NCBI GenBank assembly: GCA_039803925.1
Contig: JBDRZL010000005.1
Location: 9,969 to 73,968, forward strand
DNA from: a candidate division WOR-3 bacterium
GTDB lineage: Bacteria; Hydrothermota; Hydrothermia; Hydrothermales; JAJRUZ01
Direction of reading: 5' to 3'
Length of the DNA: 64,000 bases
In this document: positions 1 through 64,000 of the stretch, piece by piece
Layout of the letters: each line of letters starts with the position of its first letter
Numbering within the stretch: the first letter of the stretch is position 1
Made by a program: the position numbers and the translations under genes
The notes under the pieces: model-generated
Told to the model about the DNA's origin: nothing
The model's database searches: none
Seen by the model: the letters and a program-made list of their open reading frames with translations, nothing else

Positions 1-100
1 TTGAAACTTCCTTTTGGTCCATTCCTACTTTTTTTGCAATATCAGAAGGTCTCATTGGTTTTCCCTCTTTTTTTAGAATTTCTAAAATTTTTTCTTCCAT
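1..100 (-). CDS. HTH-type DNA-binding protein, N-terminal 33 aa only (gene runs off the window start)
   Basis: Reverse-strand ATG at 100 preceded by AAGGAGG. Translation MEEKILEILKKEGKPMRPSDIAKKVGMDQKEVS looks like a winged-helix or HTH N-terminus. Confidence 0.45.
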   Translation of the reverse strand, partial: MEEKILEILKKEGKPMRPSDIAKKVGMDQKEVS

Positions 101-162
101 ATTTCCCTCCTTTTAAATAAAGGATTTGAACCTTAAACTGGACTAAATTAGTCCTCTTTTAA

Positions 163-576
163 TTATAAAATTTTTTTATATCTTTTTGCAAGTTTATAAA
201 AATTTTCTTTTTTTAATTTTTTCTCAACATATTTTCTTATCTCAACCCATACGGGATGTACTGAGCATATGTTTGAAAGATTGCAGTACTTTTTTTCTAC
301 GGCGCAGATGTTCATTGCAAGAGATTTTTCAAAAATTAATATAATATCAAGGAGAGAAATTTCCTCTGGTTTCTTTGTTAAAGAATAACCTCCCTTTATA
401 CCTCTTATTGATTTCAATATTCTATTTTTTTTAAGTTTCTGGATTATCTTTGAAAGAAATTCTTTTGGAACAAGTGTTTTTTGTGATATTTCCTTTACAC
501 TATAAATTTTTTTATGATTCTGACTCATATAAAGAATTGTTCTTATCGCATAATCCGTTTCCCTTTTTATTCTCAT
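163..576 (-). CDS. Rrf2 family transcriptional regulator (IscR/NsrR-like, three Cys)
   Basis: N-terminus TDYAIRTILYMS is typical of Rrf2. Three Cys near the C-terminus are spaced as in Fe-S-binding Rrf2 members. The 137-aa length is typical for Rrf2. Confidence 0.7.
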   Translation of the reverse strand: MRIKRETDYAIRTILYMSQNHKKIYSVKEISQKTLVPKEFLSKIIQKLKKNRILKSIRGIKGGYSLTKKPEEISLLDIILIFEKSLAMNICAVEKKYCNLSNICSVHPVWVEIRKYVEKKLKKENFYKLAKRYKKIL

Positions 577-613
577 GTTTGAATTTTTAATTATAAATCA
601 CTATAATTTTTTT

Positions 614-2461
614 ATGAAAATATTTCTTTTTTTATTTTTCCTTTTAAGTTCAAATTATAAAAAAGATGAAGTAGTGGTAATATGTGAAGATGGTTTAAAA
701 ACTGAAGTTTTAAATCTGATTTCTGAAAAGGGTTTTAAAATTTCTTATGTGAGTAAATACCTTCCCTTTTTTGTTGTTAAATTTGATCCAGAAAAGGAAG
801 ATATTGAAAATGTAATAGAAAAATTGAAAAATTTAAAAGGTGTTAAAAGGGTAACAAAAAATGCCATCTTGAGACCTTTTTATATTCCTAATGACCCTTA
901 TTATCCTTATCAGTGGCACTTTAAAAAGATAGGAATGGAAACAGCCTGGAATTTTGGTTTTGGGAGTTCCTCAATTAAGGTTGCTGTGCTTGATGATGGA
1001 TTTGCTTACAGAAATGGTCCTATTCCTCCCTATGAGCAAAATGAGGTTATTAGTTCTGATGGTTATTATCACATAGCACCTGATTTACAGGGAATAAATA
1101 TTTTTGCTCTTTATGATTTTTACCATAATGACCCTTATCCTGACCCATCTTCACCTCATGGCACACATGTTTTGGGAACAATAGCACAGACTACTGATAA
1201 CAATATAGGAGTTGCGGGGATTGCACCTTCTGTATCCATTATTCTTGCTCAGGTTTTAGGTCCTCAGGGTGGAAGTGCTTCACAGATTGCAGAGGGTATT
1301 TCCTTTGGTGTCCAGAATGGTGCAAAAATTATAAATATGAGTCTTGGAGGACCACCGGGAGATTCAACAGGAATGAGTGTTATACATCTTGCTTTAAAAA
1401 ATGCTTACACTCAGGGTGTTTTATTAATAGCAGCTGCAGGCAATAGTTCTGTTTCAAAAATTTCTTATCCTGCTGGTTTTAAGGAATGTATTGCAGTGGG
1501 AGCAACAGATTACAGGGACTCCCTTTCCTATTATTCTCAATACGGTTTTGGTCTTGATATTGTAGCACCAGGAGGGGATTTAACTGTTGATAGAAATAAT
1601 GATCTTTACGCAGATGGAATTTTACAGAATACATGTTACGAATCACAGGGAAAACCTCGTGTTGATTCCTTTGCTTACTTTTTCTTTCAAGGAACATCAA
1701 TGGCTTCCCCTCATGTAGCTGGAATAGCAGCCCTTTGTCTTTCCCTTGACCAATATCTAACAAATCTTGATTTAAGGAGAATTTTGACCGGAACAGCAGT
1801 TGATCTTGGAAAAAAGGGTTATGATACAATTTATGGATTTGGAAGAATTTCTGCTGAAAAGGCAGTTTCCTTTTCTGCCCAAACTCAATACATTGTTTAT
1901 CCAGGAGATGCTGATGCAAATGGAATTGTTAATGAAATGGATGTCTTACCTCTTGGAATTTACTTTGGTTTAACAGGACCTGCAAGGAACCTTGGGGATA
2001 ATTTTTCCCCACAGCCTGCACAGAAATGGATTCCAAGAATGGCTACTTTTGCCGATTGTAACGGTGATGGAGTAATAAATGAACAGGATGTTTTAACAAT
2101 TGGTAAAAATTTTGGTCTAACTCATCCTTTAAATTATTTTGTAAATTCCTTTTCAACTTTTATTCCAGAAATTGAAGAAAAAAGTGATTTCTTTTATTTA
2201 CTTTACAGAGCAAGTAATAATAAAGAAATAAAAAAATTTTTATCTCAACTTTTGAATATTACTTATGAAGAGTCAGATGGTAAAATAGTTATTTTTGAAA
2301 GGAAAATTGAAGCCGATTTAAAGAAAATAAAAATTTTTGATATTTCAGGAAGAAAAATAAATTATAATAATTTTATTCCTTACAATTATAAAGGTATTTT
2401 CTTTATTTTATATAATAAAAAAGATAAAATTGATAAGGAAAAAAGGGTGATTGTAAAATGA
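614..2461 (+). CDS. Secreted subtilisin-like serine protease (S8) with two dockerin-like repeats and a T9SS C-terminal sorting domain
   Basis: Signal peptide MKIFLFLFFLLSS. Asp (VAVLDDGF), His (HGTHVLGT) and Ser (GTSMASPHVAG) catalytic motifs are present. Dockerin type I-like repeats DADANGIVNEMDV and DCNGDGVINEQDV. C-terminal tail DISGRKIN...RVIVK resembles Por_Secre_tail. The start was moved to the ATG at 614. Confidence 0.85.
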   Translation: MKIFLFLFFLLSSNYKKDEVVVICEDGLKTEVLNLISEKGFKISYVSKYLPFFVVKFDPEKEDIENVIEKLKNLKGVKRVTKNAILRPFYIPNDPYYPYQWHFKKIGMETAWNFGFGSSSIKVAVLDDGFAYRNGPIPPYEQNEVISSDGYYHIAPDLQGINIFALYDFYHNDPYPDPSSPHGTHVLGTIAQTTDNNIGVAGIAPSVSIILAQVLGPQGGSASQIAEGISFGVQNGAKIINMSLGGPPGDSTGMSVIHLALKNAYTQGVLLIAAAGNSSVSKISYPAGFKECIAVGATDYRDSLSYYSQYGFGLDIVAPGGDLTVDRNNDLYADGILQNTCYESQGKPRVDSFAYFFFQGTSMASPHVAGIAALCLSLDQYLTNLDLRRILTGTAVDLGKKGYDTIYGFGRISAEKAVSFSAQTQYIVYPGDADANGIVNEMDVLPLGIYFGLTGPARNLGDNFSPQPAQKWIPRMATFADCNGDGVINEQDVLTIGKNFGLTHPLNYFVNSFSTFIPEIEEKSDFFYLLYRASNNKEIKKFLSQLLNITYEESDGKIVIFERKIEADLKKIKIFDISGRKINYNNFIPYNYKGIFFILYNKKDKIDKEKRVIVK

Positions 2462-3177
2462 AAAAGTATATTATAATTTTCTCTTTTTTATTTTTCTTAT
2501 TCTGTAAGAAGGGAGAGCCAGAAGTTATAGTAAAAGTTATAAATTTAAAACCATTTTTTCTTGAGCTTTCCCTTGAAATCAAAAATTTTGATTATGTTGA
2601 TTCTGTAATTATAGTGAGATTCCAGGAACCTTATTCACCCTTGAAATTTTCTCATAGAGGTTTAATAAATAGTTTTAAAGATACTCTTTTAAACCCTGAT
2701 TTTGCCTATAAATATTTGATAAAAGTAAAAGGTTCAAATGTAAAGGAAACAAGTTTAAATGTAAAAACTCCTGTGCCTTCTGATTATATTTTAGTTCCTG
2801 AACCCATCTATCTTGAAACTGATAAAAGTTTTAATCTTTCTCTAAAAATTTATAACTGCAATAAAATTTTTGGTATTTCAGGGAGAATTCTTTTTGAGAA
2901 TTCCTTTTTAAAAGTGGATAGTTTAAAGAAGGGCTCAATATGGAGTCAGGATGATTTATTTTTCAGCACTGTGAAACAAGATACTATATTTTTTGCTGTT
3001 ACAAAAAAGAGGGGTGCTCTTTACTTTTCAGGTTCAGGAAAAGTTTTGAATGTTTATTTCTCAAAAAATAATACGGGGGTGTCAGATATAATTCCCTTAA
3101 AGATAGTTCTTACTGATTCTGATGGCAATTATCTTCCCTTACCAAAAATAAAAAGGGGTAAAATAATAATTAAATAA
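2458..3177 (+). CDS. Lipoprotein with cohesin-like beta-sandwich domain (putative partner of the upstream dockerin)
   Basis: Lipoprotein signal MKKYIIIFSFLFFLFCKK. The C-terminal half (ISGRILFENSFLKVDSLKKGS...GSGKVLNVYFSKNNTGVSDIIPLKIVLTDSDGNYLP) follows the cohesin pattern. The ATGA overlap with the protease stop suggests translational coupling. Confidence 0.4.
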   Translation: MKKYIIIFSFLFFLFCKKGEPEVIVKVINLKPFFLELSLEIKNFDYVDSVIIVRFQEPYSPLKFSHRGLINSFKDTLLNPDFAYKYLIKVKGSNVKETSLNVKTPVPSDYILVPEPIYLETDKSFNLSLKIYNCNKIFGISGRILFENSFLKVDSLKKGSIWSQDDLFFSTVKQDTIFFAVTKKRGALYFSGSGKVLNVYFSKNNTGVSDIIPLKIVLTDSDGNYLPLPKIKRGKIIIK

Positions 3178-3180
3178 AAG

Positions 3181-4371
3181 TTAAGAAAGTAAATTGTAAT
3201 AAATTTCCTCATATTTTTTAAAAATATTTTCAAAATATACTTTTTTTATTTTTTCTTTTATATTTTTTTCCATTTCTTTTATTTTTTCTTTATTTTTTAT
3301 TGCCTTTAAAATTTTCTCTTTTATTTCATGAGTATTGAAAGGATTCTTTATTATAAAACCTTCTTTTTCATTTTCAATTATTTCAGCGCTTCCGCAAAAT
3401 TTTTTATCAGAAACAATACAGGGTGTAAGACTTTTCATGGCTTCAAACACTACTATGGGACAGGGATCATAAAGGCTCGGGAAGATAAAAAAATCTGATG
3501 CTCTATAATAAAATGAGATATTTTTTTTAAATCCTAAGAATTTTATTTTATTTTCCAAGTTTAATTTTTTTACCAGATAAGGATAAGGGGAATTTTTTTC
3601 ATTTCCAATTATTAAAAGAAAAGCTTCATCATTTAAATCTCTAAAGGCTTTAATTAAAAATTCCACCCCCTTTCTGTTTGTTTTTATATCACCTGTAAAT
3701 AGGAAAATTGTTTTATTTTTCAAAGAGGGGTATTCTTTTAAAAGTTCTTCTTTTTCTTTTTCTGATTTAAAGGGAAATTCAGATGGATTAATGCCATTAT
3801 AAATTATTTCAATTTTTGAAGGATTAACTTTTGCGAAATTGATAAGTTCTTTTTTTATTTTTTCAGAAACAGCTATTATTATTTTTGATTTCTTGTAAAT
3901 AATTTTTTCAAGAAAAGAAAAAAAAACATAATTGAAAGAGTCATAAATTTTTCTTATCAAAGGAACTTTAAAAAATTTTAAATATCTTTTGTAAACAGAA
4001 TGAACAAATTGACAGGTATTTATGTGATGATAAGTAAAAATATTTGGACCTGAAACATGAATCAGATCAAATTTTTTTCTATTTCTTAAAACAAAGATTG
4101 TTGAAAAAATAAGAAATATTAATGATTTTAAAAAAATTGGTCTTTCAACAATTCTTTTAATTCTGTGAAATTCTGCTTTTTTTTCTATGATTTCAGGATC
4201 TGCACCGAAACCAAGAAGATGAACCTCATTTCCTTTTTCTAAAAAGTGTAATGCTAAATTGTAAATAAACTTAATTTCACCATTAGAATAGTTATTAAAT
4301 TCATGGGATATAAATAGAATTTTTAATTTTTTTTTGAAATTAAAACTCAAGTCCTCCTTCTCTTGCTCCAT
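3181..4371 (-). CDS. Glycosyltransferase family 4 (GT-B, group 1)
   Basis: C-terminal GT4 signature [28 protein letters not shown] and overall GT-B layout. The start is uncertain (ATG at 4371 or TTG at 4377), and either overlaps the 3' end of rplR. Confidence 0.7.
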
Positions 4372-4717
4372 CAGCAAGTGCTTTTACTCTTCCATGGTAT
4401 TTGTAACCGGCTCTATCAAAAACAACTTTTGTAATAGAAAGTTTTTTTGCCTTTTCTGCAATTAATTTACCTACTAAAAAAGCTTTTTTAACTTTACCCT
4501 TAATGTTTTTAATTTCATCTCTTATTTCAGGTGAAAGGTCAGAGGCTCCTGTTAATACTTTTGAGGGTCCAAAAGGTGGATCAATTATAATCTGTGCATA
4601 TATATGTTTTCTTGATTTATAAACACATAATCTTGGTCTTTCAGGTGTCCCAATTACTTTTTTTCTAACTCTTTTATGTCTTCTTTTTCGTCTTAATATT
4701 TTTTCTTTTACATCCAT
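4340..4717 (-). CDS. rplR: 50S ribosomal protein L18
   Basis: [17 protein letters not shown]...[25 protein letters not shown] is the canonical L18. Confidence 0.9.
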
Positions 4718-5268
4718 TATTTTGCCGCTCCTGCTTTTCCGGGTTTGAGCCTTATTACTTCATCTAAATATCTTATACCTTTACCTTTATAAGGATCCGG
4801 TTCCCTTATTCTTCTGATTTCTGCAGCTACCTGTCCCACTTTCTGCTTATCAATTCCTTCAATTCTTATTTTTATATTTTGTCCTTCTCTTTTTACTTCT
4901 GCTTTGATTCCCTCAGGAATTATATATTTCTTGGGTTCAGCATAACCAACATCAAGTATGAGTTCCTTTCCTTTTAAATCTGCCTTATAACCAGCACCCA
5001 CGACAAGAAGTTCCTTAACGTATCCTTCTGTAACACCTTTAATCATGTTATTTATCAGTGACCTTGTTGTTCCGTGCATTGCCTTAGCAATTTTTTCATC
5101 CTTTTTTCTTTTTACCCTGATCTCTCCATCCTTTATCTCCACTTCAACACTTTCGTGTATAACTTGCTTAAGTTCTCCTTTAGGACCTTTTACTTTTAAT
5201 ATATTACCGGTTAAATTAACCTCAACACCTTTCGGTATTAAAATCGGTTTTTTCCCTATTTTACTCAT
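4717..5268 (-). CDS. rplF: 50S ribosomal protein L6
   Basis: [17 protein letters not shown]... with both L6 alpha/beta repeats. The start was trimmed to the ATG at 5268. Confidence 0.9.
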
Positions 5269-5269
5269 T

Positions 5270-5665
5270 TTACCATACCTCACATAAAAGTTCACCACCA
5301 ATTTTTAATCTTCTTGCTTCTCTGTCTGTCATTATTCCTTTTGAAGTGGACAAAATTGCAATGCCCATTCCATTATTAACCCAGGGAATATTGTCCTTTT
5401 TTACATAAATTCTCCTTCCAGGTTTTGAAACTCTTTTGACATCAGTAATTAATGGATTACCCTCTTCATCGTATTTCAATTGTATTATTAATTCTTTTTT
5501 AACACCTTCACCCTTAATTTCATAATCATTAATAAATCCTTCCCTTTTCATTAATTCCGCTACCCTTTCAAGTAATTTTGAATAACTCACTCTAACTTTA
5601 TCTTTTTTTCTCATTAGTGCATTTTTAATTCTTATAAGCATATCAGAAATGCTATCATTAACCAT
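5270..5665 (-). CDS. rpsH: 30S ribosomal protein S8
   Basis: DSISDMLIRIKNA...GIAILSTSKGIMTDREARRLKIGGELLCEVW. Confidence 0.9.
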   Translation of the reverse strand: MVNDSISDMLIRIKNALMRKKDKVRVSYSKLLERVAELMKREGFINDYEIKGEGVKKELIIQLKYDEEGNPLITDVKRVSKPGRRIYVKKDNIPWVNNGMGIAILSTSKGIMTDREARRLKIGGELLCEVW

Positions 5666-5666
5666 T

Positions 5667-5855
5667 TTACCAGCTTGCCTTTTTTACACCGGGAATTAAA
5701 CCCTGAACTGCTAATTCTCTGAAGCATATTCTGCAAATACCGAATTTCCGCAGGTATCCTCTTGGTCTTCCACAAATTTTGCATCTGTTTCTGTACCTTA
5801 CTTTAAATTTTGGTTCATACATAAGCCATCGCATAACTTTAGCCTTTCTTGCCAC
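5667..5855 (-). CDS. rpsZ: 30S ribosomal protein S14 type Z (zinc-binding)
   Basis: 61 aa with CKICGRPRG...CRICFRE (CxxC...CxxC) and a KFKVR motif. Confidence 0.9.
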
Positions 5856-6408
5856 TTTTTACCTCCTTTTTTCTTTCAAAAGGAAATCCCAGTTCCTCCA
5901 AAAGCCTTAATGCCTCATAGTCAGTTTTTGCTGTTGTTACTATTGCAATATCCATACCGAAATTTACTTTTACCTTATCTATATCTACCTCTGGGAAAAC
6001 TATATATTCCTCAAGCCCAAAATTGTAGTTTCCTCTTCCATCAAATGAATTTCTTTTTAAACCTCTAAAATCTCTTACCCTGGGTAAGGCAAATGTTATT
6101 GTTCTGTCAATGAATTCATAAGCCCTTTTTCCTCTTAATGTTACCTTAACTCCTATGGGCATTCCTTTTCTCAACTTATAGGTTGCAACGTGTTTTTTGG
6201 CTCTTCTTATACTCGGCCATTGTCCTGTAATATTAGCAACTTCCTTCTGAATTATCTCTATTAATTTTGGGTCATTTACTGCTTCACCATATCCTACATT
6301 AACAACTACTTTTTCAATTCTGGGAACTTCAAAGGGATTTTTATATTTGAATTCCTTCATTAGCTTTGGAACCACATTTTTTTTATAATGTTCAAGTAAT
6401 CTTGCCAT
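5839..6408 (-). CDS. rplE: 50S ribosomal protein L5
   Basis: [20 protein letters not shown]...[21 protein letters not shown]. The start was set to the ATG at 6408. Confidence 0.9.
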
Positions 6409-6410
6409 TT

Positions 6411-6731
6411 TCACATCTTATCAATTGTTTCATTACATTTTTTACAGTATCTCACTTTTTTTTCTCCTTCAAACCTAAATCCCACTCTTGTTTTTTTTCC
6501 ACAATTGGGGCATAAAAGTGAGACATTTGATATATGAATGGGTGCAGGCATTTCAACTATACCATGGGGCCTATCAGCACTTATAAACCTTCTATGCCTT
6601 TTTACTATATTTACACCCTCCACTATTACTCTTTCTTTTTCCGGTAAAACCTTAATAACTTTACCAATTTTCCCTCTATCGTCTCCAGATATAACCATAA
6701 CTTGGTCGCCCTTTTTGATCTTCCTTGCCAT
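6411..6731 (-). CDS. rplX: 50S ribosomal protein L24 (KOW domain) with C-terminal CxxC...CxxC zinc-ribbon variant
   Basis: [25 protein letters not shown] is a KOW domain. The C-terminal region [30 protein letters not shown] has four Cys at positions that are non-Cys in the E. coli L24 alignment. Confidence 0.85.
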
Positions 6732-7100
6732 TTACCATACCTCCGGAGCAAGAGAAACAATTTTCATAAATCTCTTTTCCCTTAGTTCTCTTGCTACTGG
6801 ACCAAAGACTCTTGTTCCCTTTGGCTCCCCACTCGGATCAATAATAACTGCTGCATTATCATCAAATCTTATTGTTGAACCATCTTTTCTGTTTATTTCT
6901 TTTTTTGTTCTAACAATTACAACCCAAACCTTTTCACCTTCCTTTATCTGTGAGCCTGTACCTATTTTTTTGACAGTTGCTCTGCATATATCTCCTACAG
7001 TGCCATATTTTCTTGAACTCCCGCCAAGAACTCTAATTACCATTACTTCAAGAGCACCTGTATTGTCAGCAACTTTAAGTCTTGATTGCTGCTGTATCAT
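6732..7100 (-). CDS. rplN: 50S ribosomal protein L14
   Basis: [16 protein letters not shown]...[11 protein letters not shown]. Confidence 0.9.
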
Positions 7101-7375
7101 TTTTCTCCTCCTTCTTCCTCAAATCCTGGTGCCCTTTCAATTATTTCAACAACTCTCCATCTTTTCAATTTTGAAAGCGGTCTTGTTTCCATAATTCTTA
7201 CCTTATCTCCTATTTTACATTCATTTTTTTCATCATGAGCATAGAATTTTTTCCTTTTCTTTATTTCTTTTTTATACAAGGGATGCCTCACCCGTCTTTC
7301 TACAAGCACAACGACGGTTTTATCCATTTTATCAGAAACAACTATACCGGTAAATTCCTTCCTTTTTCCTTTCAT
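7097..7375 (-). CDS. rpsQ: 30S ribosomal protein S17
   Basis: [29 protein letters not shown]...[21 protein letters not shown]. Confidence 0.9.
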
Positions 7376-7511
7376 GGTTGTTTTAAAAGTTAAATTATAA
7401 GAGTTTATTTTTTAAAATTCAAGTATAAAATTATAACAAAATTTTTTTCAAAAATCAAATTTCTATAATAACTGAGTAATGGGAAAAGGTAAAAATTACC
7501 ATTATTCTATA

Positions 7512-7580
7512 ATTTTATGGTAGTGCGCAAAAATTCACTTATTGAGCCAAAAAAAATCAATATTTTTATGGTATTCTACA
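7512..7580 (+). promoter_or_regulatory. Conserved promoter-like element, copy A: TTGAGC(7542-7547)-N19-TATGGT(7567-7572)-ATTCTACA. Probable promoter of the Tad locus.
   Basis: Near-identical ~50-nt sequence also occurs at 46541-46590 and 47171-47215. It has a sigma70-like -35/-10 layout and sits about 75 nt upstream of the first Tad-locus gene. An upstream companion motif TTTTATGGTAGTGCGCAAAAATTCAC is shared with 46383-46423. Confidence 0.45.
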
Positions 7581-7656
7581 TAACCTTGACTTTTGTAAAA
7601 TTTTTTTTTAAAATTGTAGCTTGAAAATTTTTAATTTAAAATAATAAAATATTAAA

Positions 7657-8043
7657 ATGAAAACGATGAAAACGATCAGATGGGCTTTAATTTTGATTTT
7701 CAGTGGGGGATGCTTCTATTATTCCCCAGAGTCGGATCCTTATAAAATAGAAGTTCCTATTGAAGAAACTATGACTAAACCTGAGCTTCAAAAGGTTTCA
7801 CTTATGTTGGAGGTAATGGATGCAAAAACCATGCAAAATATTCCGGATGTTAAACTGGTTATACTTGGTACCCCTTTACCACCTTATACTCTTGAAAAGG
7901 GAAAGAAAGAATTAATAATTCCTCCTGGAAGATACAGATTTAAATTTTCTGCTAAAAATTATAAAGAGGTAATTAAAGAAATTAATGTTTTTCAAAATAC
8001 ATCACTTACCTTTTATCTTGAAAAAGAAGAGGTGGAAAAATGA
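7657..8043 (+). CDS. Small lipoprotein, first gene of the Tad locus (possible secretin pilotin or accessory)
   Basis: Signal peptide plus lipobox (LIFSGGC). 128 aa. Its stop overlaps the secretin start (ATGA). Confidence 0.5.
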   Translation: MKTMKTIRWALILIFSGGCFYYSPESDPYKIEVPIEETMTKPELQKVSLMLEVMDAKTMQNIPDVKLVILGTPLPPYTLEKGKKELIIPPGRYRFKFSAKNYKEVIKEINVFQNTSLTFYLEKEEVEK

Positions 8044-9338
8044 TTTTAAAACTGTTTATTGTTTCATATCTCGTATTATTTGAGGGATATTCAAAACTTT
8101 TTAAGTTTGTGAGACCCGTTAAAAGTGTTGCTATCGGCAATCCTGATATTTTGGGAATGAGACTCCTTTCTGACCGTGAGGTTTTACTGAATGCTCTGAA
8201 GGAAGGTGTAACAAATATGATTATTTTTACAGATAGAGGAACTCAGGAAATAGAATGTGTAATTAAAAAAAGAGATCCCCTCCAATTTTATAAACCTAAA
8301 ACTTTGAGGACTGATGTTTGGGTTCTTGAAGTGGAAAGAAATGTTAATTCAGATTATGGATGGGACTGGCTAAAGCAACTCGGATTTTCAGAATATAAAA
8401 TTCCAGAAACTTTTCCTCTTGATATTGGACCCATAAAGAGAACAACTAATTTATCAAGTACACTTAATTTTCTTGAGGAAAAGGGTATATTGAAAATTTT
8501 ATCAAATCCATCCCTTGTGGTTCTTGAAGACAAAACCTCAGAATTTCTGAGTGGAGGAGAGATACCTGTGGTTATAGCACAGGCACTTGGAACTGCTACT
8601 ATTGAATGGAAAGAATACGGTGTAAAACTTAAAATTTCAGGTAAACTTGATGATGAAGGTTATATAATATTAAATTTGGAACCAGAAATTTCTGATCTTG
8701 ATTATGCAAATGCTGTTACTTTTCAAGGTTATGTTATACCTGCTATAAGAAAGAATAATGCAAAAGTTGAAGTTAAACTCTTACCAGGTGAGAGTATTCT
8801 GATAGGGGGGTTAAAAAGGAAAAATGTTCAGGAATTTAGAAGTTATTTGCCAATCCTCGGTAAAATTCCTTTACTCGGGAAGCTACTATTTTCAAGGGTT
8901 ACTCGTAATGATGTTATAAAGGATGTGGTTTTTATTGTCACGCCTTATGTATTACCCTATGAAAGAGGAGCAGCACAGATTCATATTTTTAAAGGGACAA
9001 AAACAAAGGAATTTTATATTCCTACAAAAATTATTGATGGTAATACCTATTTTGAACTTTCAGATTTATTTAAAAAAGAACTTGATATATGGTATAAATG
9101 GATAGAGGAAGGAAAGTTAGCTGAAATAAATTTTGGTAAAAGAAAATCTTTTCTTTCAGTTGAAAAGTCAACTCTTGAAATAGATGGGGTTGCTTTTCCG
9201 CTTCAGCCTGAGGTGAAAATTCTTGATAAGGTTTTATTTGTTCCCTTTTCCTTTTTTGAAACAATTGGTTTATCAGGTTTCTGGGACGCTTACACAAATG
9301 ATTTCTATGTTCTTGAAACCTTGAAAGAAAAAGAGTAG
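8040..9338 (+). CDS. cpaC: Tad/Flp pilus secretin (CpaC/RcpA family) with C-terminal copper-amine-oxidase-N-like stalk domain
   Basis: N-terminal pilus-formation domain (VKSVAIGNPDILGMRLLSD...GTQEIECVI). Secretin core ending in LPILGKIPLLGKLLFSR...VVFIVTPYVL. The extra ~120-aa C-terminal domain (STLEIDGVAFPLQPEVKILDKVLFVPFSFFETIGLSGFWDAYTNDFYVLE) resembles Cu_amine_oxidN1. Confidence 0.75.
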   Translation: MILKLFIVSYLVLFEGYSKLFKFVRPVKSVAIGNPDILGMRLLSDREVLLNALKEGVTNMIIFTDRGTQEIECVIKKRDPLQFYKPKTLRTDVWVLEVERNVNSDYGWDWLKQLGFSEYKIPETFPLDIGPIKRTTNLSSTLNFLEEKGILKILSNPSLVVLEDKTSEFLSGGEIPVVIAQALGTATIEWKEYGVKLKISGKLDDEGYIILNLEPEISDLDYANAVTFQGYVIPAIRKNNAKVEVKLLPGESILIGGLKRKNVQEFRSYLPILGKIPLLGKLLFSRVTRNDVIKDVVFIVTPYVLPYERGAAQIHIFKGTKTKEFYIPTKIIDGNTYFELSDLFKKELDIWYKWIEEGKLAEINFGKRKSFLSVEKSTLEIDGVAFPLQPEVKILDKVLFVPFSFFETIGLSGFWDAYTNDFYVLETLKEKE

Positions 9339-9340
9339 TT

Positions 9341-11515
9341 ATGAAGAAATATGCTTTGATAGGTGCAAAGGGAGGTGTAGGTGTATCTGTTTTATCATCA
9401 CTTTTATCCTATGAAATCTCTCTGAAAAAAAAGAGTGTACTTTTAATTGAGGCAGAAAATCACGGGGATCTCCCCTACATTTTCGGATCAGATTCAAAGA
9501 AGAGTTTTAAAGAAGCCCTTGATAGTTTCAAAAAGGAGAAAAAGTTTAAAGGTGAATTTATATATGGCTATTCTTCTTATCCTTCAAAACTCCATATGAT
9601 ATTTTCTAAAACTGGTGAAATATGGGATAAAGAATATGATTTTATAGGTCCCTTATTAAAGAGAATTGAACCTGATTATGATTATGTGCTCTTTGATTGC
9701 GGGCACACCATTGATGAAAAAATTTTGAATATTCTTGATATTGTGGATCTTATTTTTGTTGTGATGAAGAATGATTTTCTATCACTTGCAAAGTCAAAGA
9801 ATTTAAGGGAAATTTTCAGATTAAGGTATTATCCTCCCCAGAAGATAGAATATGTAATAAACTTCTTTAATGAAGATGGAATTTCCTTGGAAGAAATAGA
9901 AAAGATTTTGGAAAAAGAGATTCTCTTTCTTTTGCCAGAAGATGAATCAATTTTGAGTGTAACAGAGTTTGGTTTTGATACGGGAAAAGAAAAAATTTCT
10001 CAGGTTTTTAAAGAGAAAATTAAAGAGATATCAGCTTTTATTTTAGGTGAATTAAGAAGAGAAGATTTTATGGAAAAAAGAAAGGAGGTAAAAAGAGACT
10101 TTTTAAGTGGTATTTTTAGAAGAAGGAAAAAAGAGGATAGGGATGAAAAAAAAGTAGCAGAAGTAGTGACTGAATCAAAACCAGGTGAAAGTGTTTTGGT
10201 GGAAGAAGTTGTAGAAGAGGTTCCCTATGAAGTAAAAAAGTTAATCCATGGACATATTGTTAAAGAAATGACATTATCTGGTGAACTTACAGCAACAGTA
10301 GAAAGTGCTACATATAGAGAAGAAATTAGAAAAAAGGTGGAAAAGTTAATAGTAGAAAAATTAGATGAATTTAATATTCCTTTACCATCTCAGGAAGTTA
10401 GAAAAAAATTTGTGGAGGATATGATAAAAGAAATACTCGGACTTGGCCCACTTGAAGATCTTCTCGCTGATCCTGAGGTTACTGAAATTATGGTTAATGC
10501 TCCTAATAAGATTTACATAGAAAAAGGAGGAAAAATTTATCTGACTGATAGAAGCTTTTTCAATGAAACTCAACTGAGGATGGTGATAGAAAGAATTGTT
10601 GCACCAATTGGAAGAAGAGTTGATGAGGCTTCTCCTCTATGTGATGCAAGATTACCAGATGGTTCAAGAGTAAATATAACACTTCCCCCTGTTTCTATTG
10701 ACAGTCCTACGATAACTATAAGAAAATTCAGGAAAGAACCTTTCACCTATCAGGATCTTGTTAATTTTGGTTCAATAGCAGATTTTATGGTTGATTTTTT
10801 AAAGGCTTGTGTCTATGTAAAGAAAAATATAGTTGTGGCAGGTGGAACTGGTTCAGGTAAAACAACCCTTTTAAATGTTTTATCTTCATTCATTCCTGAG
10901 GATGAAAGGATAGTTACAATTGAGGATACTGCTGAGCTAAGATTGCAGCAACCTCATATAGTAAGACTTGAAGCAAGACCACCCAACATAGAGGGAAGAG
11001 GAGAAATTACAATAAGAGATCTTGTTAGAAATGCTTTAAGAATGAGACCCGATAGGATAATAGTTGGTGAGTGTAGAGGGGGAGAAGCTCTTGATATGCT
11101 CCAGGCTATGAACACAGGTCATGAAGGCTCTCTTACAACGGTGCACGCTAACTCCCCTCGGGATACATTATACAGGCTTGAGACAATGGTTTTAATGGCT
11201 GGAACTGAGCTTCCTGTTTCAGCAATAAGAAATTACATAGCCTCAGCTATTGATTTTATAGTTTTTGTGGAAAGAATGAGAGATGGAAAAAGGAGGGTTA
11301 CAAAAATATCAGAGATTACAGGAATTGAGGGAGATATAATAACAATGCAGGATATATTTATTTTTAAACAGAAGGGAGTCTCCGAAAAAGGTGAGATAAT
11401 AGGTGAATTTATGGGGACTGGAATAAGACCAAAAGTTCACGAAGAGTTTGAAATTAAGGGTGTTAAAATTGATCAGAGTATATACTATAAAGGGAGGAAA
11501 GAGGAATCATGGTGA
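9341..11515 (+). CDS. cpaF: Fusion protein: CpaE-like ParA/MinD-fold domain with degenerate P-loop, joined to a CpaF/TadA secretion ATPase
   Basis: The N-terminal ~245 aa follows the CpaE pattern (GAKGGVGVS...YDYVLFDCGH...DLIFVVM) but has GVS where the canonical Walker A has GKT. A charged linker follows. The C-terminal ~420 aa is VirB11/CpaF-like (GGTGSGKTTLLN Walker A; IVGECRGGEALDMLQAMNTGHEGSLTTVHANSP). Confidence 0.8.
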   Translation: MKKYALIGAKGGVGVSVLSSLLSYEISLKKKSVLLIEAENHGDLPYIFGSDSKKSFKEALDSFKKEKKFKGEFIYGYSSYPSKLHMIFSKTGEIWDKEYDFIGPLLKRIEPDYDYVLFDCGHTIDEKILNILDIVDLIFVVMKNDFLSLAKSKNLREIFRLRYYPPQKIEYVINFFNEDGISLEEIEKILEKEILFLLPEDESILSVTEFGFDTGKEKISQVFKEKIKEISAFILGELRREDFMEKRKEVKRDFLSGIFRRRKKEDRDEKKVAEVVTESKPGESVLVEEVVEEVPYEVKKLIHGHIVKEMTLSGELTATVESATYREEIRKKVEKLIVEKLDEFNIPLPSQEVRKKFVEDMIKEILGLGPLEDLLADPEVTEIMVNAPNKIYIEKGGKIYLTDRSFFNETQLRMVIERIVAPIGRRVDEASPLCDARLPDGSRVNITLPPVSIDSPTITIRKFRKEPFTYQDLVNFGSIADFMVDFLKACVYVKKNIVVAGGTGSGKTTLLNVLSSFIPEDERIVTIEDTAELRLQQPHIVRLEARPPNIEGRGEITIRDLVRNALRMRPDRIIVGECRGGEALDMLQAMNTGHEGSLTTVHANSPRDTLYRLETMVLMAGTELPVSAIRNYIASAIDFIVFVERMRDGKRRVTKISEITGIEGDIITMQDIFIFKQKGVSEKGEIIGEFMGTGIRPKVHEEFEIKGVKIDQSIYYKGRKEESW

Positions 11516-12345
11516 CTTTAATTTTGATTATCCTTACAATTATAGGTGCTATTTATATTTTAATAATTTTTCTTGAAGAATTTTTTATCTATTATATAAG
11601 GAATATTCAGCAAAAACTGGATCCTGCTGATTTTCCTGTTAAAAATTTTATTTTACTCGAACTCAGACTTTTATTTGGTCTTTCCATTATTACATATCTC
11701 TTTCTAGGTAAAACTTTAGCAACTAAAATTTTTGTCATTCTTTTATTTACAGTTCTTATAATAATTTTCTTTCCTCAGTATGCTTATACGATAAGAAATA
11801 AATGGATAGAGAAATTTAATGACCAACTGGAGGAAGGGATGAGATTAATTGTGAGTGGATTGAGGGCTGGTCTTGGTTTTAATCACTGTTTGAGGATAGT
11901 GGTTCAGCAGATGCCTCCCCCAATGAAAACAGAATTTAAAAGGGTTCTTGATGAGGTCTCTCTTGGAGTACCTCTTGAAGAAGCTCTTCATCATCTGGAA
12001 GAAAGGATTCCTTCCAGAGAACTTAAAATATTTACAAGTGCGGTAATTTTGCAGAGGAAAACAGGTGGTTCTCTTGTGGATGTTCTTTCAGGTATAGCAG
12101 ATACAATAAAGGCAAGAAGAAGATTGAAGAGAAGGATAGATACACTTACTGCTGAAGGAAGGTTATCAGCTATAGTCCTTACTCTTTTACCCCTTTTTTT
12201 GTTAATTTTATTAAGAATAACACAACCAGACCTTTTTGCCCCTATGCTTGAAGAACCGATAGGTATTCTAATGCTTTTTATTGCAGCCTTCCTTGATTTA
12301 ATGGCAGCCCTTTGGATAAGAAAAATAATTACTATAGAAATATGA
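11509..12345 (+). CDS. tadB: Tad pilus inner-membrane platform protein TadB (T2SSF domain)
   Basis: T2SSF domain: GLRAGLGFNHCLRIV...ALHHLEERIPSRELKIFTSAVILQRKTGGSLVDVL. Flanking TM segments. Confidence 0.8.
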   Translation: MVTLILIILTIIGAIYILIIFLEEFFIYYIRNIQQKLDPADFPVKNFILLELRLLFGLSIITYLFLGKTLATKIFVILLFTVLIIIFFPQYAYTIRNKWIEKFNDQLEEGMRLIVSGLRAGLGFNHCLRIVVQQMPPPMKTEFKRVLDEVSLGVPLEEALHHLEERIPSRELKIFTSAVILQRKTGGSLVDVLSGIADTIKARRRLKRRIDTLTAEGRLSAIVLTLLPLFLLILLRITQPDLFAPMLEEPIGILMLFIAAFLDLMAALWIRKIITIEI

Positions 12346-13244
12346 TACTTTTAATTTTTATATTATCTTTTATTGCTTTTTATTACCTTGTTCTCGCTTT
12401 TATTCCTTCACCTGAAGAAGTGGCTTTATCTTCACGTCTCGAGAGATTAAGGAGAAGGAGGGTTAGAATTGAAATTGCCTCAAAAATTATTGCCTACCTG
12501 GCTCCCTTTGCTGAGATAATCGTTAAGATTTTAAAAAAATATTTACCAGAAGATTATTTAAATTCTCTTGAAAAGAAAATGGAAATGGCTGGAGAAAGAG
12601 GTAAATCAGTAGAAGCAGTTCTTATGGAAAAAGTAATAAGTGGTTTTGTATTTTACATTGTTTCAATTATAATAATGATACTTATTTTTAATGCACCTTT
12701 TTCTTTTAGTCTTATTATGGGATTTGTAGTTCTTTTTGCGGGATTTTTTTATAAGGATTTTAGTTTAAATCAGGAGATAAAAAGGAGACATTATTTAATA
12801 CAAAAAGATTTGGGTGATGCATTGGACCAATTAAACACCGCAGTACAAGCAGGCCTGGGATTCAATGCAGCTTTCCAGTATGTGACAGAGGCTATGCACC
12901 CATGTCCACTGAGAGAAGAATTTGCCTTAATGCTCTCTGAGCTTAGATTGGGTAAAAAAAGGACTGATGCTTTGAGAGCCCTTGCTGATAGAACTCAACA
13001 TCCGGATCTTACACTTGTTGCAATTACAATAGCCCATGGAGAAGAGCTTGGTGCCCCAATAACCCAGACATTAGCTTCTCTTGCTGATGAAGTTAGAAGG
13101 AAGAGATGGGATCAAGCAGAAGAAAGAGCTGCAAAAACCCCTGTTCTTATAGTAATACCCACTATACTTTTAATTTTACCTACCATATTTATTATAATTT
13201 TTGGCCCTTTTGTTTTATATTATCTATTCGGAGGAGGTATGTAA
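12312..13244 (+). CDS. tadC: Tad pilus inner-membrane platform protein TadC (T2SSF domain)
   Basis: DALDQLNTAVQAGLGFNAAFQYV...LRLGKKRTDALRALADRTQHPDLTLVAITIAHGEELGAPITQTL with TM helices. Confidence 0.8.
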   Translation: MDKKNNYYRNMILLIFILSFIAFYYLVLAFIPSPEEVALSSRLERLRRRRVRIEIASKIIAYLAPFAEIIVKILKKYLPEDYLNSLEKKMEMAGERGKSVEAVLMEKVISGFVFYIVSIIIMILIFNAPFSFSLIMGFVVLFAGFFYKDFSLNQEIKRRHYLIQKDLGDALDQLNTAVQAGLGFNAAFQYVTEAMHPCPLREEFALMLSELRLGKKRTDALRALADRTQHPDLTLVAITIAHGEELGAPITQTLASLADEVRRKRWDQAEERAAKTPVLIVIPTILLILPTIFIIIFGPFVLYYLFGGGM

Positions 13245-13245
13245 A

Positions 13246-14019
13246 ATGAAAGGTTTTTTATTTTTTATAATACTCACAAATCAGAGCCCTGAGGAAAGGG
13301 CTGATCTTTACATAAAGCTTGCGGATTATAAAAATGCTGTAATGGAGTATTCTGATTTGATTTTTAAAAAACCTGAAGATAAAAAATTAAGAGAAAAACT
13401 CTTATTCAGTGCAAATAAATATATTGAAAAAAATTTCCTGAAAATGGATAAAGAAATTTTGGAAAAGGCTTTATCAAAGTATAGAAATGGAGAGCTTGAT
13501 TCAGCTTTATATTTATCAAAAATTTTATACGATAAATTTTATTTTGAGCCAGAAGTAGTTACTTTTTATCAAAGATGCTTATGGACAGTTGATACTCTAA
13601 GAAAACTTTATTCCCTTTTAATAGATACTGAAAGGAAAAAAGATTATCAAGCAGCCCACAGGTATGCACTGGAGATTAAAAATATTTATCCCAGTTATCC
13701 TGAAATTGATGAAAAAATAAATTATTACTTTAGTAAAATACCGAAGGTTGAGGAAAAAAGACCCCTCGTAGTTGAAAGAAGGGAGGTAGTGAAAAAACCT
13801 GTTGAAAAACCTGTTGAAGCTGAAAAGGCTATTAAGGTGGAAGAAGATGTTCAGGCAAAAGTTCAGGAACTTTATAAAAGAGGTGTTACACTTTACAGTG
13901 AGGGAAAATTAGAAGAAGCAAGGGAAATTTTTAGAGAGATACTCAAAATTGATCCTCAAAATACAAAAGTAAGGAGAAATCTTGCAGTAATAGAAGAAAG
14001 ATTAAGGGGGAGAAGATAA
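13246..14019 (+). CDS. TPR-like repeat protein (TadD-like accessory?)
   Basis: Helical repeat sequence, C-terminal TPR-like segment LYSEGKLEEAREIFREILKIDPQNTKVRRNLAV. Sits in the Tad operon. Start set to ATG 13246. Confidence 0.45.
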   Translation: MKGFLFFIILTNQSPEERADLYIKLADYKNAVMEYSDLIFKKPEDKKLREKLLFSANKYIEKNFLKMDKEILEKALSKYRNGELDSALYLSKILYDKFYFEPEVVTFYQRCLWTVDTLRKLYSLLIDTERKKDYQAAHRYALEIKNIYPSYPEIDEKINYYFSKIPKVEEKRPLVVERREVVKKPVEKPVEAEKAIKVEEDVQAKVQELYKRGVTLYSEGKLEEAREIFREILKIDPQNTKVRRNLAVIEERLRGRR

Positions 14020-15302
14020 TGGAAAGAAAAAACTTTATTATTACAGGGCTTTTTATATCTGTAATTTCTTTAGTAGTTTTATTATATTTCTTTGGAAGGT
14101 GGGTTTTAAATGAAACAAATAGATGGCTAACAAGTGATGCGGAAAATTTTTCCAATGCAGTTTTTAGTAGTCTTGTGGAAAGTATAAAAATTCCCTGGGA
14201 AACAGGAGATGAGATAAGTTTAAGTTACATTGTGTCTCGTATGAAAAGGGAAAATAGAGATATTGAAGAAATTTCAATAATTGATAGAGAAAATACTATA
14301 ATTGCCCATACAAATACCGACTATATTTTGAGCAAATTTAAATTTCCTGATGAAGCTCCCTTTGATTTAAAAGGGGTTGGTTTTTCAATAAGGAATGATA
14401 AAGTATATATATTTAAGCCCACTTTAAGCACCCTTGGTGATACTTTAGGGTATATATACTTTACATTAAAACCAAGATCTTTAAGAGAGGGAAGAGATTC
14501 TTTAAGGAGGATTCTTTTTCTTTTTGTTGTAGCACTATCTGCACTTTTCCTCTTTTTATCTGCAATACTTGTTTTTATTTCCACTCCAGTTGAGAGAAGG
14601 AAAATAATTTATGAACCCAAATATTCTGATTTCCTTTCTTATCATATTCCTGAATCTGGTGGATATAAACCAGAGGGATGGTCCCTTTATCCTTTTTATG
14701 AAAAAGGAGAAATACCAAATATTTTTTATAAAGTTTTTAGAATTTCTCCTGAAAGATGGGGAATCTTTAGTTTCCAGATAATAAGTGGTGGTTATACTTG
14801 GTCAATTTTATTTCCCTTTATAAATTCTTTTCTCGATAAATACCTTTTCACAGAGGAGGACCCTTTTGTTGTTTTGAAAAATTTACAGGATGAATTTTCA
14901 AAGCTTATGATAAATGAAGGAATTGTTGAGGGTTCTCTTTTATTTTTTGATGAAGAAAAAGGAAAGATAAGAGGAGCAAGTTTTGGTGACCATATTCTTT
15001 ATAGAAAAAGAGAAAGTGAATTAATTCCAATCTATGAACCTGCTAAATTTTATGATTTTTCAAACAGAGTATCAGAAGTAAAGTATTTTGAAACTGAAAG
15101 AGAAGACTTTTTAATTTTAGTTACTGGTAATTTTTACAGATGGTTTAGATTTAATGAACTTATTGAAAAAATTAAAGATATAAGGGATGAAGAGGATATT
15201 AAAAAAGTTATTGAAAATTTTAAATTTTTGTATGAAGAAAGTAAAATTAAAGAAGGCATTTTGCTTTTATTCTTAAAGAAAATAAAGGAGGTAGAGGGAT
15301 GA
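14019..15302 (+). CDS. Membrane-anchored sensor-like protein with degenerate PP2C/SpoIIE-type phosphatase domain
   Basis: Two TM segments flank a ~135-aa extracytoplasmic domain. The C-terminal part follows a PP2C/SpoIIE-like pattern (GIFSFQIISGGY...GASFGDHILYRK...EDFLILVTGNFYR). Start overlaps the upstream stop. Confidence 0.35.
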   Translation: MERKNFIITGLFISVISLVVLLYFFGRWVLNETNRWLTSDAENFSNAVFSSLVESIKIPWETGDEISLSYIVSRMKRENRDIEEISIIDRENTIIAHTNTDYILSKFKFPDEAPFDLKGVGFSIRNDKVYIFKPTLSTLGDTLGYIYFTLKPRSLREGRDSLRRILFLFVVALSALFLFLSAILVFISTPVERRKIIYEPKYSDFLSYHIPESGGYKPEGWSLYPFYEKGEIPNIFYKVFRISPERWGIFSFQIISGGYTWSILFPFINSFLDKYLFTEEDPFVVLKNLQDEFSKLMINEGIVEGSLLFFDEEKGKIRGASFGDHILYRKRESELIPIYEPAKFYDFSNRVSEVKYFETEREDFLILVTGNFYRWFRFNELIEKIKDIRDEEDIKKVIENFKFLYEESKIKEGILLLFLKKIKEVEG

Positions 15303-17872
15303 ATTTATTTGTCCTTTTTCTTTTGTCCCAAACTATTTCAACACTTGTAGGAGGAGATTATATAAAGTCTTTTCATTCTGGAAAATATGTATACGAGGTC
15401 TCTCAGAGGGGTGTTGCTATTATAAATGTAGAAAAACCACAGGATCCTTTTACCGAATATGAAATACCAACACAGGGAATATCCCTGGATCTTGCAATCT
15501 CAGGTAATAATCTTTATATTCTTGATTCACAGGAAGGAATTATAGTTTATTCTTTAAAAGAGAGAGTTAAGAAAAATACATTCAAAGTTAAAAATGCAAA
15601 TTCAATTATTTCAATTCCTCCTTACTTATATGTCGGGACATCTGATGGTTTTATTGAAATATACGAAGTAAATGGATTTAATTTAAAGGGAAAAGGGAAA
15701 ATTAAGTTAAATGGGCCTCTAAATTCAATTCAAATTGCTCCACAGGGATTAGTAGCACTTGTTTCTGACTCAATTTTATCTCAGATTAAATTTTTGAAAG
15801 AAGGTAACATAACCATAGGTGAAGAATATGTATCTCCATCAAAGCTTACAAAATTTTTAGTTCTTGATACCATCATTTTATTTGGTAAAAAGGAAGGAGG
15901 ATTTTACCTTGGAAAGTTTTCAAAACCTTTTATAGAAATAGTAAAGGAAATTATTCCAACCTATGTAATTACAGGCCTTCAGATCTATGGTTCCCAGGTT
16001 TTTGTGGGAACAGAGGATGGAAGGTTATATCTACTTAGTTACCCTGATTTGAATATTATTTCAACAGCCCAATTGGTTGGTCAGATTAATGATTTTGTTG
16101 CTATTGGTAATATACTTATGGCTTCGGTTGGAAGAGCTGGTATTTCTGTTTTAAGATTACCAGATCTGGAAGAAATCAAAACTCTTGGTGGTTTTGGTTC
16201 CCTTGTATCTGCCAATGTAATGACAAAGGAAGTGCTTTATCTTCTTGATCCTCTTCTTGGAGTAAGATTTATATCTTTCTTTTCTCCCCACGATCCTCAA
16301 AAAGAAGAAGAAACTGAGCTTTTTGGAACTTTTGTGAAGATTTTAAAATTTAAAGATTTGATAATAGCAGTTATAAGGGAAGGTGGAATATGGATTTTAA
16401 ATGCTGATAGAATAAATGAGATAAAAGGGTTTCTCCCAATAGAGGGTTTTATTAATGATTGTATAGACATTGAAAATAAAATTTTTGTTGCTACTGAGAA
16501 GGGTATTATTGGTCTTGAATATAAAGATGGAAAACTATCTGAAACTTTTAATATTAAGACAGATGCGAAAACTTTAAAGTTAATTCAGATTGGTAAAAAA
16601 TTTGCAAGTCTTCAGGAAAATGGTCTTTTTATTTATGATTATGATGGTAAAATCATAGAGCACAAAATGGACATCTCTCCATACTTATACACCTTAAGAG
16701 GTAGAGAGGTTTTTATATGTGATATGACTGGTAAGATTTACAAATTTGAAGAGACACTTCAAAATATGAGTTTTCTTTTTTCTATAAAAGTTCCTGTTAC
16801 TGATTTTGTTGTTGGTAAAAACGAAATATATGTTGCCGATGCAACTAATAAAATAAAAGTTTACTCAATACCCGCAAAAAATTTGAAGTTCAGTTTTGAT
16901 TTACCTGAGCCAGTTTATTATTTAAAAATGAAATATCCTTATTTATTTATCTATGGTGGAAGCGATAGAATTTTCATATATAATGTTGGGAAGGATGTTC
17001 CTGAGTTTGTAAATAGTATAAGAACGAAGAAAGGTATAAGATCACTTGATTTTTCTGAATCAGGTATTTATGTTGGGGAAGAAAGATTTATAGAAACTTA
17101 CAGATTCTATAGATTTGAAGCACCAACAGAAATCTCATATTATTTAACTTACGGAGAACTTTACAGAGCGGTGCCTTTGAAAGAAGATAATGTCCTATAT
17201 ATTGCTGGAGGTTCTTCGGGTTTAATAGGAATTGATTTAACAAATATTTATTCTCCTGAACTCTTCTTTTATCACATACCTTCAGAGGGGGTAACTTATG
17301 ATATTCTGATTTCTCAGAGGTTTTTAATCTGTGCTAACCTTGAAGGAGGAATAGAGGTTTTTGAACTTCTCTCTAATAAAAAACCTAAGTTTTTTACAAG
17401 GATTAAGGGTGATGTTCTTTCAATTGATGTAGTTAATAATACTTTTCTGGTTGCTGGAGATAGAACGGGCATTGTAAAGGTTTATGATATGCGTGGAGGT
17501 GTTTTTTCAAAGATTTCAGAATTTTCTGAGTTTAAATTTCCTGTGCTTGATCTTGAATCATTTGGAAACTATGTTTATGCCTCTTTTGGGGATGAAGGTA
17601 TAGGAATAATTGATTTAAGTGTGCCTCACTTTCCGAGATTGAAAAAAATAATAAATCCTGGTTTTCCTGTATTTAGATTAAAAATTCTCGATGATAGAGT
17701 ATTTGCAATATGTGGTGCTTATGGTATTATTGAGTATAAACTAAAAGAAGATGGAGATTTAATTTATTTAAATCATATAGATACTCCCGGAAATGCCCAA
17801 GATGTAAATAAAATGGAGGATTATTATTTAATTTCTGATACTTATGGGCTTGAAATATATAAAAGGAGGTAA
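15299..17872 (+). CDS. Large beta-propeller repeat protein (LVIVD-type repeats) embedded in Tad locus
   Basis: 857 aa. N-terminal hydrophobic segment, then at least 12 repeats of G-hydrophobic-x-hydrophobic-hydrophobic-(D/N/E/S) blades (GIIVYSLKE, GFIEIYEV, GRLYLLSYPDLN, GISVLRLPDLEEI, GIEVFELLSN, GIVKVYDMRGG, GIGIIDLSVPHFP, GIIEYKLKEDGDL). ATGA overlap with the upstream gene. Confidence 0.55.
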   Translation: MNLFVLFLLSQTISTLVGGDYIKSFHSGKYVYEVSQRGVAIINVEKPQDPFTEYEIPTQGISLDLAISGNNLYILDSQEGIIVYSLKERVKKNTFKVKNANSIISIPPYLYVGTSDGFIEIYEVNGFNLKGKGKIKLNGPLNSIQIAPQGLVALVSDSILSQIKFLKEGNITIGEEYVSPSKLTKFLVLDTIILFGKKEGGFYLGKFSKPFIEIVKEIIPTYVITGLQIYGSQVFVGTEDGRLYLLSYPDLNIISTAQLVGQINDFVAIGNILMASVGRAGISVLRLPDLEEIKTLGGFGSLVSANVMTKEVLYLLDPLLGVRFISFFSPHDPQKEEETELFGTFVKILKFKDLIIAVIREGGIWILNADRINEIKGFLPIEGFINDCIDIENKIFVATEKGIIGLEYKDGKLSETFNIKTDAKTLKLIQIGKKFASLQENGLFIYDYDGKIIEHKMDISPYLYTLRGREVFICDMTGKIYKFEETLQNMSFLFSIKVPVTDFVVGKNEIYVADATNKIKVYSIPAKNLKFSFDLPEPVYYLKMKYPYLFIYGGSDRIFIYNVGKDVPEFVNSIRTKKGIRSLDFSESGIYVGEERFIETYRFYRFEAPTEISYYLTYGELYRAVPLKEDNVLYIAGGSSGLIGIDLTNIYSPELFFYHIPSEGVTYDILISQRFLICANLEGGIEVFELLSNKKPKFFTRIKGDVLSIDVVNNTFLVAGDRTGIVKVYDMRGGVFSKISEFSEFKFPVLDLESFGNYVYASFGDEGIGIIDLSVPHFPRLKKIINPGFPVFRLKILDDRVFAICGAYGIIEYKLKEDGDLIYLNHIDTPGNAQDVNKMEDYYLISDTYGLEIYKRR

Positions 17873-17875
17873 AAA

Positions 17876-19003
17876 ATGAGACCTAATGTAAGGAGACTTT
17901 TAATAGCTTTATCCCTGGCAGGGATAGCTGCACTTTTATTAATAAGTTATATTCAGGATGTAGAAAGGAAGACTCTAATGAAAGGTGCCCCTGAGAGAGT
18001 TCTTGTAGCAAAAAAAGATATAAGCGCAAGAACAATTATCTCAGAAGATCTTGTAGAATACAGAGAAATTCCTAAACCTTTTATAGAACCACTTGCAGTT
18101 TCAGATATAGGAGAGATTATAGGTATGGTTGCAATAACTGATATAAGAAAGGGGGAACAGATAACAAAAAATTTGCTTTTACCATTACAGACATGGACTG
18201 TTCTTTCTTCCTTTGTTCCCGAAGGTTTTAGAGCTATAACAATTCATGTGGATGAGGTTTCAGGAGTCGGAGGGTTAATACTTCCTGGAGATGAAGTAGA
18301 TGTAGTAGCAACCTTTTCTCTTGAAGATTTAAGGAGATATATTCCAGAACAGGAGCTTGAAAGATATTTAAGAAGTCCTCAACTTTACAGGGTAAGAGGA
18401 CCTTATTCTTCCTTTGCAACAATTACATATAAGGCAGTTAGAGTACTTGCAGTTGGAAGATCACTCCTTGCTTTGCCACCAACAGTTACAGAGAAAAAGA
18501 CAGGTTTTATGGGAATGCCAGAAACACAAGAATTAGAGAGGGTAACTTCAGTTACACTTGCGGTCCCAAAGGAAATTGTAAAAGAGCTTTCTCTTCTTGA
18601 GAAAATTTCAGATATAAGACTTGTTTTAAGGTCTGTGAGAGAGATAAAACTACCAGGTGAGGATACAATAATAGAAAAACCCTTAACTGTATTTGATATC
18701 TTAGAAAAATATAATCCAAAACCAAAACCTAAAAAAGTTGCGAAGGCAGCACCAACTCCAGAGGTTTCTCCTTATTCTTATATAAATATATATAAGAGAA
18801 CAGATTTGGAACAAGTAAAACTAAGAGGAAGTGAAGTAGTTGAACAAAAACCTTGGGGAGAAGGAAGAAGAAAAGGATTTGAACCTGGTCAAATTATGGA
18901 AACTTTTATGGGTTCTTATATGAAGGGAATAGAAAATGTTTTAAAGCAGGCAGGTGTTAAAGTCCCTGCTAATTTACAGGTTCCCTGCGATACCTGTTTT
19001 TGA
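17876..19003 (+). CDS. cpaB: Flp pilus assembly protein CpaB/RcpC (SAF domain)
   Basis: N-terminal TM followed by SAF-domain signature VLVAKKDISARTIISEDLVEYREIPK. Flp-pilus-assembly C-terminal domain. Confidence 0.7.
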   Translation: MRPNVRRLLIALSLAGIAALLLISYIQDVERKTLMKGAPERVLVAKKDISARTIISEDLVEYREIPKPFIEPLAVSDIGEIIGMVAITDIRKGEQITKNLLLPLQTWTVLSSFVPEGFRAITIHVDEVSGVGGLILPGDEVDVVATFSLEDLRRYIPEQELERYLRSPQLYRVRGPYSSFATITYKAVRVLAVGRSLLALPPTVTEKKTGFMGMPETQELERVTSVTLAVPKEIVKELSLLEKISDIRLVLRSVREIKLPGEDTIIEKPLTVFDILEKYNPKPKPKKVAKAAPTPEVSPYSYINIYKRTDLEQVKLRGSEVVEQKPWGEGRRKGFEPGQIMETFMGSYMKGIENVLKQAGVKVPANLQVPCDTCF

Positions 19004-20538
19004 TAAAATATATTAAAAAAATAAGTCCTGAAAAAATAGTTAAAAGATTCGAATATTTTGTAAAAAGGAAATCAAAAACTGAAGCCTTTTTAACTTTTTT
19101 ATCCTTTATAGGTTTAAGATTTTTCTTTGAAACTTTATTAGAATCTGCACATGCTGTTGAAAATAAATTTGATTTTATTTTACATTTTTACCTCTTTTTT
19201 ATAGCACTTTTCATTTTAATTTATATTTATTTAAGGTTTTTTTTTGAAAAAGAATTTATATTTAAACTTATATGTTATGGTTTTTTTATTATAATTTTAC
19301 CCCCTTTTGTTGATTTTATACTATCAGGTGGAAAAGGTTTTGTTTTGAGCTATTTAACAAAAACCTCACAAATACCTACTATATATTTTTCTCTCTTTAC
19401 TTCACCTTTCACAGTAACCTTTGGTGCAACACCAGGAATTAAAATTGAAGTTTTAATTATTGATTTTTTTCTTTCTATTTATCTTTTTTTTAGATTAAGT
19501 GGAATAAAAAAAAAGATTATACCGATTTTAAATTTTTTTATCTTTCCTTTTTTCCCTCTTCTTTTGAGCTCAATTTTTGCTATAGAAGAACTATATTATT
19601 ATTCACTTGTTACTCCGATTTTTATTGCAAAGCCTACAATTCCAAATCTTTTTTTTATAATAATAATCTTAGTTCTTTCTTTTTTTGCTTTTAAAGAATA
19701 TTTTCCAGAAAGAGTAAATATTTTTTCCTTTATATTTCCTTTTATAACTCTTTTAGTAATTGTTTTATATTCTATTAAAATTAGTGAATTTGTTCCGAGA
19801 TTTCTCTTTTTGCCTGGTAATATCCTTTATATTATATTACAAACTCTTTCGGTATTTTTTTTATATATATCCTTTAATAGAGAAAAATTGTACATTTTAC
19901 CTTTAGTCCTATCCTTTCTCTTGATTTCTATCCAATCTTCAGCTACAATAGTTGCTTTTTTTGTTTTTTCATTATGTTTTTATGTTTACAGAAATTACCC
20001 CTTCTTATATAACTTTTTGTTTTTAACTTATTCTTTAATTATAGGACTTACTTTCTTTGCTCTCGGAAGTAAAATTCCTTTTCCTGATTTTAAAAATCAT
20101 ATTTTCAGATTATCAGCGGATTTCTATAAGAAAGAGAAAAAATACTCTAAAGCAATTAATCTTTTATCAAAGATTTCCAAAAAAGAATTCTACGATTACT
20201 TTAAATTATCAGAGTTATCTTTTTTAAATGGGGATTTTATGGATTTTGATATTTTTCTTGAAATTTCACAGATTAAATATATTTCAGCCCCTCCTCACTA
20301 TAGATCAATAGATAATAGGGTAGATTTCTGGAAACTGGAAAAGGAAAGATTCTTGAAAGAAAAAGATTATTCCCTTTTATACATGACAGCACTCTCTGTT
20401 TTAAATCCAAGAGTTGAAAGTGAAAATATACTTAAATTTCTTTATGAATTGAGTGATAATATTGAAGAGAGAGAAAAATTAAAATTGAAAAAATTTTTAG
20501 CTATATATGGGTATAAAAAGTTTTCCACATACCCTTGA
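19000..20538 (+). CDS. Polytopic membrane protein (about 12 TM) with C-terminal soluble helical domain; unknown function
   Basis: Highly hydrophobic F/I/L-rich segments through about aa 360, then a charged helical C-terminal region. ATGA overlap with cpaB. Confidence 0.4.
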   Translation: MIKYIKKISPEKIVKRFEYFVKRKSKTEAFLTFLSFIGLRFFFETLLESAHAVENKFDFILHFYLFFIALFILIYIYLRFFFEKEFIFKLICYGFFIIILPPFVDFILSGGKGFVLSYLTKTSQIPTIYFSLFTSPFTVTFGATPGIKIEVLIIDFFLSIYLFFRLSGIKKKIIPILNFFIFPFFPLLLSSIFAIEELYYYSLVTPIFIAKPTIPNLFFIIIILVLSFFAFKEYFPERVNIFSFIFPFITLLVIVLYSIKISEFVPRFLFLPGNILYIILQTLSVFFLYISFNREKLYILPLVLSFLLISIQSSATIVAFFVFSLCFYVYRNYPFLYNFLFLTYSLIIGLTFFALGSKIPFPDFKNHIFRLSADFYKKEKKYSKAINLLSKISKKEFYDYFKLSELSFLNGDFMDFDIFLEISQIKYISAPPHYRSIDNRVDFWKLEKERFLKEKDYSLLYMTALSVLNPRVESENILKFLYELSDNIEEREKLKLKKFLAIYGYKKFSTYP

Positions 20539-20595
20539 CAAAAATACCCCTTTAAATTTATAATTATATTGAGGGTAAGATAGTGGGAGGTAAAA

Positions 20596-20769
20596 ATGAA
20601 GGTAATAAAATTAATATATAACGAAAAGGGTGAGGCCGCAGTTGAATATGCGGTCTTAATTGGAATTTTTGGATTTCTTGGTATTTTTCTATTAAATTAT
20701 GCTCTTTTCCTCCTCGGAAGTGATCTCCTTTATAAATGGTATAATTTTTTTTACTCATTAAAACCATGA
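20596..20769 (+). CDS. flp: Flp/Fap family pilin (57 aa)
   Basis: RBS GGAGG at 20586. MKVIKLIYNEKGEAAVEYAVLIGIF with the Flp motif G-x-A/T-A-V-E-Y-A then a hydrophobic helix. Below the ORF-track length cutoff. Confidence 0.7.
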   Translation: MKVIKLIYNEKGEAAVEYAVLIGIFGFLGIFLLNYALFLLGSDLLYKWYNFFYSLKP

Positions 20770-20918
20770 AAATCGTAAAAAGGGAAGAAGGTGCTGTTGC
20801 TATCGAGTATGCTCTTATTATAGGAGTGATTGCCCTATTTTCTTATTTGGCCTGGAAAATGTTAGGTTTTGTTTTAAGACTTGTTGTAATGAAGCTTTTA
20901 TATGTTTTATTATGGTAA
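20766..20918 (+). CDS. flp: Flp/Fap family pilin (50 aa)
   Basis: MKIVKREEGAVAIEYALIIGVIALF. ATGA overlap with the previous pilin. Confidence 0.7.
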   Translation: MKIVKREEGAVAIEYALIIGVIALFSYLAWKMLGFVLRLVVMKLLYVLLW

Positions 20919-20931
20919 AGGAGGTCTGAAT

Positions 20932-22347
20932 ATGAGTAAAAAAAGAAGAGGTCAGGTAATGGTAGAGGCAGCAATTGGTATGGCTTTATTTTTGATGCTC
21001 ACTCTTGGTGCCATTGAAACTGCAAGATTTGCTTTGAGGAGAATTCAGATTACTTATGCATCCTTTCAGGCAAATAGGGTTGCTATTGTAAATAAAGGTG
21101 ATACAACTGCTGTTAGAAAGGCACTTCAATCTATTTCAACACACATAAAAGATGCTAAATTTGAGTTAAAGGATGAAGGAGATGAATATTCTTTAGTTGT
21201 TAGAAGAACCTTTCACCCCTTGATTCCTTTTGTTAATGTGGATTCATTAGTTTTTGTAGGTTATTCAAGACTTCCGAAAGGTCATTTTCAGAATAAAGAA
21301 TTTCCTTATAAATATAAAGGTTATAGCACGTATTATCCTGCTTTATGGAATTCTTCAGATATGGAAGATGAAAAGGAAGCTGGAATTTTAACTTATGATA
21401 GGTATTTAAGGGCTTTTATAAGGTGTGAGAATAATAGGTATGAGAGGTGGAATCCTGGGTGGGGACCTTTTGGGGAATATGGTGGTGGAGGTGAAGCAGA
21501 AGTCAAGGTTGGTGGAAAGGATGAACCTAATGATCCTTTTCATCTTGGAACATGGTATCCACCTTATGGAATTCTGAGAAACAAAAATCCGGAGAAAGAT
21601 AGAACAGGAAATCAAGCTTTAATTGACCAGTATTATTTTGTTGAAGCAATGTTAATAGGACCATCTTTTTCTCCCTTTTTGACTTTTTATCCTGAGAATA
21701 AACCTTACTGGTCAAGGGCAATTACTGGATTTGGTCATGGTAATAATATAAATAAGGGTAGTGATGCTCATCCTTACAGGGGAGATTTCCTGGAATATTT
21801 TTATTCTCAGGGATATGCTATACCAGGATGGTTTGGTTTCTGGCCAAGGTATGAGGCATTATGGTGGACACCTGTAGGTTGTGCTGACCTTGTTACAGGA
21901 ATTTACTATATAGGAATGGGTAATCAGTGGTTTTCAGATCCATGGGGAGAGTATTACAAAGATGAGGACAATTATATTTCAGGGTGGGGAACAGCATATG
22001 CTGATGCCTGTTGGGATCCGATTCGTACTCCATGGGGATGTATCCCTGGAGCAGGAGTTGGTGATGATTTTCAATTTACAATTTTTAATGGATGGTTTGC
22101 AAATTACAGGGGAACCGGCTCACCCTGGGACTGGAAAGGGACAAGGAGACTTTATGATGCTGCTTTTTATGTAGCTACTTTTAATGAGATTGAATGGATA
22201 TATATGGTTGAAGGTTTTATGGTAGATCATCCTGATCACGGAAAATCTCTTCCTTTTAAGGATGATTTAAGGGGATGGGGGACAAAGTGGGATTGTTTAT
22301 GGTATGAAAGCCCATGGGATGAGTGGGATGGCACAGAAAAACAATAA
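20932..22347 (+). CDS. TadE-like pseudopilin with large Trp/Gly/Tyr/Pro-rich C-terminal domain
   Basis: RBS AAAGGAGG. N-terminus RRGQVMVEAAIGMALFLMLTLGAIE is the TadE motif. The C-terminal ~300 aa carries about 24 Trp (WNPGWGPF, GWFGFWPRYEALWW, SPWDWKG, RGWGTKWDCLWYESPWDEWDG). Confidence 0.6.
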   Translation: MSKKRRGQVMVEAAIGMALFLMLTLGAIETARFALRRIQITYASFQANRVAIVNKGDTTAVRKALQSISTHIKDAKFELKDEGDEYSLVVRRTFHPLIPFVNVDSLVFVGYSRLPKGHFQNKEFPYKYKGYSTYYPALWNSSDMEDEKEAGILTYDRYLRAFIRCENNRYERWNPGWGPFGEYGGGGEAEVKVGGKDEPNDPFHLGTWYPPYGILRNKNPEKDRTGNQALIDQYYFVEAMLIGPSFSPFLTFYPENKPYWSRAITGFGHGNNINKGSDAHPYRGDFLEYFYSQGYAIPGWFGFWPRYEALWWTPVGCADLVTGIYYIGMGNQWFSDPWGEYYKDEDNYISGWGTAYADACWDPIRTPWGCIPGAGVGDDFQFTIFNGWFANYRGTGSPWDWKGTRRLYDAAFYVATFNEIEWIYMVEGFMVDHPDHGKSLPFKDDLRGWGTKWDCLWYESPWDEWDGTEKQ

Positions 22348-22358
22348 GGAGGTGTGAT

Positions 22359-23378
22359 ATGAAGAAAAGAAAAGGTGCAATTTTAGTTTTTGGTATTTTT
22401 TTCATGTTGATAGTTTTTGCTGTTATGGGTTATGTTTATGAAATGGGAAGAATGACAATTGCAAAGATGAGGGCACAGAATGCGGCTGATGCTTCAGCAA
22501 TGGGAGCTCAAACTGTTCTTTCCAATTTAAGGAATATAGCAACAACTCATTATATGACAGCGGATCTTTTCAGAAGAATTGCAGTTACAACAACATCAAG
22601 AGATTTTCCTTTAAGTATGCCGTGGTTATATATATATCTTATAGGTTATTCCTGGTATAAGAAAGATCTTTTTGTTAATGATTTACCGGATGAAACTGCG
22701 GAAAACTTTGTTAAACTTTATCATTTTCTTTTTCATATTCAGGATTTTGCTGTTACAAGAATGCTTGCTGCTTATGATTCCAAAATATTTTTCAGAGATT
22801 TTATAAAAGAGGAAGCAGAGAATCATTTTCCAGTAACAAGAAATAGAATGAAATGGGTTGCTTGGTTTATGAGTTACTTTAATTTATATGATGAAAATCA
22901 GGTTGAAGGTAACGAAATTGGATGGGTCAATCTAAGATTTGATAAGAACGGTCCAGGGTGGGCTCCACCTGGTTTAAGGGTTGATTATGGTGAGGAAGTT
23001 GATGGGCCTAACCCCCACAGGAGAATAAGAAATAAGCATGATGAGATTGAAATTAATAAAAAACTTAGTAGAGCTTACAGTGAAGCTTATGTCCTTATAC
23101 CACCTTCCAATTTTTTGATGAGGACTTTTGTTTCAAGAAACTGGGGTAAAATTGGTGCAATTAAAGAACCTTTCAGTTTTCTTGAAGGTTTTCCATTTGT
23201 TGTTAGAAGTGATGCTGCTTCGGGTCCCAAAGAATTTTACATAAGAGTGGGTTTGCCAGATATTATACCTTTAATAGGCTCACTTCAGGAAGACGGATAT
23301 TGGACATTTCCACAGCTTATACCTACAATAAGAGTAGAAGGTAATAACCCCATTGAGGGTCAATGGCCTTATCATTAA
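22359..23378 (+). CDS. TadG-like protein (Flp pilus-assembly TadG N-terminal domain)
   Basis: RBS AAGGAGG. MKKRKGAILVFGIFFML...AKMRAQNAADASAMGAQTVL matches the TadG_N pattern (RxxLQNAADAAALAGA). Confidence 0.6.
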   Translation: MKKRKGAILVFGIFFMLIVFAVMGYVYEMGRMTIAKMRAQNAADASAMGAQTVLSNLRNIATTHYMTADLFRRIAVTTTSRDFPLSMPWLYIYLIGYSWYKKDLFVNDLPDETAENFVKLYHFLFHIQDFAVTRMLAAYDSKIFFRDFIKEEAENHFPVTRNRMKWVAWFMSYFNLYDENQVEGNEIGWVNLRFDKNGPGWAPPGLRVDYGEEVDGPNPHRRIRNKHDEIEINKKLSRAYSEAYVLIPPSNFLMRTFVSRNWGKIGAIKEPFSFLEGFPFVVRSDAASGPKEFYIRVGLPDIIPLIGSLQEDGYWTFPQLIPTIRVEGNNPIEGQWPYH

Positions 23379-23395
23379 ATAAAGGGGGTTTTAAA

Positions 23396-24154
23396 ATGAA
23401 GGGTAATAAGATAAAATTAAATAAGAGGAAAGGAACATTTCTGGTAGAACTTGCGATTATACTTCCTATTTTTGTTTTGCTTTTATCCTGGATTTTTATG
23501 TTAGGAATGATATTGCATAGGAAGCAGGTAGTAACTCTTGCAGCAAGAGCAGGAGCTCAGTATGCTGTTTATCCTGATCCTGTATATGGTGAGCGTATGG
23601 CAAAAATGGGGGTATGGATGGCTCTCTCTCAGGGTAAAAGAGATGAGGTTGAAAAGAGGGTTAAAGATGTTTTAAAAAGGAATGGTTTAAATCCAGATAA
23701 GGCAAAAATAAATATTGATTGGTTCCCAGTTCCTTTTGTTCCTCCTTTTAAAGAAGGAAGTGTTCAAAATCCTGGTCAAAACGGAAGAGCAACAGTTCAT
23801 GCTCTTTACACAGACATGTTAGGTGGAAACAACTGTAGCACAAGATGCCATTCAGGACTTGTCAGACAGGAACTTAAGAGAGAGTTTGATGATGATTCAA
23901 GGTATAGATACACAGAATACAGAATTCCATGTGATATATGGGTTGTTAAGGTAAAGGTGGAGTACCCACTTGGAGAATCAATACTCAATCTTTTAAATCC
24001 TATATTCAAATCAGTTGGATTTAAAGGTGATTTAAAACAAGGAAAAGTTGTTGCAAGTTGTGCATTTCCTGCTCCTATGCCTTTTGTCCATGTTGTTTTA
24101 AAAACACCACCCTTATATAAAGCATTATTTGACATTTCAACATACTTTAAGTAG
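23396..24154 (+). CDS. TadE-like pseudopilin
   Basis: KGTFLVELAIILPIFVLLLSWIF TadE motif. Four Cys in the soluble domain. Confidence 0.6.
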   Translation: MKGNKIKLNKRKGTFLVELAIILPIFVLLLSWIFMLGMILHRKQVVTLAARAGAQYAVYPDPVYGERMAKMGVWMALSQGKRDEVEKRVKDVLKRNGLNPDKAKINIDWFPVPFVPPFKEGSVQNPGQNGRATVHALYTDMLGGNNCSTRCHSGLVRQELKREFDDDSRYRYTEYRIPCDIWVVKVKVEYPLGESILNLLNPIFKSVGFKGDLKQGKVVASCAFPAPMPFVHVVLKTPPLYKALFDISTYFK

Positions 24155-24157
24155 AAT

Positions 24158-24664
24158 ATGAATATGATGAAAAAATTAATTCTAATTTTTTTAATAATGA
24201 TGTTAAACTGTAAGTTTAATAATCCTTTTTATCCAAAAGCTGAAATTGTTGTATCAAGTAATCTTCAGACTATAACTCTGAGTTATGAAATATCGCCAGG
24301 ACAAATAAGGTTAACATATCCAAAATTGAAATTATTTTTCAGAGAGATCTATGGTGGAACTTACGGAATAATTGACTCTGCAAGAGTTGATTACTATTAC
24401 CCAGGTTCAGATCCAATTAGAGATTCTATAGTTGAAACACTTCCCACTTACAGAAAAGGTATTTTACTTTATGTTCCACCTGACAATGAAGTTACAACTG
24501 AGTTTGATTTAGTTACAGATGATGTAGAAAATTTATTTGCCCCTAACAAAGGTAATTTTGAAGGTCCTCTCAATGCTATTATGACATTTTATGGAAAAGA
24601 TGGAAATGAACATAATTTTAAACTTTTTTTAACTTTTACTTTACAAAGAGTTATACCTGATTAA
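24158..24664 (+). CDS. Lipoprotein, Tad locus-associated, unknown function
   Basis: Signal peptide with lipobox MLNCK. 168 aa. Confidence 0.5.
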   Translation: MNMMKKLILIFLIMMLNCKFNNPFYPKAEIVVSSNLQTITLSYEISPGQIRLTYPKLKLFFREIYGGTYGIIDSARVDYYYPGSDPIRDSIVETLPTYRKGILLYVPPDNEVTTEFDLVTDDVENLFAPNKGNFEGPLNAIMTFYGKDGNEHNFKLFLTFTLQRVIPD

Positions 24665-24702
24665 ATGGGTTCAAATCCCAAAAAAACATAGGAGGTTTTA
24701 AG

Positions 24703-24873
24703 ATGAAGTTTTTAAGGTGTGAGAGAGGAGCGACAGCAGTGGAGTATGCGATGATAATAGGGCTTATAGCCCTATTTGCATTTGCTGCCTATAAGGCTCT
24801 TGGAAAGCAGGTTCAGAGGGTGATCCACGAAATGTGGAATAAGATGACAGAAGCCTCTGCTGGGCCTGAGTAA
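24703..24873 (+). CDS. flp: Flp/Fap family pilin (56 aa), copy 1 of duplicated pair
   Basis: RBS GGAGG. MKFLRCERGATAVEYAMIIGLIALFAFAAYKALGKQ... The upstream region and the gene together (24661-24873) are about 98% identical to 25101-25313. Confidence 0.75.
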   Translation: MKFLRCERGATAVEYAMIIGLIALFAFAAYKALGKQVQRVIHEMWNKMTEASAGPE

Positions 24874-24916
24874 TTTTATAAAATTTATGGGGTTCAAATC
24901 CCCCCTGCCCTTTAAG

Positions 24917-25093
24917 ATGATTATGCTAAAAAATATTCTGATAGATGAAAGGGCGGGGACGAGTGTGGAATATGGATTTCTTCTCGGAATTTCTGGTCTC
25001 TCTGCTTTTTATGCTTATGTTGCTAAAAAAGTAGAAGATTTAATAAATGAATTTACAACAAAGTTTTTTTATATATATGCTGGACCTCCATAA
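24917..25093 (+). CDS. flp: Flp/Fap family pilin (58 aa), divergent
   Basis: MIMLKNILIDERAGTSVEYGFLLGISGLSAF. No clear Shine-Dalgarno. Preceded by the GGTTCAAATCC motif. Confidence 0.55.
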   Translation: MIMLKNILIDERAGTSVEYGFLLGISGLSAFYAYVAKKVEDLINEFTTKFFYIYAGPP

Positions 25094-25142
25094 TAGATAT
25101 ATTTTAGGGTTCAAATCCCAAAAAAACATAGGAGGTTTTAAG

Positions 25143-25313
25143 ATGAAGTTTTTAAGGTGTGAGAGAGGAGCGACAGCAGTGGAGTATGCGATGATAATAG
25201 GGCTTATAGCCCTATTTGCATTTGCTGCCTATAAGGCTCTTGGAAAGCAGGTTCAGAGGGTGATCCACGAAATGTGGAATAAGATGACAGAAGCCTCTGC
25301 TGGACCTGAATGA
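25143..25313 (+). CDS. flp: Flp/Fap family pilin (56 aa), copy 2 of duplicated pair
   Basis: Identical to the 24703 gene except for the last codons. The ORF-track N-terminal extension from 25047 is an artifact. Confidence 0.75.
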   Translation: MKFLRCERGATAVEYAMIIGLIALFAFAAYKALGKQVQRVIHEMWNKMTEASAGPE

Positions 25314-25477
25314 TGAAGTTGTTAATAAGGGAAGAAAAAGGTGCATCTGCAGTTGAATATGCGATGCTTATAGGACTTATTTCTCTTTATGCTTTTGCAG
25401 CTTATAGAGCACTTTCAAGGGTGACTTATGCGGTAATAGAGCATATGTGGAATGAATTAACAAAAGCAGGGGGGTAA
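25310..25477 (+). CDS. flp: Flp/Fap family pilin (55 aa)
   Basis: MMKLLIREEKGASAVEYAMLIGLISLYAFAAYRAL. ATGA overlap with the previous pilin. Confidence 0.65.
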   Translation: MMKLLIREEKGASAVEYAMLIGLISLYAFAAYRALSRVTYAVIEHMWNELTKAGG

Positions 25478-25482
25478 TAACT

Positions 25483-25656
25483 ATGAAGAAATTTTTTAAA
25501 AATGAGAAAGGTGCTACTGCTGTTGAATATGCAATGATTATAGGGTTGATAGCATTATTTGCTTTTGCTGCTTATAAGGCACTTGGAAAAGAGGTTCACA
25601 GGATAATTGTATGGATGAAGTTTAAATTTATGACTATCCATGCTGGTCCTGAATGA
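25483..25656 (+). CDS. flp: Flp/Fap family pilin (57 aa)
   Basis: MKKFFKNEKGATAVEYAMIIGLIALFAFAAYKALGKE. Confidence 0.7.
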   Translation: MKKFFKNEKGATAVEYAMIIGLIALFAFAAYKALGKEVHRIIVWMKFKFMTIHAGPE

Positions 25657-26198
25657 TTTATGATATTATTAAGTTCCAAATTGTTGGACTTGTTGTGATA
25701 ATTTCAGTATATACTGATTTAAAATACGGTAAGATTTTTAATAAATTGACATTCCCTTTCTTTTTTACAGGATTTCTTTATAACTTTATGTTTAAAGGAT
25801 TTTCTGGTTTAGTTTCTTCCTTTATAGGTTTTTTGGTATCTTTTATTCCCTTTTTTATATTCTTTCAGCTGGGTGGGGTTGGTGGTGGTGATGTGAAACT
25901 TCTTGCAGGTATAGGTTCCTGGGTTGGTTATCCTCAGGTTCTTTGGATTATTTTTATGACTTCTATTTCAGGTCTTTTTATATCTATCTTGGTGAGTCTT
26001 TTTAAGGGTAAAATTGAATTTGTTTTAAAGGGTGCTTTTAGGGAAGGAAAAGAAAGTGTTAGAAATTTTATCTTTTCTCTATTTACTAAAAATCCAGAAT
26101 TTTTAGATAAAAATAGAGAATTTAAACTTTATGTTCCCTATTCTTTAGCCATAGCATCTGGGACTTTTTTAGGTTTAATAATTAATTTTTCACTATGA
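25653..26198 (+). CDS. tadV: Prepilin peptidase CpaA/TadV (A24 family)
   Basis: Multi-TM protein with the conserved second catalytic Asp in GGGDVKLLAGIG. ATGA overlap with the last flp gene. Confidence 0.75.
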   Translation: MIYDIIKFQIVGLVVIISVYTDLKYGKIFNKLTFPFFFTGFLYNFMFKGFSGLVSSFIGFLVSFIPFFIFFQLGGVGGGDVKLLAGIGSWVGYPQVLWIIFMTSISGLFISILVSLFKGKIEFVLKGAFREGKESVRNFIFSLFTKNPEFLDKNREFKLYVPYSLAIASGTFLGLIINFSL

Positions 26199-26284
26199 GA
26201 GTTCAAATCTCCCTAACCCGCATATATAAAAAAGAAATTAAAAAAGCGGGTTTAAAAGAGATTTTTATAATGGAGGTTTGAAGT

Positions 26285-29260
26285 ATGTATTTATTCTTTC
26301 TTATATCTTTTATCTCTTTAAATGGAGATTTTAACAGGGTTTATATTCCTTCAAAAGAACTTTTAAAACCTTGTGCTAAGTATGCCCCCTCTTATGCAAC
26401 TGAAATTTTAAATTCTGAGTTTGGAGAAAGTGCTTTCGTGTTATTTGGTAATTTTGGGTTTCCAAGACTTATTTCAAATTTTGAGCTCTCTGTTCCAGGG
26501 AAAAATGGACTGGAAAAAGCATATAACTTCTTAAGTTTAAAAGGGGAAGTATTAGGAATAGATTATAAGTATCTTTCCTTAATAAAGAGCATAGAAGATG
26601 AGTTAGGGTATACTCATGTAATTTTTGAGGAAGTTATAAATGGGATAAGGATTGAAAATTCTTTTGTAGGAGTTCATATAAATAAGAGAGGTAATGTTTA
26701 TTATGTCTCTTCTGATTACTTTCCTTATGATGGGACTCCTCTTAAAACTAATTCCAGAATAACAGAAAGAGAAGCTTTAAGTATTATTTATTCTGACCTT
26801 AGCTTAAAGGTTTTTCCAGAAGAGTATAAGAGCGAGCTTGTTTATTATCCTTATGAAAATTCCCTTATTCTTGTTTATAAAATAAGGTTTGTTTCAGAAT
26901 ATCCACTCGGTGATTTTGTTTATTACATTGATGCAATAAATGGTTCAATTGTTGAAAGGAGAAATGAATTAAAATCTGTTTATGGCTATGTATATGGATG
27001 GTGTTTCCCAAATACTGGTGCTGATGGACTTCAGAAGTATCCGATGGCAAACCAGTATGTTTATATTGGTTCTTCAACAGCCACAACAAATTCAAGTGGA
27101 TACTATTCAAGTTCAACTTCTGGAAACATAACAGCTTATCTTGAAGGTCCCTATGTTAAAGTTTTTAACGATGATAATCCACCTGGAAGAGCAGTTTTTA
27201 CTTCTTCTGGAGGTTCGGTAACATATACTGTTCAAAACGTATCTTACACATGGGATAATACTACCACTTCAACTGGTTTAACAGGTGATGATCAGACAAA
27301 GCAGTTTACTCTTCCCTTTTCTTTCCCCTTCTATGGAAAGAATTATTCATCAGTTTATATTTGCACAAATGGATTTTTAAGTTTTACTTCTAATTCAAAC
27401 AAGTATACACCTGACCCTATTCCCAATACCAATGCTCCAAATGCTCTTATAGCTGTTTTCTGGAGAGACCTTAATCCTGCTGCAGGTGGTGGTTCAATAA
27501 CCTATTATTCTGGTTCAGATAAGTTTGTTGTTACCTGGGATAACATTAAAAATTACAGTAATTCAAACAGACAGAGTTTTCAGGTGGTTTTGTATCCTAA
27601 TGGTAATATAGAATTTAGATATAAGTCAATAACCAATGACTATACAACTACAAGGGGTGTAGAAAATGAAAACGGAACAGCTGGTGTTACAGTTTCAACA
27701 CCTTCAAATAATACTGCATATAGATTAGTTCCGCAACAGGGTGGGGGAGGAAGTGAAGTTTCATGGGAGTGGAAGTATCCTTCTGACGAATCAACAGAGG
27801 GTAAACATACAACTGAGGTTATGGTGTTTTATCATGTGAACAAAATACATGATTTTTATAAAGGAACCTTCGGTTTTACAGGAATGGATTATCAGATTCA
27901 GGCAACTGTTTATTCTCACTCAGTGGACCAACATTATCAGGGAGCTAATGCTTATTATTATAATGGAACAATGCATTTTGGAAGGGGAAATTCAAGTTAT
28001 CAAATTCAGAATATGGCAAGGTCTGCTGATGTTATATACCATGAATACACGCATGGAGTTGTAGATAAGATTTATGCAAATGCAGGTGGTTTACCATATA
28101 GTGGACAGTCAGGTGCTATGAATGAAGCATGGGCTGATTATTGGGCATGCACTCAATCAGGTGACCCTGTTATGGGAGAATGGGTTATGCCATCCCAGTA
28201 CCAGAGAAATTTGCAGAATAATTATAAGTATCCTGATGACTGGGTGGGGGAGGTTCATGATGATTCAAGAATTTATTCAGGTGCATTATGGGATTTCAGG
28301 ACATATACTGATAAAACAACTGCTGATAGAGTAACGTGGAGAGCTTATACCTACTATCCAAAAGATTTTCTTGCTGGTAGAAATGCAATGATTCAGGCTG
28401 ATAAGGATCTCTATGGAGGTTCTCATGAAAGTCAAATAATTCAAGCTTTTGCAAGACACGGGATAGGTGGTTCAAGTGCAAGGTATGATATGAGGCAGGC
28501 TTCTTATTCATGGGTTACAACTTCAACACCTACAGGAATAACAGGTGATGATCAAACAATCAAATTCACCCTTCCTTTCTCATTCACTTTCTTTGGTTCC
28601 TCTTATTCTTCAGTATATGTTTGCAGTAACGGATGGCTTTCCTTCACCTCAAATTCTACATCCTATACACCTCAGAATATGCCCAATTCCACAGCTCCAA
28701 ATGCAGTTATTGCTCCTTACTGGAGAGACCTCTATCCACCTGATACAACTCAGGGAGCAAAGATAACCTATGCTTCCAATTCATCATATTTTGCTGTAAC
28801 CTGGTATAAAATTAAGAATTATTCTAATGCTAACAAACAAACCTTTCAGGCTATACTTTACAAAAATGGAACAATAAGGTTTAATTATCAGACTGTTACT
28901 GATGAATATACAACAGCTGTTGGTATTGAGGATGCAAATGGAGTTAATGCTTATCTTTATGCATATGGAACAGGAAGTGTCCTTCCAAGGAGTAACTCAG
29001 CAATAGAATTTGTTCCTCAATCTCAGGTTAGTGTGTTTGCATCAGCTGGAGAGAAGGGAGATATTAAATTTATTGGTAACAGGGAAGTTTATGAACTTAT
29101 TGAAAGCCCCTATTCAAAATTTGATGTATATGATGTTTCAGGTAGAAAGTTAAGTGTTTCAGAATTCAAAAAGATTAAAAATAATGGTTCAGGAGTTTAC
29201 TTCCTTATTCCCTATAATTACAAAGAGAAAAACATAAATAAAGTTGTGATTGTGAAATGA
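26285..29260 (+). CDS. Secreted thermolysin-like (M4/M36-type gluzincin) metalloprotease with duplicated ~150-aa accessory domains and a T9SS C-terminal sorting domain
   Basis: Signal peptide. HEYTHGV (HExxH) plus downstream GAMNEAWADYWA Glu-zincin motif. An N-terminal propeptide-like region. Two internal repeats, TG(L/I)TGDDQT..FTLPFSF.F.G..YSSVY.C.NG.LSFTSNS..YTP...PN..APNA.IA..WRDL, at about aa 320-470 and 740-890. C-terminal tail YDVSGRKLS...KVVIVK. Confidence 0.7.
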   Translation: MYLFFLISFISLNGDFNRVYIPSKELLKPCAKYAPSYATEILNSEFGESAFVLFGNFGFPRLISNFELSVPGKNGLEKAYNFLSLKGEVLGIDYKYLSLIKSIEDELGYTHVIFEEVINGIRIENSFVGVHINKRGNVYYVSSDYFPYDGTPLKTNSRITEREALSIIYSDLSLKVFPEEYKSELVYYPYENSLILVYKIRFVSEYPLGDFVYYIDAINGSIVERRNELKSVYGYVYGWCFPNTGADGLQKYPMANQYVYIGSSTATTNSSGYYSSSTSGNITAYLEGPYVKVFNDDNPPGRAVFTSSGGSVTYTVQNVSYTWDNTTTSTGLTGDDQTKQFTLPFSFPFYGKNYSSVYICTNGFLSFTSNSNKYTPDPIPNTNAPNALIAVFWRDLNPAAGGGSITYYSGSDKFVVTWDNIKNYSNSNRQSFQVVLYPNGNIEFRYKSITNDYTTTRGVENENGTAGVTVSTPSNNTAYRLVPQQGGGGSEVSWEWKYPSDESTEGKHTTEVMVFYHVNKIHDFYKGTFGFTGMDYQIQATVYSHSVDQHYQGANAYYYNGTMHFGRGNSSYQIQNMARSADVIYHEYTHGVVDKIYANAGGLPYSGQSGAMNEAWADYWACTQSGDPVMGEWVMPSQYQRNLQNNYKYPDDWVGEVHDDSRIYSGALWDFRTYTDKTTADRVTWRAYTYYPKDFLAGRNAMIQADKDLYGGSHESQIIQAFARHGIGGSSARYDMRQASYSWVTTSTPTGITGDDQTIKFTLPFSFTFFGSSYSSVYVCSNGWLSFTSNSTSYTPQNMPNSTAPNAVIAPYWRDLYPPDTTQGAKITYASNSSYFAVTWYKIKNYSNANKQTFQAILYKNGTIRFNYQTVTDEYTTAVGIEDANGVNAYLYAYGTGSVLPRSNSAIEFVPQSQVSVFASAGEKGDIKFIGNREVYELIESPYSKFDVYDVSGRKLSVSEFKKIKNNGSGVYFLIPYNYKEKNINKVVIVK

Positions 29261-29328
29261 AAAAAATATATTATATTACTAATAAAAAGGGTTCAAATCC
29301 CTTTTAAATTTAAAAAGGAGGTTTAAAT

Positions 29329-29997
29329 ATGAGGAAAATTTTTGCAGGAGCAATGATGCTCCTCCTTGTGCTTTCAGGATGTAAAAAGACAGAAGAAATT
29401 ACAGTTACCAAGGAACCTGGGATAAGGTTTGCAAGTGCAAGTGAAATAGAGGAGAGAGGTGGTTATGCAATTAATCAGGCTGATTTTGAAAAAGTTATTA
29501 ATGCAATGAGGAATGATGAAAGATTTTTGGAAGATATGAAAGCTCTTTCAGGTGGTGGGCTTGAATTTCCAATTCCATGTGATAGATTAATAAGATATAT
29601 TGAAGAACTTGTGGGAGTTGATCTTTCTAATGCAAGATGCAAGGCAAGGGGAAAATTCATGTATAAACCATCCTTTGACCTCTGGATTGCAGGACAGCTT
29701 GCTTATGCAATAGATTTATATGGTTATCTTGGAGCAGCCGGTTACGCAGGTTTTTCCGGTTCAATTGCTGGTGCACAGGAACTTGGGCTTTTGACAATAG
29801 TATATATAAACAATCAGCTGGATACAGTAATGATGAACTATAATTATAATGACAACTCCCATGTGGCTTTTAATGCTGGATTTGTGGTCTGGACAAGTGA
29901 AACTGGAGGAGTTTCTGTTGATATAACAACTGATCATCAGTTTTCTAACGGTCAATACGACTGGAACCCAGTTTTCCACGCTGTCTATCAGTTTTAA
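29329..29997 (+). CDS. Lipoprotein, unknown function
   Basis: RBS AAGGAGG. Signal peptide with lipobox LSGCKK. Preceded by the GGTTCAAATCC motif. Confidence 0.55.
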   Translation: MRKIFAGAMMLLLVLSGCKKTEEITVTKEPGIRFASASEIEERGGYAINQADFEKVINAMRNDERFLEDMKALSGGGLEFPIPCDRLIRYIEELVGVDLSNARCKARGKFMYKPSFDLWIAGQLAYAIDLYGYLGAAGYAGFSGSIAGAQELGLLTIVYINNQLDTVMMNYNYNDNSHVAFNAGFVVWTSETGGVSVDITTDHQFSNGQYDWNPVFHAVYQF

Positions 29998-30023
29998 GAG
30001 TAAGGCTTAAATTTTTTTATTTA

Positions 30024-30057
30024 TAAGGGGGGGTTAAATTCCCCCTTTTTATTTTTT
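30024..30057 (+). terminator. Rho-independent terminator
   Basis: GGGGGGG-TTAAATT-CCCCC stem-loop followed by a T-run (TTTTTATTTTTT), immediately after the 29997 stop. Confidence 0.7.
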
Positions 30058-31020
30058 ATGTATTTCTTTTTAATTACTATTGTTCTTTTAAAAGAAAAGG
30101 GTATTGTTAAAAATTGGTTTATCCATCAAAAGAAAGATAGTTTTATTATTTACTATACTATTGATAAAAATTTTGATAAATATGCTGAAGAGCTTAAAGT
30201 TTTACGATTTGATATTAAAAACATCAAGGTTAATTCAAAAAGAATATACCGAGATAAAAATGGAATAGGTGATATAAAAATAAAAAATGATACTTTGTTT
30301 TTTTCTCTTTATGATTATTTAAAGGATAAAAAAACAAAAAAATTAAAAAAAATTTTTGTTTATAAAAATGGGAAAATAAAAAAAATTTTTGAAGAAAAAA
30401 GAAAAAATTATTTTTTTTATAAATTTGATTTTTATGAAGACAAAGAAAATAAAGGTATATTAATAGATCAAAGAGGAAAAATAATTTTTTTAAGTAAAGA
30501 TAAAGAAAAAGAAATATCCACAGGGATTTTTCCGGTTTTTTTTAATTCTTATATTTTCTTTATACACGGGAAAGAAGAGGGAAAAGTTAATTCTCTATTC
30601 AAAATAAAAGAAGGTGAAGATAAAAAAGTTGTTTTTGATAGAGAAACAGTTCTTGAAATGGATAAAGAAAATAATTTTCTATTTTTTCTAACAGATAGTG
30701 ATAATGACCTATTGCCTGAAAAGATTTATATTATTGACTCTTTATTAAATTTAAATCTTCTTTTTGAATCAGAAAATCACATAATTATTAAACCATCCTT
30801 CTTTTTAAAAAAAGATACACTTTTTGCCTTATTAAGCTTATCTGAAGAGTTTATACCTGAAAAAATTCTTTTATTGAAAATTCATAAAAATAAAGAAATC
30901 AGTCAAAAAGAAATAATTAAAAGAAAAGGAATTGAAGGGAAATGGTTAAATTATCCCTATATTATCCTTCTTGAAAAGAAAGAGAATTATTCCCTTTTTG
31001 AACTTATTTCACTAAAATAA
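30058..31020 (+). CDS. Lys-rich hypothetical protein
   Basis: 320-aa ORF, low complexity (K/I/F-rich), no RBS at the predicted start. The start is uncertain. Confidence 0.3.
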   Translation: MYFFLITIVLLKEKGIVKNWFIHQKKDSFIIYYTIDKNFDKYAEELKVLRFDIKNIKVNSKRIYRDKNGIGDIKIKNDTLFFSLYDYLKDKKTKKLKKIFVYKNGKIKKIFEEKRKNYFFYKFDFYEDKENKGILIDQRGKIIFLSKDKEKEISTGIFPVFFNSYIFFIHGKEEGKVNSLFKIKEGEDKKVVFDRETVLEMDKENNFLFFLTDSDNDLLPEKIYIIDSLLNLNLLFESENHIIIKPSFFLKKDTLFALLSLSEEFIPEKILLLKIHKNKEISQKEIIKRKGIEGKWLNYPYIILLEKKENYSLFELISLK

Positions 31021-32803
31021 CCTTATGGGTCTTATTTTTATCCTTAATAAAAATAACTTTATTAATCTTCTGCGGTTCTGATTTTCTGCCACTAATATCA
31101 AAAAATTCTGGATTTTTGAGAAATCTTCTTATATCCTTAATGTCTTTTATAAAGGTTGGAACAGCAAGGCTTATGTTAGTTACAGTTTTTTCATTAATAT
31201 TTTGAACCCATTTTAATCCAGTTGATATCTTATAGAGTTTGTACCCCCCAATATTTACATAGGCATTTATGTATTCACCAATCTGTCTCCTTTCAACACA
31301 TATTCCTCTTACTTCGTCATCAAAGGTTCTATCTCCAAGAATATTTCCAGATTTTGTAAAGAGATTTATTTTATTTGAGCCTAATCCAGCCGAAATAAAA
31401 ATCGTATCATTTACTGCCTCAAGTGCACCTGCTATAAAATAAAGAGGTTGTGTTAAGGTAATTGAATCAATCTTTGGACTTATTTCATTTGATAAATCAA
31501 GTTTATAAATTCTATATTTTGAAGGGAAAATAGCCCTGTGAACAAAACATAAATTTGAACCCTGAGCATTTGAAAGAGCAAAAATTCTTAATCCGACCCC
31601 TTTTCCTACGAGATTAAAACTATCAATTAAGTTAAAATTAGGTGTGTAATGAACTATATAACACCAATTTATATTGGTTCCACTTATTCCTAACTGACTT
31701 GTATAAAAAGTTCCTGTTTCAATATCATAATATATTCCAAAGGGATTGTCAAAAGTTGAACCTTGAGAAAGATCTATTAATTTATACTTTGAAATTATAT
31801 TTCCATTTTCATTAATTGCAAAAACAGTATCTCTTGGAGAATTAACAATGTAAATACTATTTTCATTAGTTTTAAAGGTAATATCTTGAAAAGCGGAGTC
31901 ATTTCTCGGCAAAGGAATTTCCTTTATAATTGCTCCAAAAAAGGGCTTTGTTGTTGAATAAGCTTTAACAGTATCATTTGATGGGTCAGGATCCCCTGAA
32001 AGTTGTGTCCAAGCTAAAATACGATAAGTTTTTTGAGAAGAACCTGTAAAGTTATTTAATTGAACTGTATCCTTTTTTAAAGGTCCTATACTCACAAAAG
32101 AACTATCCCTATAAACCCTTGCGTTAGTTGAACTATCTCTTATTTCAGATTTAACATAAAAAATTTGCGGGGTATTTGAAAAATTTTCATATTCTATTAT
32201 AACAGGTGTTGGTGTATTTGGCTCAAAATATTCAAGTGGTGATAAGATTTTTTTAACTCCTACATCTCCTGAAAGTTTTGCTTCCACCTTTATAAAATCA
32301 ATCATAAAAAACCCTGTATCCTGAGCTGGTTTTGAATAAACAAAACCTATCTTAATACTGTCATAACTAACATAGGCCTGAAGATTTATAGAATCAATTT
32401 GATTTTCAAAAACAGGGTTTCCATTACCACCGTATGTTTTTAATACAGTCCAGGATCCCCATGTTCCACCTGAAAAAGGTCTTATTATTATTTCACCCTT
32501 TGAGATTATTATTGTATCCTTCATAAAAGAAACATTATAGTAAAGTTTGAGACCCTGTAAGTTGGTAGGTAAATCAATTGAAGGTGTTATTAGACTATCC
32601 TGATATATAACATGGTTTGTATCACATACTACATAATATAAGCCTTCCTGTGGTGGTTCAACAGGAAAATACTCCCCGTATTGTGCTATCCTCCAGGAAT
32701 AAGTTAAATTACCCCCATTACCTATATGCCATTTAGGAGGTATTACTCCACCTTCAAATCCCTCACTCAATAAAGTTAAGGTTGTAAGTATAATACTTAA
32801 CAT
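31004..32803 (-). CDS. Secreted hypothetical protein with T9SS C-terminal sorting domain
   Basis: Signal peptide MLSIILTTLTLLS. C-terminal FFDISGRKSEP...KVILVK tail. GGTTCAAATCC motif about 30 nt upstream (reverse strand). Confidence 0.6.
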   Translation of the reverse strand: MLSIILTTLTLLSEGFEGGVIPPKWHIGNGGNLTYSWRIAQYGEYFPVEPPQEGLYYVVCDTNHVIYQDSLITPSIDLPTNLQGLKLYYNVSFMKDTIIISKGEIIIRPFSGGTWGSWTVLKTYGGNGNPVFENQIDSINLQAYVSYDSIKIGFVYSKPAQDTGFFMIDFIKVEAKLSGDVGVKKILSPLEYFEPNTPTPVIIEYENFSNTPQIFYVKSEIRDSSTNARVYRDSSFVSIGPLKKDTVQLNNFTGSSQKTYRILAWTQLSGDPDPSNDTVKAYSTTKPFFGAIIKEIPLPRNDSAFQDITFKTNENSIYIVNSPRDTVFAINENGNIISKYKLIDLSQGSTFDNPFGIYYDIETGTFYTSQLGISGTNINWCYIVHYTPNFNLIDSFNLVGKGVGLRIFALSNAQGSNLCFVHRAIFPSKYRIYKLDLSNEISPKIDSITLTQPLYFIAGALEAVNDTIFISAGLGSNKINLFTKSGNILGDRTFDDEVRGICVERRQIGEYINAYVNIGGYKLYKISTGLKWVQNINEKTVTNISLAVPTFIKDIKDIRRFLKNPEFFDISGRKSEPQKINKVIFIKDKNKTHKVILVK

Positions 32804-32837
32804 TTTTTCCCCCTTTATAATGAAAAGGATTTGAACC

Positions 32838-34799
32838 TCATTTAATCTTTATGAATTTATAAAGAGTTTTTCCTTTTTTTATTATATAAATTCCAGAATT
32901 TTTTATATCTATCTTCCTTCCAAGAAGGTTATAAGAATTTTTTTCTTTTTTTAAGAATTCAGGTAAATATAAAAGCCCAATTCTCTTTTCTTTTTCATTT
33001 TCTCTTGAAATAAAACTTACTTCTGATATGTATGTTATATGCGGGTTAACAATACTTATCCCAAGTGGACCAAGAGAAGTGTAAAGGAATCCGTTTAAAT
33101 AAAAAAGCCCCCTTGGCTCTCCAAAGAGGATTTTATATTCTGTTTCTGTAGGGTTATATGGGTCAGTTATTGAAATTTTTCTTAAACCGTAAACTTGCCC
33201 ATCTGCAACTATCAGGGTATCCTGTCTTATAAATTCAACATCAAATCCAAAACCAGGTGTTGAAAAATTGCTGTAAAATTGGGGTGCTGTTATATTTGTA
33301 ATATCCCATAAAGAAAGTCCACCGGTCCATCCTTCTGCAACAGCAAGTTTGCTTCCATTTATCTTTAAAGATTGTGCAAAACCATAGGAAGGAAGATTTG
33401 TTATCAAGATAATATTGTTTGTATCTGAAATATCAAAAATTTTGGTTCCTGAATTTCCATCTGCTAATAAAAGGTAATTAGGAGGATAAAATAAAACATC
33501 TTCTCCACTCCCTGATGTAGGATAATTGATAATTTCCCGTGGCTTTGTAGGGTTAGACACATTTAAAATAGAAAAACCATATCCTGGACCGTTCGCTGTG
33601 TAGAGATAAGGGAAATTTAGTGAAAGAGATTTCGCATATCCATTTACTGCTACATAACCCATCTCAACCGGTGAATATATATTTTTAATTTTAAAAACCT
33701 TAACACCCTCAAAACCATCTGCAACATAAAGTAAAGTATCTCCATATACTTCAATATCAAAAGATGTTCCTGATGTTTCAATTGAATTCATATAAAAGGG
33801 TTTTTGCTTATTCCTTACATTTAAAAAGAAAACACCACCTAATCCCGATGCCAAAACAAGGATTGAATCGGAAATTACTTTGGTTCTGTATGTAATCTGA
33901 GGAGTTGAAAAAGTATCAAGGGTAAAAAGGGTTGGATAAGAAAGGGTAATAAGACCGAGATCAAGGTCAGCTGCATAAATATAAGATCCTGATTTTGTTA
34001 GAGAAACACAGTTAGAAAAGAAGTAGCTATGGGCCAATTCATTTCCATTTGTAAAATTGTAAGTGGCAACTCCAGAGAAAGAAAGGGCAACTATTAAAGT
34101 ATTTCCAAAAAGCTCAAAATTTTGTCCAAATCCAGTTGTTTGAAATCCGTATAAATATTGAGGTGTTGAAGGGTTTTGAATTCTAAAGATTTTAAAAGAA
34201 TCACCTGTTAAAACAAAGAGAGAATCGTTTCTTTTATAAATATCCTGGAAAAATAGAGATGTTTTTAATTTGCTATAAACTGAAGGTGTCACAGGATTTT
34301 GTAAGTTTAATATATAAATAGTATCACCTGAAACAGCAAAACCTAAATTGGAAAATATTTCTATTCTGTTTATATAGGAGGGTAATGAATAAGTAAATAG
34401 AGTTTCAGGTGAATTTGGTGTATTCAGATTAAAAATTTTTATTTTTCCAGAAGATACACCATAACCATAAGGGAAAAGGTTTTCGTAAGACCTTATTTCA
34501 TTACTTGAATAGTTTCCTATAAGTTGGGGATTATTTAGATTTTGAATATTAAAAATTCTGATTCCAAACTCACCTGAAAGAAATACTGTATCACCTATGA
34601 AGTCAATATCAAAAATTGTGCCCTCAAGACTTATTTCTTTTTTAAATTGAGGTATACCTGTCCCAAATCTGTATGTTAAAACAGTTCCACCTGAAGCAAG
34701 ATATAAAAGTGTGTCTTTTTTTAAAATAAACCTTGAATTGCCAGCTGTCCAGTAAGAAATTGGAGTTATATTAAATAGAAAAAAAATTAAAATTTGCAT
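32838..34799 (-). CDS. Secreted LVIVD-repeat beta-propeller protein with T9SS-like C-terminal domain
   Basis: Signal peptide. At least 12 LVIVD-type blades (GIRIFNIQNLNNPQLIG, GKIKIFNLNTPNSPE, GDTIYILNLQNPVTPS, GVKVFKIKNIYSPVEMG, GFSILNVSNPTKPREI, GLSLWDITNITAPQF). C-terminal LLGRKIDIKNSGIYIIKKGKTLYKFIKIK. Confidence 0.6.
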   Translation of the reverse strand: MQILIFFLFNITPISYWTAGNSRFILKKDTLLYLASGGTVLTYRFGTGIPQFKKEISLEGTIFDIDFIGDTVFLSGEFGIRIFNIQNLNNPQLIGNYSSNEIRSYENLFPYGYGVSSGKIKIFNLNTPNSPETLFTYSLPSYINRIEIFSNLGFAVSGDTIYILNLQNPVTPSVYSKLKTSLFFQDIYKRNDSLFVLTGDSFKIFRIQNPSTPQYLYGFQTTGFGQNFELFGNTLIVALSFSGVATYNFTNGNELAHSYFFSNCVSLTKSGSYIYAADLDLGLITLSYPTLFTLDTFSTPQITYRTKVISDSILVLASGLGGVFFLNVRNKQKPFYMNSIETSGTSFDIEVYGDTLLYVADGFEGVKVFKIKNIYSPVEMGYVAVNGYAKSLSLNFPYLYTANGPGYGFSILNVSNPTKPREIINYPTSGSGEDVLFYPPNYLLLADGNSGTKIFDISDTNNIILITNLPSYGFAQSLKINGSKLAVAEGWTGGLSLWDITNITAPQFYSNFSTPGFGFDVEFIRQDTLIVADGQVYGLRKISITDPYNPTETEYKILFGEPRGLFYLNGFLYTSLGPLGISIVNPHITYISEVSFISRENEKEKRIGLLYLPEFLKKEKNSYNLLGRKIDIKNSGIYIIKKGKTLYKFIKIK

Positions 34800-34847
34800 A
34801 TTTTTACCTCCTTATTAACTATCCTTTATTTTACGAAATATTAATTT

Positions 34848-36245
34848 TTATTTCAATTCAAAAATAGTAAAGTTTTCGTCTTTATAAATTACTTTAAGGT
34901 AAGGTATTGAAAGGAGTTTTTTGGTCAAAATCATTTTATTTTCAGTTAATATAAAATTAGGCTTATATTTTTTTATATAAGTTTCAGGATTAATTTCAAG
35001 GTTCCAGAATTTGAAAAATTCTTCAAGGAATTGTGTTTTTACACTAAGTCTTCCATCAACAGCAATTTTAAATTCAGGATAAAGAAAATATTCAACAAAT
35101 CCTCCCCTGTCAGAAGGACATAATATATTTCCACCTTCCCTTTTATTTTTTAGAAATAGAGCTGCTTTTACAGGAAAGAAATTTTCATCAATAAAGATTT
35201 TCTTTTCCTGTAAAAAAATTTTTATCACTAAAAAAATGTTTATAATTAACAGAAAAATTTTCAAAAATATTTTATTTTCAAAAAAATCAAATTTTAATTT
35301 AAATTTTGATATTTTGTTAAAGTAAGAAGGAATTATAAAGGTTGAAATTGTTGCGAAAAGAGGAATGTTTCTTACATGTTTCAAAGAAAAGTAAAAGAAT
35401 AGAATTATTAAAAGAGCATGATAAAATTCTTTTTTTGATGGTGAAATTAAAAATATTGTAAGTAAAAATAAAATAAAAATAAAAGAAATTATATAATAAA
35501 AATTTTTTTCAATCAGAACTGGAATAAAAATTGTCTCCCATTCTGTTATATACTTTGACCATATAACTATTTTCTCTGTAAATGCTTTGTAAATATATTC
35601 AAAATATTTAAGATGATAGGGATTGAAAATTATTATTAAAGTTATGCTTAAAATTGTGTAAATAAATAAAATTATTGTTTTTTTAAAATTTTTCTTAATC
35701 AAAAGATTTAAGATATATATAACACAAATTCCTATTGGTGCTATTATACCTGCGTGAAATAAAGAAAAAAAAGTTAAAACAGGAATAGTCAAAAAATAAA
35801 TTTCTTTTTCAAGGATTATTAAAATCAAAATAGTTGATAGGTATGTAAAAATATGGGGTCTTAACATTGTTCCCCAGAAAAATAAGGTATAAATGGGTAT
35901 ATATATAATTAAAAAATTTAAAATAACTTGAGTTTTTCTTTTAATTAAATAAATAATTAAAAAAAATAAAAGACTTAATAAAAAATTTTTTAAAAAATAC
36001 ACACCTTTATCACCGAACTTTTTATAAATTAAATAAAGTAAAGATTCAAAATATAGGGAATGAGCAATCCACTCTTCTTGGGGTAAAAAGATATAATCAT
36101 TTTGGGGTAATTTATGATTTTCAACAAAATATTTTCCATCCATTAAATACCAGAAAAAGTCAGGACATGCTTCAACTTTACTTGCTTTATAAACTGATAA
36201 TAAAAAAATAAATGATAAAAATAAAAAGCTACCCTTTAATCGCAT
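34848..36245 (-). CDS. Polytopic membrane protein (possible GT-C type glycosyltransferase)
   Basis: 465 aa with many TM helices and a C-terminal soluble domain. No specific catalytic motif recognised. Confidence 0.35.
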   Translation of the reverse strand: MRLKGSFLFLSFIFLLSVYKASKVEACPDFFWYLMDGKYFVENHKLPQNDYIFLPQEEWIAHSLYFESLLYLIYKKFGDKGVYFLKNFLLSLLFFLIIYLIKRKTQVILNFLIIYIPIYTLFFWGTMLRPHIFTYLSTILILIILEKEIYFLTIPVLTFFSLFHAGIIAPIGICVIYILNLLIKKNFKKTIILFIYTILSITLIIIFNPYHLKYFEYIYKAFTEKIVIWSKYITEWETIFIPVLIEKNFYYIISFIFILFLLTIFLISPSKKEFYHALLIILFFYFSLKHVRNIPLFATISTFIIPSYFNKISKFKLKFDFFENKIFLKIFLLIINIFLVIKIFLQEKKIFIDENFFPVKAALFLKNKREGGNILCPSDRGGFVEYFLYPEFKIAVDGRLSVKTQFLEEFFKFWNLEINPETYIKKYKPNFILTENKMILTKKLLSIPYLKVIYKDENFTIFELK

Positions 36246-36780
36246 TCAAAAATTCATTTTTAATTTCTGATTCCTTAAAATTTCCAAGCATTTTACTTGT
36301 TATAAGTTTTGCACTTTTGTTTTTAACTCCCCTTATAACTGTGCATAAATGAATGGCATCAACAACTATTCCAAAACCTTTTGGTTCAATTTTTTTAAAA
36401 AGAAAATCAGAAATCTGGTCAGTTAACCTTTCCTGAACCTGCAACCTCTTTGAAAATACTTCAACAATTCTTGGAATTTTTGAAAGACCTATAAGTTTTT
36501 TTTCAGGAATAAAGCCTATGTGAATTTTACCAAAAAAGGGAATCAGATGATGCTCACATAAACTGGCAAAATCAATATCCTTCACAATAACCATCTGATA
36601 AGTATCTGAATAAAATAAAGCTTTTTCAACAATTTTATCTGGATTAATTCTATAGCCTTCTGTCAGTTCCATAAGCATTTTTAAAAATCTTTGAGGAGTA
36701 GCTTTAAGCCCTTCCCTTTCAGGGTTTTCACCAACAAGTTTTAAAATTTCCTTTATATAATTTTTGAATTTTTCTTCCAT
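36229..36780 (-). CDS. folE: GTP cyclohydrolase I
   Basis: ASLCEHHLIPFFGKIHIGFIP...IPRIVEVFSKRLQVQERLT. Confidence 0.85.
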   Translation of the reverse strand: MEEKFKNYIKEILKLVGENPEREGLKATPQRFLKMLMELTEGYRINPDKIVEKALFYSDTYQMVIVKDIDFASLCEHHLIPFFGKIHIGFIPEKKLIGLSKIPRIVEVFSKRLQVQERLTDQISDFLFKKIEPKGFGIVVDAIHLCTVIRGVKNKSAKLITSKMLGNFKESEIKNEFLNAIKG

Positions 36781-36825
36781 TGTTTGAAAAATTTTCCGCT
36801 ATTTATTTATCATATTTCAATATTT

Positions 36826-37683
36826 ATGAGTGCTAAATTAATAACCCAGTATGAAAAATTATTCATAGGTACTGCGGGAGTTCCTGAATCTGCAAAGGAT
36901 TCCTCCACAGAATCAGGAATAATAAGAATAAGGGAACTTAATCTTGATTGTATGGAGGTTGAGTTTGTAAAGGGTGTCAGGATAAAAGAGGAAAGAGCAA
37001 TAAAAATAAAGGAACTTGCTGAAGAAAAAAAAGTTTTTTTATCTATCCATGCTCCTTATTGGATAAATTTAAATACAAAAGAAAAGAGTAAATTTAAAAA
37101 CAGTTTGAAACATATATACGATTCTGCAAAAATAGGTTATCTTATGGGTGCCTATGAGATATGTTTTCATTCCGCTTATCTCCACGGAGATGATTTAAAA
37201 AGTGTAAGAAAAAAAGTAAAAGAAGCATTATTATATATTCTTGAAAAATTAGATAAGGAAAATGTAAAGGTAAGACTTAGACCTGAAACAATGGGAAAAC
37301 CAACACAATATGCAGACCTTGAAGAATTGCTTGAACTTTCCCTTGAATTTAAAGGTGAAGTTGAGCCCTGTCTTGATTTTGCACATCTTTATGCAAGGTC
37401 CCTTGGTAAGATAAATGGTTATAATGAATTTCTAAAAATTATAGAGGAATATGAAAAGGCACTGGGTAAAGATTCTTTAAAAAGAATGCATATTCATATT
37501 TCAGGAATGGAGTATGGGGAAAAAGGAGAAAAAAAACATTTAATTTTTAAAAAGTCAAAATTTAAGTATAAGGATGCATTAAAGGTTTTAAAAGAAAAAG
37601 ATGTAAGAGGATTTTTAATTTGTGAGAGTCCTGTGCTTGAAAAGGATGCTTTGATTTTAAAAAGAGAGTATAAAAAAATTTAA
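36826..37683 (+). CDS. AP endonuclease family 2 / endonuclease IV-like TIM-barrel protein
   Basis: LSIHAPYWINL (compare Nfo HASYLINL). ...RLRPETMGK...HIHISGMEYGEKGEKKH metal-site residues. Start set to ATG 36826. Confidence 0.55.
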   Translation: MSAKLITQYEKLFIGTAGVPESAKDSSTESGIIRIRELNLDCMEVEFVKGVRIKEERAIKIKELAEEKKVFLSIHAPYWINLNTKEKSKFKNSLKHIYDSAKIGYLMGAYEICFHSAYLHGDDLKSVRKKVKEALLYILEKLDKENVKVRLRPETMGKPTQYADLEELLELSLEFKGEVEPCLDFAHLYARSLGKINGYNEFLKIIEEYEKALGKDSLKRMHIHISGMEYGEKGEKKHLIFKKSKFKYKDALKVLKEKDVRGFLICESPVLEKDALILKREYKKI

Positions 37684-37689
37684 GTTTTT

Positions 37690-39069
37690 ATGACCTCAAT
37701 TCCTTTTCTCTCTGCTGATTTTTATGCAGAAACAATTTATTCAATAAAAATTGCAGAAGGTTTATTTTTTAAGTTGAACCCTGAAGAGGGATTTTCCAAT
37801 TTTCCTTCCGGTTATTTGCACCCCTTTATTTATGCTCTTTTATATTTCTTGAGCTTTAAAAACAAAGACCTTTTCATAGTCTATACATACATCTTTAATA
37901 CTCTTATTTTTATCCTAACAATTTTTGTTATTAAAAATTTTTATAAAAAATTTTTCATGGAAAAAAGTAATATTCCAGTTATTCTTTTAATTTTATCTGT
38001 TCCCTTTACATTTAATTTTTATCTAACCTTAAATTTCCCCCTTTATACACTTTTCTTTTATCTTTCTCTTTACTTTCTTGATAAAAAAAAATTTTTTATT
38101 CTTTTTTATTTATTTTTAGTCCTAACAAGACCAGAGGGAATTATTCTTTTTCCTTTCTACATCTTATATAAGTTTTATAAAGATAAAAGATTTGATAATA
38201 TTTTTTTTATTTTAACTTTAATTTTAATTTCCCTTTTTCCCTTTTTAATTAATAAAATTTTAACAGGTTACTTTACTACACTTGCTTTAAGGGCACAGAG
38301 TATTTTTTTTAATTATGAATTTAAGAGTGCTTTAATTACAGGTTTTAAAACTTTTTTTAAACATCTGGCAGCAATTTTTTTGGGGTTTCCAATTTTAAAT
38401 ATAAAAATTTCTGAATATCTTTCAAGTATAATTTATCCACCTCTTTTTCTTTTTTTTGTTATATTTTATCTCTTTAAAGAAAAAAATTTTTTAATAACAT
38501 TTTTATTTATTTTATTTCTTTTAATACTTTTTCTTGATAGTTTTACAATTTTTACTGGAATTCATTTTTCGAGACACATTGCTTATTTTTATCCAGCTTT
38601 AATCTTATTTTTTTATAAGGGTTTAAAATATATAAGAAATTTTCTTCCTTATTTTTATTTTATTTATTTTCTTTTTTCTTTCTTTCCTTTTTTGAGCACT
38701 TTAAAAATTGATTTAGAGACCTCAAAAACTTTTAAAATTAATGCTTTAAAAGCAGGTTCTCTGATCCCTGATAAAAGTGAGGTTCTTCTCTATAGTGACC
38801 CTTATTTCTTTTTTTACAATATTGATAGATTAAAGATAAACTTTCTTTCTCCTTCTTTTAACCCTATATGTGCAAAAAAAATTGAAAATTTTATTGATAA
38901 AGATAAGTTAGAAAGAAAATACATTTATGTTATTAACACTTATTACAGTAATGCAGAGTATTATTATGATACTAAAGAAAGATTAATTTTAAAGAAACTA
39001 ATTGATAGTATTTTTACCGATACTCTTTACAGAGAAAAAAATTTTATTTTACTTAAAAGAAAAAATTAG
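37690..39069 (+). CDS. Polytopic membrane protein (possible GT-C/ArnT-like glycosyltransferase)
   Basis: 459 aa, at least 10 TM helices. An LVLTRPEGIILFPFY segment resembles a GT-C family loop. Confidence 0.35.
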   Translation: MTSIPFLSADFYAETIYSIKIAEGLFFKLNPEEGFSNFPSGYLHPFIYALLYFLSFKNKDLFIVYTYIFNTLIFILTIFVIKNFYKKFFMEKSNIPVILLILSVPFTFNFYLTLNFPLYTLFFYLSLYFLDKKKFFILFYLFLVLTRPEGIILFPFYILYKFYKDKRFDNIFFILTLILISLFPFLINKILTGYFTTLALRAQSIFFNYEFKSALITGFKTFFKHLAAIFLGFPILNIKISEYLSSIIYPPLFLFFVIFYLFKEKNFLITFLFILFLLILFLDSFTIFTGIHFSRHIAYFYPALILFFYKGLKYIRNFLPYFYFIYFLFSFFPFLSTLKIDLETSKTFKINALKAGSLIPDKSEVLLYSDPYFFFYNIDRLKINFLSPSFNPICAKKIENFIDKDKLERKYIYVINTYYSNAEYYYDTKERLILKKLIDSIFTDTLYREKNFILLKRKN

Positions 39070-39131
39070 AGATTATAGAGAATTATCAATTATTTTTTTC
39101 ATAAAATTTATTTTAAAAAGGAGGAAAAAAA

Positions 39132-40058
39132 TTGTTTAGAGAAATTTTTTTATATTTATCCAGTAAAGACAATTTAAAAAATTACATTGAAAAGTTTCCA
39201 CCTTCAAAAAAGCTTGTGGAAAGATTTGTTGCTGGTGAAAATCTTTATGATGCCGTTAATGCCATAAAAAATTTAAATTCAAAGAAAATTTCCTGTACCC
39301 TTGATAAACTGGGTGAAAGTTTAACTGATGAAGAAAAAATAAAGGTTGTAATTGATGATTATAAAAATATGTTAAAAATAATAAGGGAGGAAAATCTTGA
39401 TTCTACAATTTCTATTAAATTAACTCATCTTGGACTTTTAATCTCTGAAAATTTAGCCTATCAATCTGTAAGAGAAATCGTTAAATATGCAAAGGAAATG
39501 AACAATAGAGTTTGTATTGATATGGAAAATTCACCTTTTACAGAAAAGACAATAAATATTTACGAAAAGATTTTTAAAGAATTTGGAAATGTTGGTGTTG
39601 CAATACAGAGTTATTTGAAAAGAACTCTTTCTGATTTAGAAAGGCTTTCTTCAATGGGAGCGGAAATAAGATTGTGTAAAGGAGCATATAAAGAGCCAAG
39701 GGAAATTGCCTATCAGAAAAAAAGGGATGTTGATGAAAATTATAAAAAAGCGCTTTTAATACTTTTTTCAAAGGAATCAATTGAAAAAGGGACATACCCC
39801 TGTGTTGCTACTCATGATGAAAAACTTATTAATTTCACTTATGAACTTGTTAAGAAGAATAATATTTCTCCTCTTAAATTTGAATTTCAGATGTTATATG
39901 GAATAAGAAGGGATTTGCAGGAAAAAATTGTAAGAGACGGTTTTAAAGTAAGGGTTTATGTGCCTTTTGGAAAGGATTGGTTCCCTTATTTTATGAGGAG
40001 ACTTGGAGAAAGACCCGCAAATTTATTTTTTGTTGTAAAAAATATATTTAAGTCATGA
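39132..40058 (+). CDS. Proline dehydrogenase family protein
   Basis: RVCIDMENSPFTEKTINIY...GVAIQSYLKRTLSDLERL...AEIRLCKGAYKEP (PRODH family). TTG start 7 nt after AAAGGAGG. Confidence 0.7.
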   Translation: MFREIFLYLSSKDNLKNYIEKFPPSKKLVERFVAGENLYDAVNAIKNLNSKKISCTLDKLGESLTDEEKIKVVIDDYKNMLKIIREENLDSTISIKLTHLGLLISENLAYQSVREIVKYAKEMNNRVCIDMENSPFTEKTINIYEKIFKEFGNVGVAIQSYLKRTLSDLERLSSMGAEIRLCKGAYKEPREIAYQKKRDVDENYKKALLILFSKESIEKGTYPCVATHDEKLINFTYELVKKNNISPLKFEFQMLYGIRRDLQEKIVRDGFKVRVYVPFGKDWFPYFMRRLGERPANLFFVVKNIFKS

Positions 40059-40477
40059 TTATATTTTTATTTTCCTTTTATTTTTATACCAATTTACTTT
40101 TTCCCATTTCAAAACCAAATGAAAAACCTGGAATTGGGAGGGAATTTGTTTTTATATATGGAATAAAAAAATTTAATTTTTATTTTGATTATTCTGAAAT
40201 TGAAGTTTCATCAGGGACAGATATTTTTGTTAAAAATTATGAAGCAGGCTTTTATATTAAATTTTTAATTAAAAATCTGATAAATATTTCCCTTCATCCC
40301 GGTTTTGTTTATGGTGTAAAAGAGAAAAAAAATCTAACTGAAAAAGGTTACTTTTCTTCCTTTAATTTTTTAATAACTTTAAAAAGGGAAATTTTTCCAT
40401 TTCTGGGAATGAAGTCATTTTATGATGGGAAAACTTTTTTAAATTATTTGAAATTAGGTTTATTTTTTGAATTTTGA
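40055..40477 (+). CDS. Hypothetical protein (beta-rich, ends in Phe; possible small outer-membrane protein)
   Basis: 140-aa ORF with alternating hydrophobic pattern and C-terminal LGLFFEF. Confidence 0.3.
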   Translation: MIIFLFSFYFYTNLLFPISKPNEKPGIGREFVFIYGIKKFNFYFDYSEIEVSSGTDIFVKNYEAGFYIKFLIKNLINISLHPGFVYGVKEKKNLTEKGYFSSFNFLITLKREIFPFLGMKSFYDGKTFLNYLKLGLFFEF

Positions 40478-40878
40478 TGAGGAGTTTAAAAAAATTTTTA
40501 AGAAAATTATTTTTAAGAATATTTAAGCTAAATCCAGAAAAAAAATTTATTTCTTTGCCTTTAAGTCTTAAAAACTTTGATAAAGTAATAGTTATACATG
40601 ATGGTGAAGAAAAAGAAATTGAAAAAATTTTAGAGGAAATGAATTTTAAAAACTATTTTGTAATAAAATTAGATAAAAAAAATGAGGATTTGTTTCTTGA
40701 AAAGATAACAAAAAAAACTTTAGTAATAGATTTATGTAAAGTTTCACAGAATATTTTTCTAAAATATCTTTCCAAAGATTTTCCTGTTTTAGGTATAAGA
40801 AGGGATTTAACCATTTCCCTTCCCGGTAGAGATTATCATAATTTTTTTGAGAATTTTTTGAAAATTCAGGGTCTTTAA
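40474..40878 (+). CDS. Hypothetical protein
   Basis: 134-aa ORF, ATGA-coupled to the upstream gene. No recognisable motifs. Confidence 0.3.
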   Translation: MMRSLKKFLRKLFLRIFKLNPEKKFISLPLSLKNFDKVIVIHDGEEKEIEKILEEMNFKNYFVIKLDKKNEDLFLEKITKKTLVIDLCKVSQNIFLKYLSKDFPVLGIRRDLTISLPGRDYHNFFENFLKIQGL

Positions 40879-40919
40879 TTTTTTTAATTTTTAAGTTATA
40901 ATAAATATTTGATTTTGAA

Positions 40920-41375
40920 ATGAAAAAAATAATAGAGAAAGATATTTTGGTTAATAAAAAGGCAAAATCTGATTATGAAATTTTTGATACCTATATATGT
41001 GGAATTGTTTTAAAGGGAGCTGAGGTGAAGTCTTTAAGAGATGGAAGGGCTTCTATAAAGGATGCTTATGTAAAAATTGAAAATGGGGAAGCCTATATAT
41101 ATAAATTTCATATTTCACCCTATCCACCTGCTTTTAAATTTTTCCCTGATCCTGAGAGAAAAAAGAAACTTTTACTTACAAAAAGAGAGATTAAAAGGTT
41201 GATTGGTAAATGGAAGGAAAAAGGACTTGTTTTAATCCCTTTAAGGGTTTTTTTTAAAGGAAAATGGGCTAAAATAGAAATAGCGCTTGCGAGAAAGAAG
41301 AGAAAATATGAGAAAAAGGAATTGATTAAAAAGAGGGAAATGGAAAGAGAATTGAAAAGGGAGATGTTAAGGTGA
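40920..41375 (+). CDS. smpB: SsrA-binding protein SmpB
   Basis: YICGIVLKGAEVKSLRDGRASIKDAYV...KLLLTKREIKRLIGKWKEKGLVLIPLRVFFK. Confidence 0.85.
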   Translation: MKKIIEKDILVNKKAKSDYEIFDTYICGIVLKGAEVKSLRDGRASIKDAYVKIENGEAYIYKFHISPYPPAFKFFPDPERKKKLLLTKREIKRLIGKWKEKGLVLIPLRVFFKGKWAKIEIALARKKRKYEKKELIKKREMERELKREMLR

Positions 41376-42469
41376 TTCTTTTAATATTTATAAATATACT
41401 TTTAAACCCACCCGAAATAGTTCAAAAAAAGGATACAGTTTATATTACCTTTGATGTAAAAGGTCCTCTTAAATACGAAAAATCTTTAAAGGAACAAAAA
41501 TTAGAAATTAAAATAAGGGATATAGATTCTGTTTTTCCCTTTTCTTCAAAATTGAGTAATCCAATTTTAAAGGGTATTGAAATAAAAAAAATTGAAGGTG
41601 ATGCTTTGATTCTTCTTGAATTAAGTTTCCTTTGTAAAAATTATAGAATAGAGAACAAAAGAGATTATTTTAGATTAACTTTAAGGGGGAATGTTCCTGA
41701 TAGTTTATTTAAGGCTGAGGAAAAAAGAGAAAAAACTAAGCCAATTACTGAAAATAAAAAAATGAGAGCTATAAAAAGAATTGTAATAGACCCTGGTCAT
41801 GGAGGAAGAGATTATGGAGCAGTAAGTAAAAAAGGAACAAAGGAAAAGGATATTAATTTAAAGGTAGCAAAATTTTTAAGAGAGGAACTTAAAAAAGAGG
41901 GTTTTGAGGTTTTTCTGACAAGGGAAGAAGACACCTTTATAACTCTTTCTGATAGAACAAAATTCGCCAATAAAATAGGTGCTGATCTTTTTATTTCTCT
42001 TCACTGTAATGCTTCACCGAGAGTTACTGAAACCTCAAATGGAGTTGAAGTTTATTTTCTTTCTGAAGCAAAGACTGACTGGGAAAGAGCTGTTGCTGCT
42101 CTTGAAAATGCTTCTTTGAAATACGAGTATCCTAATGAAAAGGTTCCGGATGGTATTATTGAGGCTATTCTTATGGATATGGCTCAAACTGAATATTTGT
42201 ATGAATCCCAGAAACTTGCAGAGGTATTGCAGAAATCAATTTCCAAGGAATTGAATATACAAGATAGGGGTGTCAAGCAGGCAGGTTTTTATGTATTGAA
42301 TGGATGTTATTCACCTGCTGTTCTTGTTGAGATGGGTTTTATAACAACACCTTCTGATGAAAAACTTTTAAAAGATGAGAAATATCAGAAAAATCTTACA
42401 AAGGCAATAGTCCAGGGTGTAAAAAAATTTAAAGAGTGGTTTGAAAAAACTTCCAATTTTACTCAATAA
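41372..42469 (+). CDS. N-acetylmuramoyl-L-alanine amidase (Amidase_3) with N-terminal AMIN-like domain
   Basis: IVIDPGHGGRDYGAV...DLFISLHCNAS...GVEVYFLS. The N-terminal beta-rich domain looks AMIN-like. Confidence 0.75.
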   Translation: MILLIFINILLNPPEIVQKKDTVYITFDVKGPLKYEKSLKEQKLEIKIRDIDSVFPFSSKLSNPILKGIEIKKIEGDALILLELSFLCKNYRIENKRDYFRLTLRGNVPDSLFKAEEKREKTKPITENKKMRAIKRIVIDPGHGGRDYGAVSKKGTKEKDINLKVAKFLREELKKEGFEVFLTREEDTFITLSDRTKFANKIGADLFISLHCNASPRVTETSNGVEVYFLSEAKTDWERAVAALENASLKYEYPNEKVPDGIIEAILMDMAQTEYLYESQKLAEVLQKSISKELNIQDRGVKQAGFYVLNGCYSPAVLVEMGFITTPSDEKLLKDEKYQKNLTKAIVQGVKKFKEWFEKTSNFTQ

Positions 42470-42475
42470 TTTTAA

Positions 42476-43666
42476 ATGGAAACAGAAAAAACTTTAATTT
42501 TCAAGTTAAAAAAAGAGGAAATTTCTCCTCTTATTGAAAGGATCTCAAAAGAGTATCAGAAAAATGTAAAAATTCAGGGTTTCAGGCCTGGAAAGGCTCC
42601 TATTGAAATTGTAAAGGCAAAATATAAAAAGGAAATAGAGGAAGATAGTTTAGAGGAATATATAAGGGAAAAAGTTTTAGAGGAAGTAAAAAAAGAGAAT
42701 TCAAAACTTGCTTCACCTATTTATATAAAGGATAAAAAGATTTCTGGTGATGAATTTGAAATTACTGTTTCTTTTGAAATTCTTCCTTCTTTTGATGTTA
42801 GAGGATTTGAAAATATCAAAGTTGAAAAAAGGATTAGAAGAGCTTCACCTGATGAAATAGAAAAAAGGTTAAAGAAGTACCAGGAGTCTCTTGCTGAGTT
42901 AAGGGATAAAGAGGAAGGAGTAAAGGAAGGTGATTTTATTGTATTAAAATATAATGTTAATGATATTTCAGGCAGAGAGGTTTTAAAGGACAAAACGGAA
43001 TCTTTTAGGTTTATAAGGGGAAATATTCCAGAGGAATTTTATAGAGAGATTGAAGGTAAAAAGAGAGGAGAACATTTTAAGGTAGCAAGAAACGAAAAAA
43101 ACGGAACCTTTATATACGAGGGGAATATTCTTTCTGTTAAAGAAGTAATACTACCGCCTATTGACGATGAATTTGCAAGGATGTTTGAAATGGAAAGTCT
43201 TGAGGATTTTAAGAAGAAAATCGGGGAGGAAATTGCTGAAGATTTAAAAAGAGAAGCTGAAGAAGAGTTTGAAAATAAAATACTTGAAGAACTTTCAAGG
43301 ATAAATAAAGTTCCTGTTCCAAGATATTATGTAGAGGAGGAATTAAGAGGAATTATTTCAAGGTATGGATTGAAGGAAGAAGAAGTGAATGAGAGATTTG
43401 AGGAATTTTATAAAGTTGCTGAGGAAAAGATTAGAAGAAGATTACTTCTTGAAAGGCTTGCAGAGCAGCTTAAAATTGAGGTAAAAAAAGAAGAGATAGA
43501 GGAAGAGATAAAGAGACTTGCAAGAGATTACAGAATGGATTTCGAAGTTCTTAAAAAAAGACTTGAAGAAAGAAACGTTCTTATAGAGATTGAATATTCA
43601 ATTAAAAGAAAAAGAGCTATGGAGTTTTTAAAAAATAATGTTAAAATGGAGGTGATAATAGAATGA
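42476..43666 (+). CDS. tig: Trigger factor
   Basis: N-terminal ribosome-binding domain ([25 protein letters not shown]), a PPIase-like middle region and a C-terminal helical domain. Followed by clpP-clpX. Confidence 0.8.
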
Positions 43667-44262
43667 AAAACCAAACAATACCATTTGTTATAGAGCAAAC
43701 AGGAAGATATGAAAGGGCATACGATATTTATTCCCGTCTTTTAAAGGATAGGATTGTTTTTCTTGGTATGCCTATAGATGACCAGGTGGCAAATCTTGTA
43801 ATTGCTCAGCTTCTTTATCTTGAAGCAGAAAATCCAAAGAAAGATATATATCTTTACATAAATTCTCCGGGTGGTTATATAACATCTGGTCTTGCCATTT
43901 ATGATACAATTCAGTATATAAGGCCTGATGTTAATACAATATGCATAGGAATGGCGGCAAGTATGGCAGCAGTTTTACTTGCAGCAGGAACAAAAGGTAA
44001 AAGGTATGCATTACCCCACTCAAGAATTATGATTCATCAGCCTTTTGGTGGAGTTCAGGGACAGGCAATTGATATTAAAATTCATGCAGAGGAAATAATG
44101 AGGATGAGGGATATGTTAAATGAAATTCTTGCAAAACATACAGGCCAGCCAAAGGAAAAAATAGAAAAGGATACTGATAGAAATTATTTTATGTCACCAC
44201 AGGAAGCACTTAATTATGGTCTTGTAGATGAGATTATAACTTCAAGAAAAGAACTAAAATGA
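43663..44262 (+). CDS. clpP: ATP-dependent Clp protease proteolytic subunit
   Basis: [63 protein letters not shown]. Confidence 0.9.
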
Positions 44263-45476
44263 GGGAGAAGAGGTTAATTCCAGGGAAAGAAATTAGGTGT
44301 TCTTTCTGTGGAAGAGCAGAGGCACAGGCAAGAAGGCTCTTTTCAGGGGCAGGTGCTTTTATTTGTGATGACTGTGTTAAATTCTGTTATGAATTAATGT
44401 TTGAGGAGGAAAAGGATAGAAAACTAAAGACAGATTTTTATTTTTCAATACCGAGTCCACAAGAAATAAAAAGAGAACTTGATAAATATGTTGTAGGGCA
44501 TGAAAGGGCAAAGAAGATTTTATCTGTTTCTGTTTATCAGCACTATAAGAGGATAGTTTTGAATGATAAAAATATTGAAAAGAGTAATGTTCTTTTAATA
44601 GGACCAACAGGAACAGGTAAAACTCTTCTTGCAAAAACACTTGCAAAAATTCTTTCTGTTCCTTTTGCTCATGTTGATGCAACTCCTTTAACAGAGGCTG
44701 GTTATGTTGGGGAGGATGTAGAAAATATTCTTTTGAGATTATTGCAGGCAGCAGATTTTGAAATAAGAAAAGCAGAAAGGGGTATTATTTATATTGATGA
44801 GATAGATAAAATTGCAAGAAAAGGAGATTCACCTTCAATAACAAGGGATGTTGGAGGTGAAGGTGTTCAGCAGGCTCTTTTGAGAATTCTTGAAGGGACA
44901 ATTGCAAATGTTCCACCTCAGGGAGGTAGAAAACACCCTGAGCAGGCTTTTATTCCAATGGATACTACGGGTATTCTATTTATATGTGGAGGAACATTTG
45001 TTGGACTTGAGAAAATAATTGAAAATAGAAAGTTAAAAAGTTCGCTTGGTTTTATTAAGAAGGATGAACACAGTGAAAGGTATTTTGATATTCTTCCTGA
45101 TGATATAATTGAATACGGTTTTATTCCTGAATTTGTTGGAAGGTTACCTCTTATTGTAACTCTTGACGAGCTCACAGAGGATGAGCTTTATAGGATTCTT
45201 GATGAACCTGAGAATGCTATTTTAAAGCAGTATGAAAAGATTTTTGAGAGTGAAGGTATAAAACTAATTTTTAAGGAAGGTTTAAAGAGAGAAATAGCAA
45301 GGAGAGCAAAAAAACTTGGTATGGGTGCAAGGGGTTTAAGGATTTTTATTGAGAATCTTTTATTTGATGCTATATATAGATTGCCTTCTTTTAGGGGAAA
45401 ATATAAGTATTGTATAGTGGATGAAAGTTCTTTTGATACAAAAAAAGTTAAATTTACAAATAAAATAAATTTTTAA
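44259..45476 (+). CDS. clpX: ATP-dependent Clp protease ATP-binding subunit ClpX
   Basis: Zinc finger CSFCGR...CDDC. Walker [25 protein letters not shown]. Confidence 0.9.
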
Positions 45477-45499
45477 TTTCAGATTAAGTTCTTTAAATT

Positions 45500-46084
45500 A
45501 TGGAAATAAAGCCAGTTTATCTTATGCAGCCAATACCATATTTTGGAGAAGAGCTTGATTATCAAAATTTTATATGTGAGCCTAAAATAGATGGGTGGAG
45601 AATGCAAGTTTTAAGGTATTTAAACGGAAAAATTGAGTTCTGGGGGAGAAGACTTGAAAAAATTCCAAACTGGACTTATAGACTTAATTATCTTATTGAA
45701 ATTGCTGAAAAGTTTTTACCTCCTGGCACAATACTTGATAGTGAACTTTATGATGAAAGGGGGAGAAGGTTTATTCCTTCATTATTTACAAAAAAGGGTG
45801 GAAAGCCGATCATTTATGTGTTTGATATTTTATTTTATAAGGGTGAAAAAGTTTATGAGAGGAAATTGATGGAAAGGAAGAAAATTCTTGAAAGTATAAA
45901 TTTTTTACCTCCCTTTAAATTGATTGAATATAAAAAAATAATTAGTAAAGATGATATTTTTAATTTTTTAAAAGAGGCAAAGGAAAAAGGTAATGAAGGT
46001 ATAATATTAAAACACATAAAGTCAAAATATATAATTTTAGAAGAAGGTCCTTCTTCAACAGAATTCTGGATAAAAATTAAATAA
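45500..46084 (+). CDS. Stand-alone ATP-dependent DNA/RNA ligase nucleotidyltransferase (adenylation) domain, no OB domain
   Basis: Motif I KIDGWR. Motif III ILDSELY. Motif IIIa YVFDILFY. Motifs IV/V NEGIILKHIKSK. Only 194 aa. Confidence 0.5.
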   Translation: MEIKPVYLMQPIPYFGEELDYQNFICEPKIDGWRMQVLRYLNGKIEFWGRRLEKIPNWTYRLNYLIEIAEKFLPPGTILDSELYDERGRRFIPSLFTKKGGKPIIYVFDILFYKGEKVYERKLMERKKILESINFLPPFKLIEYKKIISKDDIFNFLKEAKEKGNEGIILKHIKSKYIILEEGPSSTEFWIKIK

Positions 46085-46382
46085 TAGCAATTTGAAAAAT
46101 TTTAAGAGATAAATTAACATGTTATAATCTGAAAGAAATAGAAAAAATATATGATAAGATAGAGGCTAAAAAGATTAAGATTATATAGTTTTATGAAAAA
46201 TATGATATGGAGAAAGGTTAAAGTAGAGGAGGAATTAAATATAGGTTACCATTTTTTTGAAAATTTTCAGCTGGGAAGTCACACTTTTTAAGGTATAAAG
46301 TAAAAGCATTTTTAGAATATTATTTCTATTATGCCTAATATATCCTTCACCCTTAATTTTCAAAAAACAAAGGCTTTATAAT

Positions 46383-46423
46383 TTTATGGTAGCCGCACCC
46401 TTCAGGGTGCGAAAAAATTCGCA
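46383..46423 (+). promoter_or_regulatory. Conserved intergenic motif with GC-rich hairpin (CGCACCC-TTCA-GGGTGCG)
   Basis: ATTTTATGGTAGCCGCACCCTTCAGGGTGCGAAAAAATTCGC. The same framework without the hairpin insert occurs at 7513-7539. The 7-bp perfect stem lies in a region otherwise about 20% GC. Confidence 0.35.
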
Positions 46424-46540
46424 ATCAAATTTTCTGAAAAATAGACAACAAAGCAACAGAAATGCTTTTGGATTTAAAAAAATTGCGGTATATTTATGGA
46501 AGAAAAATTAAAAACATTTTGTCGTAGGCCCCCTTGTAAT

Positions 46541-46590
46541 CTTATTGAGCAAGAAAAATTCAATATTGTATAGTATTCTGCAGATATTTG
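46541..46590 (+). promoter_or_regulatory. Conserved promoter-like element, copy B: TTGAGC(46545-46550)-N18-TATAGT(46569-46574)-ATTCTGCA
   Basis: Aligns with 7538-7580 and 47169-47215. About 45 nt upstream of the 46624 start. Confidence 0.45.
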
Positions 46591-46623
46591 AATTTTTCGT
46601 TTATTTTTTTTATAATTTAAAAT

Positions 46624-47052
46624 ATGAAAATAATAACTATTCCAAAGGTATTAAGGGAAAAACTTGGGGATGATGGAGTTGATGCATTAATTGAGCTTTT
46701 AAATGCTTCTAATGAAAAACTGAAAATTGATTTAATTGAGTTACAGACTGAAAAATATGAAAGGAGACTTGCTGAAGAAACAGCAAAGATTGATAAAAGG
46801 ATAACTGAAGAAACAGCAAAGATTGATAAAAGGATAACTGAAGAAACTGCAAGACTTGATAAAAGAATTACTGAAGAAACTGCAAGACTTGATAAAAGAA
46901 TTACTGAGGAGATTTCAAAATTAAGAGCTGAATTTAATGAAAAAATTTCAAAAACTTATGCGAACATAATAAAATGGATGTTTATATTCTGGGTAGGACA
47001 GATAAGTGTTATGACTTTAATATTTTTTTCCTTTTTAAAATTTATTAGATAA
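46624..47052 (+). CDS. Coiled-coil protein with four tandem 11-aa repeats (ITEETAKIDKR) and a C-terminal TM helix; resembles DUF1640-type proteins
   Basis: 33-nt DNA tandem repeats span 46795-46925. C-terminal hydrophobic tail WMFIFWVGQISVMTLIFFSF. Confidence 0.55.
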   Translation: MKIITIPKVLREKLGDDGVDALIELLNASNEKLKIDLIELQTEKYERRLAEETAKIDKRITEETAKIDKRITEETARLDKRITEETARLDKRITEEISKLRAEFNEKISKTYANIIKWMFIFWVGQISVMTLIFFSFLKFIR

Positions 47053-47168
47053 TGATAAAAAGGAAAATTGAGGCGAAATGCGAAGGATTTTATGAGAAAA
47101 TGCTTATGTTGAGAGATTTAAAGAGGACTATATAATAACATTTTGTATGTAGTAGGCACTCCTAAAAA

Positions 47169-47215
47169 TTTATTGAACCAGAAAAATTTAATATTGTTAT
47201 GGTATTCTACAACAA
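47169..47215 (+). promoter_or_regulatory. Conserved promoter-like element, copy C: TTGAAC(47173-47178)-N19-TATGGT(47198-47203)-ATTCTACA. No downstream plus-strand ORF.
   Basis: Third copy of the element. It points toward the 3' end of the convergent minus-strand gene 47347-49920. Confidence 0.35.
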
Positions 47216-47346
47216 TCGAAAAAGTATTTTTTCTCCCTTTTGATTTCTTGCTTTTAAAAAAAATTAAATCTAAGGCGAGCATTAAAATATGATATAGTTA
47301 TAAAATATCAAGGGATAAAAAAAATTTTTACTTCAGCAATATTTCT

Positions 47347-49920
47347 TTATTTCAAAAATACAAATTTTTTTCTTATTTTATTTTGTGATATTTTGCCCTC
47401 TATAAAATAAGTACCCGAAGGAATTTTTTTATCTAATTTTATTCTGATTTTGCCAGGGGGATAGAAGCCCTTTATTAAATAATCAATTTTTCTTCCTGAA
47501 ACATCAACAATGCTAAGTTCAACAAAACTTTTTGTAATACCGCCTAATCTTTTAATACCTTTTTCCTCTTGAATATTTAATACAAAATAAATTTTTCCAT
47601 CTTCGTATACGATTATCATATCACCCGGTTTTACATCATATTTGGCAAGACTATCAATACTATATCCTATTTTGAGAGGGAAAAGAACCACTCTATCATT
47701 ATATGTATCAGTTACATAAAGGAATTTTTTATCTATTGATAAACCCTTGGGCTGTTTTAAACCATTTTCTAATTTCTTTCCATAAATGTTTAATAAAACA
47801 TTTCCGAATTTATCAAACTTCTGAATTCTGTTATTATGCTGATCTGAGACATAAAGGGAACTATCCATGTCTATTACAATATCGTAAGGATGAGAGAATT
47901 CACCTCGCTCTACGCCTTCCTTTCCTATTGTTTTTTTAAATTTTCCATTAATATTAAAAACTTCTACTCTGTTATTCTGTCTGTTTGCAATGTATATTAA
48001 AGTATCAAGAATGAAAATGCCGTGGGGCTGGTTAAGTTTTCCAGTTGTATCTCCATATTCACCAAATGATCTTATATAATTACCCTGCTGATCAAAAACA
48101 TTTATTCTGTGGTGATGTATATCCGAAACATAGATATTTCCATTTTTATCAAAAGAAACACCACCAGTTTGGTTAAATATATGTGGGCCACCGAATTCAA
48201 AAAGGTAATTGCCTTTTAAATCAAAAATTTCAATTCTTGAATTATTTCTATCAGATACAAAGAGTTTATTTTTGTAATAAGATATGAAATCGGGCTGTAT
48301 GAATTCACCTTTATTTTTTCCGTGTTTTCCAAATGTTAAAATAAAATTACCATATTTATTGAATTTCTGAACTCTGTCATTTTGAGAGTCAGCAATATAT
48401 ATGAATTGAGAATCAACTGCTAAATCACATGGGAGTCTTAATTGTGAAGGATTAAGTCCTTTTTCACCAATTTTAAGCACTGGTTTTGGTTCACCAGCAT
48501 ATATAAGGACCTCATCGGTAGAAATGTTGTTGGAAAAATCACTTGCTATAAGAATGATTTTATATAATCCTTCTTCAACTGAGTCAGCATTAAAAATTGC
48601 AAGTGGTTCATTTATTTTTTCTTGTGTTCCAAATGATGCATAAACTAAAGAATCCTTAGTATTTTTTATCCATATGTAATAGTATTTTAGATAGGAATTA
48701 TCCTTTACTCTTCCGCATATTTTTATTTTTCCATTTACAAATGTGCTATCAGGAGGTGATATAATTTTACATTCAGGGGGTATGTTATCAGTTATTTCTC
48801 CTATCTGAAAAGCCATTATTCCTGATTTTGGACCCCATTTTTCCGCTGCAAACAGTTTATCTTTATAAATATGGATTCCTGTTAAATAGTTAAATTTCCC
48901 CAGTCCTATTCCATTTTCTCCATATGTCCATACAGTATCACTTAAATCAGGATAAAATTTAATTATTTTATCGTGTCTAACTGATGCATACACAAATCCT
49001 GCATCATCAACATCAATCATAAAAGGAAGCCCCTGCCTTTTACCTATTCTTCTTCTTTTTTCAAAAAAATTGAAGGAATTTATAATTTTTTTTACACCTG
49101 ATGAGTCTTTAAACATTACAATTCTCCCATTTCCCGGGTCAGATACATATATTATATTATTATTTACACCGTTTTCCTTTCCCACAACAACATCCTGTGG
49201 TGCTACAAAAAATAACATTTTTCCCCATCTCCTTGGAGATCCGCATACATATCCATATTTTCCAAAGGAATCAACAACTATTCCATCATATGTGAATTTA
49301 AATATTTTTCTTTTAGACATATCAGTTACAAAAAGTTTATCATCTTCCTGAATTTCTGGTGTTCCATTATCAGAGTAATCAATACCCCAGGGTGTTATTA
49401 ATATACCTTCCCCAAAAGTTTTAAGGAAATAAGGAACCGGTATTTTAATTTTTCCCCAGGATACAGGGATTTCTAAAATTTTTATTTCCCACATTGATAT
49501 TCTTCCATTTCCAGGGTCAGATATATAAAAATAGGGGAATTTACCGTCAATGTCTATATTTCCTTTAAACTGGTGGGGCTGTGTTCCAAATTCTCCAAAC
49601 CATCCAATATCTTCCGCTCCTTCAAAAGTGAAGCAGATTCTTACTTTATAATCTGTTACAAAAATCATTTTCCCTGCTGGTGTTTCAATTACACAGATAT
49701 TATAGTGGAGAAAAAAGAATTCACATCCTTTATAAATCTGGCAAGCAATTTCCTTGCAGAATTTGTCAATTCTCTGTGGCTCTGTAACAAGTGGAATGGG
49801 AGTAAGTTTTGCTTGTGGATTTTTTAATATTTTTAAATAGTCCTTATTTTCAGTAAAGAGAGGAGATTTAATTAATGGGTAAGGAGTAAGGGATATTTTA
49901 TTGATATGGAATTTTTTCAA
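47347..49920 (-). CDS. NHL-repeat beta-propeller protein with T9SS C-terminal sorting domain
   Basis: Multiple NHL repeats (YVSDQHNNRIQKFDKFGN, YVTDTYNDRVVLF, YIADSQNDRVQKFNKYGN, FVSDRNNSRIEIFDLKGN, YVSDIHHHRINVFDQQGN, YIANRQNNRVEVFNINGK) forming probably two propellers. C-terminal VDVSGRKIDY...KKFVFLK. The predicted TTG start gives no obvious signal peptide, so the N-terminus is uncertain. Confidence 0.6.
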   Translation of the reverse strand: MKKFHINKISLTPYPLIKSPLFTENKDYLKILKNPQAKLTPIPLVTEPQRIDKFCKEIACQIYKGCEFFFLHYNICVIETPAGKMIFVTDYKVRICFTFEGAEDIGWFGEFGTQPHQFKGNIDIDGKFPYFYISDPGNGRISMWEIKILEIPVSWGKIKIPVPYFLKTFGEGILITPWGIDYSDNGTPEIQEDDKLFVTDMSKRKIFKFTYDGIVVDSFGKYGYVCGSPRRWGKMLFFVAPQDVVVGKENGVNNNIIYVSDPGNGRIVMFKDSSGVKKIINSFNFFEKRRRIGKRQGLPFMIDVDDAGFVYASVRHDKIIKFYPDLSDTVWTYGENGIGLGKFNYLTGIHIYKDKLFAAEKWGPKSGIMAFQIGEITDNIPPECKIISPPDSTFVNGKIKICGRVKDNSYLKYYYIWIKNTKDSLVYASFGTQEKINEPLAIFNADSVEEGLYKIILIASDFSNNISTDEVLIYAGEPKPVLKIGEKGLNPSQLRLPCDLAVDSQFIYIADSQNDRVQKFNKYGNFILTFGKHGKNKGEFIQPDFISYYKNKLFVSDRNNSRIEIFDLKGNYLFEFGGPHIFNQTGGVSFDKNGNIYVSDIHHHRINVFDQQGNYIRSFGEYGDTTGKLNQPHGIFILDTLIYIANRQNNRVEVFNINGKFKKTIGKEGVERGEFSHPYDIVIDMDSSLYVSDQHNNRIQKFDKFGNVLLNIYGKKLENGLKQPKGLSIDKKFLYVTDTYNDRVVLFPLKIGYSIDSLAKYDVKPGDMIIVYEDGKIYFVLNIQEEKGIKRLGGITKSFVELSIVDVSGRKIDYLIKGFYPPGKIRIKLDKKIPSGTYFIEGKISQNKIRKKFVFLK

Positions 49921-49983
49921 TTCATAAGGTAAAATATCATTTTTTTTATTTCCTGCAAGGAATATAAAATAAAAATAAAAGAT

Positions 49984-50895
49984 TCATTTTGCCTTTCTTA
50001 TTTTACCCCATATTTTTATTGCATTTTTTCTTTCCATTTCAAGAATCGGGTTATCTGAATATTTCTTCTCAATATAATCGTAAACAATTTTACTTTTTTC
50101 ATCTTCCATATCACGAAGGTAGCCGTAAGTCAATAAAGTATACTGTGATTTTGGATAATAAGTAAATAATGTATCAAGTATTGAAATAATCTCATTTATT
50201 CTTCTTTCCTTTATATAAATTTGGGAAAGTTTATAATAAAAAAGGGGAAGAAATTCTTTTTTTCTGTATTTTTTTATAAACTCCCTTAAATCCGATTCTG
50301 AGTATTTAAAGTATCCTTTACCTTCTATCCATAGACCAAAGGAAAGTATTCTAACAATCTTACTAAGTTCAGGATCTTCTATACTTTTAAACCTTATAGT
50401 ATCGTTTACCTCATACTCTAAATCCTCAACATGAAATCCCCAGTATGAAAGATTTTTATCTTCTGTTTTTAAAATAATTCTTTTAAAGTAGTATGTTTTT
50501 TTAAAATTAAAAACGAGATCTTTGGAACTCCCAAAAACGAAAACAGAATCCTTAGGCATTAAAGTGAATTTAAAGTCATTCACCCACTTCCAGGCTCCGG
50601 CAGATTTTTCATTAGGTTTGGGCATGAAGGGTCTAAAATAGTAAATAGATGGATCAAAAACAATTTTTCCATCTTCATCATAGATATCTAACCATATACA
50701 GGTAAAGTTTGGAAGGGGTAAGTAAGACCACATCCACGGCAAAAATATGGTAACAGGATTTTCGGAGATATTCTTTAATACAGCGTAGAAGAGTATTTCT
50801 TCTTCTTTATAATACTCTTTTTTTCTTTCAAAAATTCCCCCTCTTAGAGAGAGGGAATGATTTAATAAGGTGAATAAAAGTAAAAAATTTATCAT
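49984..50895 (-). CDS. Secreted hypothetical protein
   Basis: Signal peptide MINFLLLFTLLNHSLS. 303 aa with a helical (TPR-like?) C-terminus. Confidence 0.4.
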   Translation of the reverse strand: MINFLLLFTLLNHSLSLRGGIFERKKEYYKEEEILFYAVLKNISENPVTIFLPWMWSYLPLPNFTCIWLDIYDEDGKIVFDPSIYYFRPFMPKPNEKSAGAWKWVNDFKFTLMPKDSVFVFGSSKDLVFNFKKTYYFKRIILKTEDKNLSYWGFHVEDLEYEVNDTIRFKSIEDPELSKIVRILSFGLWIEGKGYFKYSESDLREFIKKYRKKEFLPLFYYKLSQIYIKERRINEIISILDTLFTYYPKSQYTLLTYGYLRDMEDEKSKIVYDYIEKKYSDNPILEMERKNAIKIWGKIRKAK

Positions 50896-50898
50896 TCA

Positions 50899-51138
50899 TC
50901 ATCCTCCCTTTTTCCTTATAGCTGTGTCAAGTTTTGCAGTATCAAACCTTGGATATATCAAAAAAGAAGTGTATGGTGTATCTAAAATTTTAGGTAAACT
51001 TACATCAACAGTATTAGTGTGATCCCTTAATGGAGCTCCTATTATGTGCCAAACACCATTTCCTGGACCTTGCTCTGTCCCTTCTTTTTTCGTTTCACAA
51101 AAATAAAAAATCATAATAGTATAAATAATAAATACCAT
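50899..51138 (-). CDS. Small hypothetical lipoprotein-like protein
   Basis: Hydrophobic N-terminus MVFIIYTIMIFYFCE. The ORF could start at 51162 instead. Confidence 0.25.
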   Translation of the reverse strand: MVFIIYTIMIFYFCETKKEGTEQGPGNGVWHIIGAPLRDHTNTVDVSLPKILDTPYTSFLIYPRFDTAKLDTAIRKKGG

Positions 51139-51224
51139 TTTATTAAATCCTGAACCCCTCATAATAAATTATACTTTTTTTTCAAAAAAATCAAGTTTCT
51201 ATAAAACAGAGCAAAATTAAGACC

Positions 51225-52259
51225 TTACTTTCTCCTTTTTTCAAACTTTTTTAATTGTTTTTTAAAAAATTCATTTTCGGGTTCTTTTTCAAGGGCTTTT
51301 TTTTCCCAGTAAATTGCCTTCTCATAATCACCTGCTGCAAAATATGCCTCTGCTAAGGTATCCATTATATTCGGGTCATCTGGATCAAGTTCTAATGCCC
51401 TTTTAGCAGCCTCTATCGTCTCCTCAGGAAAAACCTTTCTCAAAGCAAATTCCCAGGCAAGAGAATTGTAAACTTCAGGAGATTTAATATCACTTTTTAA
51501 TGCCTTCTTTAGGAGTTCATGTGCTCTTTCAAGAAAAATCCTTTCCTTTTTCTTTTCTTCCTTAGAAAGTCTTAAATAAGCAGGAGCAAGAAAAACAAAC
51601 TGCCACATTTCATACTGCCTTTTAAGTTCCTTAACTGGCTCAGGATTATCAACAACTTTTAAATCAAGGAGCCTATCGTCAACACCCTCATATCCACCCC
51701 TTTTCCTTACAACATACAAAGCAGCAGACTGTTTACCTCTTTTATCTCCTCCTTTTGCTTCACCAGCCTCAAGAGCTAAAAGAAGCCTTTCAGCAAGTGG
51801 TAACCCCTTTGTGTTTTCAAAAACAATGAGCATTGTATCAATAACTTTTTCACTTACAAGAATATTTCCCTGAACAGCAACATACATTTTATTTTTGTGA
51901 CCTGCCCAGAATATTGTTGATTTACCTGTAAAAGAAGCAGAATTTCCCCATCTATCAACAATTCCAACCTGTCTATCTTGGGGTGAAGTATCTCTTTCAA
52001 GAATTATTTTTAAAACTTCATCAGCTTTTTTACCTTTTCTTAAAAGTTCAAGTGCCCATGGACCAAAATAGGGATTTACAAGGGCCTGGGTAGCAACAGC
52101 ACCTACATTTGCCTCAAGCCATGGCACAATATACCCTACATCAAAAACTCTTGAAGCAACAGCAACTCCCCATTCCTCTGTCTCAGGATCCATAGCCACA
52201 ATTGAAAAAGTATTTGTTTCTCCCTTTATAGAAAAAATAAGTAAAATTAAAAGTTTCAT
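51225..52259 (-). CDS. DUF1028 (Ntn-hydrolase-like) family protein with C-terminal TPR repeats
   Basis: After a signal-like N-terminus comes TFSIVAMD, the family-defining nucleophile motif. The C-terminus is TPR-like (AEAYFAAGDYEKAIYWEKKALEKEP). Confidence 0.5.
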   Translation of the reverse strand: MKLLILLIFSIKGETNTFSIVAMDPETEEWGVAVASRVFDVGYIVPWLEANVGAVATQALVNPYFGPWALELLRKGKKADEVLKIILERDTSPQDRQVGIVDRWGNSASFTGKSTIFWAGHKNKMYVAVQGNILVSEKVIDTMLIVFENTKGLPLAERLLLALEAGEAKGGDKRGKQSAALYVVRKRGGYEGVDDRLLDLKVVDNPEPVKELKRQYEMWQFVFLAPAYLRLSKEEKKKERIFLERAHELLKKALKSDIKSPEVYNSLAWEFALRKVFPEETIEAAKRALELDPDDPNIMDTLAEAYFAAGDYEKAIYWEKKALEKEPENEFFKKQLKKFEKRRK

Positions 52260-52293
52260 ATTTTATATCTTCCTTTAAAGAATTTTAAAAAAA

Positions 52294-52674
52294 TTATTTT
52301 CCTATTTCCCCTTCACCGAAAAGTGCAATTTTGAGTATTTCGTAAGATAAAAGAGCACATTTCATTCTTACAGGAGAAAGTTCAATTCCAAGGCTTTTTA
52401 AATGTTCATCTTTTGTATAATTTTTCAGTTCTTCAATTTTTTTGCCTTTTATATATTCTGTAAGAATAGAAGCAGCAGCTTGAGAAATTGCACAACCCCT
52501 TCCTTTAAACTTTACATCCTCAATAACACCATCTTTTATCTTAAACTGCATTTTTATTTCATCACCACAGAAAGGGTTCCCCCCCTCATAAACTATATCA
52601 GGATTTACCATTTCTCCATAATTCCTGGGGTTTTTATAATGGTCAAGTATAATTTCGTAAATTTCTTCAATCAT
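52294..52674 (-). CDS. Fe-S cluster assembly scaffold, NifU/IscU/SufU-like
   Basis: NPFCGDE, GRGCAIS and RMKCA conserved-Cys motifs. Confidence 0.75.
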   Translation of the reverse strand: MIEEIYEIILDHYKNPRNYGEMVNPDIVYEGGNPFCGDEIKMQFKIKDGVIEDVKFKGRGCAISQAAASILTEYIKGKKIEELKNYTKDEHLKSLGIELSPVRMKCALLSYEILKIALFGEGEIGK

Positions 52675-52683
52675 TTTTTAATT

Positions 52684-53850
52684 TTAAACCTTTTCATAAA
52701 AATTTTTCATTTCATTTATTATACTTCTCGCTATAACAATTTTCTGTATTTCACTTGTTCCTTCATAAATCTCTGTAACCTTTGCAGCCCTAAATAATCT
52801 CTGAACATCATGTTCCCTTGAATAACCAAGAGACCCATGAATCTGAAGAGCTTTATCAGTAACCCACATTGCTGTTTCTGATCCGTAAAGTTTAGCCATT
52901 GATGACCACTCAGAAAATTTCTCTCCCTTCTGTTTTAAATAGGCTGCTTTATAAGTTAAAAGCCTTGCTGCCTCAATCCTTGTTCTCATTTCAGCAAGAT
53001 AAAACTGAATTGCTTGATGCTCATAAAGTTTTTTCCCGAAGGTTTCCCTCTCAAAGGAAAATTTTACTGCATGTTCAAAAGCACCCTGTGCAATTCCAAC
53101 TGCCTGAGCCGCTATCCCTATTCTTCCAGCATCTAAAACACTCATCGCAATTTTAAAACCCTCTCCTTCATTACCGAGCCTCATATCTTCAGGAATTACA
53201 TAATCCTCAAAGGTTAATTCACAGGAGTAAGCTGCCCTTATACCGAGTTTTTTTTCAGGTGGTGATTTTATAATTCCCTTTTTTTCAGTATCTACAATAA
53301 AACATGTTATCCCGTGATGTTTTTTTTCAGGTTCAGTAACAGCAAAAAGCAAAATATATTTAGCATGAGAACCATTTGTAACCCATACTTTTTTCCCATT
53401 TATTACATATTCATTTCCTTTTTTTATTGCTCTTGTTTTTAAATTTGAAGCATCACTTCCTGCATGAGGTTCAGTTAAGGAAAAGGCTCCAATTCTTTCG
53501 CCTTTTGCTATGATAGGTAAAATTTTCCTTTTCTGTTCCTCTGTTCCAAATTTATAAATTCCATAACAGAAAAGGGAATTATTAACTGACATAATAACAC
53601 CATGAGAAGGACAAACCCTTGATATTTCCTCAACAGCAATTGCATAGGATATTGAATCCATACCAGCACCACCGTATTCTTCCGGTATTTCCATTCCCAT
53701 TAATCCCAGTTCCCCCATTTTTTTTATATTTTCTTCTGGAAAAATTTCTTCTTCATCAATCTTATTAGCAATTGGTTCTATCTCATTTTTAACAAAGTCT
53801 CTAACCATATCCCTTATCATTTTATGTTCTTCTTTAAGTTCAAAATCCAT
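52684..53850 (-). CDS. Acyl-CoA dehydrogenase (short/butyryl-chain type)
   Basis: Full ACAD fold: N-terminal helical, middle beta, and C-terminal ...IYEGTSEIQKIVIAR. Confidence 0.85.
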   Translation of the reverse strand: MDFELKEEHKMIRDMVRDFVKNEIEPIANKIDEEEIFPEENIKKMGELGLMGMEIPEEYGGAGMDSISYAIAVEEISRVCPSHGVIMSVNNSLFCYGIYKFGTEEQKRKILPIIAKGERIGAFSLTEPHAGSDASNLKTRAIKKGNEYVINGKKVWVTNGSHAKYILLFAVTEPEKKHHGITCFIVDTEKKGIIKSPPEKKLGIRAAYSCELTFEDYVIPEDMRLGNEGEGFKIAMSVLDAGRIGIAAQAVGIAQGAFEHAVKFSFERETFGKKLYEHQAIQFYLAEMRTRIEAARLLTYKAAYLKQKGEKFSEWSSMAKLYGSETAMWVTDKALQIHGSLGYSREHDVQRLFRAAKVTEIYEGTSEIQKIVIARSIINEMKNFYEKV

Positions 53851-53905
53851 ATTAATTGGTTTTTTTAGAAAGGAATAGAACCTTTAAAAATTTAATTATA
53901 TTGAT

Positions 53906-54808
53906 TTAAGAGGTCCAGAATAAAATTTTCTTTTTTAAAATTTTTCTTTTTATTTTATTTATATTGGCTTTTGTTATTAAATAACCCTTTTCAACAAATT
54001 CATCTATTTTATCAAAATCAGCCCAGGATAAATTCTGTGTATCAAAGGTAATAAGAAAATCGGATTCTTTAATTTCTCTTTCTTCAAAATAAACCCTGTG
54101 AAACTGTAAAATTCTCTGATAGAATTCATAACCACCTCTAAAATCTTTTCTGGTTTCAATTTCATTTTTAACTCTTGAAGTTATTATAAATCTTGGATTA
54201 TATAATTTTTTCAAAAAATATACCGGTGAATTTGAGATTACACCACCATCAACTAAAATTCTTCCTTCCTTTTTAAGGGGAGGTAAAAATCCAGGTATTG
54301 CTGAAGTTGCAATTACCGCATCTTTTACTAATCCTTCATTTATATAAACATATTCTCCTTTAACAAGATCAAAGGCAGTAACAAAAGTTTTTAGTTTTAA
54401 ATCTTCAAACCTTAAATCCCCAAAAATTTCTTCTGCTGCTTCATAGGTTTCTTTTAAAGGAATAACTGATTCTGACAAAAAAGCTTTAGCAAGATTTATT
54501 CTTTCCACTATGGCATCGTGTATTCTCTTAAAAATATTTTTTTCCTCTCTTGTAAAAACATCAAAACCAAGTTTTTTTAGAATTCCCCTTTCAATGCTTT
54601 CTTTTATTTTATCATAAACAAATTTCCAGGAAAGTTTATAGGAGTAAAGAATTCCTATAATTCCTCCAATACTTGTTCCCCCAATACATTCTGGTTTTAT
54701 ACCCTCTTCCTCCATTGCTTTTAAAAAACCAATATGAACTAAACCCCTTGCACCACCTCCAGAGAGAGAAAAGGAAAAAAAAGGTCTTTTTGAAAAAATT
54801 TTTCTCAT
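53906..54808 (-). CDS. Patatin-like phospholipase
   Basis: GGGARG oxyanion motif and GTSIG nucleophile motif (FSLSGGGARGLVHIGF...GGTSIGGIIG). Catalytic Asp in DGGV. Confidence 0.8.
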   Translation of the reverse strand: MRKIFSKRPFFSFSLSGGGARGLVHIGFLKAMEEEGIKPECIGGTSIGGIIGILYSYKLSWKFVYDKIKESIERGILKKLGFDVFTREEKNIFKRIHDAIVERINLAKAFLSESVIPLKETYEAAEEIFGDLRFEDLKLKTFVTAFDLVKGEYVYINEGLVKDAVIATSAIPGFLPPLKKEGRILVDGGVISNSPVYFLKKLYNPRFIITSRVKNEIETRKDFRGGYEFYQRILQFHRVYFEEREIKESDFLITFDTQNLSWADFDKIDEFVEKGYLITKANINKIKRKILKKKILFWTS

Positions 54809-54918
54809 TTTTGTTTATTATTATAAGTTTAAAAAAATTTGAAATAAATAAAAAAATAAGATATAATAAAACTCTGAAACTTTAATTTTGAAAATATTTG
54901 GTCAAAAGGAGGTAAAAA

Positions 54919-55266
54919 ATGCGAGTTAAAAGTGGACCAAAAACAAGGAGAAGACATAAAAAAATAAGGGAAATGGCAAAAGGTTATTACGGACAAAAAA
55001 GTAAAACCTTTAGAAAGGCTAATGAGGCAGTTTTGAAATCCCTAAGATATGCTTACAGACACAGAAAGGAGAAAAAGAGAGAATTTAGGAGACTTTGGAT
55101 AGCAAGGATAAATGCAGCCTGTAGAAATCTTGGTGTTAAATACAATGAATTTGTTCACAATTTAAAAGAAAAGGGTATATTATTAAATAGAAAGATGTTA
55201 GCCTATCTTGCAGTTAATGAACCAGAAAGTTTTAAAGAAATTGTTGAAAAAGCTATGGCAAGTTAA
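54919..55266 (+). CDS. rplT: 50S ribosomal protein L20
   Basis: RVKSGPKTRRRHKKIREMAKGYYG...RRLWIARINAACR. RBS AAAGGAGG. Confidence 0.9.
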   Translation: MRVKSGPKTRRRHKKIREMAKGYYGQKSKTFRKANEAVLKSLRYAYRHRKEKKREFRRLWIARINAACRNLGVKYNEFVHNLKEKGILLNRKMLAYLAVNEPESFKEIVEKAMAS

Positions 55267-56249
55267 TGGAAATTGAGAAACTCAAAGAAGAAGTTAAAAG
55301 AAATTTAGAAAAGGTAAAAAATAAAGAGGATTTAGAAGAAATAAGAATTAAATATCTTGGCAGAAAGGGAATTCTAAAAGAATCCTTTGACAAACTAAAA
55401 GATATTGAGCCTGAAAAAAGAAAAGAATTGGGAAAATTATTAAATGAAGTAAAAGAGTTTCTTGAAAGGGAAATAGAGTTAAGAAAAAAAGAATTTGAGA
55501 TTAAAAGGAAAAAAGATATAGACCCGACTTTACCTGGTTTATTAAAAAAGAGAGGTTTTTTACATATTTTAAAAGAGGAGATTAAAAGAATAGAGGAAAT
55601 TTTTGTTGGACTTTCCTTTGAAGTAGAAACCGGTCCTGAGATTGAGTCTGAATTTAATAATTTTGAAGCATTAAACATTCCGGAATGGCATCCTGCAAGG
55701 GATATGCAGGCAACCCTTTTTCTTGAAAGAAAAGGATTTTTACTAAGAACCCACACTTCACCAATTCAAATAAGGGTAATGTTAAGAAAAAAACCACCAA
55801 TTAGAATAATAGCCCCAGGTAGGGTCTATAGACGTGATAACTTTGATGCTTCCCATTCTCCTGTATTCCATCAGGTGGAAGGGCTTTACATTAATAAAAA
55901 TGTAAGTTTTTCAAATTTAAAAGGAACAGTTGAGCTATTTCTGAAAGAATATTTTGAAAAGAAGGATCTTGAAATAAAATTTGAACCATCTTACTTTCCT
56001 TTTACAGAACCTTCTGCTGAAGTTTCTATATTATGGGATACAGGTGAAGGAAAAAGATTTCTTGAAATTGCAGGCTGCGGAATGGTTCACCCCAATGTTT
56101 TAAAAAATTGTAACATTAATCCTGAAGAGTGGAATGGATATGCTTTTGGAATGGGAGTTGAAAGACTTGTTATGGTTAAATACAAAATACCTGATATAAG
56201 ACTTTTTTATGAAAATGAAAGAAGTTTTCTAAAACAATTTTCAATATGA
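55266..56249 (+). CDS. pheS: Phenylalanine--tRNA ligase alpha subunit
   Basis: Class II aaRS core: FNNFEALNIPEWHPARDMQATLFLE, RTHTSPIQIR, GCGMVHPNVL, FGMGVERL. Confidence 0.9.
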   Translation: MEIEKLKEEVKRNLEKVKNKEDLEEIRIKYLGRKGILKESFDKLKDIEPEKRKELGKLLNEVKEFLEREIELRKKEFEIKRKKDIDPTLPGLLKKRGFLHILKEEIKRIEEIFVGLSFEVETGPEIESEFNNFEALNIPEWHPARDMQATLFLERKGFLLRTHTSPIQIRVMLRKKPPIRIIAPGRVYRRDNFDASHSPVFHQVEGLYINKNVSFSNLKGTVELFLKEYFEKKDLEIKFEPSYFPFTEPSAEVSILWDTGEGKRFLEIAGCGMVHPNVLKNCNINPEEWNGYAFGMGVERLVMVKYKIPDIRLFYENERSFLKQFSI

Positions 56250-58570
56250 AGGTAACATATAACTGGTTAAAAGAATATGTTGATTTAAATATTTCCCCAA
56301 AGGAGCTTTTAGAAATTTTTGGAAAACTCGGAATGCCTGTTGAAGAATTCACTGATTTTAGAAAAGGAAAAGAAAATTTAATGGTAGCAGTAATTGAAGA
56401 TATTGAAAGGCATAAAAAGAAAGATAATCTTTTTGTTTTAAATCTAAGAACAAAAAAGGGAAACTTTAAGACTATTTCAGGAGCTCCTTTCCTTGAAAAA
56501 GGTAAAAAAGTTATCTTTGCTCCAAAAGGAACTATCCTGAAAGATTACATTGTTGAAGAAAAAGTTATAAGAGGAGAAGAATCTCTTGGCACAATTGTTT
56601 CAGAGGAGGAACTATCCCTTGCTGATAAAAGTGAAACAGTTATTTTTCTTGATGAAAAGATAAGTTTAGAAGATGACCCTTTAGAGATTCTTGGATTAAA
56701 TGATTACATTTATGAGCTTGAAATTTACCCTAATAGACCTGATTTACTTTCTGTAATTGGAATTGCAAGGGATATTTCTGCGTATTTGAATCTTGAATTA
56801 AAAATACCTGAAATTAAGAAGATTAAAGAAGAGGAAATAGATTTTAAAATTGAAATTGAAGAAAATGCTCCATGTGATAGATATGTGGGTTTAATTATTA
56901 AGGATATAAAAGTAAAGGAAAGTTCTTCAAAAATTAAATACAGGTTAAATTTATGTGGAATAAGAGCAATAAATTCAGTTGTTGATGCTACAAACTATGT
57001 GATGCTTGAAACAGGTCATCCCTTACATGCCTTTGATTTAAATAAGATTAGAGAAAAAATTATAGTAAGAAATGCTAAAAAGGGAGAGAAAATTTTATGT
57101 CTTGATTCAAAATTGAGGGAACTGGATGATGAGGTTATGGTTATTGCTGATAGAGAAAAGCCCCTTGCAATTGCAGGTGTAATAGGTGGTGAAGAATCAG
57201 GAGTAAGGGAAGATACAAGAGATATTTTATGTGAGAGTGCCTTTTTTGAAAAGATAAATATAAGAAAAACAGGTAAAAAACTTAACATTCAGACAGAATC
57301 CTCTTACAGGTTTGAAAGGGGTGCTGATTTTGAAATGGTTTATTACGCAGCTTGCAGATTAAGAGATTTAATTCTTGAAACATCAGGTGGTATTCCCTTT
57401 AAACCTATTGATGTTATAAAAAATGAATATAAAAAGAAAAAAGTTTTTTTAAAAGAAGAAAAATTGAAAAGAATTCTTGGGAACGAGTTTTCTCTTGAAA
57501 AATCAAAAGAAATTCTTGAAAGGCTCTATATAAAATCTAATTTAAATAATGGTATTTTAGAGGCAGAGATACCAAGTTTCAGAAGGGATATTGAAATTGA
57601 AGAAGATTTGATAGAAGAGGTTGCAAGAATTTATGGTTATGAGAATTTTAAATCAGAGGCAGAAGAAGTTTCTTCTTTTATAGGAAAAAGAGATGTTACA
57701 GAGGATAGGATAAGGGAGCATTTTAAGGGTGAGGGATTTCTTGAATGTGTCAATATTTCTTTAATTGAAGAAAAGGAGGCAAATTTATTTTCTGAAAAAT
57801 ATTTAAAAATAAAGAATCCCCTTTCTGAAAGATTTTCTGTTTTAAGATCATCACTTTTGCCTTCTCTTCTTTTTTCCTTAAAAAACAATTTAAGAAAAAA
57901 TGAGAAAATTCAAAAACTATTTGAAATAGGTAAGGTTTTTTATGAAGATTATAGTGAAGAAAAGAAACTTGGTTTACTTTTAGCAGATGTTAAGGAGGAA
58001 AATTGGTTAAAAAGTAAAGAAGTTGAACCCTATTTTGAATTAAAGGGAATTTTAGAAAGTTTTTTTGAGAATTTTGAGGACAGTTTATATTTTGTTGAGG
58101 AGAATTTTTCCTTTTTTGAGTATGGGGCAAAAATTATAATAGATGATAAAGAAATAGGTTTTATAGGAGAGGTAAAAGAGGAAATTTTAAAATATTATGA
58201 TTTAAAAGTTCAGAGTGTTTATTCTGAAATTTCCCTTGATAAAATAAAATTAAAAGATACTTTAGTTTTTAAACCACTTTTCTTATATCCTTCTCTTTCA
58301 AGGGATCTTTCTTTTGTTGGTTCAGAGGAAATAAGAGCTCAGGAATTAATTAAGGCTTTAAAGGAGTTAAAAAGAGAAACTTTAATTGAAAAGTTTGTTC
58401 TTTTTGATGTTTATAAAGGGAAACCCTTAAAAGAAGGAGAGAAAAATTTTACATTCAGAGTATTTTTTAGAAGTATGGATAAAACTCTTTCTGAAAGGGA
58501 TGTGGACAAAGAGGTAGAAAAAATAGTAAAATATATAGAAGAAAAAACAGGATATAGGTTAAGGGGATAG
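56246..58570 (+). CDS. pheT: Phenylalanine--tRNA ligase beta subunit
   Basis: N-terminal tRNA-binding domain, B3/B4 and B5 domains, and a C-terminal FDX-like domain. ATGA-coupled to pheS. Confidence 0.85.
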   Translation: MKVTYNWLKEYVDLNISPKELLEIFGKLGMPVEEFTDFRKGKENLMVAVIEDIERHKKKDNLFVLNLRTKKGNFKTISGAPFLEKGKKVIFAPKGTILKDYIVEEKVIRGEESLGTIVSEEELSLADKSETVIFLDEKISLEDDPLEILGLNDYIYELEIYPNRPDLLSVIGIARDISAYLNLELKIPEIKKIKEEEIDFKIEIEENAPCDRYVGLIIKDIKVKESSSKIKYRLNLCGIRAINSVVDATNYVMLETGHPLHAFDLNKIREKIIVRNAKKGEKILCLDSKLRELDDEVMVIADREKPLAIAGVIGGEESGVREDTRDILCESAFFEKINIRKTGKKLNIQTESSYRFERGADFEMVYYAACRLRDLILETSGGIPFKPIDVIKNEYKKKKVFLKEEKLKRILGNEFSLEKSKEILERLYIKSNLNNGILEAEIPSFRRDIEIEEDLIEEVARIYGYENFKSEAEEVSSFIGKRDVTEDRIREHFKGEGFLECVNISLIEEKEANLFSEKYLKIKNPLSERFSVLRSSLLPSLLFSLKNNLRKNEKIQKLFEIGKVFYEDYSEEKKLGLLLADVKEENWLKSKEVEPYFELKGILESFFENFEDSLYFVEENFSFFEYGAKIIIDDKEIGFIGEVKEEILKYYDLKVQSVYSEISLDKIKLKDTLVFKPLFLYPSLSRDLSFVGSEEIRAQELIKALKELKRETLIEKFVLFDVYKGKPLKEGEKNFTFRVFFRSMDKTLSERDVDKEVEKIVKYIEEKTGYRLRG

Positions 58571-58606
58571 GGTTCTATTCCCCGGTTAGGTTTAAGGAGG
58601 AACTGG

Positions 58607-58795
58607 ATGGATGAAATTTTGATTATGCTTGAAAACAAAATTGAGGAACTTATTTTAAAACTTAAAGAATTTAAAGATTATAAGGAGAAAGTTCAGCATC
58701 TTGAAAGGGAAAATGCTGAATTAAAGGAAAAATTGAATAATGTTCTTGCAAGGATTGAGAGTCTCGTTAATAAGATAAAAGAGGTAGAGGGTTAG
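58607..58795 (+). CDS. Small coiled-coil protein, ZapB-like
   Basis: 62-aa heptad-repeat protein (LERENAELKEKLNNVLARIESL) directly upstream of zapA. Confidence 0.45.
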   Translation: MDEILIMLENKIEELILKLKEFKDYKEKVQHLERENAELKEKLNNVLARIESLVNKIKEVEG

Positions 58796-58796
58796 A

Positions 58797-59060
58797 TTGG
58801 AAAGAATAAGGGAAGTTGTGATAAGAGGAAAAAAATATGAAGTAAGAACTGATTTATCTGATGAGGATTTAAAAAATGTTGTGAATATAGTCAACGATAT
58901 CCTACTTGAAAGTGAAAAAAGCACTGTGACACCTGATTTTGAAGTTATAAGTATCTTAGCTCTTCTTTCCCTTGCTGAAAAAGTATATTTTTGCGAAAAA
59001 AAATTTGATTTAGCCCAAAAAAAAGTTTATAGTTTAATCAGGAGGATAGAGAATATATAA
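58797..59060 (+). CDS. zapA: Cell division protein ZapA
   Basis: VVIRGKKYEVRTDLSDEDLKNVVNIVNDIL...ISILALLSLAEK. TTG start. Conserved pheST-zapA synteny. Confidence 0.6.
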   Translation: MERIREVVIRGKKYEVRTDLSDEDLKNVVNIVNDILLESEKSTVTPDFEVISILALLSLAEKVYFCEKKFDLAQKKVYSLIRRIENI

Positions 59061-59077
59061 AATGAAGGAGATGAAAA

Positions 59078-60367
59078 ATGCTTTTTATGGAAAAAGAAAA
59101 AAAGGATTTTGTTCCTTTAGCCTGGCGGGTTTCACCAAAAACCTTAGAGGAGTTTGTAGGACAAGAGCATATAATTGGGGAAAATGCCCCTTTAAGAAAA
59201 TTACTTGAAAAGGGTAAGTTATTTTCTTCCATATTTTACGGTCCGCCAGGAGTAGGAAAAACAAGTCTTGCAAAATTAATTGCAAGATATATAGATGTTC
59301 CTTTTTATCACTTAAATGCTTCAACTTGTGGTGTTAAGGAGGTAAAAAAAGTATTAGAGGAAGCAGAGAGGTATTTAAAAACAAATGGTAAGGCACCTCT
59401 TTTATTTATAGATGAAATTCACAGGTTTAATCGCTTGCAACAGGAAATTCTCCTTTCATCAGTAGAAGAAGGGAAAATTATTTTTATCGGTGCTCTTGTT
59501 TTAAATCCTTTTTTTGTTCTTGATAAGGCTCTTATTTCAAGGACTTATGTTTTTGAATTTAAACCCCTTTCTGAAGAAGATTTAGTTAAGATTTTAAAAA
59601 GAGCTTTAAAGGAATATCCTGAGATTGAGGTAAAGGAAGAACTTCTTTTAAGATTAGCATCTTTTTCCGAAGGTGATGCAAGGAGAGCCCTTAATTTACT
59701 TGAAATACTCATTGAGACAAAGAATGGTAAGGGTGAAATTAAAATGGAAGACCTTGAAAATTTCAATTTTTATTTCAGGTATGATAAAAAGCAAGACGAA
59801 CATTATGATTTTATTTCAGCCTATATTAAATCAATGAGAGGTTCTGATGCAGATGCAGCTCTTTATTACCTTTTTAGAATGCTTGAAGCAGGTGAGGATC
59901 CAAGATTTATTTTTAGGAGAATGCTTATTTTTGCCTGTGAGGATGTGGGGTTATCTGATCCTTATGCAATAGTTTTAATAACTTTACTTGCAAATGCTTT
60001 TGAAATGGTTGGATTGCCTGAGGGCGAGTTTTTTTTAAGTATGGGAACAATTTACCTTTCCCTTGCGTCAAAATCAAATAGTGTATTAATTTCTATGTCA
60101 AATGCAAAAAAATATGTAAGTGAGAAAAAAATAAGTGAGGTCCCTTTACATTTAAGGGACTCCCACTATCCTTCAGCAAAAAAACTTGGAAGGGGGATAG
60201 GTTATCTATACCCCCACTCAGACCCTGAAGCTATTTATCAAAAATATATGAAAGAATTTTTCCCTATTGTTTTTTTAAAGGGAATCGGTAAGGAAAAAGA
60301 CTTACTTTTAAAACTCAAGGAAATAAGATATAAAAGATATAAATATAAAGAAGGAGGTGAAAAATGA
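59078..60367 (+). CDS. rarA: Replication-associated recombination protein A (AAA+ ATPase RarA/MgsA)
   Basis: Walker A GPPGVGKTSLAKLIA. Walker B LFIDEIHRFN. MgsA C-terminal helical domain. Confidence 0.85.
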   Translation: MLFMEKEKKDFVPLAWRVSPKTLEEFVGQEHIIGENAPLRKLLEKGKLFSSIFYGPPGVGKTSLAKLIARYIDVPFYHLNASTCGVKEVKKVLEEAERYLKTNGKAPLLFIDEIHRFNRLQQEILLSSVEEGKIIFIGALVLNPFFVLDKALISRTYVFEFKPLSEEDLVKILKRALKEYPEIEVKEELLLRLASFSEGDARRALNLLEILIETKNGKGEIKMEDLENFNFYFRYDKKQDEHYDFISAYIKSMRGSDADAALYYLFRMLEAGEDPRFIFRRMLIFACEDVGLSDPYAIVLITLLANAFEMVGLPEGEFFLSMGTIYLSLASKSNSVLISMSNAKKYVSEKKISEVPLHLRDSHYPSAKKLGRGIGYLYPHSDPEAIYQKYMKEFFPIVFLKGIGKEKDLLLKLKEIRYKRYKYKEGGEK

Positions 60368-61917
60368 TACTCTTAATTATCTCTATTTTTTCTCTGCTTT
60401 CAGGAATTATAACGGGTTATATTGTTTCAAAATATATTATAGAGAATTCTTTAAAGAAGAAGAAAGAAGACTCTAAATCTATTATAGAGGAAGCAAAAAG
60501 AATGAGAGAAGAAATTATAGCAAAAGCAAAATCTGAGGCTGAAGAGATTGCAAGGAAGGAGAGGGAAAAGGTTGATTTACAGTATGCAAAGGCAAGAAGG
60601 GAATTAGAAAAATTCAAAAAGGAGCTTCAGGATAAGGAGTACCAAATAGAAAGAAAAGCAGAACTTATTTTAAGAAAGGAAGAGGAACTTAAGGTAAAAG
60701 AAAAGGAAATTTCTGAAAAGGAAAGAATTTTAAGATCAAAGATGGAAAGGTTAGAACAGACATTAACTGAGGAAATGAAGAAACTGGAAGAAATCTCTGG
60801 AATGACCCGTGAGCAGGCAAAAAGAGAACTTCTTAAAATCATTGAAGCAGAAGCAAGACTTGAAGGTGCTCAGCTTATCCACAGGATAAGAGAGGAGGCA
60901 AAACAGAATGCTCAAAGGGAGGCAACAAAAATTATAATTACAGCTATGCAGAGACTTGCTTCACAGGTCTCCTCAGAATCTTCTGTTACAGTTATACCCC
61001 TTGCCTCTGATGAAATAAAAGGTAGAATTATAGGAAGGGAAGGTAGAAATATTAGAACCTTTGAATCTCTGACAGGTGTGGAAGTGATTGTTGATGATAC
61101 ACCGGGTGCTGTTATTTTATCTTCCTTTGACCCTGAAAGAAGGGAAATTGCGAGAATCTCAATGGAAAGGCTTATTGCAGACGGAAGAATTCACCCTGCA
61201 AGAATTGAAGAAGTTGTTAAAAGAACTGAGGAAGAATTTCATGAATATATTAGAATAATAGGTGAGGAAACTATTCTTGAACTTGGTTTAAGAGGGATGC
61301 ATCCAGAACTATTGAGGTATGTTGGAAAGTTGAAATTTAGGTCCTCCTTTGGTCAGAATCTTCTACTTCATTCAAAAGAAGTTGCACAACTTGCAGGTAT
61401 GATAGCAGGTGAGCTTGATTTAGATGTAGAGATTGCAAAAAGAGCTGCTCTTTTACATGATATTGGAAAAGTTGCTGATCCTTCATACGAGGGTCCTCAT
61501 GCTCTTATAGGTGCACAGATAGCAAAGAGATATGGTGAAAGTGATCTTGTAGCAAATGCAATAGCTTCCCATCATGAGGATGTTGAACCTGAATCCCCTT
61601 ATGGTCCTCTTATAGCAGCAGCTGATGCTATTTCAGGTTCAAGACCAGGAGCAAGAAGGGAAACTGTTGAGGCATATATAAAAAGAATAGAAAAGCTTGA
61701 GGAAATTGCCACTTCTTTTGATGGAGTTGAAAAAGCTTATGCACTCCAGGCTGGTAGAGAATTGAGAATTATTGTTCAGGCTGAAAGAGTTTCTGATGCA
61801 GAGGCTTTTGAACTTTCAAGAACCATTGCAAAGAAAATAGAGGAAGAAGTGAAGTTTCCTGGTCAGATTAAAGTAACTGTTATAAGGGAGGTAAGAGCTG
61901 TAAGTTTTGCGAGGTAA
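60364..61917 (+). CDS. rny: Ribonuclease Y
   Basis: N-terminal TM, coiled-coil, KH domain (IGREGRNIRTFESLTGVEV) and HD domain (LLHDIGKV...HHE). Confidence 0.9.
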   Translation: MILLIISIFSLLSGIITGYIVSKYIIENSLKKKKEDSKSIIEEAKRMREEIIAKAKSEAEEIARKEREKVDLQYAKARRELEKFKKELQDKEYQIERKAELILRKEEELKVKEKEISEKERILRSKMERLEQTLTEEMKKLEEISGMTREQAKRELLKIIEAEARLEGAQLIHRIREEAKQNAQREATKIIITAMQRLASQVSSESSVTVIPLASDEIKGRIIGREGRNIRTFESLTGVEVIVDDTPGAVILSSFDPERREIARISMERLIADGRIHPARIEEVVKRTEEEFHEYIRIIGEETILELGLRGMHPELLRYVGKLKFRSSFGQNLLLHSKEVAQLAGMIAGELDLDVEIAKRAALLHDIGKVADPSYEGPHALIGAQIAKRYGESDLVANAIASHHEDVEPESPYGPLIAAADAISGSRPGARRETVEAYIKRIEKLEEIATSFDGVEKAYALQAGRELRIIVQAERVSDAEAFELSRTIAKKIEEEVKFPGQIKVTVIREVRAVSFAR

Positions 61918-61920
61918 TAT

Positions 61921-63093
61921 TTGAAAAAGAGAAAATCAATAGAGGTTAAAATCGGGAATATAATAATAGGTGGGGGAAGACTTCCTGTTATACAATCTAT
62001 GACAGATACACAAACCTCTGATATAGAAAGCACAGTTAAAGAGGTGATTGAACTTATTGAGGCTGGCAGTGAAATGGTAAGAATAACTGTAAATACAGAG
62101 GAAGCTGCTAAGTCTATACCTGAGATAATAAGTATATTGAGGGATAAGGGGTATAGTAATCCGATCATTGGTGATTTTCATTTTAATGGTCATATACTCC
62201 TAAGAAAATATAAAAAAGTTAGTGAGATGCTTGATAAATACAGAATAAATCCAGGAACAACAGGAAAAGAGGAAAACTTTGTGGAGATGATAAAAATAGC
62301 AATTGATAATGATAAACCTGTGAGAATTGGTGTAAACTGGGGTTCAATTGATAAATTCCTTCTTACAAAAAATATGGAATTAAATTCAAAAAGAAAAAAA
62401 CCCTATGATTTTAAAAGAGTTTTACTTGATACTGCAGTAGAATCGGTAGTTTTATCAGCTGAAAAAGCTTTAGAAATTGGTTTGAAGGAAAATAAAATTG
62501 TTTTATCCTGCAAGGTTTCTGAGGTTAACGAACTTATTTATGTTTATGAGGAGCTTGCAAAAAAGGTAAAATTTGCTCTTCATCTCGGATTAACAGAAGC
62601 TGGTTCGGGATTAAAAGGTATTATTTCTTCCTCCATAGGTATAGGTAGCCTGCTTTTAAAGGGTATAGGTGATACAATAAGGGTTTCTTTAACACCTAAA
62701 TTAAATGAGAAGAGAACAAAAGAAGTAGAAGTGGCAAAGGAGATTTTACAATCTCTTGGTTTAAGAAGATTTAAGGCAGAAATTACTTCCTGTCCAGGTT
62801 GTGGAAGAACAAAGTCCTCTTATTTTAGAGAAATTGCTGAAAAAGTAAGTCTCTATCTCGAGGAAAAATCAAAGGTAGATGATAGGTATAAAAATTTAAA
62901 AGTTGCCGTAATGGGTTGTGTTGTAAATGGTCCAGGTGAATCAAAATTTGCTGATATTGGTCTTTCTCTTCCAGGTATCGGTGAAAAAAAAGCTGCAATT
63001 TATGTTAAAGGAAAGTTTAAAAAAAGTATTGAAATTGAAAAAGCAGAAGAGGAACTTATAAGTGAAATTGAAAACTTTATAAAAAATAACTAA
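61921..63093 (+). CDS. ispG: 4-hydroxy-3-methylbut-2-en-1-yl diphosphate synthase
   Basis: IIGGGRLPVIQSMTDT...CPGCGRT...MGCVVNGPGE. [4Fe-4S] Cys ligands. Confidence 0.9.
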   Translation: MKKRKSIEVKIGNIIIGGGRLPVIQSMTDTQTSDIESTVKEVIELIEAGSEMVRITVNTEEAAKSIPEIISILRDKGYSNPIIGDFHFNGHILLRKYKKVSEMLDKYRINPGTTGKEENFVEMIKIAIDNDKPVRIGVNWGSIDKFLLTKNMELNSKRKKPYDFKRVLLDTAVESVVLSAEKALEIGLKENKIVLSCKVSEVNELIYVYEELAKKVKFALHLGLTEAGSGLKGIISSSIGIGSLLLKGIGDTIRVSLTPKLNEKRTKEVEVAKEILQSLGLRRFKAEITSCPGCGRTKSSYFREIAEKVSLYLEEKSKVDDRYKNLKVAVMGCVVNGPGESKFADIGLSLPGIGEKKAAIYVKGKFKKSIEIEKAEEELISEIENFIKNN

Positions 63094-63105
63094 AAAGGAG
63101 GTGAT

Positions 63106-64000
63106 ATGTTTAAAAGTTTATATAAAAAACTTTTATTTTTTTTAATCACTTTTAATTTTCTTTTTTCTCAAATAGGCCCAACTTTTGGTATAAGAGAAAA
63201 TCCACCTATGGTATATGCACTTATAAATGCTAAAATAATAGTAAAGTCAGGTTTAGTAATTGAAAATGGTAAAATTGTGATAAGGAAGGGGATTATTGAA
63301 AGTGTAGGGAAGGATATTGAGATACCACCTGATGCCTATGTTATTGACCTTAAAGGAAAATGGGTTTATCCAGGATTTATAGAACCCTATTTTATTTATA
63401 AGGGTGAAAAGAAAATTGAAACTACTTCAGGTTCTACTTACTCATTTTTCTCAGGTTCAAAGGAAAAAAAGCAAATTAAAAAGGGTGTTTATTACTGGAA
63501 TGATAATGTAAATCCACAGGTAGATATAGCAGATATATATTTTCCTGATGAAAAGATTATAAAGGATTATCTTTCAAATGGTTTTACAGCAGCACTTATT
63601 GTTCCTGAAAAGGGTATTTTTAAAGGTAAAAGCAGTCTATTTTCCCTTTTAAATGAAAAACCTAGTTTAACCCTTTTAAAGAAAGATGTTTTCGAACATA
63701 TAAGTTTTGAAGTAAGAGAAGATGAAGATTATCCGAATTCTCTGATGGGTGCTATTGCTTTAATAAGACAGGTTTTTTATGATGTTATATGGCATAAAAA
63801 GGTATGGGAGAATTACGAGAAAAATAAAAGTAAGAAAAAGCCGGAGTTTATAAAGAATTTAAAAGACCTTGAAGATTTCCTTTATGGTAAAAAGAAAGTA
63901 ATTTTTGAAACCAAGGATGACCTTTATCTTTACAGGGCAAAAAAAATAGCAAGTGAATTTAATCTTGATTATGCTGTCCTTGGTTCAGGTTATGAATACA
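63106..64000 (+). CDS. Secreted amidohydrolase-family protein (partial, continues beyond window)
   Basis: RBS AAAGGAGG. Signal peptide, then an amidohydrolase N-terminal composite-domain pattern ALINAKIIV...GKIVIRKGIIESVG...YVIDLKGKWVYPGFIEPY. Confidence 0.5.
   Translation, partial: MFKSLYKKLLFFLITFNFLFSQIGPTFGIRENPPMVYALINAKIIVKSGLVIENGKIVIRKGIIESVGKDIEIPPDAYVIDLKGKWVYPGFIEPYFIYKGEKKIETTSGSTYSFFSGSKEKKQIKKGVYYWNDNVNPQVDIADIYFPDEKIIKDYLSNGFTAALIVPEKGIFKGKSSLFSLLNEKPSLTLLKKDVFEHISFEVREDEDYPNSLMGAIALIRQVFYDVIWHKKVWENYEKNKSKKKPEFIKNLKDLEDFLYGKKKVIFETKDDLYLYRAKKIASEFNLDYAVLGSGYEY

Follow-up and report, generated by a model that had tools for sequence, protein, structure and literature searches.

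A putative modular promoter-region repeat shared by DUF1640-family upstream regions and a Tad pilus locus in a WOR-3 bacterium

The window, which is the whole stretch of 64,000 nucleotides that was analysed from a contig of a candidate division WOR-3 bacterium, contains three near-identical copies of an intergenic sequence, A (7509-7582), B and C (Table 1), all on the + strand, as had been noted in a first-pass annotation of the same DNA. That annotation had placed copy A ahead of a Tad locus, copy B ahead of a gene with 11-residue repeats, and copy C such that it points to the 3' end of a convergent gene, and the gene annotation agrees in each case. The genes that follow A form a Tad/Flp pilus locus with a secretin, a TadZ-TadA-like ATPase, two T2SSF genes, TadE/TadG-like genes and a prepilin peptidase. 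A 128-aa allele of the first Tad gene is present on seven contigs. The gene after B carries 33-nt (11-aa) repeats and matches the NF047472 LA_3696_Nterm model with 58 bits against a cut-off of 32, and its homologues are named LA_3696 or DUF1640. Between its gene-proximal promoter, P2, and the ATG there is no Shine-Dalgarno sequence, although one is present at many other genes of the window, and because of this the mRNA from P2 is probably leaderless. Downstream of copy C, 134 non-coding nt lead up to the stop codon of an NHL-repeat gene. A DUF1640 pseudogene after copy C was considered, but tblastn finds none.

Table 1. Positions of the repeat copies and of the neighbouring genes and promoters in the window
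Feature	Position	Strand	Description
Two canonical promoters of the S17-L14-L24... ribosomal-protein operon	7394-7458	-	TTGATT-17-TATAAT, TTGAAT-17-TATAAT
Inserted block with copy A	7471-7584	+	114 nt: 16 further nt, hairpin-less companion, core-right
Copy A companion (X)	7508-7536	+	TATAATTTTATGGTAG + TGCGC + AAAAATTC; without GC hairpin
Copy A core-right	7538-7580	+	TTGAGC 7542-7547, 19-nt spacer, TATGGT 7567-7572, then ATTCTACA
Native Tad-operon promoter	7586-7614	+	TTGACT-N17-TAAAAT; also in lineages without copy A
B-region companion (X)	46377-46421	+	TATAATTTTATGGTAG, GC hairpin CGCACCCT/AGGGTGCG 46394-46411, then AAAAAATTCG; fold z -3.4
B spacer module	46422-46511	+	Between X and B core; common to the repeat 3' of paralog 4, L036
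Copy B core	46512-46584	+	Core-left CATTTTGTCGTAGGCC..., TTGAGC 46545-46550, 18-nt spacer, TATAGT 46569-46574
Gene-proximal promoter P2	46588-46623	+	TTGAAT-N17-TATAAT, hexamers 46588-46616, then 7 nt, ATG
LA_3696/DUF1640-family gene	46624-47052	+	142 aa, 11-aa repeats, C-terminal membrane helix
Copy C upstream extension	47077-47136	+	Homologous to the region 5' of the core at paralog 2 (L028)
Copy C core	47137-47212	+	TTGAAC 47173-47178, 19-nt spacer, TATGGT 47198-47203; no gene after
Non-coding tail	47213-47346	+	Between copy C and NHL-repeat stop codon; long imperfect inverted repeat

The likeness of A, B and C is far above chance level, and the window contains no further copy. A degenerate 42-nt pattern (TTATTGARC..TATRGTATTCTRCA) matches without mismatch at 7539-7580 and 47170-47211, where 100 dinucleotide-preserving shuffles lead to an expectation of none, and copy B (46541-46584) corresponds to the same pattern with a 1-nt deletion. 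Using a model built from these very copies, nhmmer detects three full copies and no more in the window, each of them on the + strand, at E ~1e-25; when copies from other loci are also included in the model, the window copies are recovered at E values of 1e-15 to 3e-18. Pairwise BLAST, which is free of this circularity, gives 88% identity over 42 nt for A and C, and 81% over 62 nt for B and C. While the likeness itself had been seen correctly, the reach of the element had not, since the similarity extends ~30 nt 5' of the -35 box, and in copy C for ~60 nt beyond that. The arrangement of B and C is found again in three independent MAG assemblies at 99.4-100% identity.

A structured RNA or attC-like DNA was rejected as an explanation of the core, for which folding gives no significant or common fold among the copies (z -1.3 to +1.2). 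Rfam 15 has nothing at gathering thresholds and only three sub-threshold matches (E 0.13-0.83), one of which, rteR, overlaps the sister-lineage B copy with 25.9 bits relative to a gathering score of 72; a tRNA and tmRNA search of the element produced no match. Coding sequence was also discarded: although there are short ORFs that overlap with the core, the copies differ by 1-2-nt indels, which disrupt any common frame, and no reading frame is conserved across them.

The repeat is built from modules. The companion (X) module consists of TATAAT-N6-GTAG plus a GC hairpin, an optional spacer module has a length of ~90-108 nt, the core-left module is CATTTTGTAGTAGGC.CCCCTAAAAATC, and the core-right module reads as a sigma-70-like promoter, P1, with TTGAGC, 18-19 nt, often TGn, and then TATGGT. 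The companion motif that the first-pass annotation had noticed at both A and B is present there, and in B it is located ~120 nt 5' of the core and does not adjoin it. A hairpin inserted specifically in B, as had also been proposed, fits the distribution of the motif poorly. Because five of the six distinct companion copies, as counted by a regex census, carry the GC hairpin, it was most likely lost from copy A and not gained in B. Over 29 nt, the companion of copy A and an X copy in locus L025 share 96.6% identity, and wherever X copies are seen they are single and directly oriented. In the region of copy B, an inverted repeat formed by GAAAAATTCAA and TTGAATTTTTC is found within 46541-46600.

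The block that contains copy A is absent from the sister loci L021 and L023, which are 94-95% identical and have 1 nt in its place, and from the outgroup L039 (~87.5-88% identity), where the flanks are contiguous. Absence from both the sister lineage, to which the MAGs GCA_039804025.1 and GCA_039804005.1 belong, and the outgroup settles the direction, and on this comparison the block is a recent insertion between the S17-operon and Tad promoters, which were back-to-back before it arrived. Its ends show an imperfect direct repeat (TTCTATAATAAC at 7461-7472 and TTCTACATAAC at 7574-7584), and since the right member belongs to the element consensus, the junctions look more like microhomology. Neither the A block nor copies B and C end in terminal inverted repeats. 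Presence or absence of the element between close lineages is accompanied by internal differences. In the sister B copy, ~108 nt that separate X hairpin and core in the window (about 46422-46529) are missing, and the sister C copy lacks window 47105-47190, and with it the -35 half, a break for which a microhomology deletion (TATGTTG / TATTGTT) offers an explanation.

Outside the window, MAGs of this WOR-3 species have the same ~72-nt core 5' of two more LA_3696/DUF1640 paralogs (L028 9887-9961 and L032 9886-9960, both loci from GCA_039804065.1), and it also occurs 3' of these paralogs, which gives a core-gene-core layout like that of B, gene and C. In L032 the second copy (10503-10577) precedes an unrelated 166-aa gene that has no family match, and the copy 3' of the L028 paralog is degenerate. 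Copy C has its best match in the L028 upstream region, to which window 47077-47211, following the DUF1640 gene, is 84% identical over 137 nt. The L036 core copy is split by 81 nt, and gene order between L035 and L036 breaks directly after an X module. The element is part of a larger dispersed repeat, namely the far-upstream module of the multi-copy LA_3696/DUF1640 5' regions, an outcome that the first-pass annotation had listed as refuting its reading. Between paralogs the upstream core is 82-85% identical at the nucleotide level, and the proteins are 75-80% identical. All DUF1640 genes have a canonical promoter of their own, TTGAAT-N17-TATAAT, 7 nt before the ATG, and this promoter is kept where the core is missing, as is the case for L031, for paralog 4 (L036) and for two MAGs of greater distance, L037 and L042. 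Because paralogs and species without the core retain P2, the core is, on this distribution, an accessory upstream module. In A, B, L028, the upstream copy of L032 (L032u) and L025B, 13 nt separate the P1 -10 box from the -35 box that follows it.

In public collections, the strict pattern TTATTGANCN{17,20}TATNGTATTCTNCA gave two matches in genome_contigs and 15 in metagenome_contigs, each a single match in an unrelated genome, mostly of higher GC; none of these fits the full-element model, and their number is at chance level. A looser pattern in viral_contigs gave at least 120 matches, with none fitting the element model among the matches listed.

A sigma-70 promoter has hexamers near TTGACA and TATAAT that are 16-18 nt apart, and transcription starts 6-9 nt past the -10 box. 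The promoter reading given to the element in the first-pass annotation fits the -10 hexamer, which varies in a sigma-70-like manner, but is weakened by the 18-19-nt spacing, by the chance-level frequency of such matches, and by the better canonical promoter downstream. Over eight distinct copies, the positions of the -10 box TATGGT are conserved in 8, 8, 8, 7, 4 and 8 copies, such that TAT..T is kept and variation is limited to the two least important positions. The corresponding numbers for the -35 box are 8, 8, 6, 8, 5 and 8, the G being missing in L032u and in the downstream copy of the same locus (L032d), and a TGn extended -10 motif is present in five copies. Conservation of the spacer is no lower than that of the hexamers and exceeds that of the -35 hexamer; a plain promoter does not predict this, and recent common ancestry alone may explain it. 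Clear promoters of this genome use a spacing of 17 nt. A consensus scan calls only copy B (TTGAGC-18-TATAGT, 9/12 positions), A and C being missed because their spacer is 19 nt. The B/C region contains eight promoter-like sites where 9.2 are expected in shuffles, and matches at chance frequency in AT-rich DNA weigh against the promoter reading. At the DUF1640 genes and at Tad, the core is placed 5' of a better, canonical promoter (TTGAAT-17-TATAAT and TTGACT-17-TAAAAT, respectively), which is also conserved where the core is missing. Promoter activity of the core is plausible. Other assignments were tried and rejected: for alternative sigma factors (sigma-54, sigma-28, sigma-32, ECF) the required GG/GC or GAAC/CGTC are, by eye, absent or unconserved; a divergent minus-strand promoter in the core would have an inverted TTGAAT box, but no usable -10 box at 16-18 nt; and for P1 as a diverged duplicate of P2, the likeness comprises only TATTGA and TAT..T, which is indistinguishable from convergence.

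From these sequence comparisons, it seems probable, if only by a modest degree, that A, B and C represent a lineage-specific modular intergenic repeat of DUF1640 upstream regions, that is, a reused promoter-region repeat, or "putative mobile promoter". Its home would be the far-upstream part of the multi-copy LA_3696/DUF1640 5' regions, where P1 would end 13 nt 5' of the P2 -35 box. It may have spread by two routes, along with duplications of the DUF1640 gene, and through illegitimate or microhomology-mediated recombination, in which modules are shuffled, lost or moved to new places. Copy B would then be at its home locus, copy C an orphan on the 3' side of the gene and probably a relic of a tandem unit, and copy A a 114-nt fragment (hairpin-less X plus core-right) pasted between the S17 and Tad promoters in this lineage only. 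What the comparisons show is the repeat family with its modules, its presence or absence between lineages and the polarity of the A insertion. The predicted effect is a dispensable second upstream start site, such that P1 and P2 would feed the downstream gene in tandem.

It is rather unlikely that the whole repeat is a functionless relic of lost tandem DUF1640 units, or recombination debris, with a promoter look that was inherited from, or converges on, a real promoter. Another WOR-3 species has three tandem DUF1640 genes with 66-nt hairpin-plus-P2 spacers and a degenerate unit after the last gene, and gene loss from a tandem array would leave orphan promoter-like units such as C. The loss of the -35 half of C in the sister lineage, the split L036 copy, the absence of the A block from two related lineages with the same native promoters, and the chance frequency of promoter-like matches are all consistent with such decay. 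The upstream core is, however, as conserved between paralogs as their proteins are, the substitutions spare T1, A2, T3 and T6 of the -10 box, and a similarity of P1 and P2 cannot be demonstrated outside the hexamers.

The core might alternatively be mainly a regulator binding site, for an operator or activator function acting on P2, in which case the DUF1640 paralogs, Tad and an outer-membrane-like gene would form one regulon; we regard this as unlikely. The best-conserved stretch is the "spacer" AGAAAAATTCAATATTG and not the hexamers, but recent copying can account for its high identity. This spacer holds an inverted repeat, TATTGA-N11-TCAATA, of a length (6 bp) expected by chance in AT-rich DNA, and its half-sites are no better kept than neighbouring positions. 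Within the spacer, 11 nt (46553-46563) are perfectly complementary, in reverse orientation, to the P2 -35 region (46588-46598), and L028 shows a matching change on both sides. The 13-nt register to the next -35 box is fixed at five loci, the new insertion A included, whereas C, L032d and L036d are out of register with any -35 box. No candidate regulator gene was found in the neighbourhoods examined, and the DUF1640 genes of other paralogs and species dispense with the core.

In a more far-reaching reading, core and companion would constitute a non-autonomous mobile regulatory cassette. Microhomology or template switching, and no transposase, would copy it to sites right 5' of -35 boxes, at the new Tad site in the same 13-nt register as at the home loci, and it would recently have wired the Tad operon into DUF1640-family control. 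Such a cassette, distinctly doubtful on present sequence comparisons, would link the Tad pilus operon of an uncultured WOR-3 bacterium to the control of the DUF1640 family.

For copy C, the first-pass annotation had suggested a small or antisense RNA, which here would cover 47210-47346, being transcribed from an active promoter in C into the 3' end of the NHL-repeat gene. This proposal is improbable, and apart from a modest fold score it found no support. Copy C has the best extended -10 box of the copies, TGTTATGGT, and is followed by a tail of 134 ORF-free nt, which has a fold z of -2.3 (3/200 shuffles as good) and is 89% identical in the sister lineage. The sister-lineage C is nevertheless without the -35 half, and two stem differences there weaken the fold with no compensation, so that compensatory support for the fold had to be discarded. 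No + strand terminator is called, Rfam has nothing on the tail and one sub-threshold match nearby (E 0.83), and a stronger promoter-like site, TTGAGA-16-TATAAT (47109-47136), is present just 5' of C. That the core is instead the recombination site of a small gene-cassette system, where a DUF1640 gene between direct cores excises or integrates by crossover within the core, is highly improbable, for although core-gene-core layouts occur at three loci (B/C, L032 and, degenerate, L028), two independent breaks fall at the same point between AATAT and TGTTATGG (in L025 C and L036), and the L035 and L036 gene orders part right after the X module, flanking copies of one locus are ~80% identical and no closer to each other than to copies elsewhere, the core has no attC-like single-strand fold, no integrase or recombinase is found in any neighbourhood examined, the sister-lineage break is explicable by microhomology deletion, and copy A is no cassette.

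If the repeat is a reused promoter-region module, the A block is an outgroup-polarised case of such a module being copied before an unrelated operon, that for Tad pili, which gives it a modest value. A further outcome is the probable true promoter architecture of the DUF1640 genes, TTGAAT-17-TATAAT placed 7 nt before the ATG; to our knowledge, the phylum of this WOR-3 bacterium has no cultured members and no promoter data. More generally, when a "promoter" recurs conspicuously in AT-rich DNA, it need not be a dedicated regulatory signal but can be a repeat in the flanks of paralogs.

Known systems resemble the repeat in part. The Correia elements of Neisseria are promoter-bearing MITEs, and like the repeat they are intergenic insertions of ~100 nt that vary in presence among close lineages and have outward promoter-like boxes by genes, but the repeat is without terminal inverted repeats or a clean target-site duplication, and has a mosaic modular structure. 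REP and REPIN elements are mobilised by RAYT transposases. The X module fits the REP layout, with GTAG (46389-46392) followed immediately by the GC-rich hairpin (46394-46411) in an AT-rich genome; this likeness is confined to the companion and does not include the core, and the hairpins are single and direct instead of being inverted pairs. The features of integron attC sites and cassette arrays are not found, given core fold z scores of -1.3 to +1.2 and no integrase in the neighbourhoods examined. Tandem P1/P2 promoters are known at rRNA operons, and as there, two co-directional promoter-like units are located ~43 nt apart before one gene, although P1 in the repeat is off-consensus, dispensable, and block-copied to other sites.

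The closest counterpart to the preferred reading, a reused promoter-region repeat, are the putative mobile promoters, a category that requires non-paralogous genes of a single genome to have upstream regions with 80% identity or more across 50 nt or more (Matus-Garcia, Nijveen & van Passel 2012; PMC3575422). The L028 upstream copy (before a DUF1640 gene) and the L032 downstream copy (before the 166-aa gene) are 81% identical over 90 nt, within these limits, while copy A is marginal, with 88-89% over 42-46 nt or 79.7% over 79 nt. Two differences are noted. Most copies of the repeat go with a single paralogous gene family, a situation that the survey would have filtered out, and the element is located 5' of a separate canonical promoter and does not replace it. 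As for the putative mobile promoters, highly similar non-coding sequence is found ~50-150 nt 5' of non-paralogous start codons (DUF1640, Tad and the 166-aa gene), with no tie to a known mobile element.

The sequence observation in the first-pass annotation, of near-identical copies of a promoter-like element at three sites (A, B and C), is confirmed as a whole by direct reading and alignment. A 42-nt degenerate pattern matches A and C with no mismatch and B with one single-base deletion, and none of 100 dinucleotide-preserving shuffles contains it. The 64-kb window, from a candidate division WOR-3 MAG and with a GC content of ~31%, holds exactly three full nhmmer copies, all on the + strand; the same search also picks up part of the companion motif. 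Homology continues past the proposed −35 box, where B and C read CATTTTGT.GTAGGC.C...AAAATC and then TTATTGAGC; the resulting core of ~72 nt consists of core-left and the promoter-like core-right (P1), and is only partial in A. The gene contexts are as described: A is followed by a complete Tad/Flp locus (secretin, TadZ-TadA-like ATPase, two T2SSF, TadE/TadG-like genes and prepilin peptidase), B by a 142-aa protein with 11-aa repeats, of the LA_3696/DUF1640 family, and C by a 134-nt non-coding stretch, past which a convergent NHL-repeat gene has its 3′ end.

Paralogs of the gene after B occupy at least three more loci in these MAGs. Further copies of the core flank paralogs 2 and 3, including a degenerate one downstream of paralog 2 in L028, and the core-gene-core layout of B, its gene and C thus recurs. 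At 84% identity over 137 nt, copy C corresponds to everything upstream of the L028 paralog, which fits a scheme where C would be the orphaned upstream region of a neighbouring unit since lost; no protein-coding remnant was found after C. In L042, from another WOR-3 species, three tandem DUF1640 genes have 66-nt spacers, each with a small GC hairpin and a promoter, and a degenerate unit lies past the last gene. The coiled-coil length of DUF1640 proteins is hypervariable, the count of 33-nt (11-aa) repeats differing between strains at one locus (113 versus 154 aa; 128/131/142/153 aa). At paralog 3 the repeat and DUF1640 gene directly follow a 16S rRNA gene without adjacent tRNA or 23S genes, and the rRNA genes of this organism appear unlinked. 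The intergenic region of the window that is rich in repeats is closely preceded by a 194-aa ORF with only an ATP-dependent DNA-ligase adenylation domain, scoring far under the cut-offs of the full-length ligase family.

Coordinates of the element, its promoters and neighbouring features
Feature	Locus	Position	Remarks
42-nt pattern, copy A	window	7539-7580	
42-nt pattern, copy C	window	47170-47211	
Companion motif, partial match	window	46377-46401	
Core, paralog 2	L028	9887-9961	DUF1640 gene next
Core, paralog 3	L032	9886-9960	just after 16S rRNA gene; DUF1640 gene next
Core downstream of paralog 3	L032	10503-10577	unrelated 166-aa gene next, no family match
P2 to ATG	window	46588-46626	
P2 to ATG	L028	9965-10003	
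P2 to ATG	L037	3529-3567	
P2 to ATG	L042	2811-2848, 3219-3256, 3694-3731	
11-nt inverted repeat	window	46553-46563, 46588-46598	P1 spacer, P2 −35 region
Block with copy A	window	7471-7584	
Tad operon promoter	window	7586-7614	TTGACT-N17-TAAAAT
S17 operon promoters	window	7394-7458	divergent; two, canonical, 17-nt-spaced
Ribosomal-protein cluster	window	4717-7458	
724-aa Tad protein	window	9341-11515	
Flp-pilin-like genes	window	24667-25657	
Ligase-domain ORF	window	45500-46084	
Repeat-number variation	window	46747-46919	proteins P0008, P0022, P0026, P0028, P0032, P0044; L032 versus L038 gene at 10001
Tandem DUF1640 genes	L042	2846-4145	
16S rRNA gene, repeat next	L032	8213-9767	
Extra X insertion	L025	8053-8122	equivalent position near window 46247-46262
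Paralog 4 and X	L035, L036	10640-10720	

Directly before every DUF1640 gene stands a canonical promoter, P2 (TTGAAT-N17-TATAAT), with the ATG 7 nt past the −10 box; a Shine-Dalgarno sequence is lacking. In several WOR-3 species this arrangement looks like a conserved leaderless-mRNA layout. Because of this spacing, the missing Shine-Dalgarno sequence and the strong GGAGG sites at many other window genes, P2 is probably the real promoter of these genes and their mRNA probably leaderless. A TATAAT stands shortly before several promoter-proximal genes that have no GGAGG-type site. Loci without the core still have P2: paralog 4 (the DUF1640 gene in L036), L031 and, among more distant MAGs, L037 and L042. 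This makes the core an accessory module, optionally placed upstream of P2.

The first-pass interpretation stands only in part, P1 itself being a putative promoter. In favour of promoter function, the −10 box is conserved at 8, 8, 8, 7, 4 and 8 of eight distinct copies, and the core column that varies most is a −10 position of little weight for sigma-70; five of the eight carry a TGn extended −10 motif, a −2/+1 indel pair in L028 nearly restores the spacing, and every copy but C faces the next gene. Against it count the spacing of 18–19 nt, a promoter scan that calls only B (9/12 positions), promoter-like matches in the B/C region that number 8 versus 9.2 expected from shuffles, a spacer no less conserved than the hexamers, and loss of the −35 box G in two copies. 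The 400-nt A region is enriched in promoter-like matches (8 versus 2.9), all of them native promoters and none of them copy A. No stable or common fold of the core, no significant Rfam match or tRNA match of the element, and no reading frame common to the copies was found.

A binding site for a regulator is a reading of the core that stays alive. The conserved spacer holds TATTGA-N11-TCAATA, and 11 nt of it (GAAAAATTCAA) form a perfect inverted repeat with the P2 −35 region (TTGAATTTTTC); in L028, A...T replaces G...C at both ends of this repeat and complementarity is kept. The site is nevertheless putative, as inverted-repeat statistics are weak in AT-rich DNA. The suggestion that C drives a small RNA is an unsupported possibility: the fold of the sequence following C scores slightly better than that of its shuffles (z −2.3), but the C of the sister lineage lacks the −35 half, the stem differences in its tail are not compensating, and no terminator was called after C.

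The comparison loci were obtained through exact-protein look-ups. Since a strict pattern gave only chance-level matches in species-representative genomes and metagenome contigs, as did a looser one in viral contigs, the element is not widespread across these collections. The B-C region is 99.4–100% identical in three more MAGs of the same species, and the arrangement is therefore no assembly artefact. Nucleotide identity to the window is about 94–95% in the sister lineage and about 87.5% in the outgroup.

Apart from lacking the block with copy A, the sister lineage and the outgroup both align collinearly with the window between S17 and Tad; the flanks of the block, both native promoters included, are ~98% identical to the sister lineage. 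As two lineages lack it, the block is derived in the window lineage; judged by this comparison, it is a recent insertion. It consists of 16 nt without assigned origin, an X module (the companion, TATAAT-N6-GTAG plus, usually, a GC hairpin) that has probably lost its hairpin, and core-right, and most resembles copy B of the sister lineage, where X adjoins the core. The two ends of the block are marked by an imperfect direct repeat, with TTCTATAATAAC on the left and TTCTACATAAC on the right, the latter overlapping the conserved element sequence ATTCTACA, and no terminal inverted repeats were found; we infer that it looks like a product of microhomology-mediated copying, not transposition. In A the next −35 box lies 13 nt beyond the −10 box of P1, in the same register as at four DUF1640 loci. 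The ribosomal-protein cluster abutting the Tad locus begins at S17 with its own two promoters and is split, since the S10-operon genes that normally precede S17 (L29, L16, S3...) do not adjoin it. Within the Tad locus, one 724-aa protein joins a TadZ/CpaE-like ParA/MinD domain (AAA_31) to a TadA/CpaF secretion ATPase (T2SSE), apparently through fusion of two usually separate components, and tandem short genes with a Flp-pilin-like motif (..AVEYA..) include two 208-nt repeats, 99% identical, which suggests recent duplication of pilin genes.

Several other copies are mosaics as well. In the window's B, ~108 nt separate X from the core; the sister's B lacks this stretch, which is common to the repeat downstream of paralog 4. 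An additional X copy, bearing two hairpins, occurs in the sister lineage only, as an insertion of ~110 nt flanked by an 18-nt direct repeat (TACCATTTTTTTGAAAAT), in which TATAAT-N6 is followed by a Y-shaped structure (7-bp closing stem ATGGTAG/CTACCAT, two GC hairpins) and T7; its RNA fold scores z −4.0, and a small RNA or a terminator may be encoded here. A deletion that ends in TATGTTG/TATTGTT microhomology has taken core-left and the −35 box from the sister's C, and in L036 81 nt interrupt the core copy at the same break point, between AATAT and TGTTATGG. Illegitimate recombination has evidently reshuffled the modules, and single copies enjoy no strong protection. Paralog 4 and X are common to two MAGs of the sister lineage, L035 and L036, whose gene neighbourhoods part ~90 nt after X, either because the repeat was a site of rearrangement or because the assembly breaks there.

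Compared with known kinds, the element is not attC-like, as it has neither a fold nor, in the neighbourhoods covered, an integrase close by; nor is it a MITE in the Correia sense, as it lacks terminal inverted repeats and shows no clear target duplication. Companion X resembles a REP element as far as its GTAG-plus-hairpin layout goes. The spread of the repeat is documented, and the element is a reused promoter-region repeat, a known but loosely defined kind, with a putative promoter. In concept it comes nearest to the "putative mobile promoter" of Matus-Garcia, Nijveen and van Passel (PMC3575422), for which the upstream regions of non-paralogous genes within a genome must share 80% identity or more across 50 nt or more; copy A falls only marginally within this definition, and the L028 upstream and L032 downstream copies, from the same MAG, fall within it at 81% identity over 90 nt.

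Follow-up and report, generated by a model that had tools for sequence, protein, structure and literature searches.

The gene cluster at positions 7657-26198 on the plus strand of the window (the whole stretch of 64,000 nucleotides analysed here) raises the question of whether an uncultured hot-spring thermophile of the WOR-3 / Hydrothermales lineage builds a new kind of envelope machine or a familiar one with added parts. The initial annotation suggested that it may be an undescribed adhesion or secretion nanomachine variant. The 18.5-kb region is a complete Tad/Flp (type IVc) adhesive-pilus gene cluster, in which every core family is present. The component checklist was taken from the TXSScan Tad model (Denise et al., 2019; PMC6668835), and profile searches against Pfam and NCBIfam placed the core domains above the curated cut-offs. 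No sign of a new class was found, and lineage-specific accessory proteins are already a recognised feature of Tad systems (PMC13170226). The locus thus encodes a well-known machine with three lineage-specific additions and not a new machine type. Its 22 genes form a single locus on one strand, and the only non-Tad genes are the clade-specific ones. All reading frames listed in the initial annotation were recovered on the plus strand with unchanged coordinates. The genes are as follows.

7657-8043 (+), O1, small lipoprotein of 128 aa; CarboxypepD_reg-like beta-sandwich (PF13715, E 1.3e-5, below cut-off)
8040-9338 (+), O2, Tad-type secretin (RcpA/CpaC); PF00263 E 1.3e-32, PF13629 (T2SS-T3SS_pil_N) E 2e-13
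9341-11515 (+), O3, TadZ-TadA (CpaE-CpaF) fusion ATPase of 724 aa; PF13614, PF00437, TIGR03819
11509-12345 (+), O4, TadB inner-membrane platform protein of 278 aa; one T2SSF domain (PF00482, E 1.6e-21)
12342-13244 (+), O5, TadC inner-membrane platform protein of 300 aa from the ATG at 12342; one T2SSF domain (PF00482, E 5.4e-20)
13246-14019 (+), O6, TPR protein of 257 aa; TPR_14 E 1.7e-9, TPR_2 E 6e-8
14019-15302 (+), O7, clade-specific protein with two TM helices (residues 6-24 and 169-187); Cache-like and PP2C-fold domains
15299-17872 (+), O8, clade-specific secreted protein of 857 aa; divergent LVIVD beta-propeller repeats
17876-19003 (+), O9, CpaB/RcpC; PF16976 (RcpC) E 2e-20, PF08666 (SAF) E 2.5e-12
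19000-20538 (+), O10, clade-specific polytopic membrane protein; about 11 TM segments and a C-terminal helical domain of about 155 aa
20596-20918 (+), O11 and O12, Flp-type prepilins of 57 and 50 aa; motifs G/EAAVEY and G/AVAIEY
20932-24154 (+), O13-O15, TadE, TadG-like (Tad) and TadE pseudopilins of 471, 339 and 252 aa; PF07811 E 6e-7, PF13400 E 1e-7, PF07811 E 2.7e-8
24158-24664 (+), O16, small lipoprotein of 165-168 aa, 3' of the pseudopilins; conserved Cys, with NNPFYP(E/K)A after it in relatives
24703-25656 (+), five Flp prepilin genes; PF04964, processing motifs G/ATAVEY etc.
25653-26198 (+), O22, TadV-type prepilin peptidase, A24 short form; PF01478 (Peptidase_A24) E 7.8e-20

The gene order is secretin, tadZA, tadB, tadC, TPR gene, O7, O8, cpaB, O10, two flp genes, pseudopilins, lipoprotein, five flp genes and tadV. 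It is as unusual as had been claimed, since cpaB is displaced downstream of tadC rather than lying ahead of the secretin gene. The O1-O10 junctions range from -7 to +3 nt, with five ATGA/TTGA overlaps among them, and GGAGG sites precede many genes of the locus. The likely true starts are at 12342 for TadC (a length of 300 aa is also called in sister assemblies), at 13246 for the TPR protein, and at 20932, 22359 and 23396 for the pseudopilins, whose reading frames were scanned as 20902-22347, 22323-23378 and 23363-24154.

The secretin carries the PF13629 N-domain that is typical of Tad secretins and an additional C-terminal Cu_amine_oxidN1-like domain (PF07833, E 1e-7) at residues 322-423. Separate CpaE and CpaF proteins had been annotated; both domains are present, but they are encoded by one fused gene. 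In O3, a ParA/MinD-like N-domain is followed by a charged linker and the T2SSE motor. The N-terminal part matches PF13614 (AAA_31) at residues 2-152 (E 2.4e-10), contains the Walker A sequence KGGVGVS at residues 10-16 and lacks the N-terminal receiver-like domain; it is assigned as TadZ by the domain and Walker A matches. The TadA part matches PF00437 at residues 367-641 (E 1.3e-63), and the match of O3 to the TadA family model TIGR03819 (E 2e-102) scores 343 bits, which is below the equivalog cut-off of 373 bits. The nearest relatives of the CpaF part are ordinary Tad ATPases of Victivallales, Bacillota and Proteobacteria. The match of O9 to the CpaB model TIGR03177 is well above the cut-off (134 and 71 bits, respectively), and the protein has a C-terminal extension of about 100 aa.

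Six accessory genes had been regarded as novel, of which O7, O8 and O10 are indeed without precedent, but the TPR protein and the two lipoproteins are not. A small lipoprotein adjoining the Tad secretin is a known theme, as exemplified by CpaD, RcpB and TadD (PMC13170226). The invariant cysteine is kept in both O1 and O16, in agreement with their annotation as lipoproteins. O1 is present in all relatives with 52-80% identity, its lipobox region GC-FYYSPExDPY is invariant in 7 genomes, and its gene shares an ATGA overlap with the secretin gene. We propose that O1 is a secretin partner or pilotin analogue, which may substitute for RcpB/TadD. O16 matches no family in Pfam or NCBIfam; it shows 45-65% identity to its counterparts in the relatives L008, L030 and L031. 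O6 lies after tadC, in the canonical position of tadD. Its TPR matches are generic, with weak NCBIfam matches to the pilus TPR proteins PilW, BamD and Amuc_1098, and its short, hydrophobic N-terminus lacks a lipobox cysteine. No RcpB, CpaD or CpaI homologue was detected at the locus with the profiles used, none of which was specific for TadD or RcpB.

As annotated initially, there are seven Flp-type prepilins with the G/xxxxEY motif (20596-20769, 20766-20918, 24703-24873, about 24917-25093, 25143-25313, 25310-25477 and 25483-25656). The 24703-24873 prepilin exceeds the Flp_Fap (PF04964) cut-off (33.0 and 32.2 bits, respectively), and that at 25143-25313 also clears it because it is an identical copy; two flp genes represent a duplication of 208 nt at 99% identity. 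Flp_Fap scores fell below the cut-off, at 24-25 bits, in two other prepilins, one of them that at 25310-25477 with 24.6 bits. Two prepilins gave no match to Flp_Fap in Pfam, including the 24887-25093 reading frame that holds the gene at about 24917-25093, and the 25483-25656 prepilin, scanned against NCBIfam only, had no match. The number of flp copies varies among sister assemblies. O11 and O12 (the latter matching PF04964 with E 2.5e-5) are strongly hydrophobic, are encoded immediately 5' of the pseudopilin genes and are kept in relatives; they are candidate minor Flp pilins, and the five downstream prepilins are candidate major pilins. The three annotated TadE/G pseudopilins were confirmed by two PF07811 matches and one PF13400 match, all above the gathering scores. 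The matches lie at the N-terminal prepilin segments, and each protein has one N-terminal TM helix. O13-O15 are candidates for a pilus-tip complex; large TadE/F/G complexes with associated minor Flp pilins have been described to form pilus tips (PMC12075869).

In canonical Tad/Flp systems (Aggregatibacter flp-rcp-tad, Caulobacter cpa, and P. aeruginosa tad/rcp), all the core families are likewise found in one locus, and the TPR gene takes the same place as O6. The present locus differs from them in several respects: cpaB is away from the secretin gene, tadV and the major pilin genes close the cluster, tadZ and tadA make up one fused gene, no TadD-type lipobox is present in the TPR protein, RcpB, CpaD and CpaI homologues were not detected, the secretin has the C-terminal Cu_amine_oxidN1 domain, and three clade-specific genes are added. 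The fusion itself has a precedent. A TadZA hybrid of Tad locus 1 in B. bacteriovorus is functional and essential (preprint 10.64898/2026.07.08.737194) and, like O3, consists of TadZ (ParA/MinD-like with a K/RGGxGxS/T Walker A motif), a linker and TadA in one polypeptide, after which tadB follows. A 738-aa reading frame in a Bdellovibrionota MAG is the same fusion, and residues 16-715 of O3 align to it with 39% identity. Unlike the present locus, the Bdellovibrionota TadZA locus has the canonical order cpaB, secretin, tadZA and tadB, and it has no PP2C, LVIVD or O10-like genes. Tad systems are known to vary in the proteins that connect the outer and inner membranes (PMC13170226).

O7, O8 and O10 are carried in databases as hypothetical proteins, and none has a Pfam or NCBIfam family. 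The initial annotation of O7 as a PP2C-like membrane sensor was supported by its fold and by weak Cache matches. A periplasmic Cache-like domain (approximately residues 28-160) lies between the two TM helices and is followed by a cytoplasmic PP2C-fold domain (approximately residues 220-421). In the AlphaFold2 model, the block-mean pLDDT was 68-90 for the C-terminal domain and below 50 for the periplasmic domain, which is of low confidence. A Foldseek search against the PDB yielded 142 matches at E<=1e-3 (best E 3e-9, TM (target) 0.68-0.76); the best 50 of these were all PP2C-type phosphatases, and the top fold matches were RsbX (3w40, TM (target) 0.76), SpoIIE (5mqh), RssB (3es2) and Stp1. Cache_WalK matched 6 of the 9 family members and sCache_4 matched weakly (7e-4). 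A Cache-like extracytoplasmic domain between two TM helices is a usual input of PP2C/SpoIIE membrane sensors. O7 thus has the PP2C alpha-beta sandwich fold in common with the membrane PP2C/SpoIIE phosphatases and with RssB, whose PP2C domain is inactive. It differs from the enzymes, however, in having no profile match at the sequence level and in the apparent replacement of the canonical metal-binding aspartates. PF07228, PF13672 and PF00481 gave no match even at E 10 in nine O7 family members, and O7 had no match among PDB sequences. The aspartate ligands of the binuclear Mn/Mg center of PP2C sit in the GD, DGxGG, TDG and DD/DN motifs. The corresponding positions in the nine O7 sequences read N/S, I/S, G and E (PN/PS, I-S-G-G, T/S-G-N/G and E-G/E-N). 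These positions were placed by eye from predicted secondary structure and the PP2C motifs and not by a computed superposition, so that the loss of the metal ligands is provisional; the cytoplasmic domain is probably catalytically dead. In the literature searched, no PP2C protein of this kind has been described for a Tad locus.

O8 has a conserved Sec signal peptide (...TLxGG/DY) and no T9SS-like tail. It gave sub-threshold matches to beta-propeller and LVIVD (PF08309) models, with E 0.0055 for the latter. In an exhaustive profile search, full-length orthologues comprised only two 50%-identity clusters, both of which sit inside Tad loci, plus one 319-aa fragment. The profile matched 1429 library proteins at E<=1e-10, and the five next-best matches scanned were all strong LVIVD-repeat proteins (LVIVD E 1e-41 to 1e-121), which supports the earlier description of O8 as an LVIVD beta-propeller. 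The profile repeatedly matches LVIVD-repeat cell-surface proteins, but O8 itself barely matches the Pfam model and lacks their Ig-like and other adhesin modules. O10, described initially as a 12-TM protein, is indeed polytopic but has about 11 hydrophobic segments. Its model is of low confidence (pLDDT 51.9) and gave no reliable fold match; about 120 residues were aligned in the fold match, and the Asp-rich motifs of UbiA were looked for and not found in O10.

The three clade-specific genes are conserved together with the Tad genes in each relative identified, and their order is identical in all nine relatives fetched. Gene content and order agree in L007-L010 and L030-L032 as far as their contigs extend, with 62-96% identity over the O1-O10 genes except O1. 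In the deeper, partial locus of L029, identities are 59-60% for TadB/C, 52% for CpaB, 43% for the TPR protein, 37% for O7 and 39% for O8, and O7 and O8 still lie after tadC/TPR and before cpaB, the gaps being 11 nt at most. No relatives of O7, O8 or O10 were detected beyond the WOR-3 order Hydrothermales/Caldifarciminales; the O7 and O10 searches consisted of a word-index search and one pattern scan, by which distant relatives outside the clade were possibly missed. The flanking ribosomal operon is also syntenic in the genomes bearing the accessory genes, which all belong to one order, so that the co-conservation may partly reflect inherited gene order and not selection. No paper was found that ties O7, O8 or O10 to Tad.

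Two promoter-like sites were located.

7586-7614 (+), promoter-like site TTGACT-N17-TAAAAT; consensus scan 10/12, weak evidence
20520-20564 (+), internal promoter, GTTTTCCACAT box followed by TTGACA-N18-TATAAT; consensus 12/12

The former lies in the AT-rich gap of 280 nt that separates O1 from the divergent spc ribosomal operon; TTGAyT...TAAAAT-like strings are found upstream of O1 in relatives, where the alignment is poor. The latter precedes the first flp gene by 32 nt, in a 57-nt gap. In six genomes, the flanking sequence diverges but the GTTTTCCACAT box and both hexamers do not vary, and the exact GTTTTCCACAT box occurs once in the 64-kb window. A single operon had been proposed from ATGA or short-overlap junctions. 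The tight junctions were borne out for O1-O10, but the conserved internal promoter makes a single transcript doubtful; transcription would probably start from at least two promoters, upstream of O1 and of the first flp gene.

The T9SS cargo reported initially on the same chromosome amounts to a sub-threshold resemblance. A D(V/I)SGRK...VK motif, seen by eye, is common to the tails of neighbouring proteins, and two of the five tails match Por_Secre_tail (PF18962 / TIGR04183) with E 0.0013 (19.4 bits; cut-off 27) and E 0.055. The full-length neighbouring proteins gave no match to Por_Secre_tail. No Tad-locus protein bears such a tail, and nothing observed therefore links the Tad locus to a T9SS-like system.

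From this analysis, we consider it reasonably probable (roughly 60%) that the locus encodes a working Tad pilus machine to which O7, O8 and O10 have been added as a module. By homology to characterised Tad systems, TadV would process all seven Flp prepilins and the three pseudopilins by cleavage at G/xxxxEY, and the TadZ-TadA fusion ATPase would drive the TadB/TadC platform to polymerise Flp subunits. The filament would exit via the RcpA-type secretin, with CpaB as the periplasmic conduit and the O1 lipoprotein and O6 TPR protein as putative secretin helpers like CpaD, RcpB and TadD. O11 and O12, the two hydrophobic Flp proteins, are encoded together with the large TadE/G proteins O13-O15, and these five probably form a priming or tip complex; shaft subunits would come from the five flp genes further downstream. 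O7, O8 and O10 are translationally coupled; they sit on either side of cpaB in the stretch that runs from tadC/TPR to the pilin genes. As a best guess, O7 and O8 would make up an additional envelope module that surrounds CpaB. O8 may act in the periplasm, where its LVIVD beta-propeller would serve as a scaffold or binding partner; O7 may be a Cache-type transmembrane sensor whose degenerate PP2C domain serves as a cytoplasmic protein-binding output, e.g. to TadZA, and not as a phosphatase; and O10 is an integral-membrane factor, possibly an enzyme acting on pilins or the envelope.

Other readings concern the clade-specific genes. They could be passengers, i.e. unrelated genes for envelope or sensor functions that entered the Tad locus in the order's ancestor and were kept through kinship with no role in the pilus. 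Their confinement to one order with a syntenic ribosomal operon and their absence from distant Tad loci, that of Bdellovibrionota with TadZA among them, would fit this, as would a second, unrelated LVIVD protein in the window at 32838-34799 (-), which indicates that LVIVD proteins are common in this genome. We nevertheless find it rather unlikely: the order and tight spacing persist in L029 despite 37-39% identity of O7 and O8, start/stop overlaps (ATAATG, ATGA and TTGA) join the accessory genes to tad genes on both sides, and cpaB, an essential Tad gene, separates O8 from O10, so that the accessory genes are not excisable as one block. It also seems improbable that O7 is an active membrane PP2C phosphatase and O10 a pilin- or envelope-modifying enzyme, together making up a regulatory and maturation layer in place of structural parts. 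The substitutions at all four canonical Asp positions in 9 of 9 sequences (by-eye alignment) speak against it, as do the lack of a kinase, STAS or FHA partner encoded in the locus and, for O10, the unreliable model without UbiA motifs or a Pfam match.

The locus could also encode a Tad-derived device for purposes other than adhesion, either a Kil-like contact-dependent apparatus or a T2SS-like pseudopilus exporting O8 or the adjacent NIDO/M4 protease. Descriptions of the TadZA fusion otherwise come from the predator B. bacteriovorus, a NIDO-domain protein lies within the L008 locus, and an M4/NIDO protease is encoded directly 3' of tadV in the window. With 471 and 339 aa, the pseudopilins are larger than usual and have extra minor Flp genes next to them, as in the Kil/'Tip' system of Myxococcus xanthus, where several minor Flp pilins stand beside large TadE/F/G-like pseudopilins; the variable C-terminal domains of the latter have been proposed to decorate the tip of the pilus (PMC12075869). 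This likeness is one of gene arrangement, with no sequence homology to Kil tips seen, and there is neither a T3SS*-like partner nor an indication of a predatory lifestyle. The CpaF part is closest to ordinary Tad ATPases, the five shaft-type flp genes suggest a real filament, the position of the NIDO proteins is not conserved, and, against the export variant, O23 has a T9SS-like tail motif of its own (Por_Secre_tail gave no match to O23 even at E 10). We regard such a device as distinctly improbable.

The preferred reading, a Tad pilus with an added module, is in line with the pili observed by negative staining in sy37, the only strain of the WOR-3 lineage in culture (PMC12285271). NCBI taxonomy places Ca. 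Hydrothermales under Caldifarciminales; the assignment of sy37 to this order is our inference, as the description of the strain does not use that name. A further and tentative possibility, which we hold to be unlikely, is that O7, O8 and possibly O10 are genuine subunits, structural or regulatory, of a separate Tad subtype, in which the Cache-type transmembrane pseudo-phosphatase and the periplasmic LVIVD beta-propeller form an extra ring or sensor round CpaB that couples a periplasmic or surface signal directly to the TadZ-TadA motor. If true, this would constitute a built-in signal-transduction layer that is absent from any described type IV filament machine.

The Tad locus occupies 7657-26198 on the plus strand of a window of ~31% G+C. 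MAGs that carry the label candidate division WOR-3 or Candidatus Hydrothermales (e.g., GCA_039803885.1) encode identical copies of the window's proteins, and NCBI taxonomy now places Candidatus Hydrothermales under Caldifarciminales, phylum Caldifarciminota. Searches with Pfam and NCBIfam confirmed the core Tad genes claimed in the initial annotation. All of the ORFs that it listed were found, and its description was accurate apart from CpaE and CpaF; both are present, but as a single fused gene, which is the main correction.

Features of the Tad locus and its flanks.
4717-7375, minus strand: spc ribosomal-protein operon, first gene S17, directly upstream of the Tad locus
8040-9338, plus strand: secretin with a Tad-type N-domain (Pfam/NCBIfam)
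9341-11515, plus strand: ParA/MinD-like domain (AAA_31, Walker A KGGVGVS) and T2SSE/TadA ATPase in one 724-aa ORF (TadZ-TadA fusion, TadZA)
11509-12345 and 12342-13244, plus strand: two T2SSF proteins (TadB and TadC), a single domain each (Pfam/NCBIfam)
14019-15302, plus strand: O7, two TM helices, PP2C-fold cytoplasmic domain and Cache-like periplasmic part
15299-17872, plus strand: O8, conserved Sec signal peptide, with beta-propeller and LVIVD matches only below threshold
17876-19003, plus strand: CpaB (TIGR03177 above cut-off)
about 20932-24154, plus strand: TadE, TadE/G-like and TadE pseudopilins (Pfam/NCBIfam)
25653-26198, plus strand: A24 prepilin peptidase, TadV (Pfam/NCBIfam)
26285-29260, plus strand: 991-aa M4/M36 peptidase with NIDO domains, downstream of the Tad locus

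Seven Flp-type prepilins were detected by a motif scan for G/xxxxEY, two of them encoded ahead of the pseudopilins and the other five ahead of tadV. As a Tad system the locus is genuine and complete, and the displacement of cpaB is among its new features.

At the C-terminus of the secretin (8040-9338, residues 322-423), a Cu_amine_oxidN1-like domain was matched with an E-value of 1e-7; we know of no such domain in the described RcpA/CpaC secretins. The 471-aa TadE-like pseudopilin (20932-22347) has an extended C-terminal region in which Trp, Gly, Tyr, and Pro are abundant and for which no family match was found.

Beside CpaB, the locus encodes O7, O8, and a protein with approximately 11 TM helices (O10), hereafter the extras. 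For O7, O10, and a small lipoprotein (O16), no sequence family was found, with no Pfam, NCBIfam, or PDB sequence match even at E 10. The AF2 model of the O7 cytoplasmic domain has block-mean pLDDT values of 68-90. Its Foldseek comparison with the PDB gave 142 matches at E<=1e-3; 50 of 50 among the matches listed were PP2C-type, and the matches include RsbX, SpoIIE, Stp1, and the inactive C-domain of RssB. The periplasmic part gave weak but consistent Cache matches (Cache_WalK in six of nine family members; sCache_4 to 7e-4). Because the four canonical metal-binding Asp positions, placed by predicted secondary structure and the PP2C motifs, appear to be taken by N/S, I/S, G, and E throughout the nine sequences, the PP2C domain of O7 is probably a pseudo-phosphatase. 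When 1.84 billion representatives were searched exhaustively with an O8 profile, full-length orthologues fell into just two clusters, and a single fragment was also detected. The other matches, in the thousands, were repeat-wise and to large proteins, and all five of the next-best matches scanned were strong LVIVD-repeat proteins. On this basis, O8 is read from sequence as a divergent member of the LVIVD propeller proteins, with an architecture restricted to the clade.

The extras are co-conserved with the Tad genes in eight Hydrothermales loci (L007-L010, L029, and L030-L032), and gene order is unchanged as far as each contig extends. Gene contexts were collected by looking up identical proteins and by scanning genomes and metagenomes. 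Word-index protein searches with O7, O8, and O10 returned six to nine clusters each, all from WOR-3 or Hydrothermales. Scanning genomes with TadZA yielded two close relatives and two stubs, together with 16 distant Tad loci, none of which has the extras; another three close relatives came from scanning metagenomes with the O7 alignment. In the exhaustive O8-profile search, one deeper orthologue (P0025) was found and the rest were only repeat-level LVIVD matches. The most informative relative is L029, a partial locus obtained through the exhaustive search, in which the TadB-TadC-TPR-O7-O8-CpaB block is intact and tightly spaced. Its identities to the window are 59-60% for TadB/TadC, 52% for CpaB, 43% for the TPR protein, 37% for O7, and 39% for O8. 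That the extras diverge faster than the core and yet keep their position argues, at the level of sequence, for a functional tie to the Tad system. Inherited gene order may nevertheless lie behind part of the co-conservation: the extras span a single order, in which even the flanking ribosomal operon is syntenic. Homologues of O1, O6, O7, O8, O10, and O16 were not detectable in any of the 16 distant Tad loci reaching past the ATPase gene, which were sampled from Victivallales, Bacillota, Bdellovibrionota, Proteobacteria, and other groups; the two stubs, which end without downstream sequence, are outside this count.

The TadZ-TadA fusion is not unique to the WOR-3 lineage. A 738-aa protein of a Bdellovibrionota MAG is collinear with it (39% identity), and an 'atypical TadZA' of B. 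bacteriovorus has been described with the same K/RGGxGxS/T motif and linker (2026 preprint 10.64898/2026.07.08.737194). Unlike the locus in the window, the Bdellovibrionota fusion locus has the canonical cpaB-secretin-tadZA-tadB order and no extras. A tie between the extras and the fusion was therefore rejected, and the fusion and the accessory module are independent features. A Clostridiales locus (L012) appeared fusion-like in tblastn but encodes CpaE and CpaF as separate ORFs.

The remaining accessory proteins belong to familiar classes. O1 (7657-8043) and O16 (24158-24664) are both small lipoproteins, and the Cys of their lipobox does not vary among relatives. O6 (13246-14019) is a TPR protein without a lipobox, encoded immediately 3' of tadC, a slot occupied by tadD in classical loci such as the Aggregatibacter operon. 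TadD has been given as a Tad accessory (PMC6668835), and lineage-specific connectors (CpaI, CpaD, and TadD among them) are already known across Tad systems (PMC13170226), a pattern that the window's locus fits. The proposed novelty of the embedded components thus holds for the co-conserved O7-O8-O10 set, which is new, and not for the TPR protein and the lipoproteins as a class, which were already known, as were the fusion ATPase and accessory diversity in general. Public copies of the extras are all annotated as 'hypothetical protein', and our literature search found no earlier description for WOR-3 with Tad, LVIVD with a pilus, or PP2C with Tad.

Transcription as a single operon, also proposed initially, fits O1-O10, where gene junctions range from -7 to +3 nt, but a putative conserved promoter lies inside the locus. 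The first flp gene is preceded by a 57-nt gap that contains a perfect sigma-70-type TTGACA-N18-TATAAT. Across six genomes the two hexamers and a GTTTTCCACAT box directly upstream show no variation, unlike the bases around them, and the exact box occurs once in the window. We read 20520-20564 as a putative conserved internal promoter with a possible operator; the GTTTTCCACAT box may serve some regulator. Such a promoter would allow the pilin/pseudopilin half to be expressed apart from the machinery half. The box occurs twice in L008. Upstream of O1, a weaker promoter-like site was found, and the alignment with relatives is noisy there.

Two of the five downstream flp genes are duplicates: 208-nt stretches at 24667-24874 and 25107-25314 are 99% identical and yield two identical 56-aa Flp genes. 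The duplicate and an odd 68-aa flp gene are missing from the sister assembly L001 and present in L002, so that either copy number varies or the assembly has collapsed. Among the five Flp proteins encoded downstream (24703-25656), four terminate with AGPE or AGPP, and the endings conserved in relatives are AGPE, SGPE, or AGG, indicating a conserved C-terminal tail. A GGGTTCAAATCCC mini-hairpin resembling a tRNA T-arm precedes three flp genes (24667-24680, 24889-24902, and 25107-25120) by about 23 to 36 nt. ARAGORN found no tRNA, and the reading of the motif as part of one was rejected; a role in RNA processing or stability is possible.

Five large secreted proteins in the window end alike, in a D(V/I)SGRK...K(V/I)(I/L)(V/I)K tail resembling a T9SS sorting domain.

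Proteins with the C-terminal tail.
575-2461, plus strand: S8 protease with dockerin
26285-29260, plus strand: M4/M36 and NIDO protease
31004-32803, minus strand: unassigned secreted protein
32838-34799, minus strand: second LVIVD protein
47347-49920, minus strand: NHL propeller

The best Por_Secre_tail E-values for the tails, 0.0013 and 0.055, are both below threshold, and full-length scans of these proteins gave no T9SS sorting-domain match. The assertion that T9SS cargo is encoded on the same chromosome thus has only sub-threshold matches behind it. Since no Tad-locus protein has the tail, we saw no evidence for a functional Tad-T9SS link.

On the flanks, the spc operon starts at S17 and the L29, L16, and S3 genes are absent upstream, so that the usual S10-spc linkage is broken, an arrangement kept beside the Tad locus in all relatives. 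Within its Tad locus, L008 has an extra 611-aa NIDO-domain protein (L008 19529-21364), encoded between O16 and the flp cluster; it lacks the T9SS-like tail and shares 49% identity with the C-terminal NIDO portion of the M4 protease in the window (26285-29260).

By homology, TadV would mature the precursors of Flp and the pseudopilins, TadB/C and TadZA would polymerise Flp, CpaB would form a periplasmic conduit (PMC12307814), and the pilus would leave through the secretin. By analogy with Kil tips (PMC12075869), the two hydrophobic Flp proteins probably form a priming or tip complex with the three large pseudopilins encoded alongside them. O1 and O6 may help the secretin. O7 and O8 may add a periplasm-spanning sensor or scaffold beside CpaB, with the probably dead PP2C domain of O7 acting as a cytoplasmic docking module, and O10 would be a membrane factor.

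Tad pili drive adhesion, biofilm formation, surface sensing, and predation. Their inner-/outer-membrane connection and regulation vary by lineage and are only now being resolved (PMC13170226, PMC12307814). The locus offers a compact example from a thermophile in a phylum that has hardly been cultured, with three unannotated proteins locked beside CpaB in an assembly operon, and it shows that the TadZ-TadA fusion lately called atypical in Bdellovibrio also occurs in an unrelated, non-predatory lineage. Pili have been shown on the cultured WOR-3 strain sy37 (PMC12285271). From NCBI taxonomy, we infer that sy37 is the type of Caldifarcimen, a name not used in that paper, and belongs to the same order as the window's source; it offers a route to experiments, and the thermostable proteins are suited to structural work. 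If the extras are passengers or simple regulators, this would be an ordinary Tad system of mainly annotation value; if they are subunits, the parts list of type IV filament machines would grow.

Follow-up and report, generated by a model that had tools for sequence, protein, structure and literature searches.

A probable TadZA fusion in the Tad pilus operon of a WOR-3 bacterium

Described TadZ and TadA arrangements and the WOR-3 locus

Tesseur, Denise, Santin and Laloux have described a fusion of TadZ with TadA, designated TadZA, from Bdellovibrio bacteriovorus (2026 preprint, bioRxiv 10.64898/2026.07.08.737194), in which the TadZ part together with the linker was found to bind RomR, the ARD being absent. 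The same source gives K/RGGxGx[S/T] as the Walker-A-like consensus of TadZ, and the Bdellovibrio tad loci are reported there to be devoid of an A24 prepilin peptidase of their own. In Caulobacter crescentus, by contrast, CpaE and CpaF are separate proteins, the former carrying an N-terminal receiver-like domain and a reported amphipathic helix (PMC13170226); in the Caulobacter model, six CpaE dimers surround one CpaF hexamer, i.e. a 12:6 arrangement, with the contacts between the dimers made via the receiver (PMC13170226). Concerning CpaF, its segment NTD0 has been characterized as disordered and dispensable (PMC11300603).

The gene analysed here was found in a 64,000-nucleotide stretch of DNA from a candidate division WOR-3 bacterium (hereafter the window). 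What surrounds the gene in this WOR-3/'Hydrothermales' (Caldifarciminota) bacterium is a complete operon for a Tad pilus (Flp, type IVc; Table 1), with an A24 prepilin peptidase of its own, unlike the situation reported for Bdellovibrio. The gene very probably encodes a TadZA, i.e. a TadZ/CpaE-type domain lacking the receiver and naturally fused onto the N-terminus of CpaF/TadA. As in the Bdellovibrio protein, a single polypeptide joins TadZ without the ARD, a flexible linker and TadA, and the alignment with the fused ORF from a Bdellovibrio sp. consists of one end-to-end HSP (691 aa, 38% identity). The novelty implied by the first-pass annotation has to be abandoned, since TadZA is known from B. 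bacteriovorus and the fusion is frequent in databases; with the architecture common in several phyla, the WOR-3 protein is a new but ordinary member. What is gained is an extension of the TadZA architecture, so far studied in Bdellovibrio only, to the thermophile-associated candidate phylum WOR-3/Caldifarciminota, the general picture of Tad pilus function remaining unchanged. It should be added that the Rfam scan of the window yielded zero matches.

Table 1 Features of the tad locus and of the fusion protein; positions refer to the window
Feature	Residues (aa)	Position (nt)	Strand	Remarks
Secretin CpaC/RcpA		8040..9338	+	Pfam Secretin, T2SS-T3SS_pil_N
TadZA fusion gene (probable)		9341..11515	+	724 aa plus stop, ATG start, uninterrupted ORF
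TadZ/CpaE-type MinD-like ATPase domain	1-250	9341..10090	+	Pfam, AF2, Foldseek, profile scores
Variant deviant Walker A GAKGGVGVS	8-16	9362..9388	+	Lys10 and Ser16 present; P-loop Lys replaced by Val15
Switch I E37-A-E39	37-39	9449..9457	+	D-x-D in most relatives
Walker B/switch II region YVLFDCG	115-121	9683..9703	+	D119 and G121 conserved
Charged linker, predicted disordered	251-295	10091..10225	+	Sits where CpaF has the disordered NTD0
Basic-hydrophobic motif KRDFLSGIFRRRKK	251-264	10091..10132	+	Conserved in the WOR-3/Hydrothermales clade
CpaF NTD1, three-helix bundle	296-365	10226..10435	+	AF2 helices 296-312, 323-343, 351-365
CpaF NTD2 + CTD motor core	366-724	10436..11512	+	Pfam T2SSE, PDB CpaF, invariant catalytic columns
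Platform protein TadB		11509-12345	+	Pfam T2SSF
Platform protein TadC		12312-13244	+	Pfam T2SSF
CpaB/RcpC alignment protein		17876..19003	+	Pfam RcpC, SAF
Two Flp pilin genes		20596-20769, 20766-20918	+
TadE/TadG-like pseudopilins		20902-22347, 22323-23378, 23363-24154	+
Five further Flp-type pilin genes		24703-25656	+
A24 prepilin peptidase TadV/CpaA		25653-26198	+

The fused reading frame, its motor part and its spread

The fusion gene starts 2 nt past the stop codon of the secretin gene and overlaps the start of tadB by 7 nt, tadB and tadC following directly downstream. The earlier statement that one 724-aa ORF carries both moieties was confirmed by Pfam matches of the ParA/MinD fold and of T2SSE, the protein being divisible into the ParA/MinD-fold domain (aa 1-250), the linker (aa 251-295) and the CpaF/TadA motor (aa 296-724). 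That cpaE and cpaF are normally separate, as also stated, agrees with the 80 species loci scanned, about 58 of which contain separate adjacent tadZ and tadA, and about 12 true single-ORF fusions. Between the end of the TadZ ATPase domain encoded by such separate genes and the start of the CpaF domain there are only 100-500 nt; with the two domains so close, a single error could mimic a fusion, and a lost stop codon or a frameshift, introduced by assembly or sequencing, might in principle have merged separate tadZ and tadA here, too. The probability of such an artefact is nevertheless negligible. A comparison of the genomes of relatives revealed the same single ORF in P0001 (98% identity; 4 contigs), P0002 (83% identity), P0004 (80% identity; a 403-kb JGI contig whose synteny is identical) and P0005-P0008 (62-80% identity), as well as in more than 100 distant homologues of about 720 aa with both domains, originating from Omnitrophota, Bdellovibrionota, WOR-3 and Elusimicrobiota. 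Since the single-ORF state recurs in independent assemblies, the fusion is genuine, reflecting neither chance nor a sequencing error. Moreover, the ATPase domain begins at residue 1 without a receiver, unlike that of stand-alone TadZ, and the linker carries a motif conserved in the clade, both of which also speak against an artefact.

It should be pointed out that apparent fusions in Chloroflexota, Firmicutes, Acidobacteriota and others proved, upon parsing of the ORFs and HMM matches, to be mostly side-by-side tadZ and tadA; the false impression came from the coverage in the genome scan, where many loci seemed to match residues 2-715 of the query. In the neighbour-joining (NJ) tree of the CpaF domains, those of the fused proteins group to one side, which is suggestive only. 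The fusion marks a widespread and probably ancient lineage among the Tad motors and is not an oddity specific to predators.

The C-terminal part is a CpaF/TadA motor ATPase with an intact catalytic core. The Walker A motif GGTGSGKTT (aa 501-509; nt 10841-10867) as well as RPDRIIVGECRG and NTGHEGSLTTVHAN, all invariant in the family, are present, the regions of Walker B and of the His box being intact as well. Pfam T2SSE matches aa 367-641 with an E-value of 1.3e-63 (215 bits; cut-off 24.9), and the solved CpaF structures are matched with E-values of about 1e-126 (8rkd, 8rjf and 9e24; 7.7e-127 for 8rkd), the next family following at 9e-46. The score of the NCBIfam TadA model TIGR03819 on aa 351-657 (342.7 bits) is under its cut-off of 373.15, which does not contradict the CpaF identity because the model covers a subgroup associated with conjugal transfer. 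The CpaF from C. crescentus (8rkd) is a close homologue of the motor and shares with it NTD1, NTD2 and CTD, the helices of NTD1 being comparable to those of CpaF NTD1 (PMC11300603).

The N-terminal domain

The N-terminal domain is a MinD-like domain of the TadZ/CpaE type without the receiver. Its relation to ParA/MinD, proposed already in the first-pass annotation, was corroborated by Pfam (AAA_31 with an E-value of 2.4e-10, CbiA and BcsQ, all of the ParA/MinD fold, on aa 1-204), by the fold of the AF2 model (pLDDT 92, pTM 0.90) and by Foldseek, which with this model returned 3ea0 first and MinD next (TM 0.76-0.82). The best solved relative, 3ea0 (157 bits to the family profile; Foldseek E 4e-14, TM 0.78), is a ParA-family ATPase of 245 aa from Chlorobium tepidum; it resembles the query in that both the P-loop lysine (KGGDGGS) and the receiver domain are absent, but it stands alone, without a motor.

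The fold alone would also accommodate a generic positioning ATPase of the MinD/FlhG/ParA type, recruited independently of TadZ, in which case 'CpaE-like' would be a misnomer. With MinD, the domain shares the fold, the deviant Walker A with its signature lysine and a basic, putatively amphipathic motif soon after the domain; Foldseek and the PDB profile search gave strong MinD matches (116 bits, TM about 0.8), the matches to the NCBIfam models of BcsQ and MinD are weak, the receiver domain of canonical TadZ is missing, and ErTadZ (3fkq), the sole solved protein explicitly named TadZ, obtained only 41.6 bits with the profile of the fused N-domains, i.e. less than MinD. A generic origin is nonetheless very unlikely. 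When that profile—built from fused N-domains—was compared with TadZ defined by the operon, i.e. encoded just upstream of tadA, the TadZ proteins from about 58 loci reached 136-216 bits, against 95 for the E. coli MinD and 59 for ParA, with 177 and 148 bits for operon-defined references; the query domain alone gave 46 bits for the Paraburkholderia TadZ and 11.5 bits for MinD. ErTadZ was dropped as the yardstick of TadZ membership in favour of operon-defined TadZ: for a canonical clostridial TadZ, too, the best ParA-like match in the PDB is 3ea0, with 3fkq outside the top matches, so that 3fkq is to be seen as an outlier. A 'hypothetical protein' encoded upstream of cpaF in Salipiger, with only 49 bits on the N-domain profile, was excluded as a reference. 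In addition, the Walker A agrees with the TadZ consensus, and the annotation of the neighbouring genes revealed neither minC nor minE near the fusion gene. MinD differs from the query domain in that the catalytic lysine and aspartate residues are retained and in having MinC and MinE as partners. The encoded position fits TadZ as well, the domain preceding CpaF in frame within a complete Tad operon, and the scan of the ORFs in the window detected no ParA-like ORF besides the fusion gene.

The designation 'CpaE-like' therefore stands as far as the profile-based TadZ/CpaE type is concerned, with the difference, overlooked previously, that the N-terminal atypical receiver domain is missing. Here the protein opens directly with the ATPase domain (from residue 1-2), whereas in stand-alone TadZ that domain is preceded by a median of about 157 residues; the receiver is absent throughout the fused class.

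Walker A, switch I and the nucleotide

The P-loop lysine normally touches the beta and gamma phosphates of the nucleotide. In the query, the string GAKGGVGVS is indeed present, as read earlier, but of the claimed loss of both the P-loop lysine and the threonine only the former holds: the lysine has been replaced by Val15, while Ser16 is an allowed [S/T] residue of the motif, found in 69 of 128 fused relatives, and Lys10, the signature lysine, is likewise intact. A lysine occupies the P-loop position in 93 of 117 family members. It is missing, on the other hand, in 40 of the 62 stand-alone TadZ sampled, and the query segment AKGGVGVS (aa 9-16) agrees with the consensus K/RGGxGx[S/T]; being both common in stand-alone TadZ and compatible with the consensus, the missing lysine is to be taken as a family trait. 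The N-domains of the Bdellovibrio type that were sampled contain the full KGGVGK[ST] and the D-x-D of switch I, in contrast to the clade of the query with Val, Thr or Ala at the lysine position and Glu in switch I.

Position 39 in switch I co-varies with the P-loop lysine, so that two motif classes of TadZ can be distinguished, in which the lysine and the aspartate are retained together or gone together, both residues being absent in 22 of the fused proteins and in 34 TadZ encoded separately. Taken with the replacement of both switch I aspartates by glutamate in the query, this co-variation suggests relaxed selection on catalysis, and the domain might then be a true pseudoenzyme that does not bind the nucleotide and serves as a passive spacer or a protein–protein adaptor on the motor. 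This appears rather doubtful, however, since the degenerate class still conserves Lys10, G11, G12, G14, Ser16, Asp119, Gly121 and Asp145, which would be unexpected for an unused pocket. Furthermore, for ErTadZ, a TadZ with a variant motif, ATP binding and ATP-dependent dimerisation together with low ATPase activity have been reported, as far as can be judged from the papers citing the original study. The description 'catalytically dead' is accordingly plausible for hydrolysis and has to be limited to it, because domains of the ErTadZ type reportedly bind ATP and dimerise. By analogy with ErTadZ—as conveyed by those citing papers, and a distant relative at 41.6 bits—the N-terminal domain of the query may bind ATP without the P-loop lysine.

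The linker and a proposed working of the protein

The linker, described previously as Lys/Glu-rich and about 60 aa long, measures about 45 aa between the domain boundaries (51% K/R/D/E; family median length 42 aa) and about 65 aa with the flanking charged helices counted, the previous estimate being approximately right; the AF2 pLDDT is below 50 across aa 251-292. Its sequence is unrelated to that of the Bdellovibrio type, where L[AS]KLKKP[ST]G is found in place of the KRDFLSGIFRRRKK and subsequent K/E-rich stretch of the query. The motif KRDFLSGIFRRRKK spans 6-19 residues past the domain end and is similar both to the motifs that close the C-terminal tails of many stand-alone TadZ and to the MinD MTS. 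With regard to Caulobacter CpaE, whose ATPase domain is homologous to that of the query, the motif is positioned where CpaE has its amphipathic helix. Judged by pattern and position, aa 251-264 thus resemble the C-terminal amphipathic membrane-targeting helix of MinD/CpaE, the role being putative. The Eisenberg hydrophobic moment, 0.55 for KRDFLSGIFRRRKK and 0.27 for the authentic MTS of the E. coli MinD, is non-discriminating, because the real MTS scores under the query motif and under many buried helices. The two co-varying motif classes, the receiver-less fused class and the MinD/CpaE-like motif inside the linker of the clade offer small testable points.

Returning to the reading of the protein as TadZA, its TadZ module would not be a working ATPase; by analogy with CpaE and with ErTadZ, the latter as portrayed in the citing literature, it may act as a nucleotide-binding, dimerising and membrane-proximal scaffold that would bring the hexameric motor to the TadB/TadC platform and stabilise it there, possibly assisted by the MinD/CpaE-like basic-hydrophobic motif. 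The covalent fusion would set a 1:1 stoichiometry of TadZ and motor, the flexible tether of about 45 residues presumably substituting for the disordered NTD0 of CpaF. Since a 6:6 fusion without the receiver cannot give the 12:6 arrangement of Caulobacter with its separate proteins, the ring architecture may differ. With the receiver domain absent, any polar or landmark targeting would require a different partner, comparable to RomR in the case of Bdellovibrio TadZA, for which alone that interaction has been demonstrated. The AF2 model of the full-length protein (pTM 0.53) contains no confident arrangement between the N-domain and the motor.

A more specific version, put forward here quite tentatively, is that TadZ of the WOR-3/Hydrothermales clade has become a hydrolysis-dead, membrane-tethered clamp, one per motor subunit, with aa 251-264 as the surviving former C-terminal helix, making the Tad motor self-positioning. 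If so, the receiver-less 1:1 stoichiometry would replace both the 12-subunit outer ring of CpaE and the landmark-dependent targeting, the pair Lys15/Asp39 having been lost together.

One gene for the TadZ-type and CpaF-type domains

The fusion gene starts 2 nt past the stop codon of the secretin gene, and its 3' end overlaps the start of tadB by 7 nt. Its product matches the ParA/MinD-type families of Pfam at residues 1-204 (AAA_31 with 2.4e-10, CbiA and BcsQ) and T2SSE at residues 367-641 (1.3e-63), the top NCBIfam model being TadA TIGR03819 (residues 351-657). The first-pass annotation, reporting a single 724-codon ORF with both domain sets and the motif GAKGGVGVS, found at residues 8-16, thus described the sequence correctly, and the CpaE/TadZ-CpaF fusion it recognised is real. 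The same single gene is present in proteins sharing 98, 83, 80, 80, 77, 62 and 62% identity with the query, coming from the NCBI, JGI and Logan assemblies, the nearest of them being annotated as candidate division WOR-3 (98%) and 'Candidatus Hydrothermales' (83%), a synonym of Caldifarciminales. One 80% relative (L086), on a 403-kb JGI contig, matches the query locus in gene order on either side (ribosomal-protein genes, secretin, tadB/tadC), with one 725-aa gene between secretin and tadB/tadC. Beyond the WOR-3/Hydrothermales clade, ~110 of the best 120 database clusters are ~715-750-aa proteins with both domain sets. A frameshift, against which a check had been advised, is therefore excluded as the origin of the fusion by the single gene in independent assemblies, the conserved gene order and the distant clusters.

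The segments of the full-length AF2 model (pLDDT 81; see the table) match the layout published for CpaF, i.e. a disordered, dispensable NTD0 followed by a three-helix NTD1 (PMC11300603), the linker being predicted to occupy the place of NTD0. The motor part aligns with Caulobacter CpaF structures (E 7.7e-127), and its catalytic motifs are retained as columns that do not vary across the family alignment.

Features of the fusion protein and of its genomic surroundings
Feature	Window position	Residues	Remark
Subtilase with dockerin and downstream protein	575-3177		
Ribosomal-protein cluster	3181-7375 (-)		
Small lipoprotein	7657		First in Tad operon order
Secretin CpaC	8040		Directly before fusion gene
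Fusion gene	9341..11515 (+)	724 codons	One ORF, ATG start
N-domain		1-250	AF2, well folded
Disordered segment		251-292	AF2, pLDDT <50
Motif KRDFLSGIFRRRKK	10091-10132	251-264	First 14 linker residues, directly after TadZ-like domain
Three helices		296-365	AF2
NTD2 + CTD core		366-724	AF2
TadB	11509		Directly after fusion gene
TadC	12312		
TPR protein	13201		
Membrane protein	14019-15302	427 aa	No Pfam matches
Beta-propeller protein (LVIVD/WD40-like)	15299-17872	857 aa	
CpaB/RcpC	17876		
Polytopic membrane protein	19000-20538	512 aa	No Pfam matches
Two Flp pilins	20596, 20766 (20596-20918)		Upstream of tadE/tadG
TadE/TadG-like pseudopilins	20902-24154		
Five further Flp pilins	24703-25656		Tandem
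A24 prepilin peptidase	25653		Last in Tad operon order
M4/M36 metalloprotease	26285-29260	991 aa	Directly downstream of Tad locus

Identity of the N-domain and its Walker A motif

The AF2 model of residues 1-255 is confident (pLDDT 92, pTM 0.90) and its top Foldseek match is 3ea0, a stand-alone ParA-family ATPase from Chlorobium tepidum with the Walker A KGGDGGS, followed by MinD structures (TM 0.76-0.82). A1, a profile built from 18 diverse fused N-domains, gave the following scores against PDB sequences: 157 bits for 3ea0, 116 for archaeal MinD, ~100 for FlhG, ~80 for FleN and 41.6 for ErTadZ (3fkq). Since the ErTadZ score would argue against a TadZ-like domain, the TadZ references were chosen by gene context. 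With the fused N-domain profile, 136-216 bits are reached in ~58 of 80 species-representative genomes by the gene lying immediately before tadA, and the 'AAA family ATPase' encoded immediately upstream of cpaF scores 177 bits on a Paraburkholderia plasmid and 148 bits on a Pseudarthrobacter plasmid, as compared with 95 bits for E. coli MinD and 59 for one plasmid ParA. The query N-domain alone gives 46 bits to TadZ versus 11.5 to MinD. ErTadZ is an outlier, because a canonical clostridial TadZ also has 3ea0, not 3fkq, as its top ParA-like PDB match. Judged from these comparisons, the N-domain is of the TadZ/CpaE type, in agreement with its first designation as CpaE-like. What had escaped notice is the absence of the atypical receiver domain: context-defined stand-alone TadZ carry ~135-200 residues (the receiver domain) ahead of the ATPase domain, whereas in the fused proteins the latter begins at residue 1-30.

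Concerning the Walker A motif, the query keeps the signature Lys10, Gly11, Gly12, Gly14 and Ser16, as well as Asp119, Gly121 and Asp145, with Val15 at the P-loop Lys position and E37-A-E39 in place of D-x-D in switch I. Of the two residues claimed as lost, the Lys is indeed missing; the Thr should not be counted, since Ser is the commoner residue there among the fused relatives (69/128). The P-loop Lys is present in 102/128 fused proteins and 22/62 stand-alone TadZ. In the sampled set (homologues P0001-P0120 and genome loci L006-L085), combining it with the second switch I Asp divides the fused proteins into 102 with both, 22 with neither and four mixed, the corresponding numbers for stand-alone TadZ being 18, 34 and 10. 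By these motifs, TadZ ATPase domains form two classes, in which both residues are kept or lost jointly, and the query falls in the degenerate one, the majority state of ordinary TadZ. Its Walker A also fits the TadZ consensus K/RGGxGx[S/T] given in the work on Bdellovibrio (bioRxiv 10.64898/2026.07.08.737194); the supposedly dead motif is thus a normal TadZ variant. Literature summaries credit ErTadZ, whose motif is a similar variant, with ATP binding, ATP-mediated dimerisation and a low ATPase activity. By analogy, the term 'pseudo-ATPase' may reasonably be retained as regards a loss of hydrolysis, but not if it is meant to imply a loss of nucleotide binding.

Linker, known relatives and origin of the fusion

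The query linker has 45 residues, 51% of them charged, and is K/E-rich within the WOR-3/Hydrothermales clade; family-wide, its median length is 42 aa and its sequence is not conserved. The basic-hydrophobic KRDFLSGIFRRRKK is conserved in this clade and the nearest fused relatives, while the remaining linker drifts. Similar C-terminal tails (e.g. KKQYFRKLFG, VVNRLFNF, RKLFSIFSG, GGWLSRLFE) are found on many stand-alone TadZ, their spacing from the domain end being equal to that of the membrane-targeting helix KKGFLKRLFGG of MinD, and a C-terminal amphipathic helix has also been reported for Caulobacter CpaE (PMC13170226). KRDFLSGIFRRRKK resembles both these tails and the amphipathic membrane helix at the C-terminus of MinD/CpaE, and probably represents what was once the end of TadZ, now inside the fusion; as the hydrophobic-moment calculation was not discriminating, its binding to the membrane is put forward as a hypothesis. 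The conserved linker motifs of other fused lineages differ, being [EQ]FW[QE]K (Omnitrophota-type) and L[AS]KLKKP[ST]G (Bdellovibrio-type).

The TadZA fusion is already known and widespread; the query adds a member from a phylum that has received little study, and the comparative details that are new are minor ones. An 'atypical TadZA fusion ATPase' without the receiver domain—an architecture shared by the query—has been described in Bdellovibrio bacteriovorus, with a prior mention of the fusion being cited and the TadZ+linker fragment being necessary and sufficient for binding the polarity hub RomR (bioRxiv 10.64898/2026.07.08.737194). The fused ORF of a Bdellovibrio sp. aligns end to end with the query (38% identity over 691 aa). 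In Caulobacter cryo-tomography, six CpaE dimers, linked by their receiver domains, surround the CpaF hexamer (PMC13170226), an arrangement that a receiver-less 1:1 fusion would be unable to copy exactly.

Parsing 80 genome loci (species-representative genomes) at the ORF level revealed true fusions in Bdellovibrionota (L007, L008, L010, L025, L046), Omnitrophota (L013, L016), WOR-3 (L009), Elusimicrobiales (L043) and two unclassified MAGs (L006, L017). The seeming full-length matches in many other phyla were rejected as separate genes side by side. In a neighbour-joining tree of the CpaF domains—a crude method—in 95/100 bootstrap replicates the sister group of the query clade consists solely of fused proteins, and one clade holds 64 of the 73 unfused CpaF, every fused protein lying on the other side. 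This topology suggests that the fusion arose in one or a few old events.

The Tad/Flp locus and its neighbourhood

The fusion gene sits within a complete Tad/Flp pilus operon. The N-domain profile found no other ParA/MinD-like ORF within the 64-kb window (G+C 31%), so that the fused domain is the sole TadZ/CpaE candidate of the locus. Three operon genes, i.e. those for the beta-propeller and the two Pfam-less membrane proteins, are without a clear Tad counterpart; their positions are the same in L086. The locus contains seven Flp-type pilin genes; the product of 24703-24873 is identical to that of the 3' part of 25047-25313, an indication that duplication occurred recently.

Of the ribosomal-protein cluster (S17, L14, L24, L5, S14 type Z, S8, L6, L18), both ends are truncated: L18 is followed by a GT4 glycosyltransferase in the usual place of S5, L30, L15 and SecY, and the start of the divergent Tad operon lies upstream of S17, in that of L29, L16 and S3. 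L086 exhibits the same arrangement. It also conserves the subtilase with a dockerin domain and the following protein with a weak cohesin-domain match, their domains suggesting a cohesin-dockerin-anchored protease pair. The metalloprotease next to the Tad locus is a secreted, thermolysin/fungalysin-type enzyme with a NIDO-like domain.
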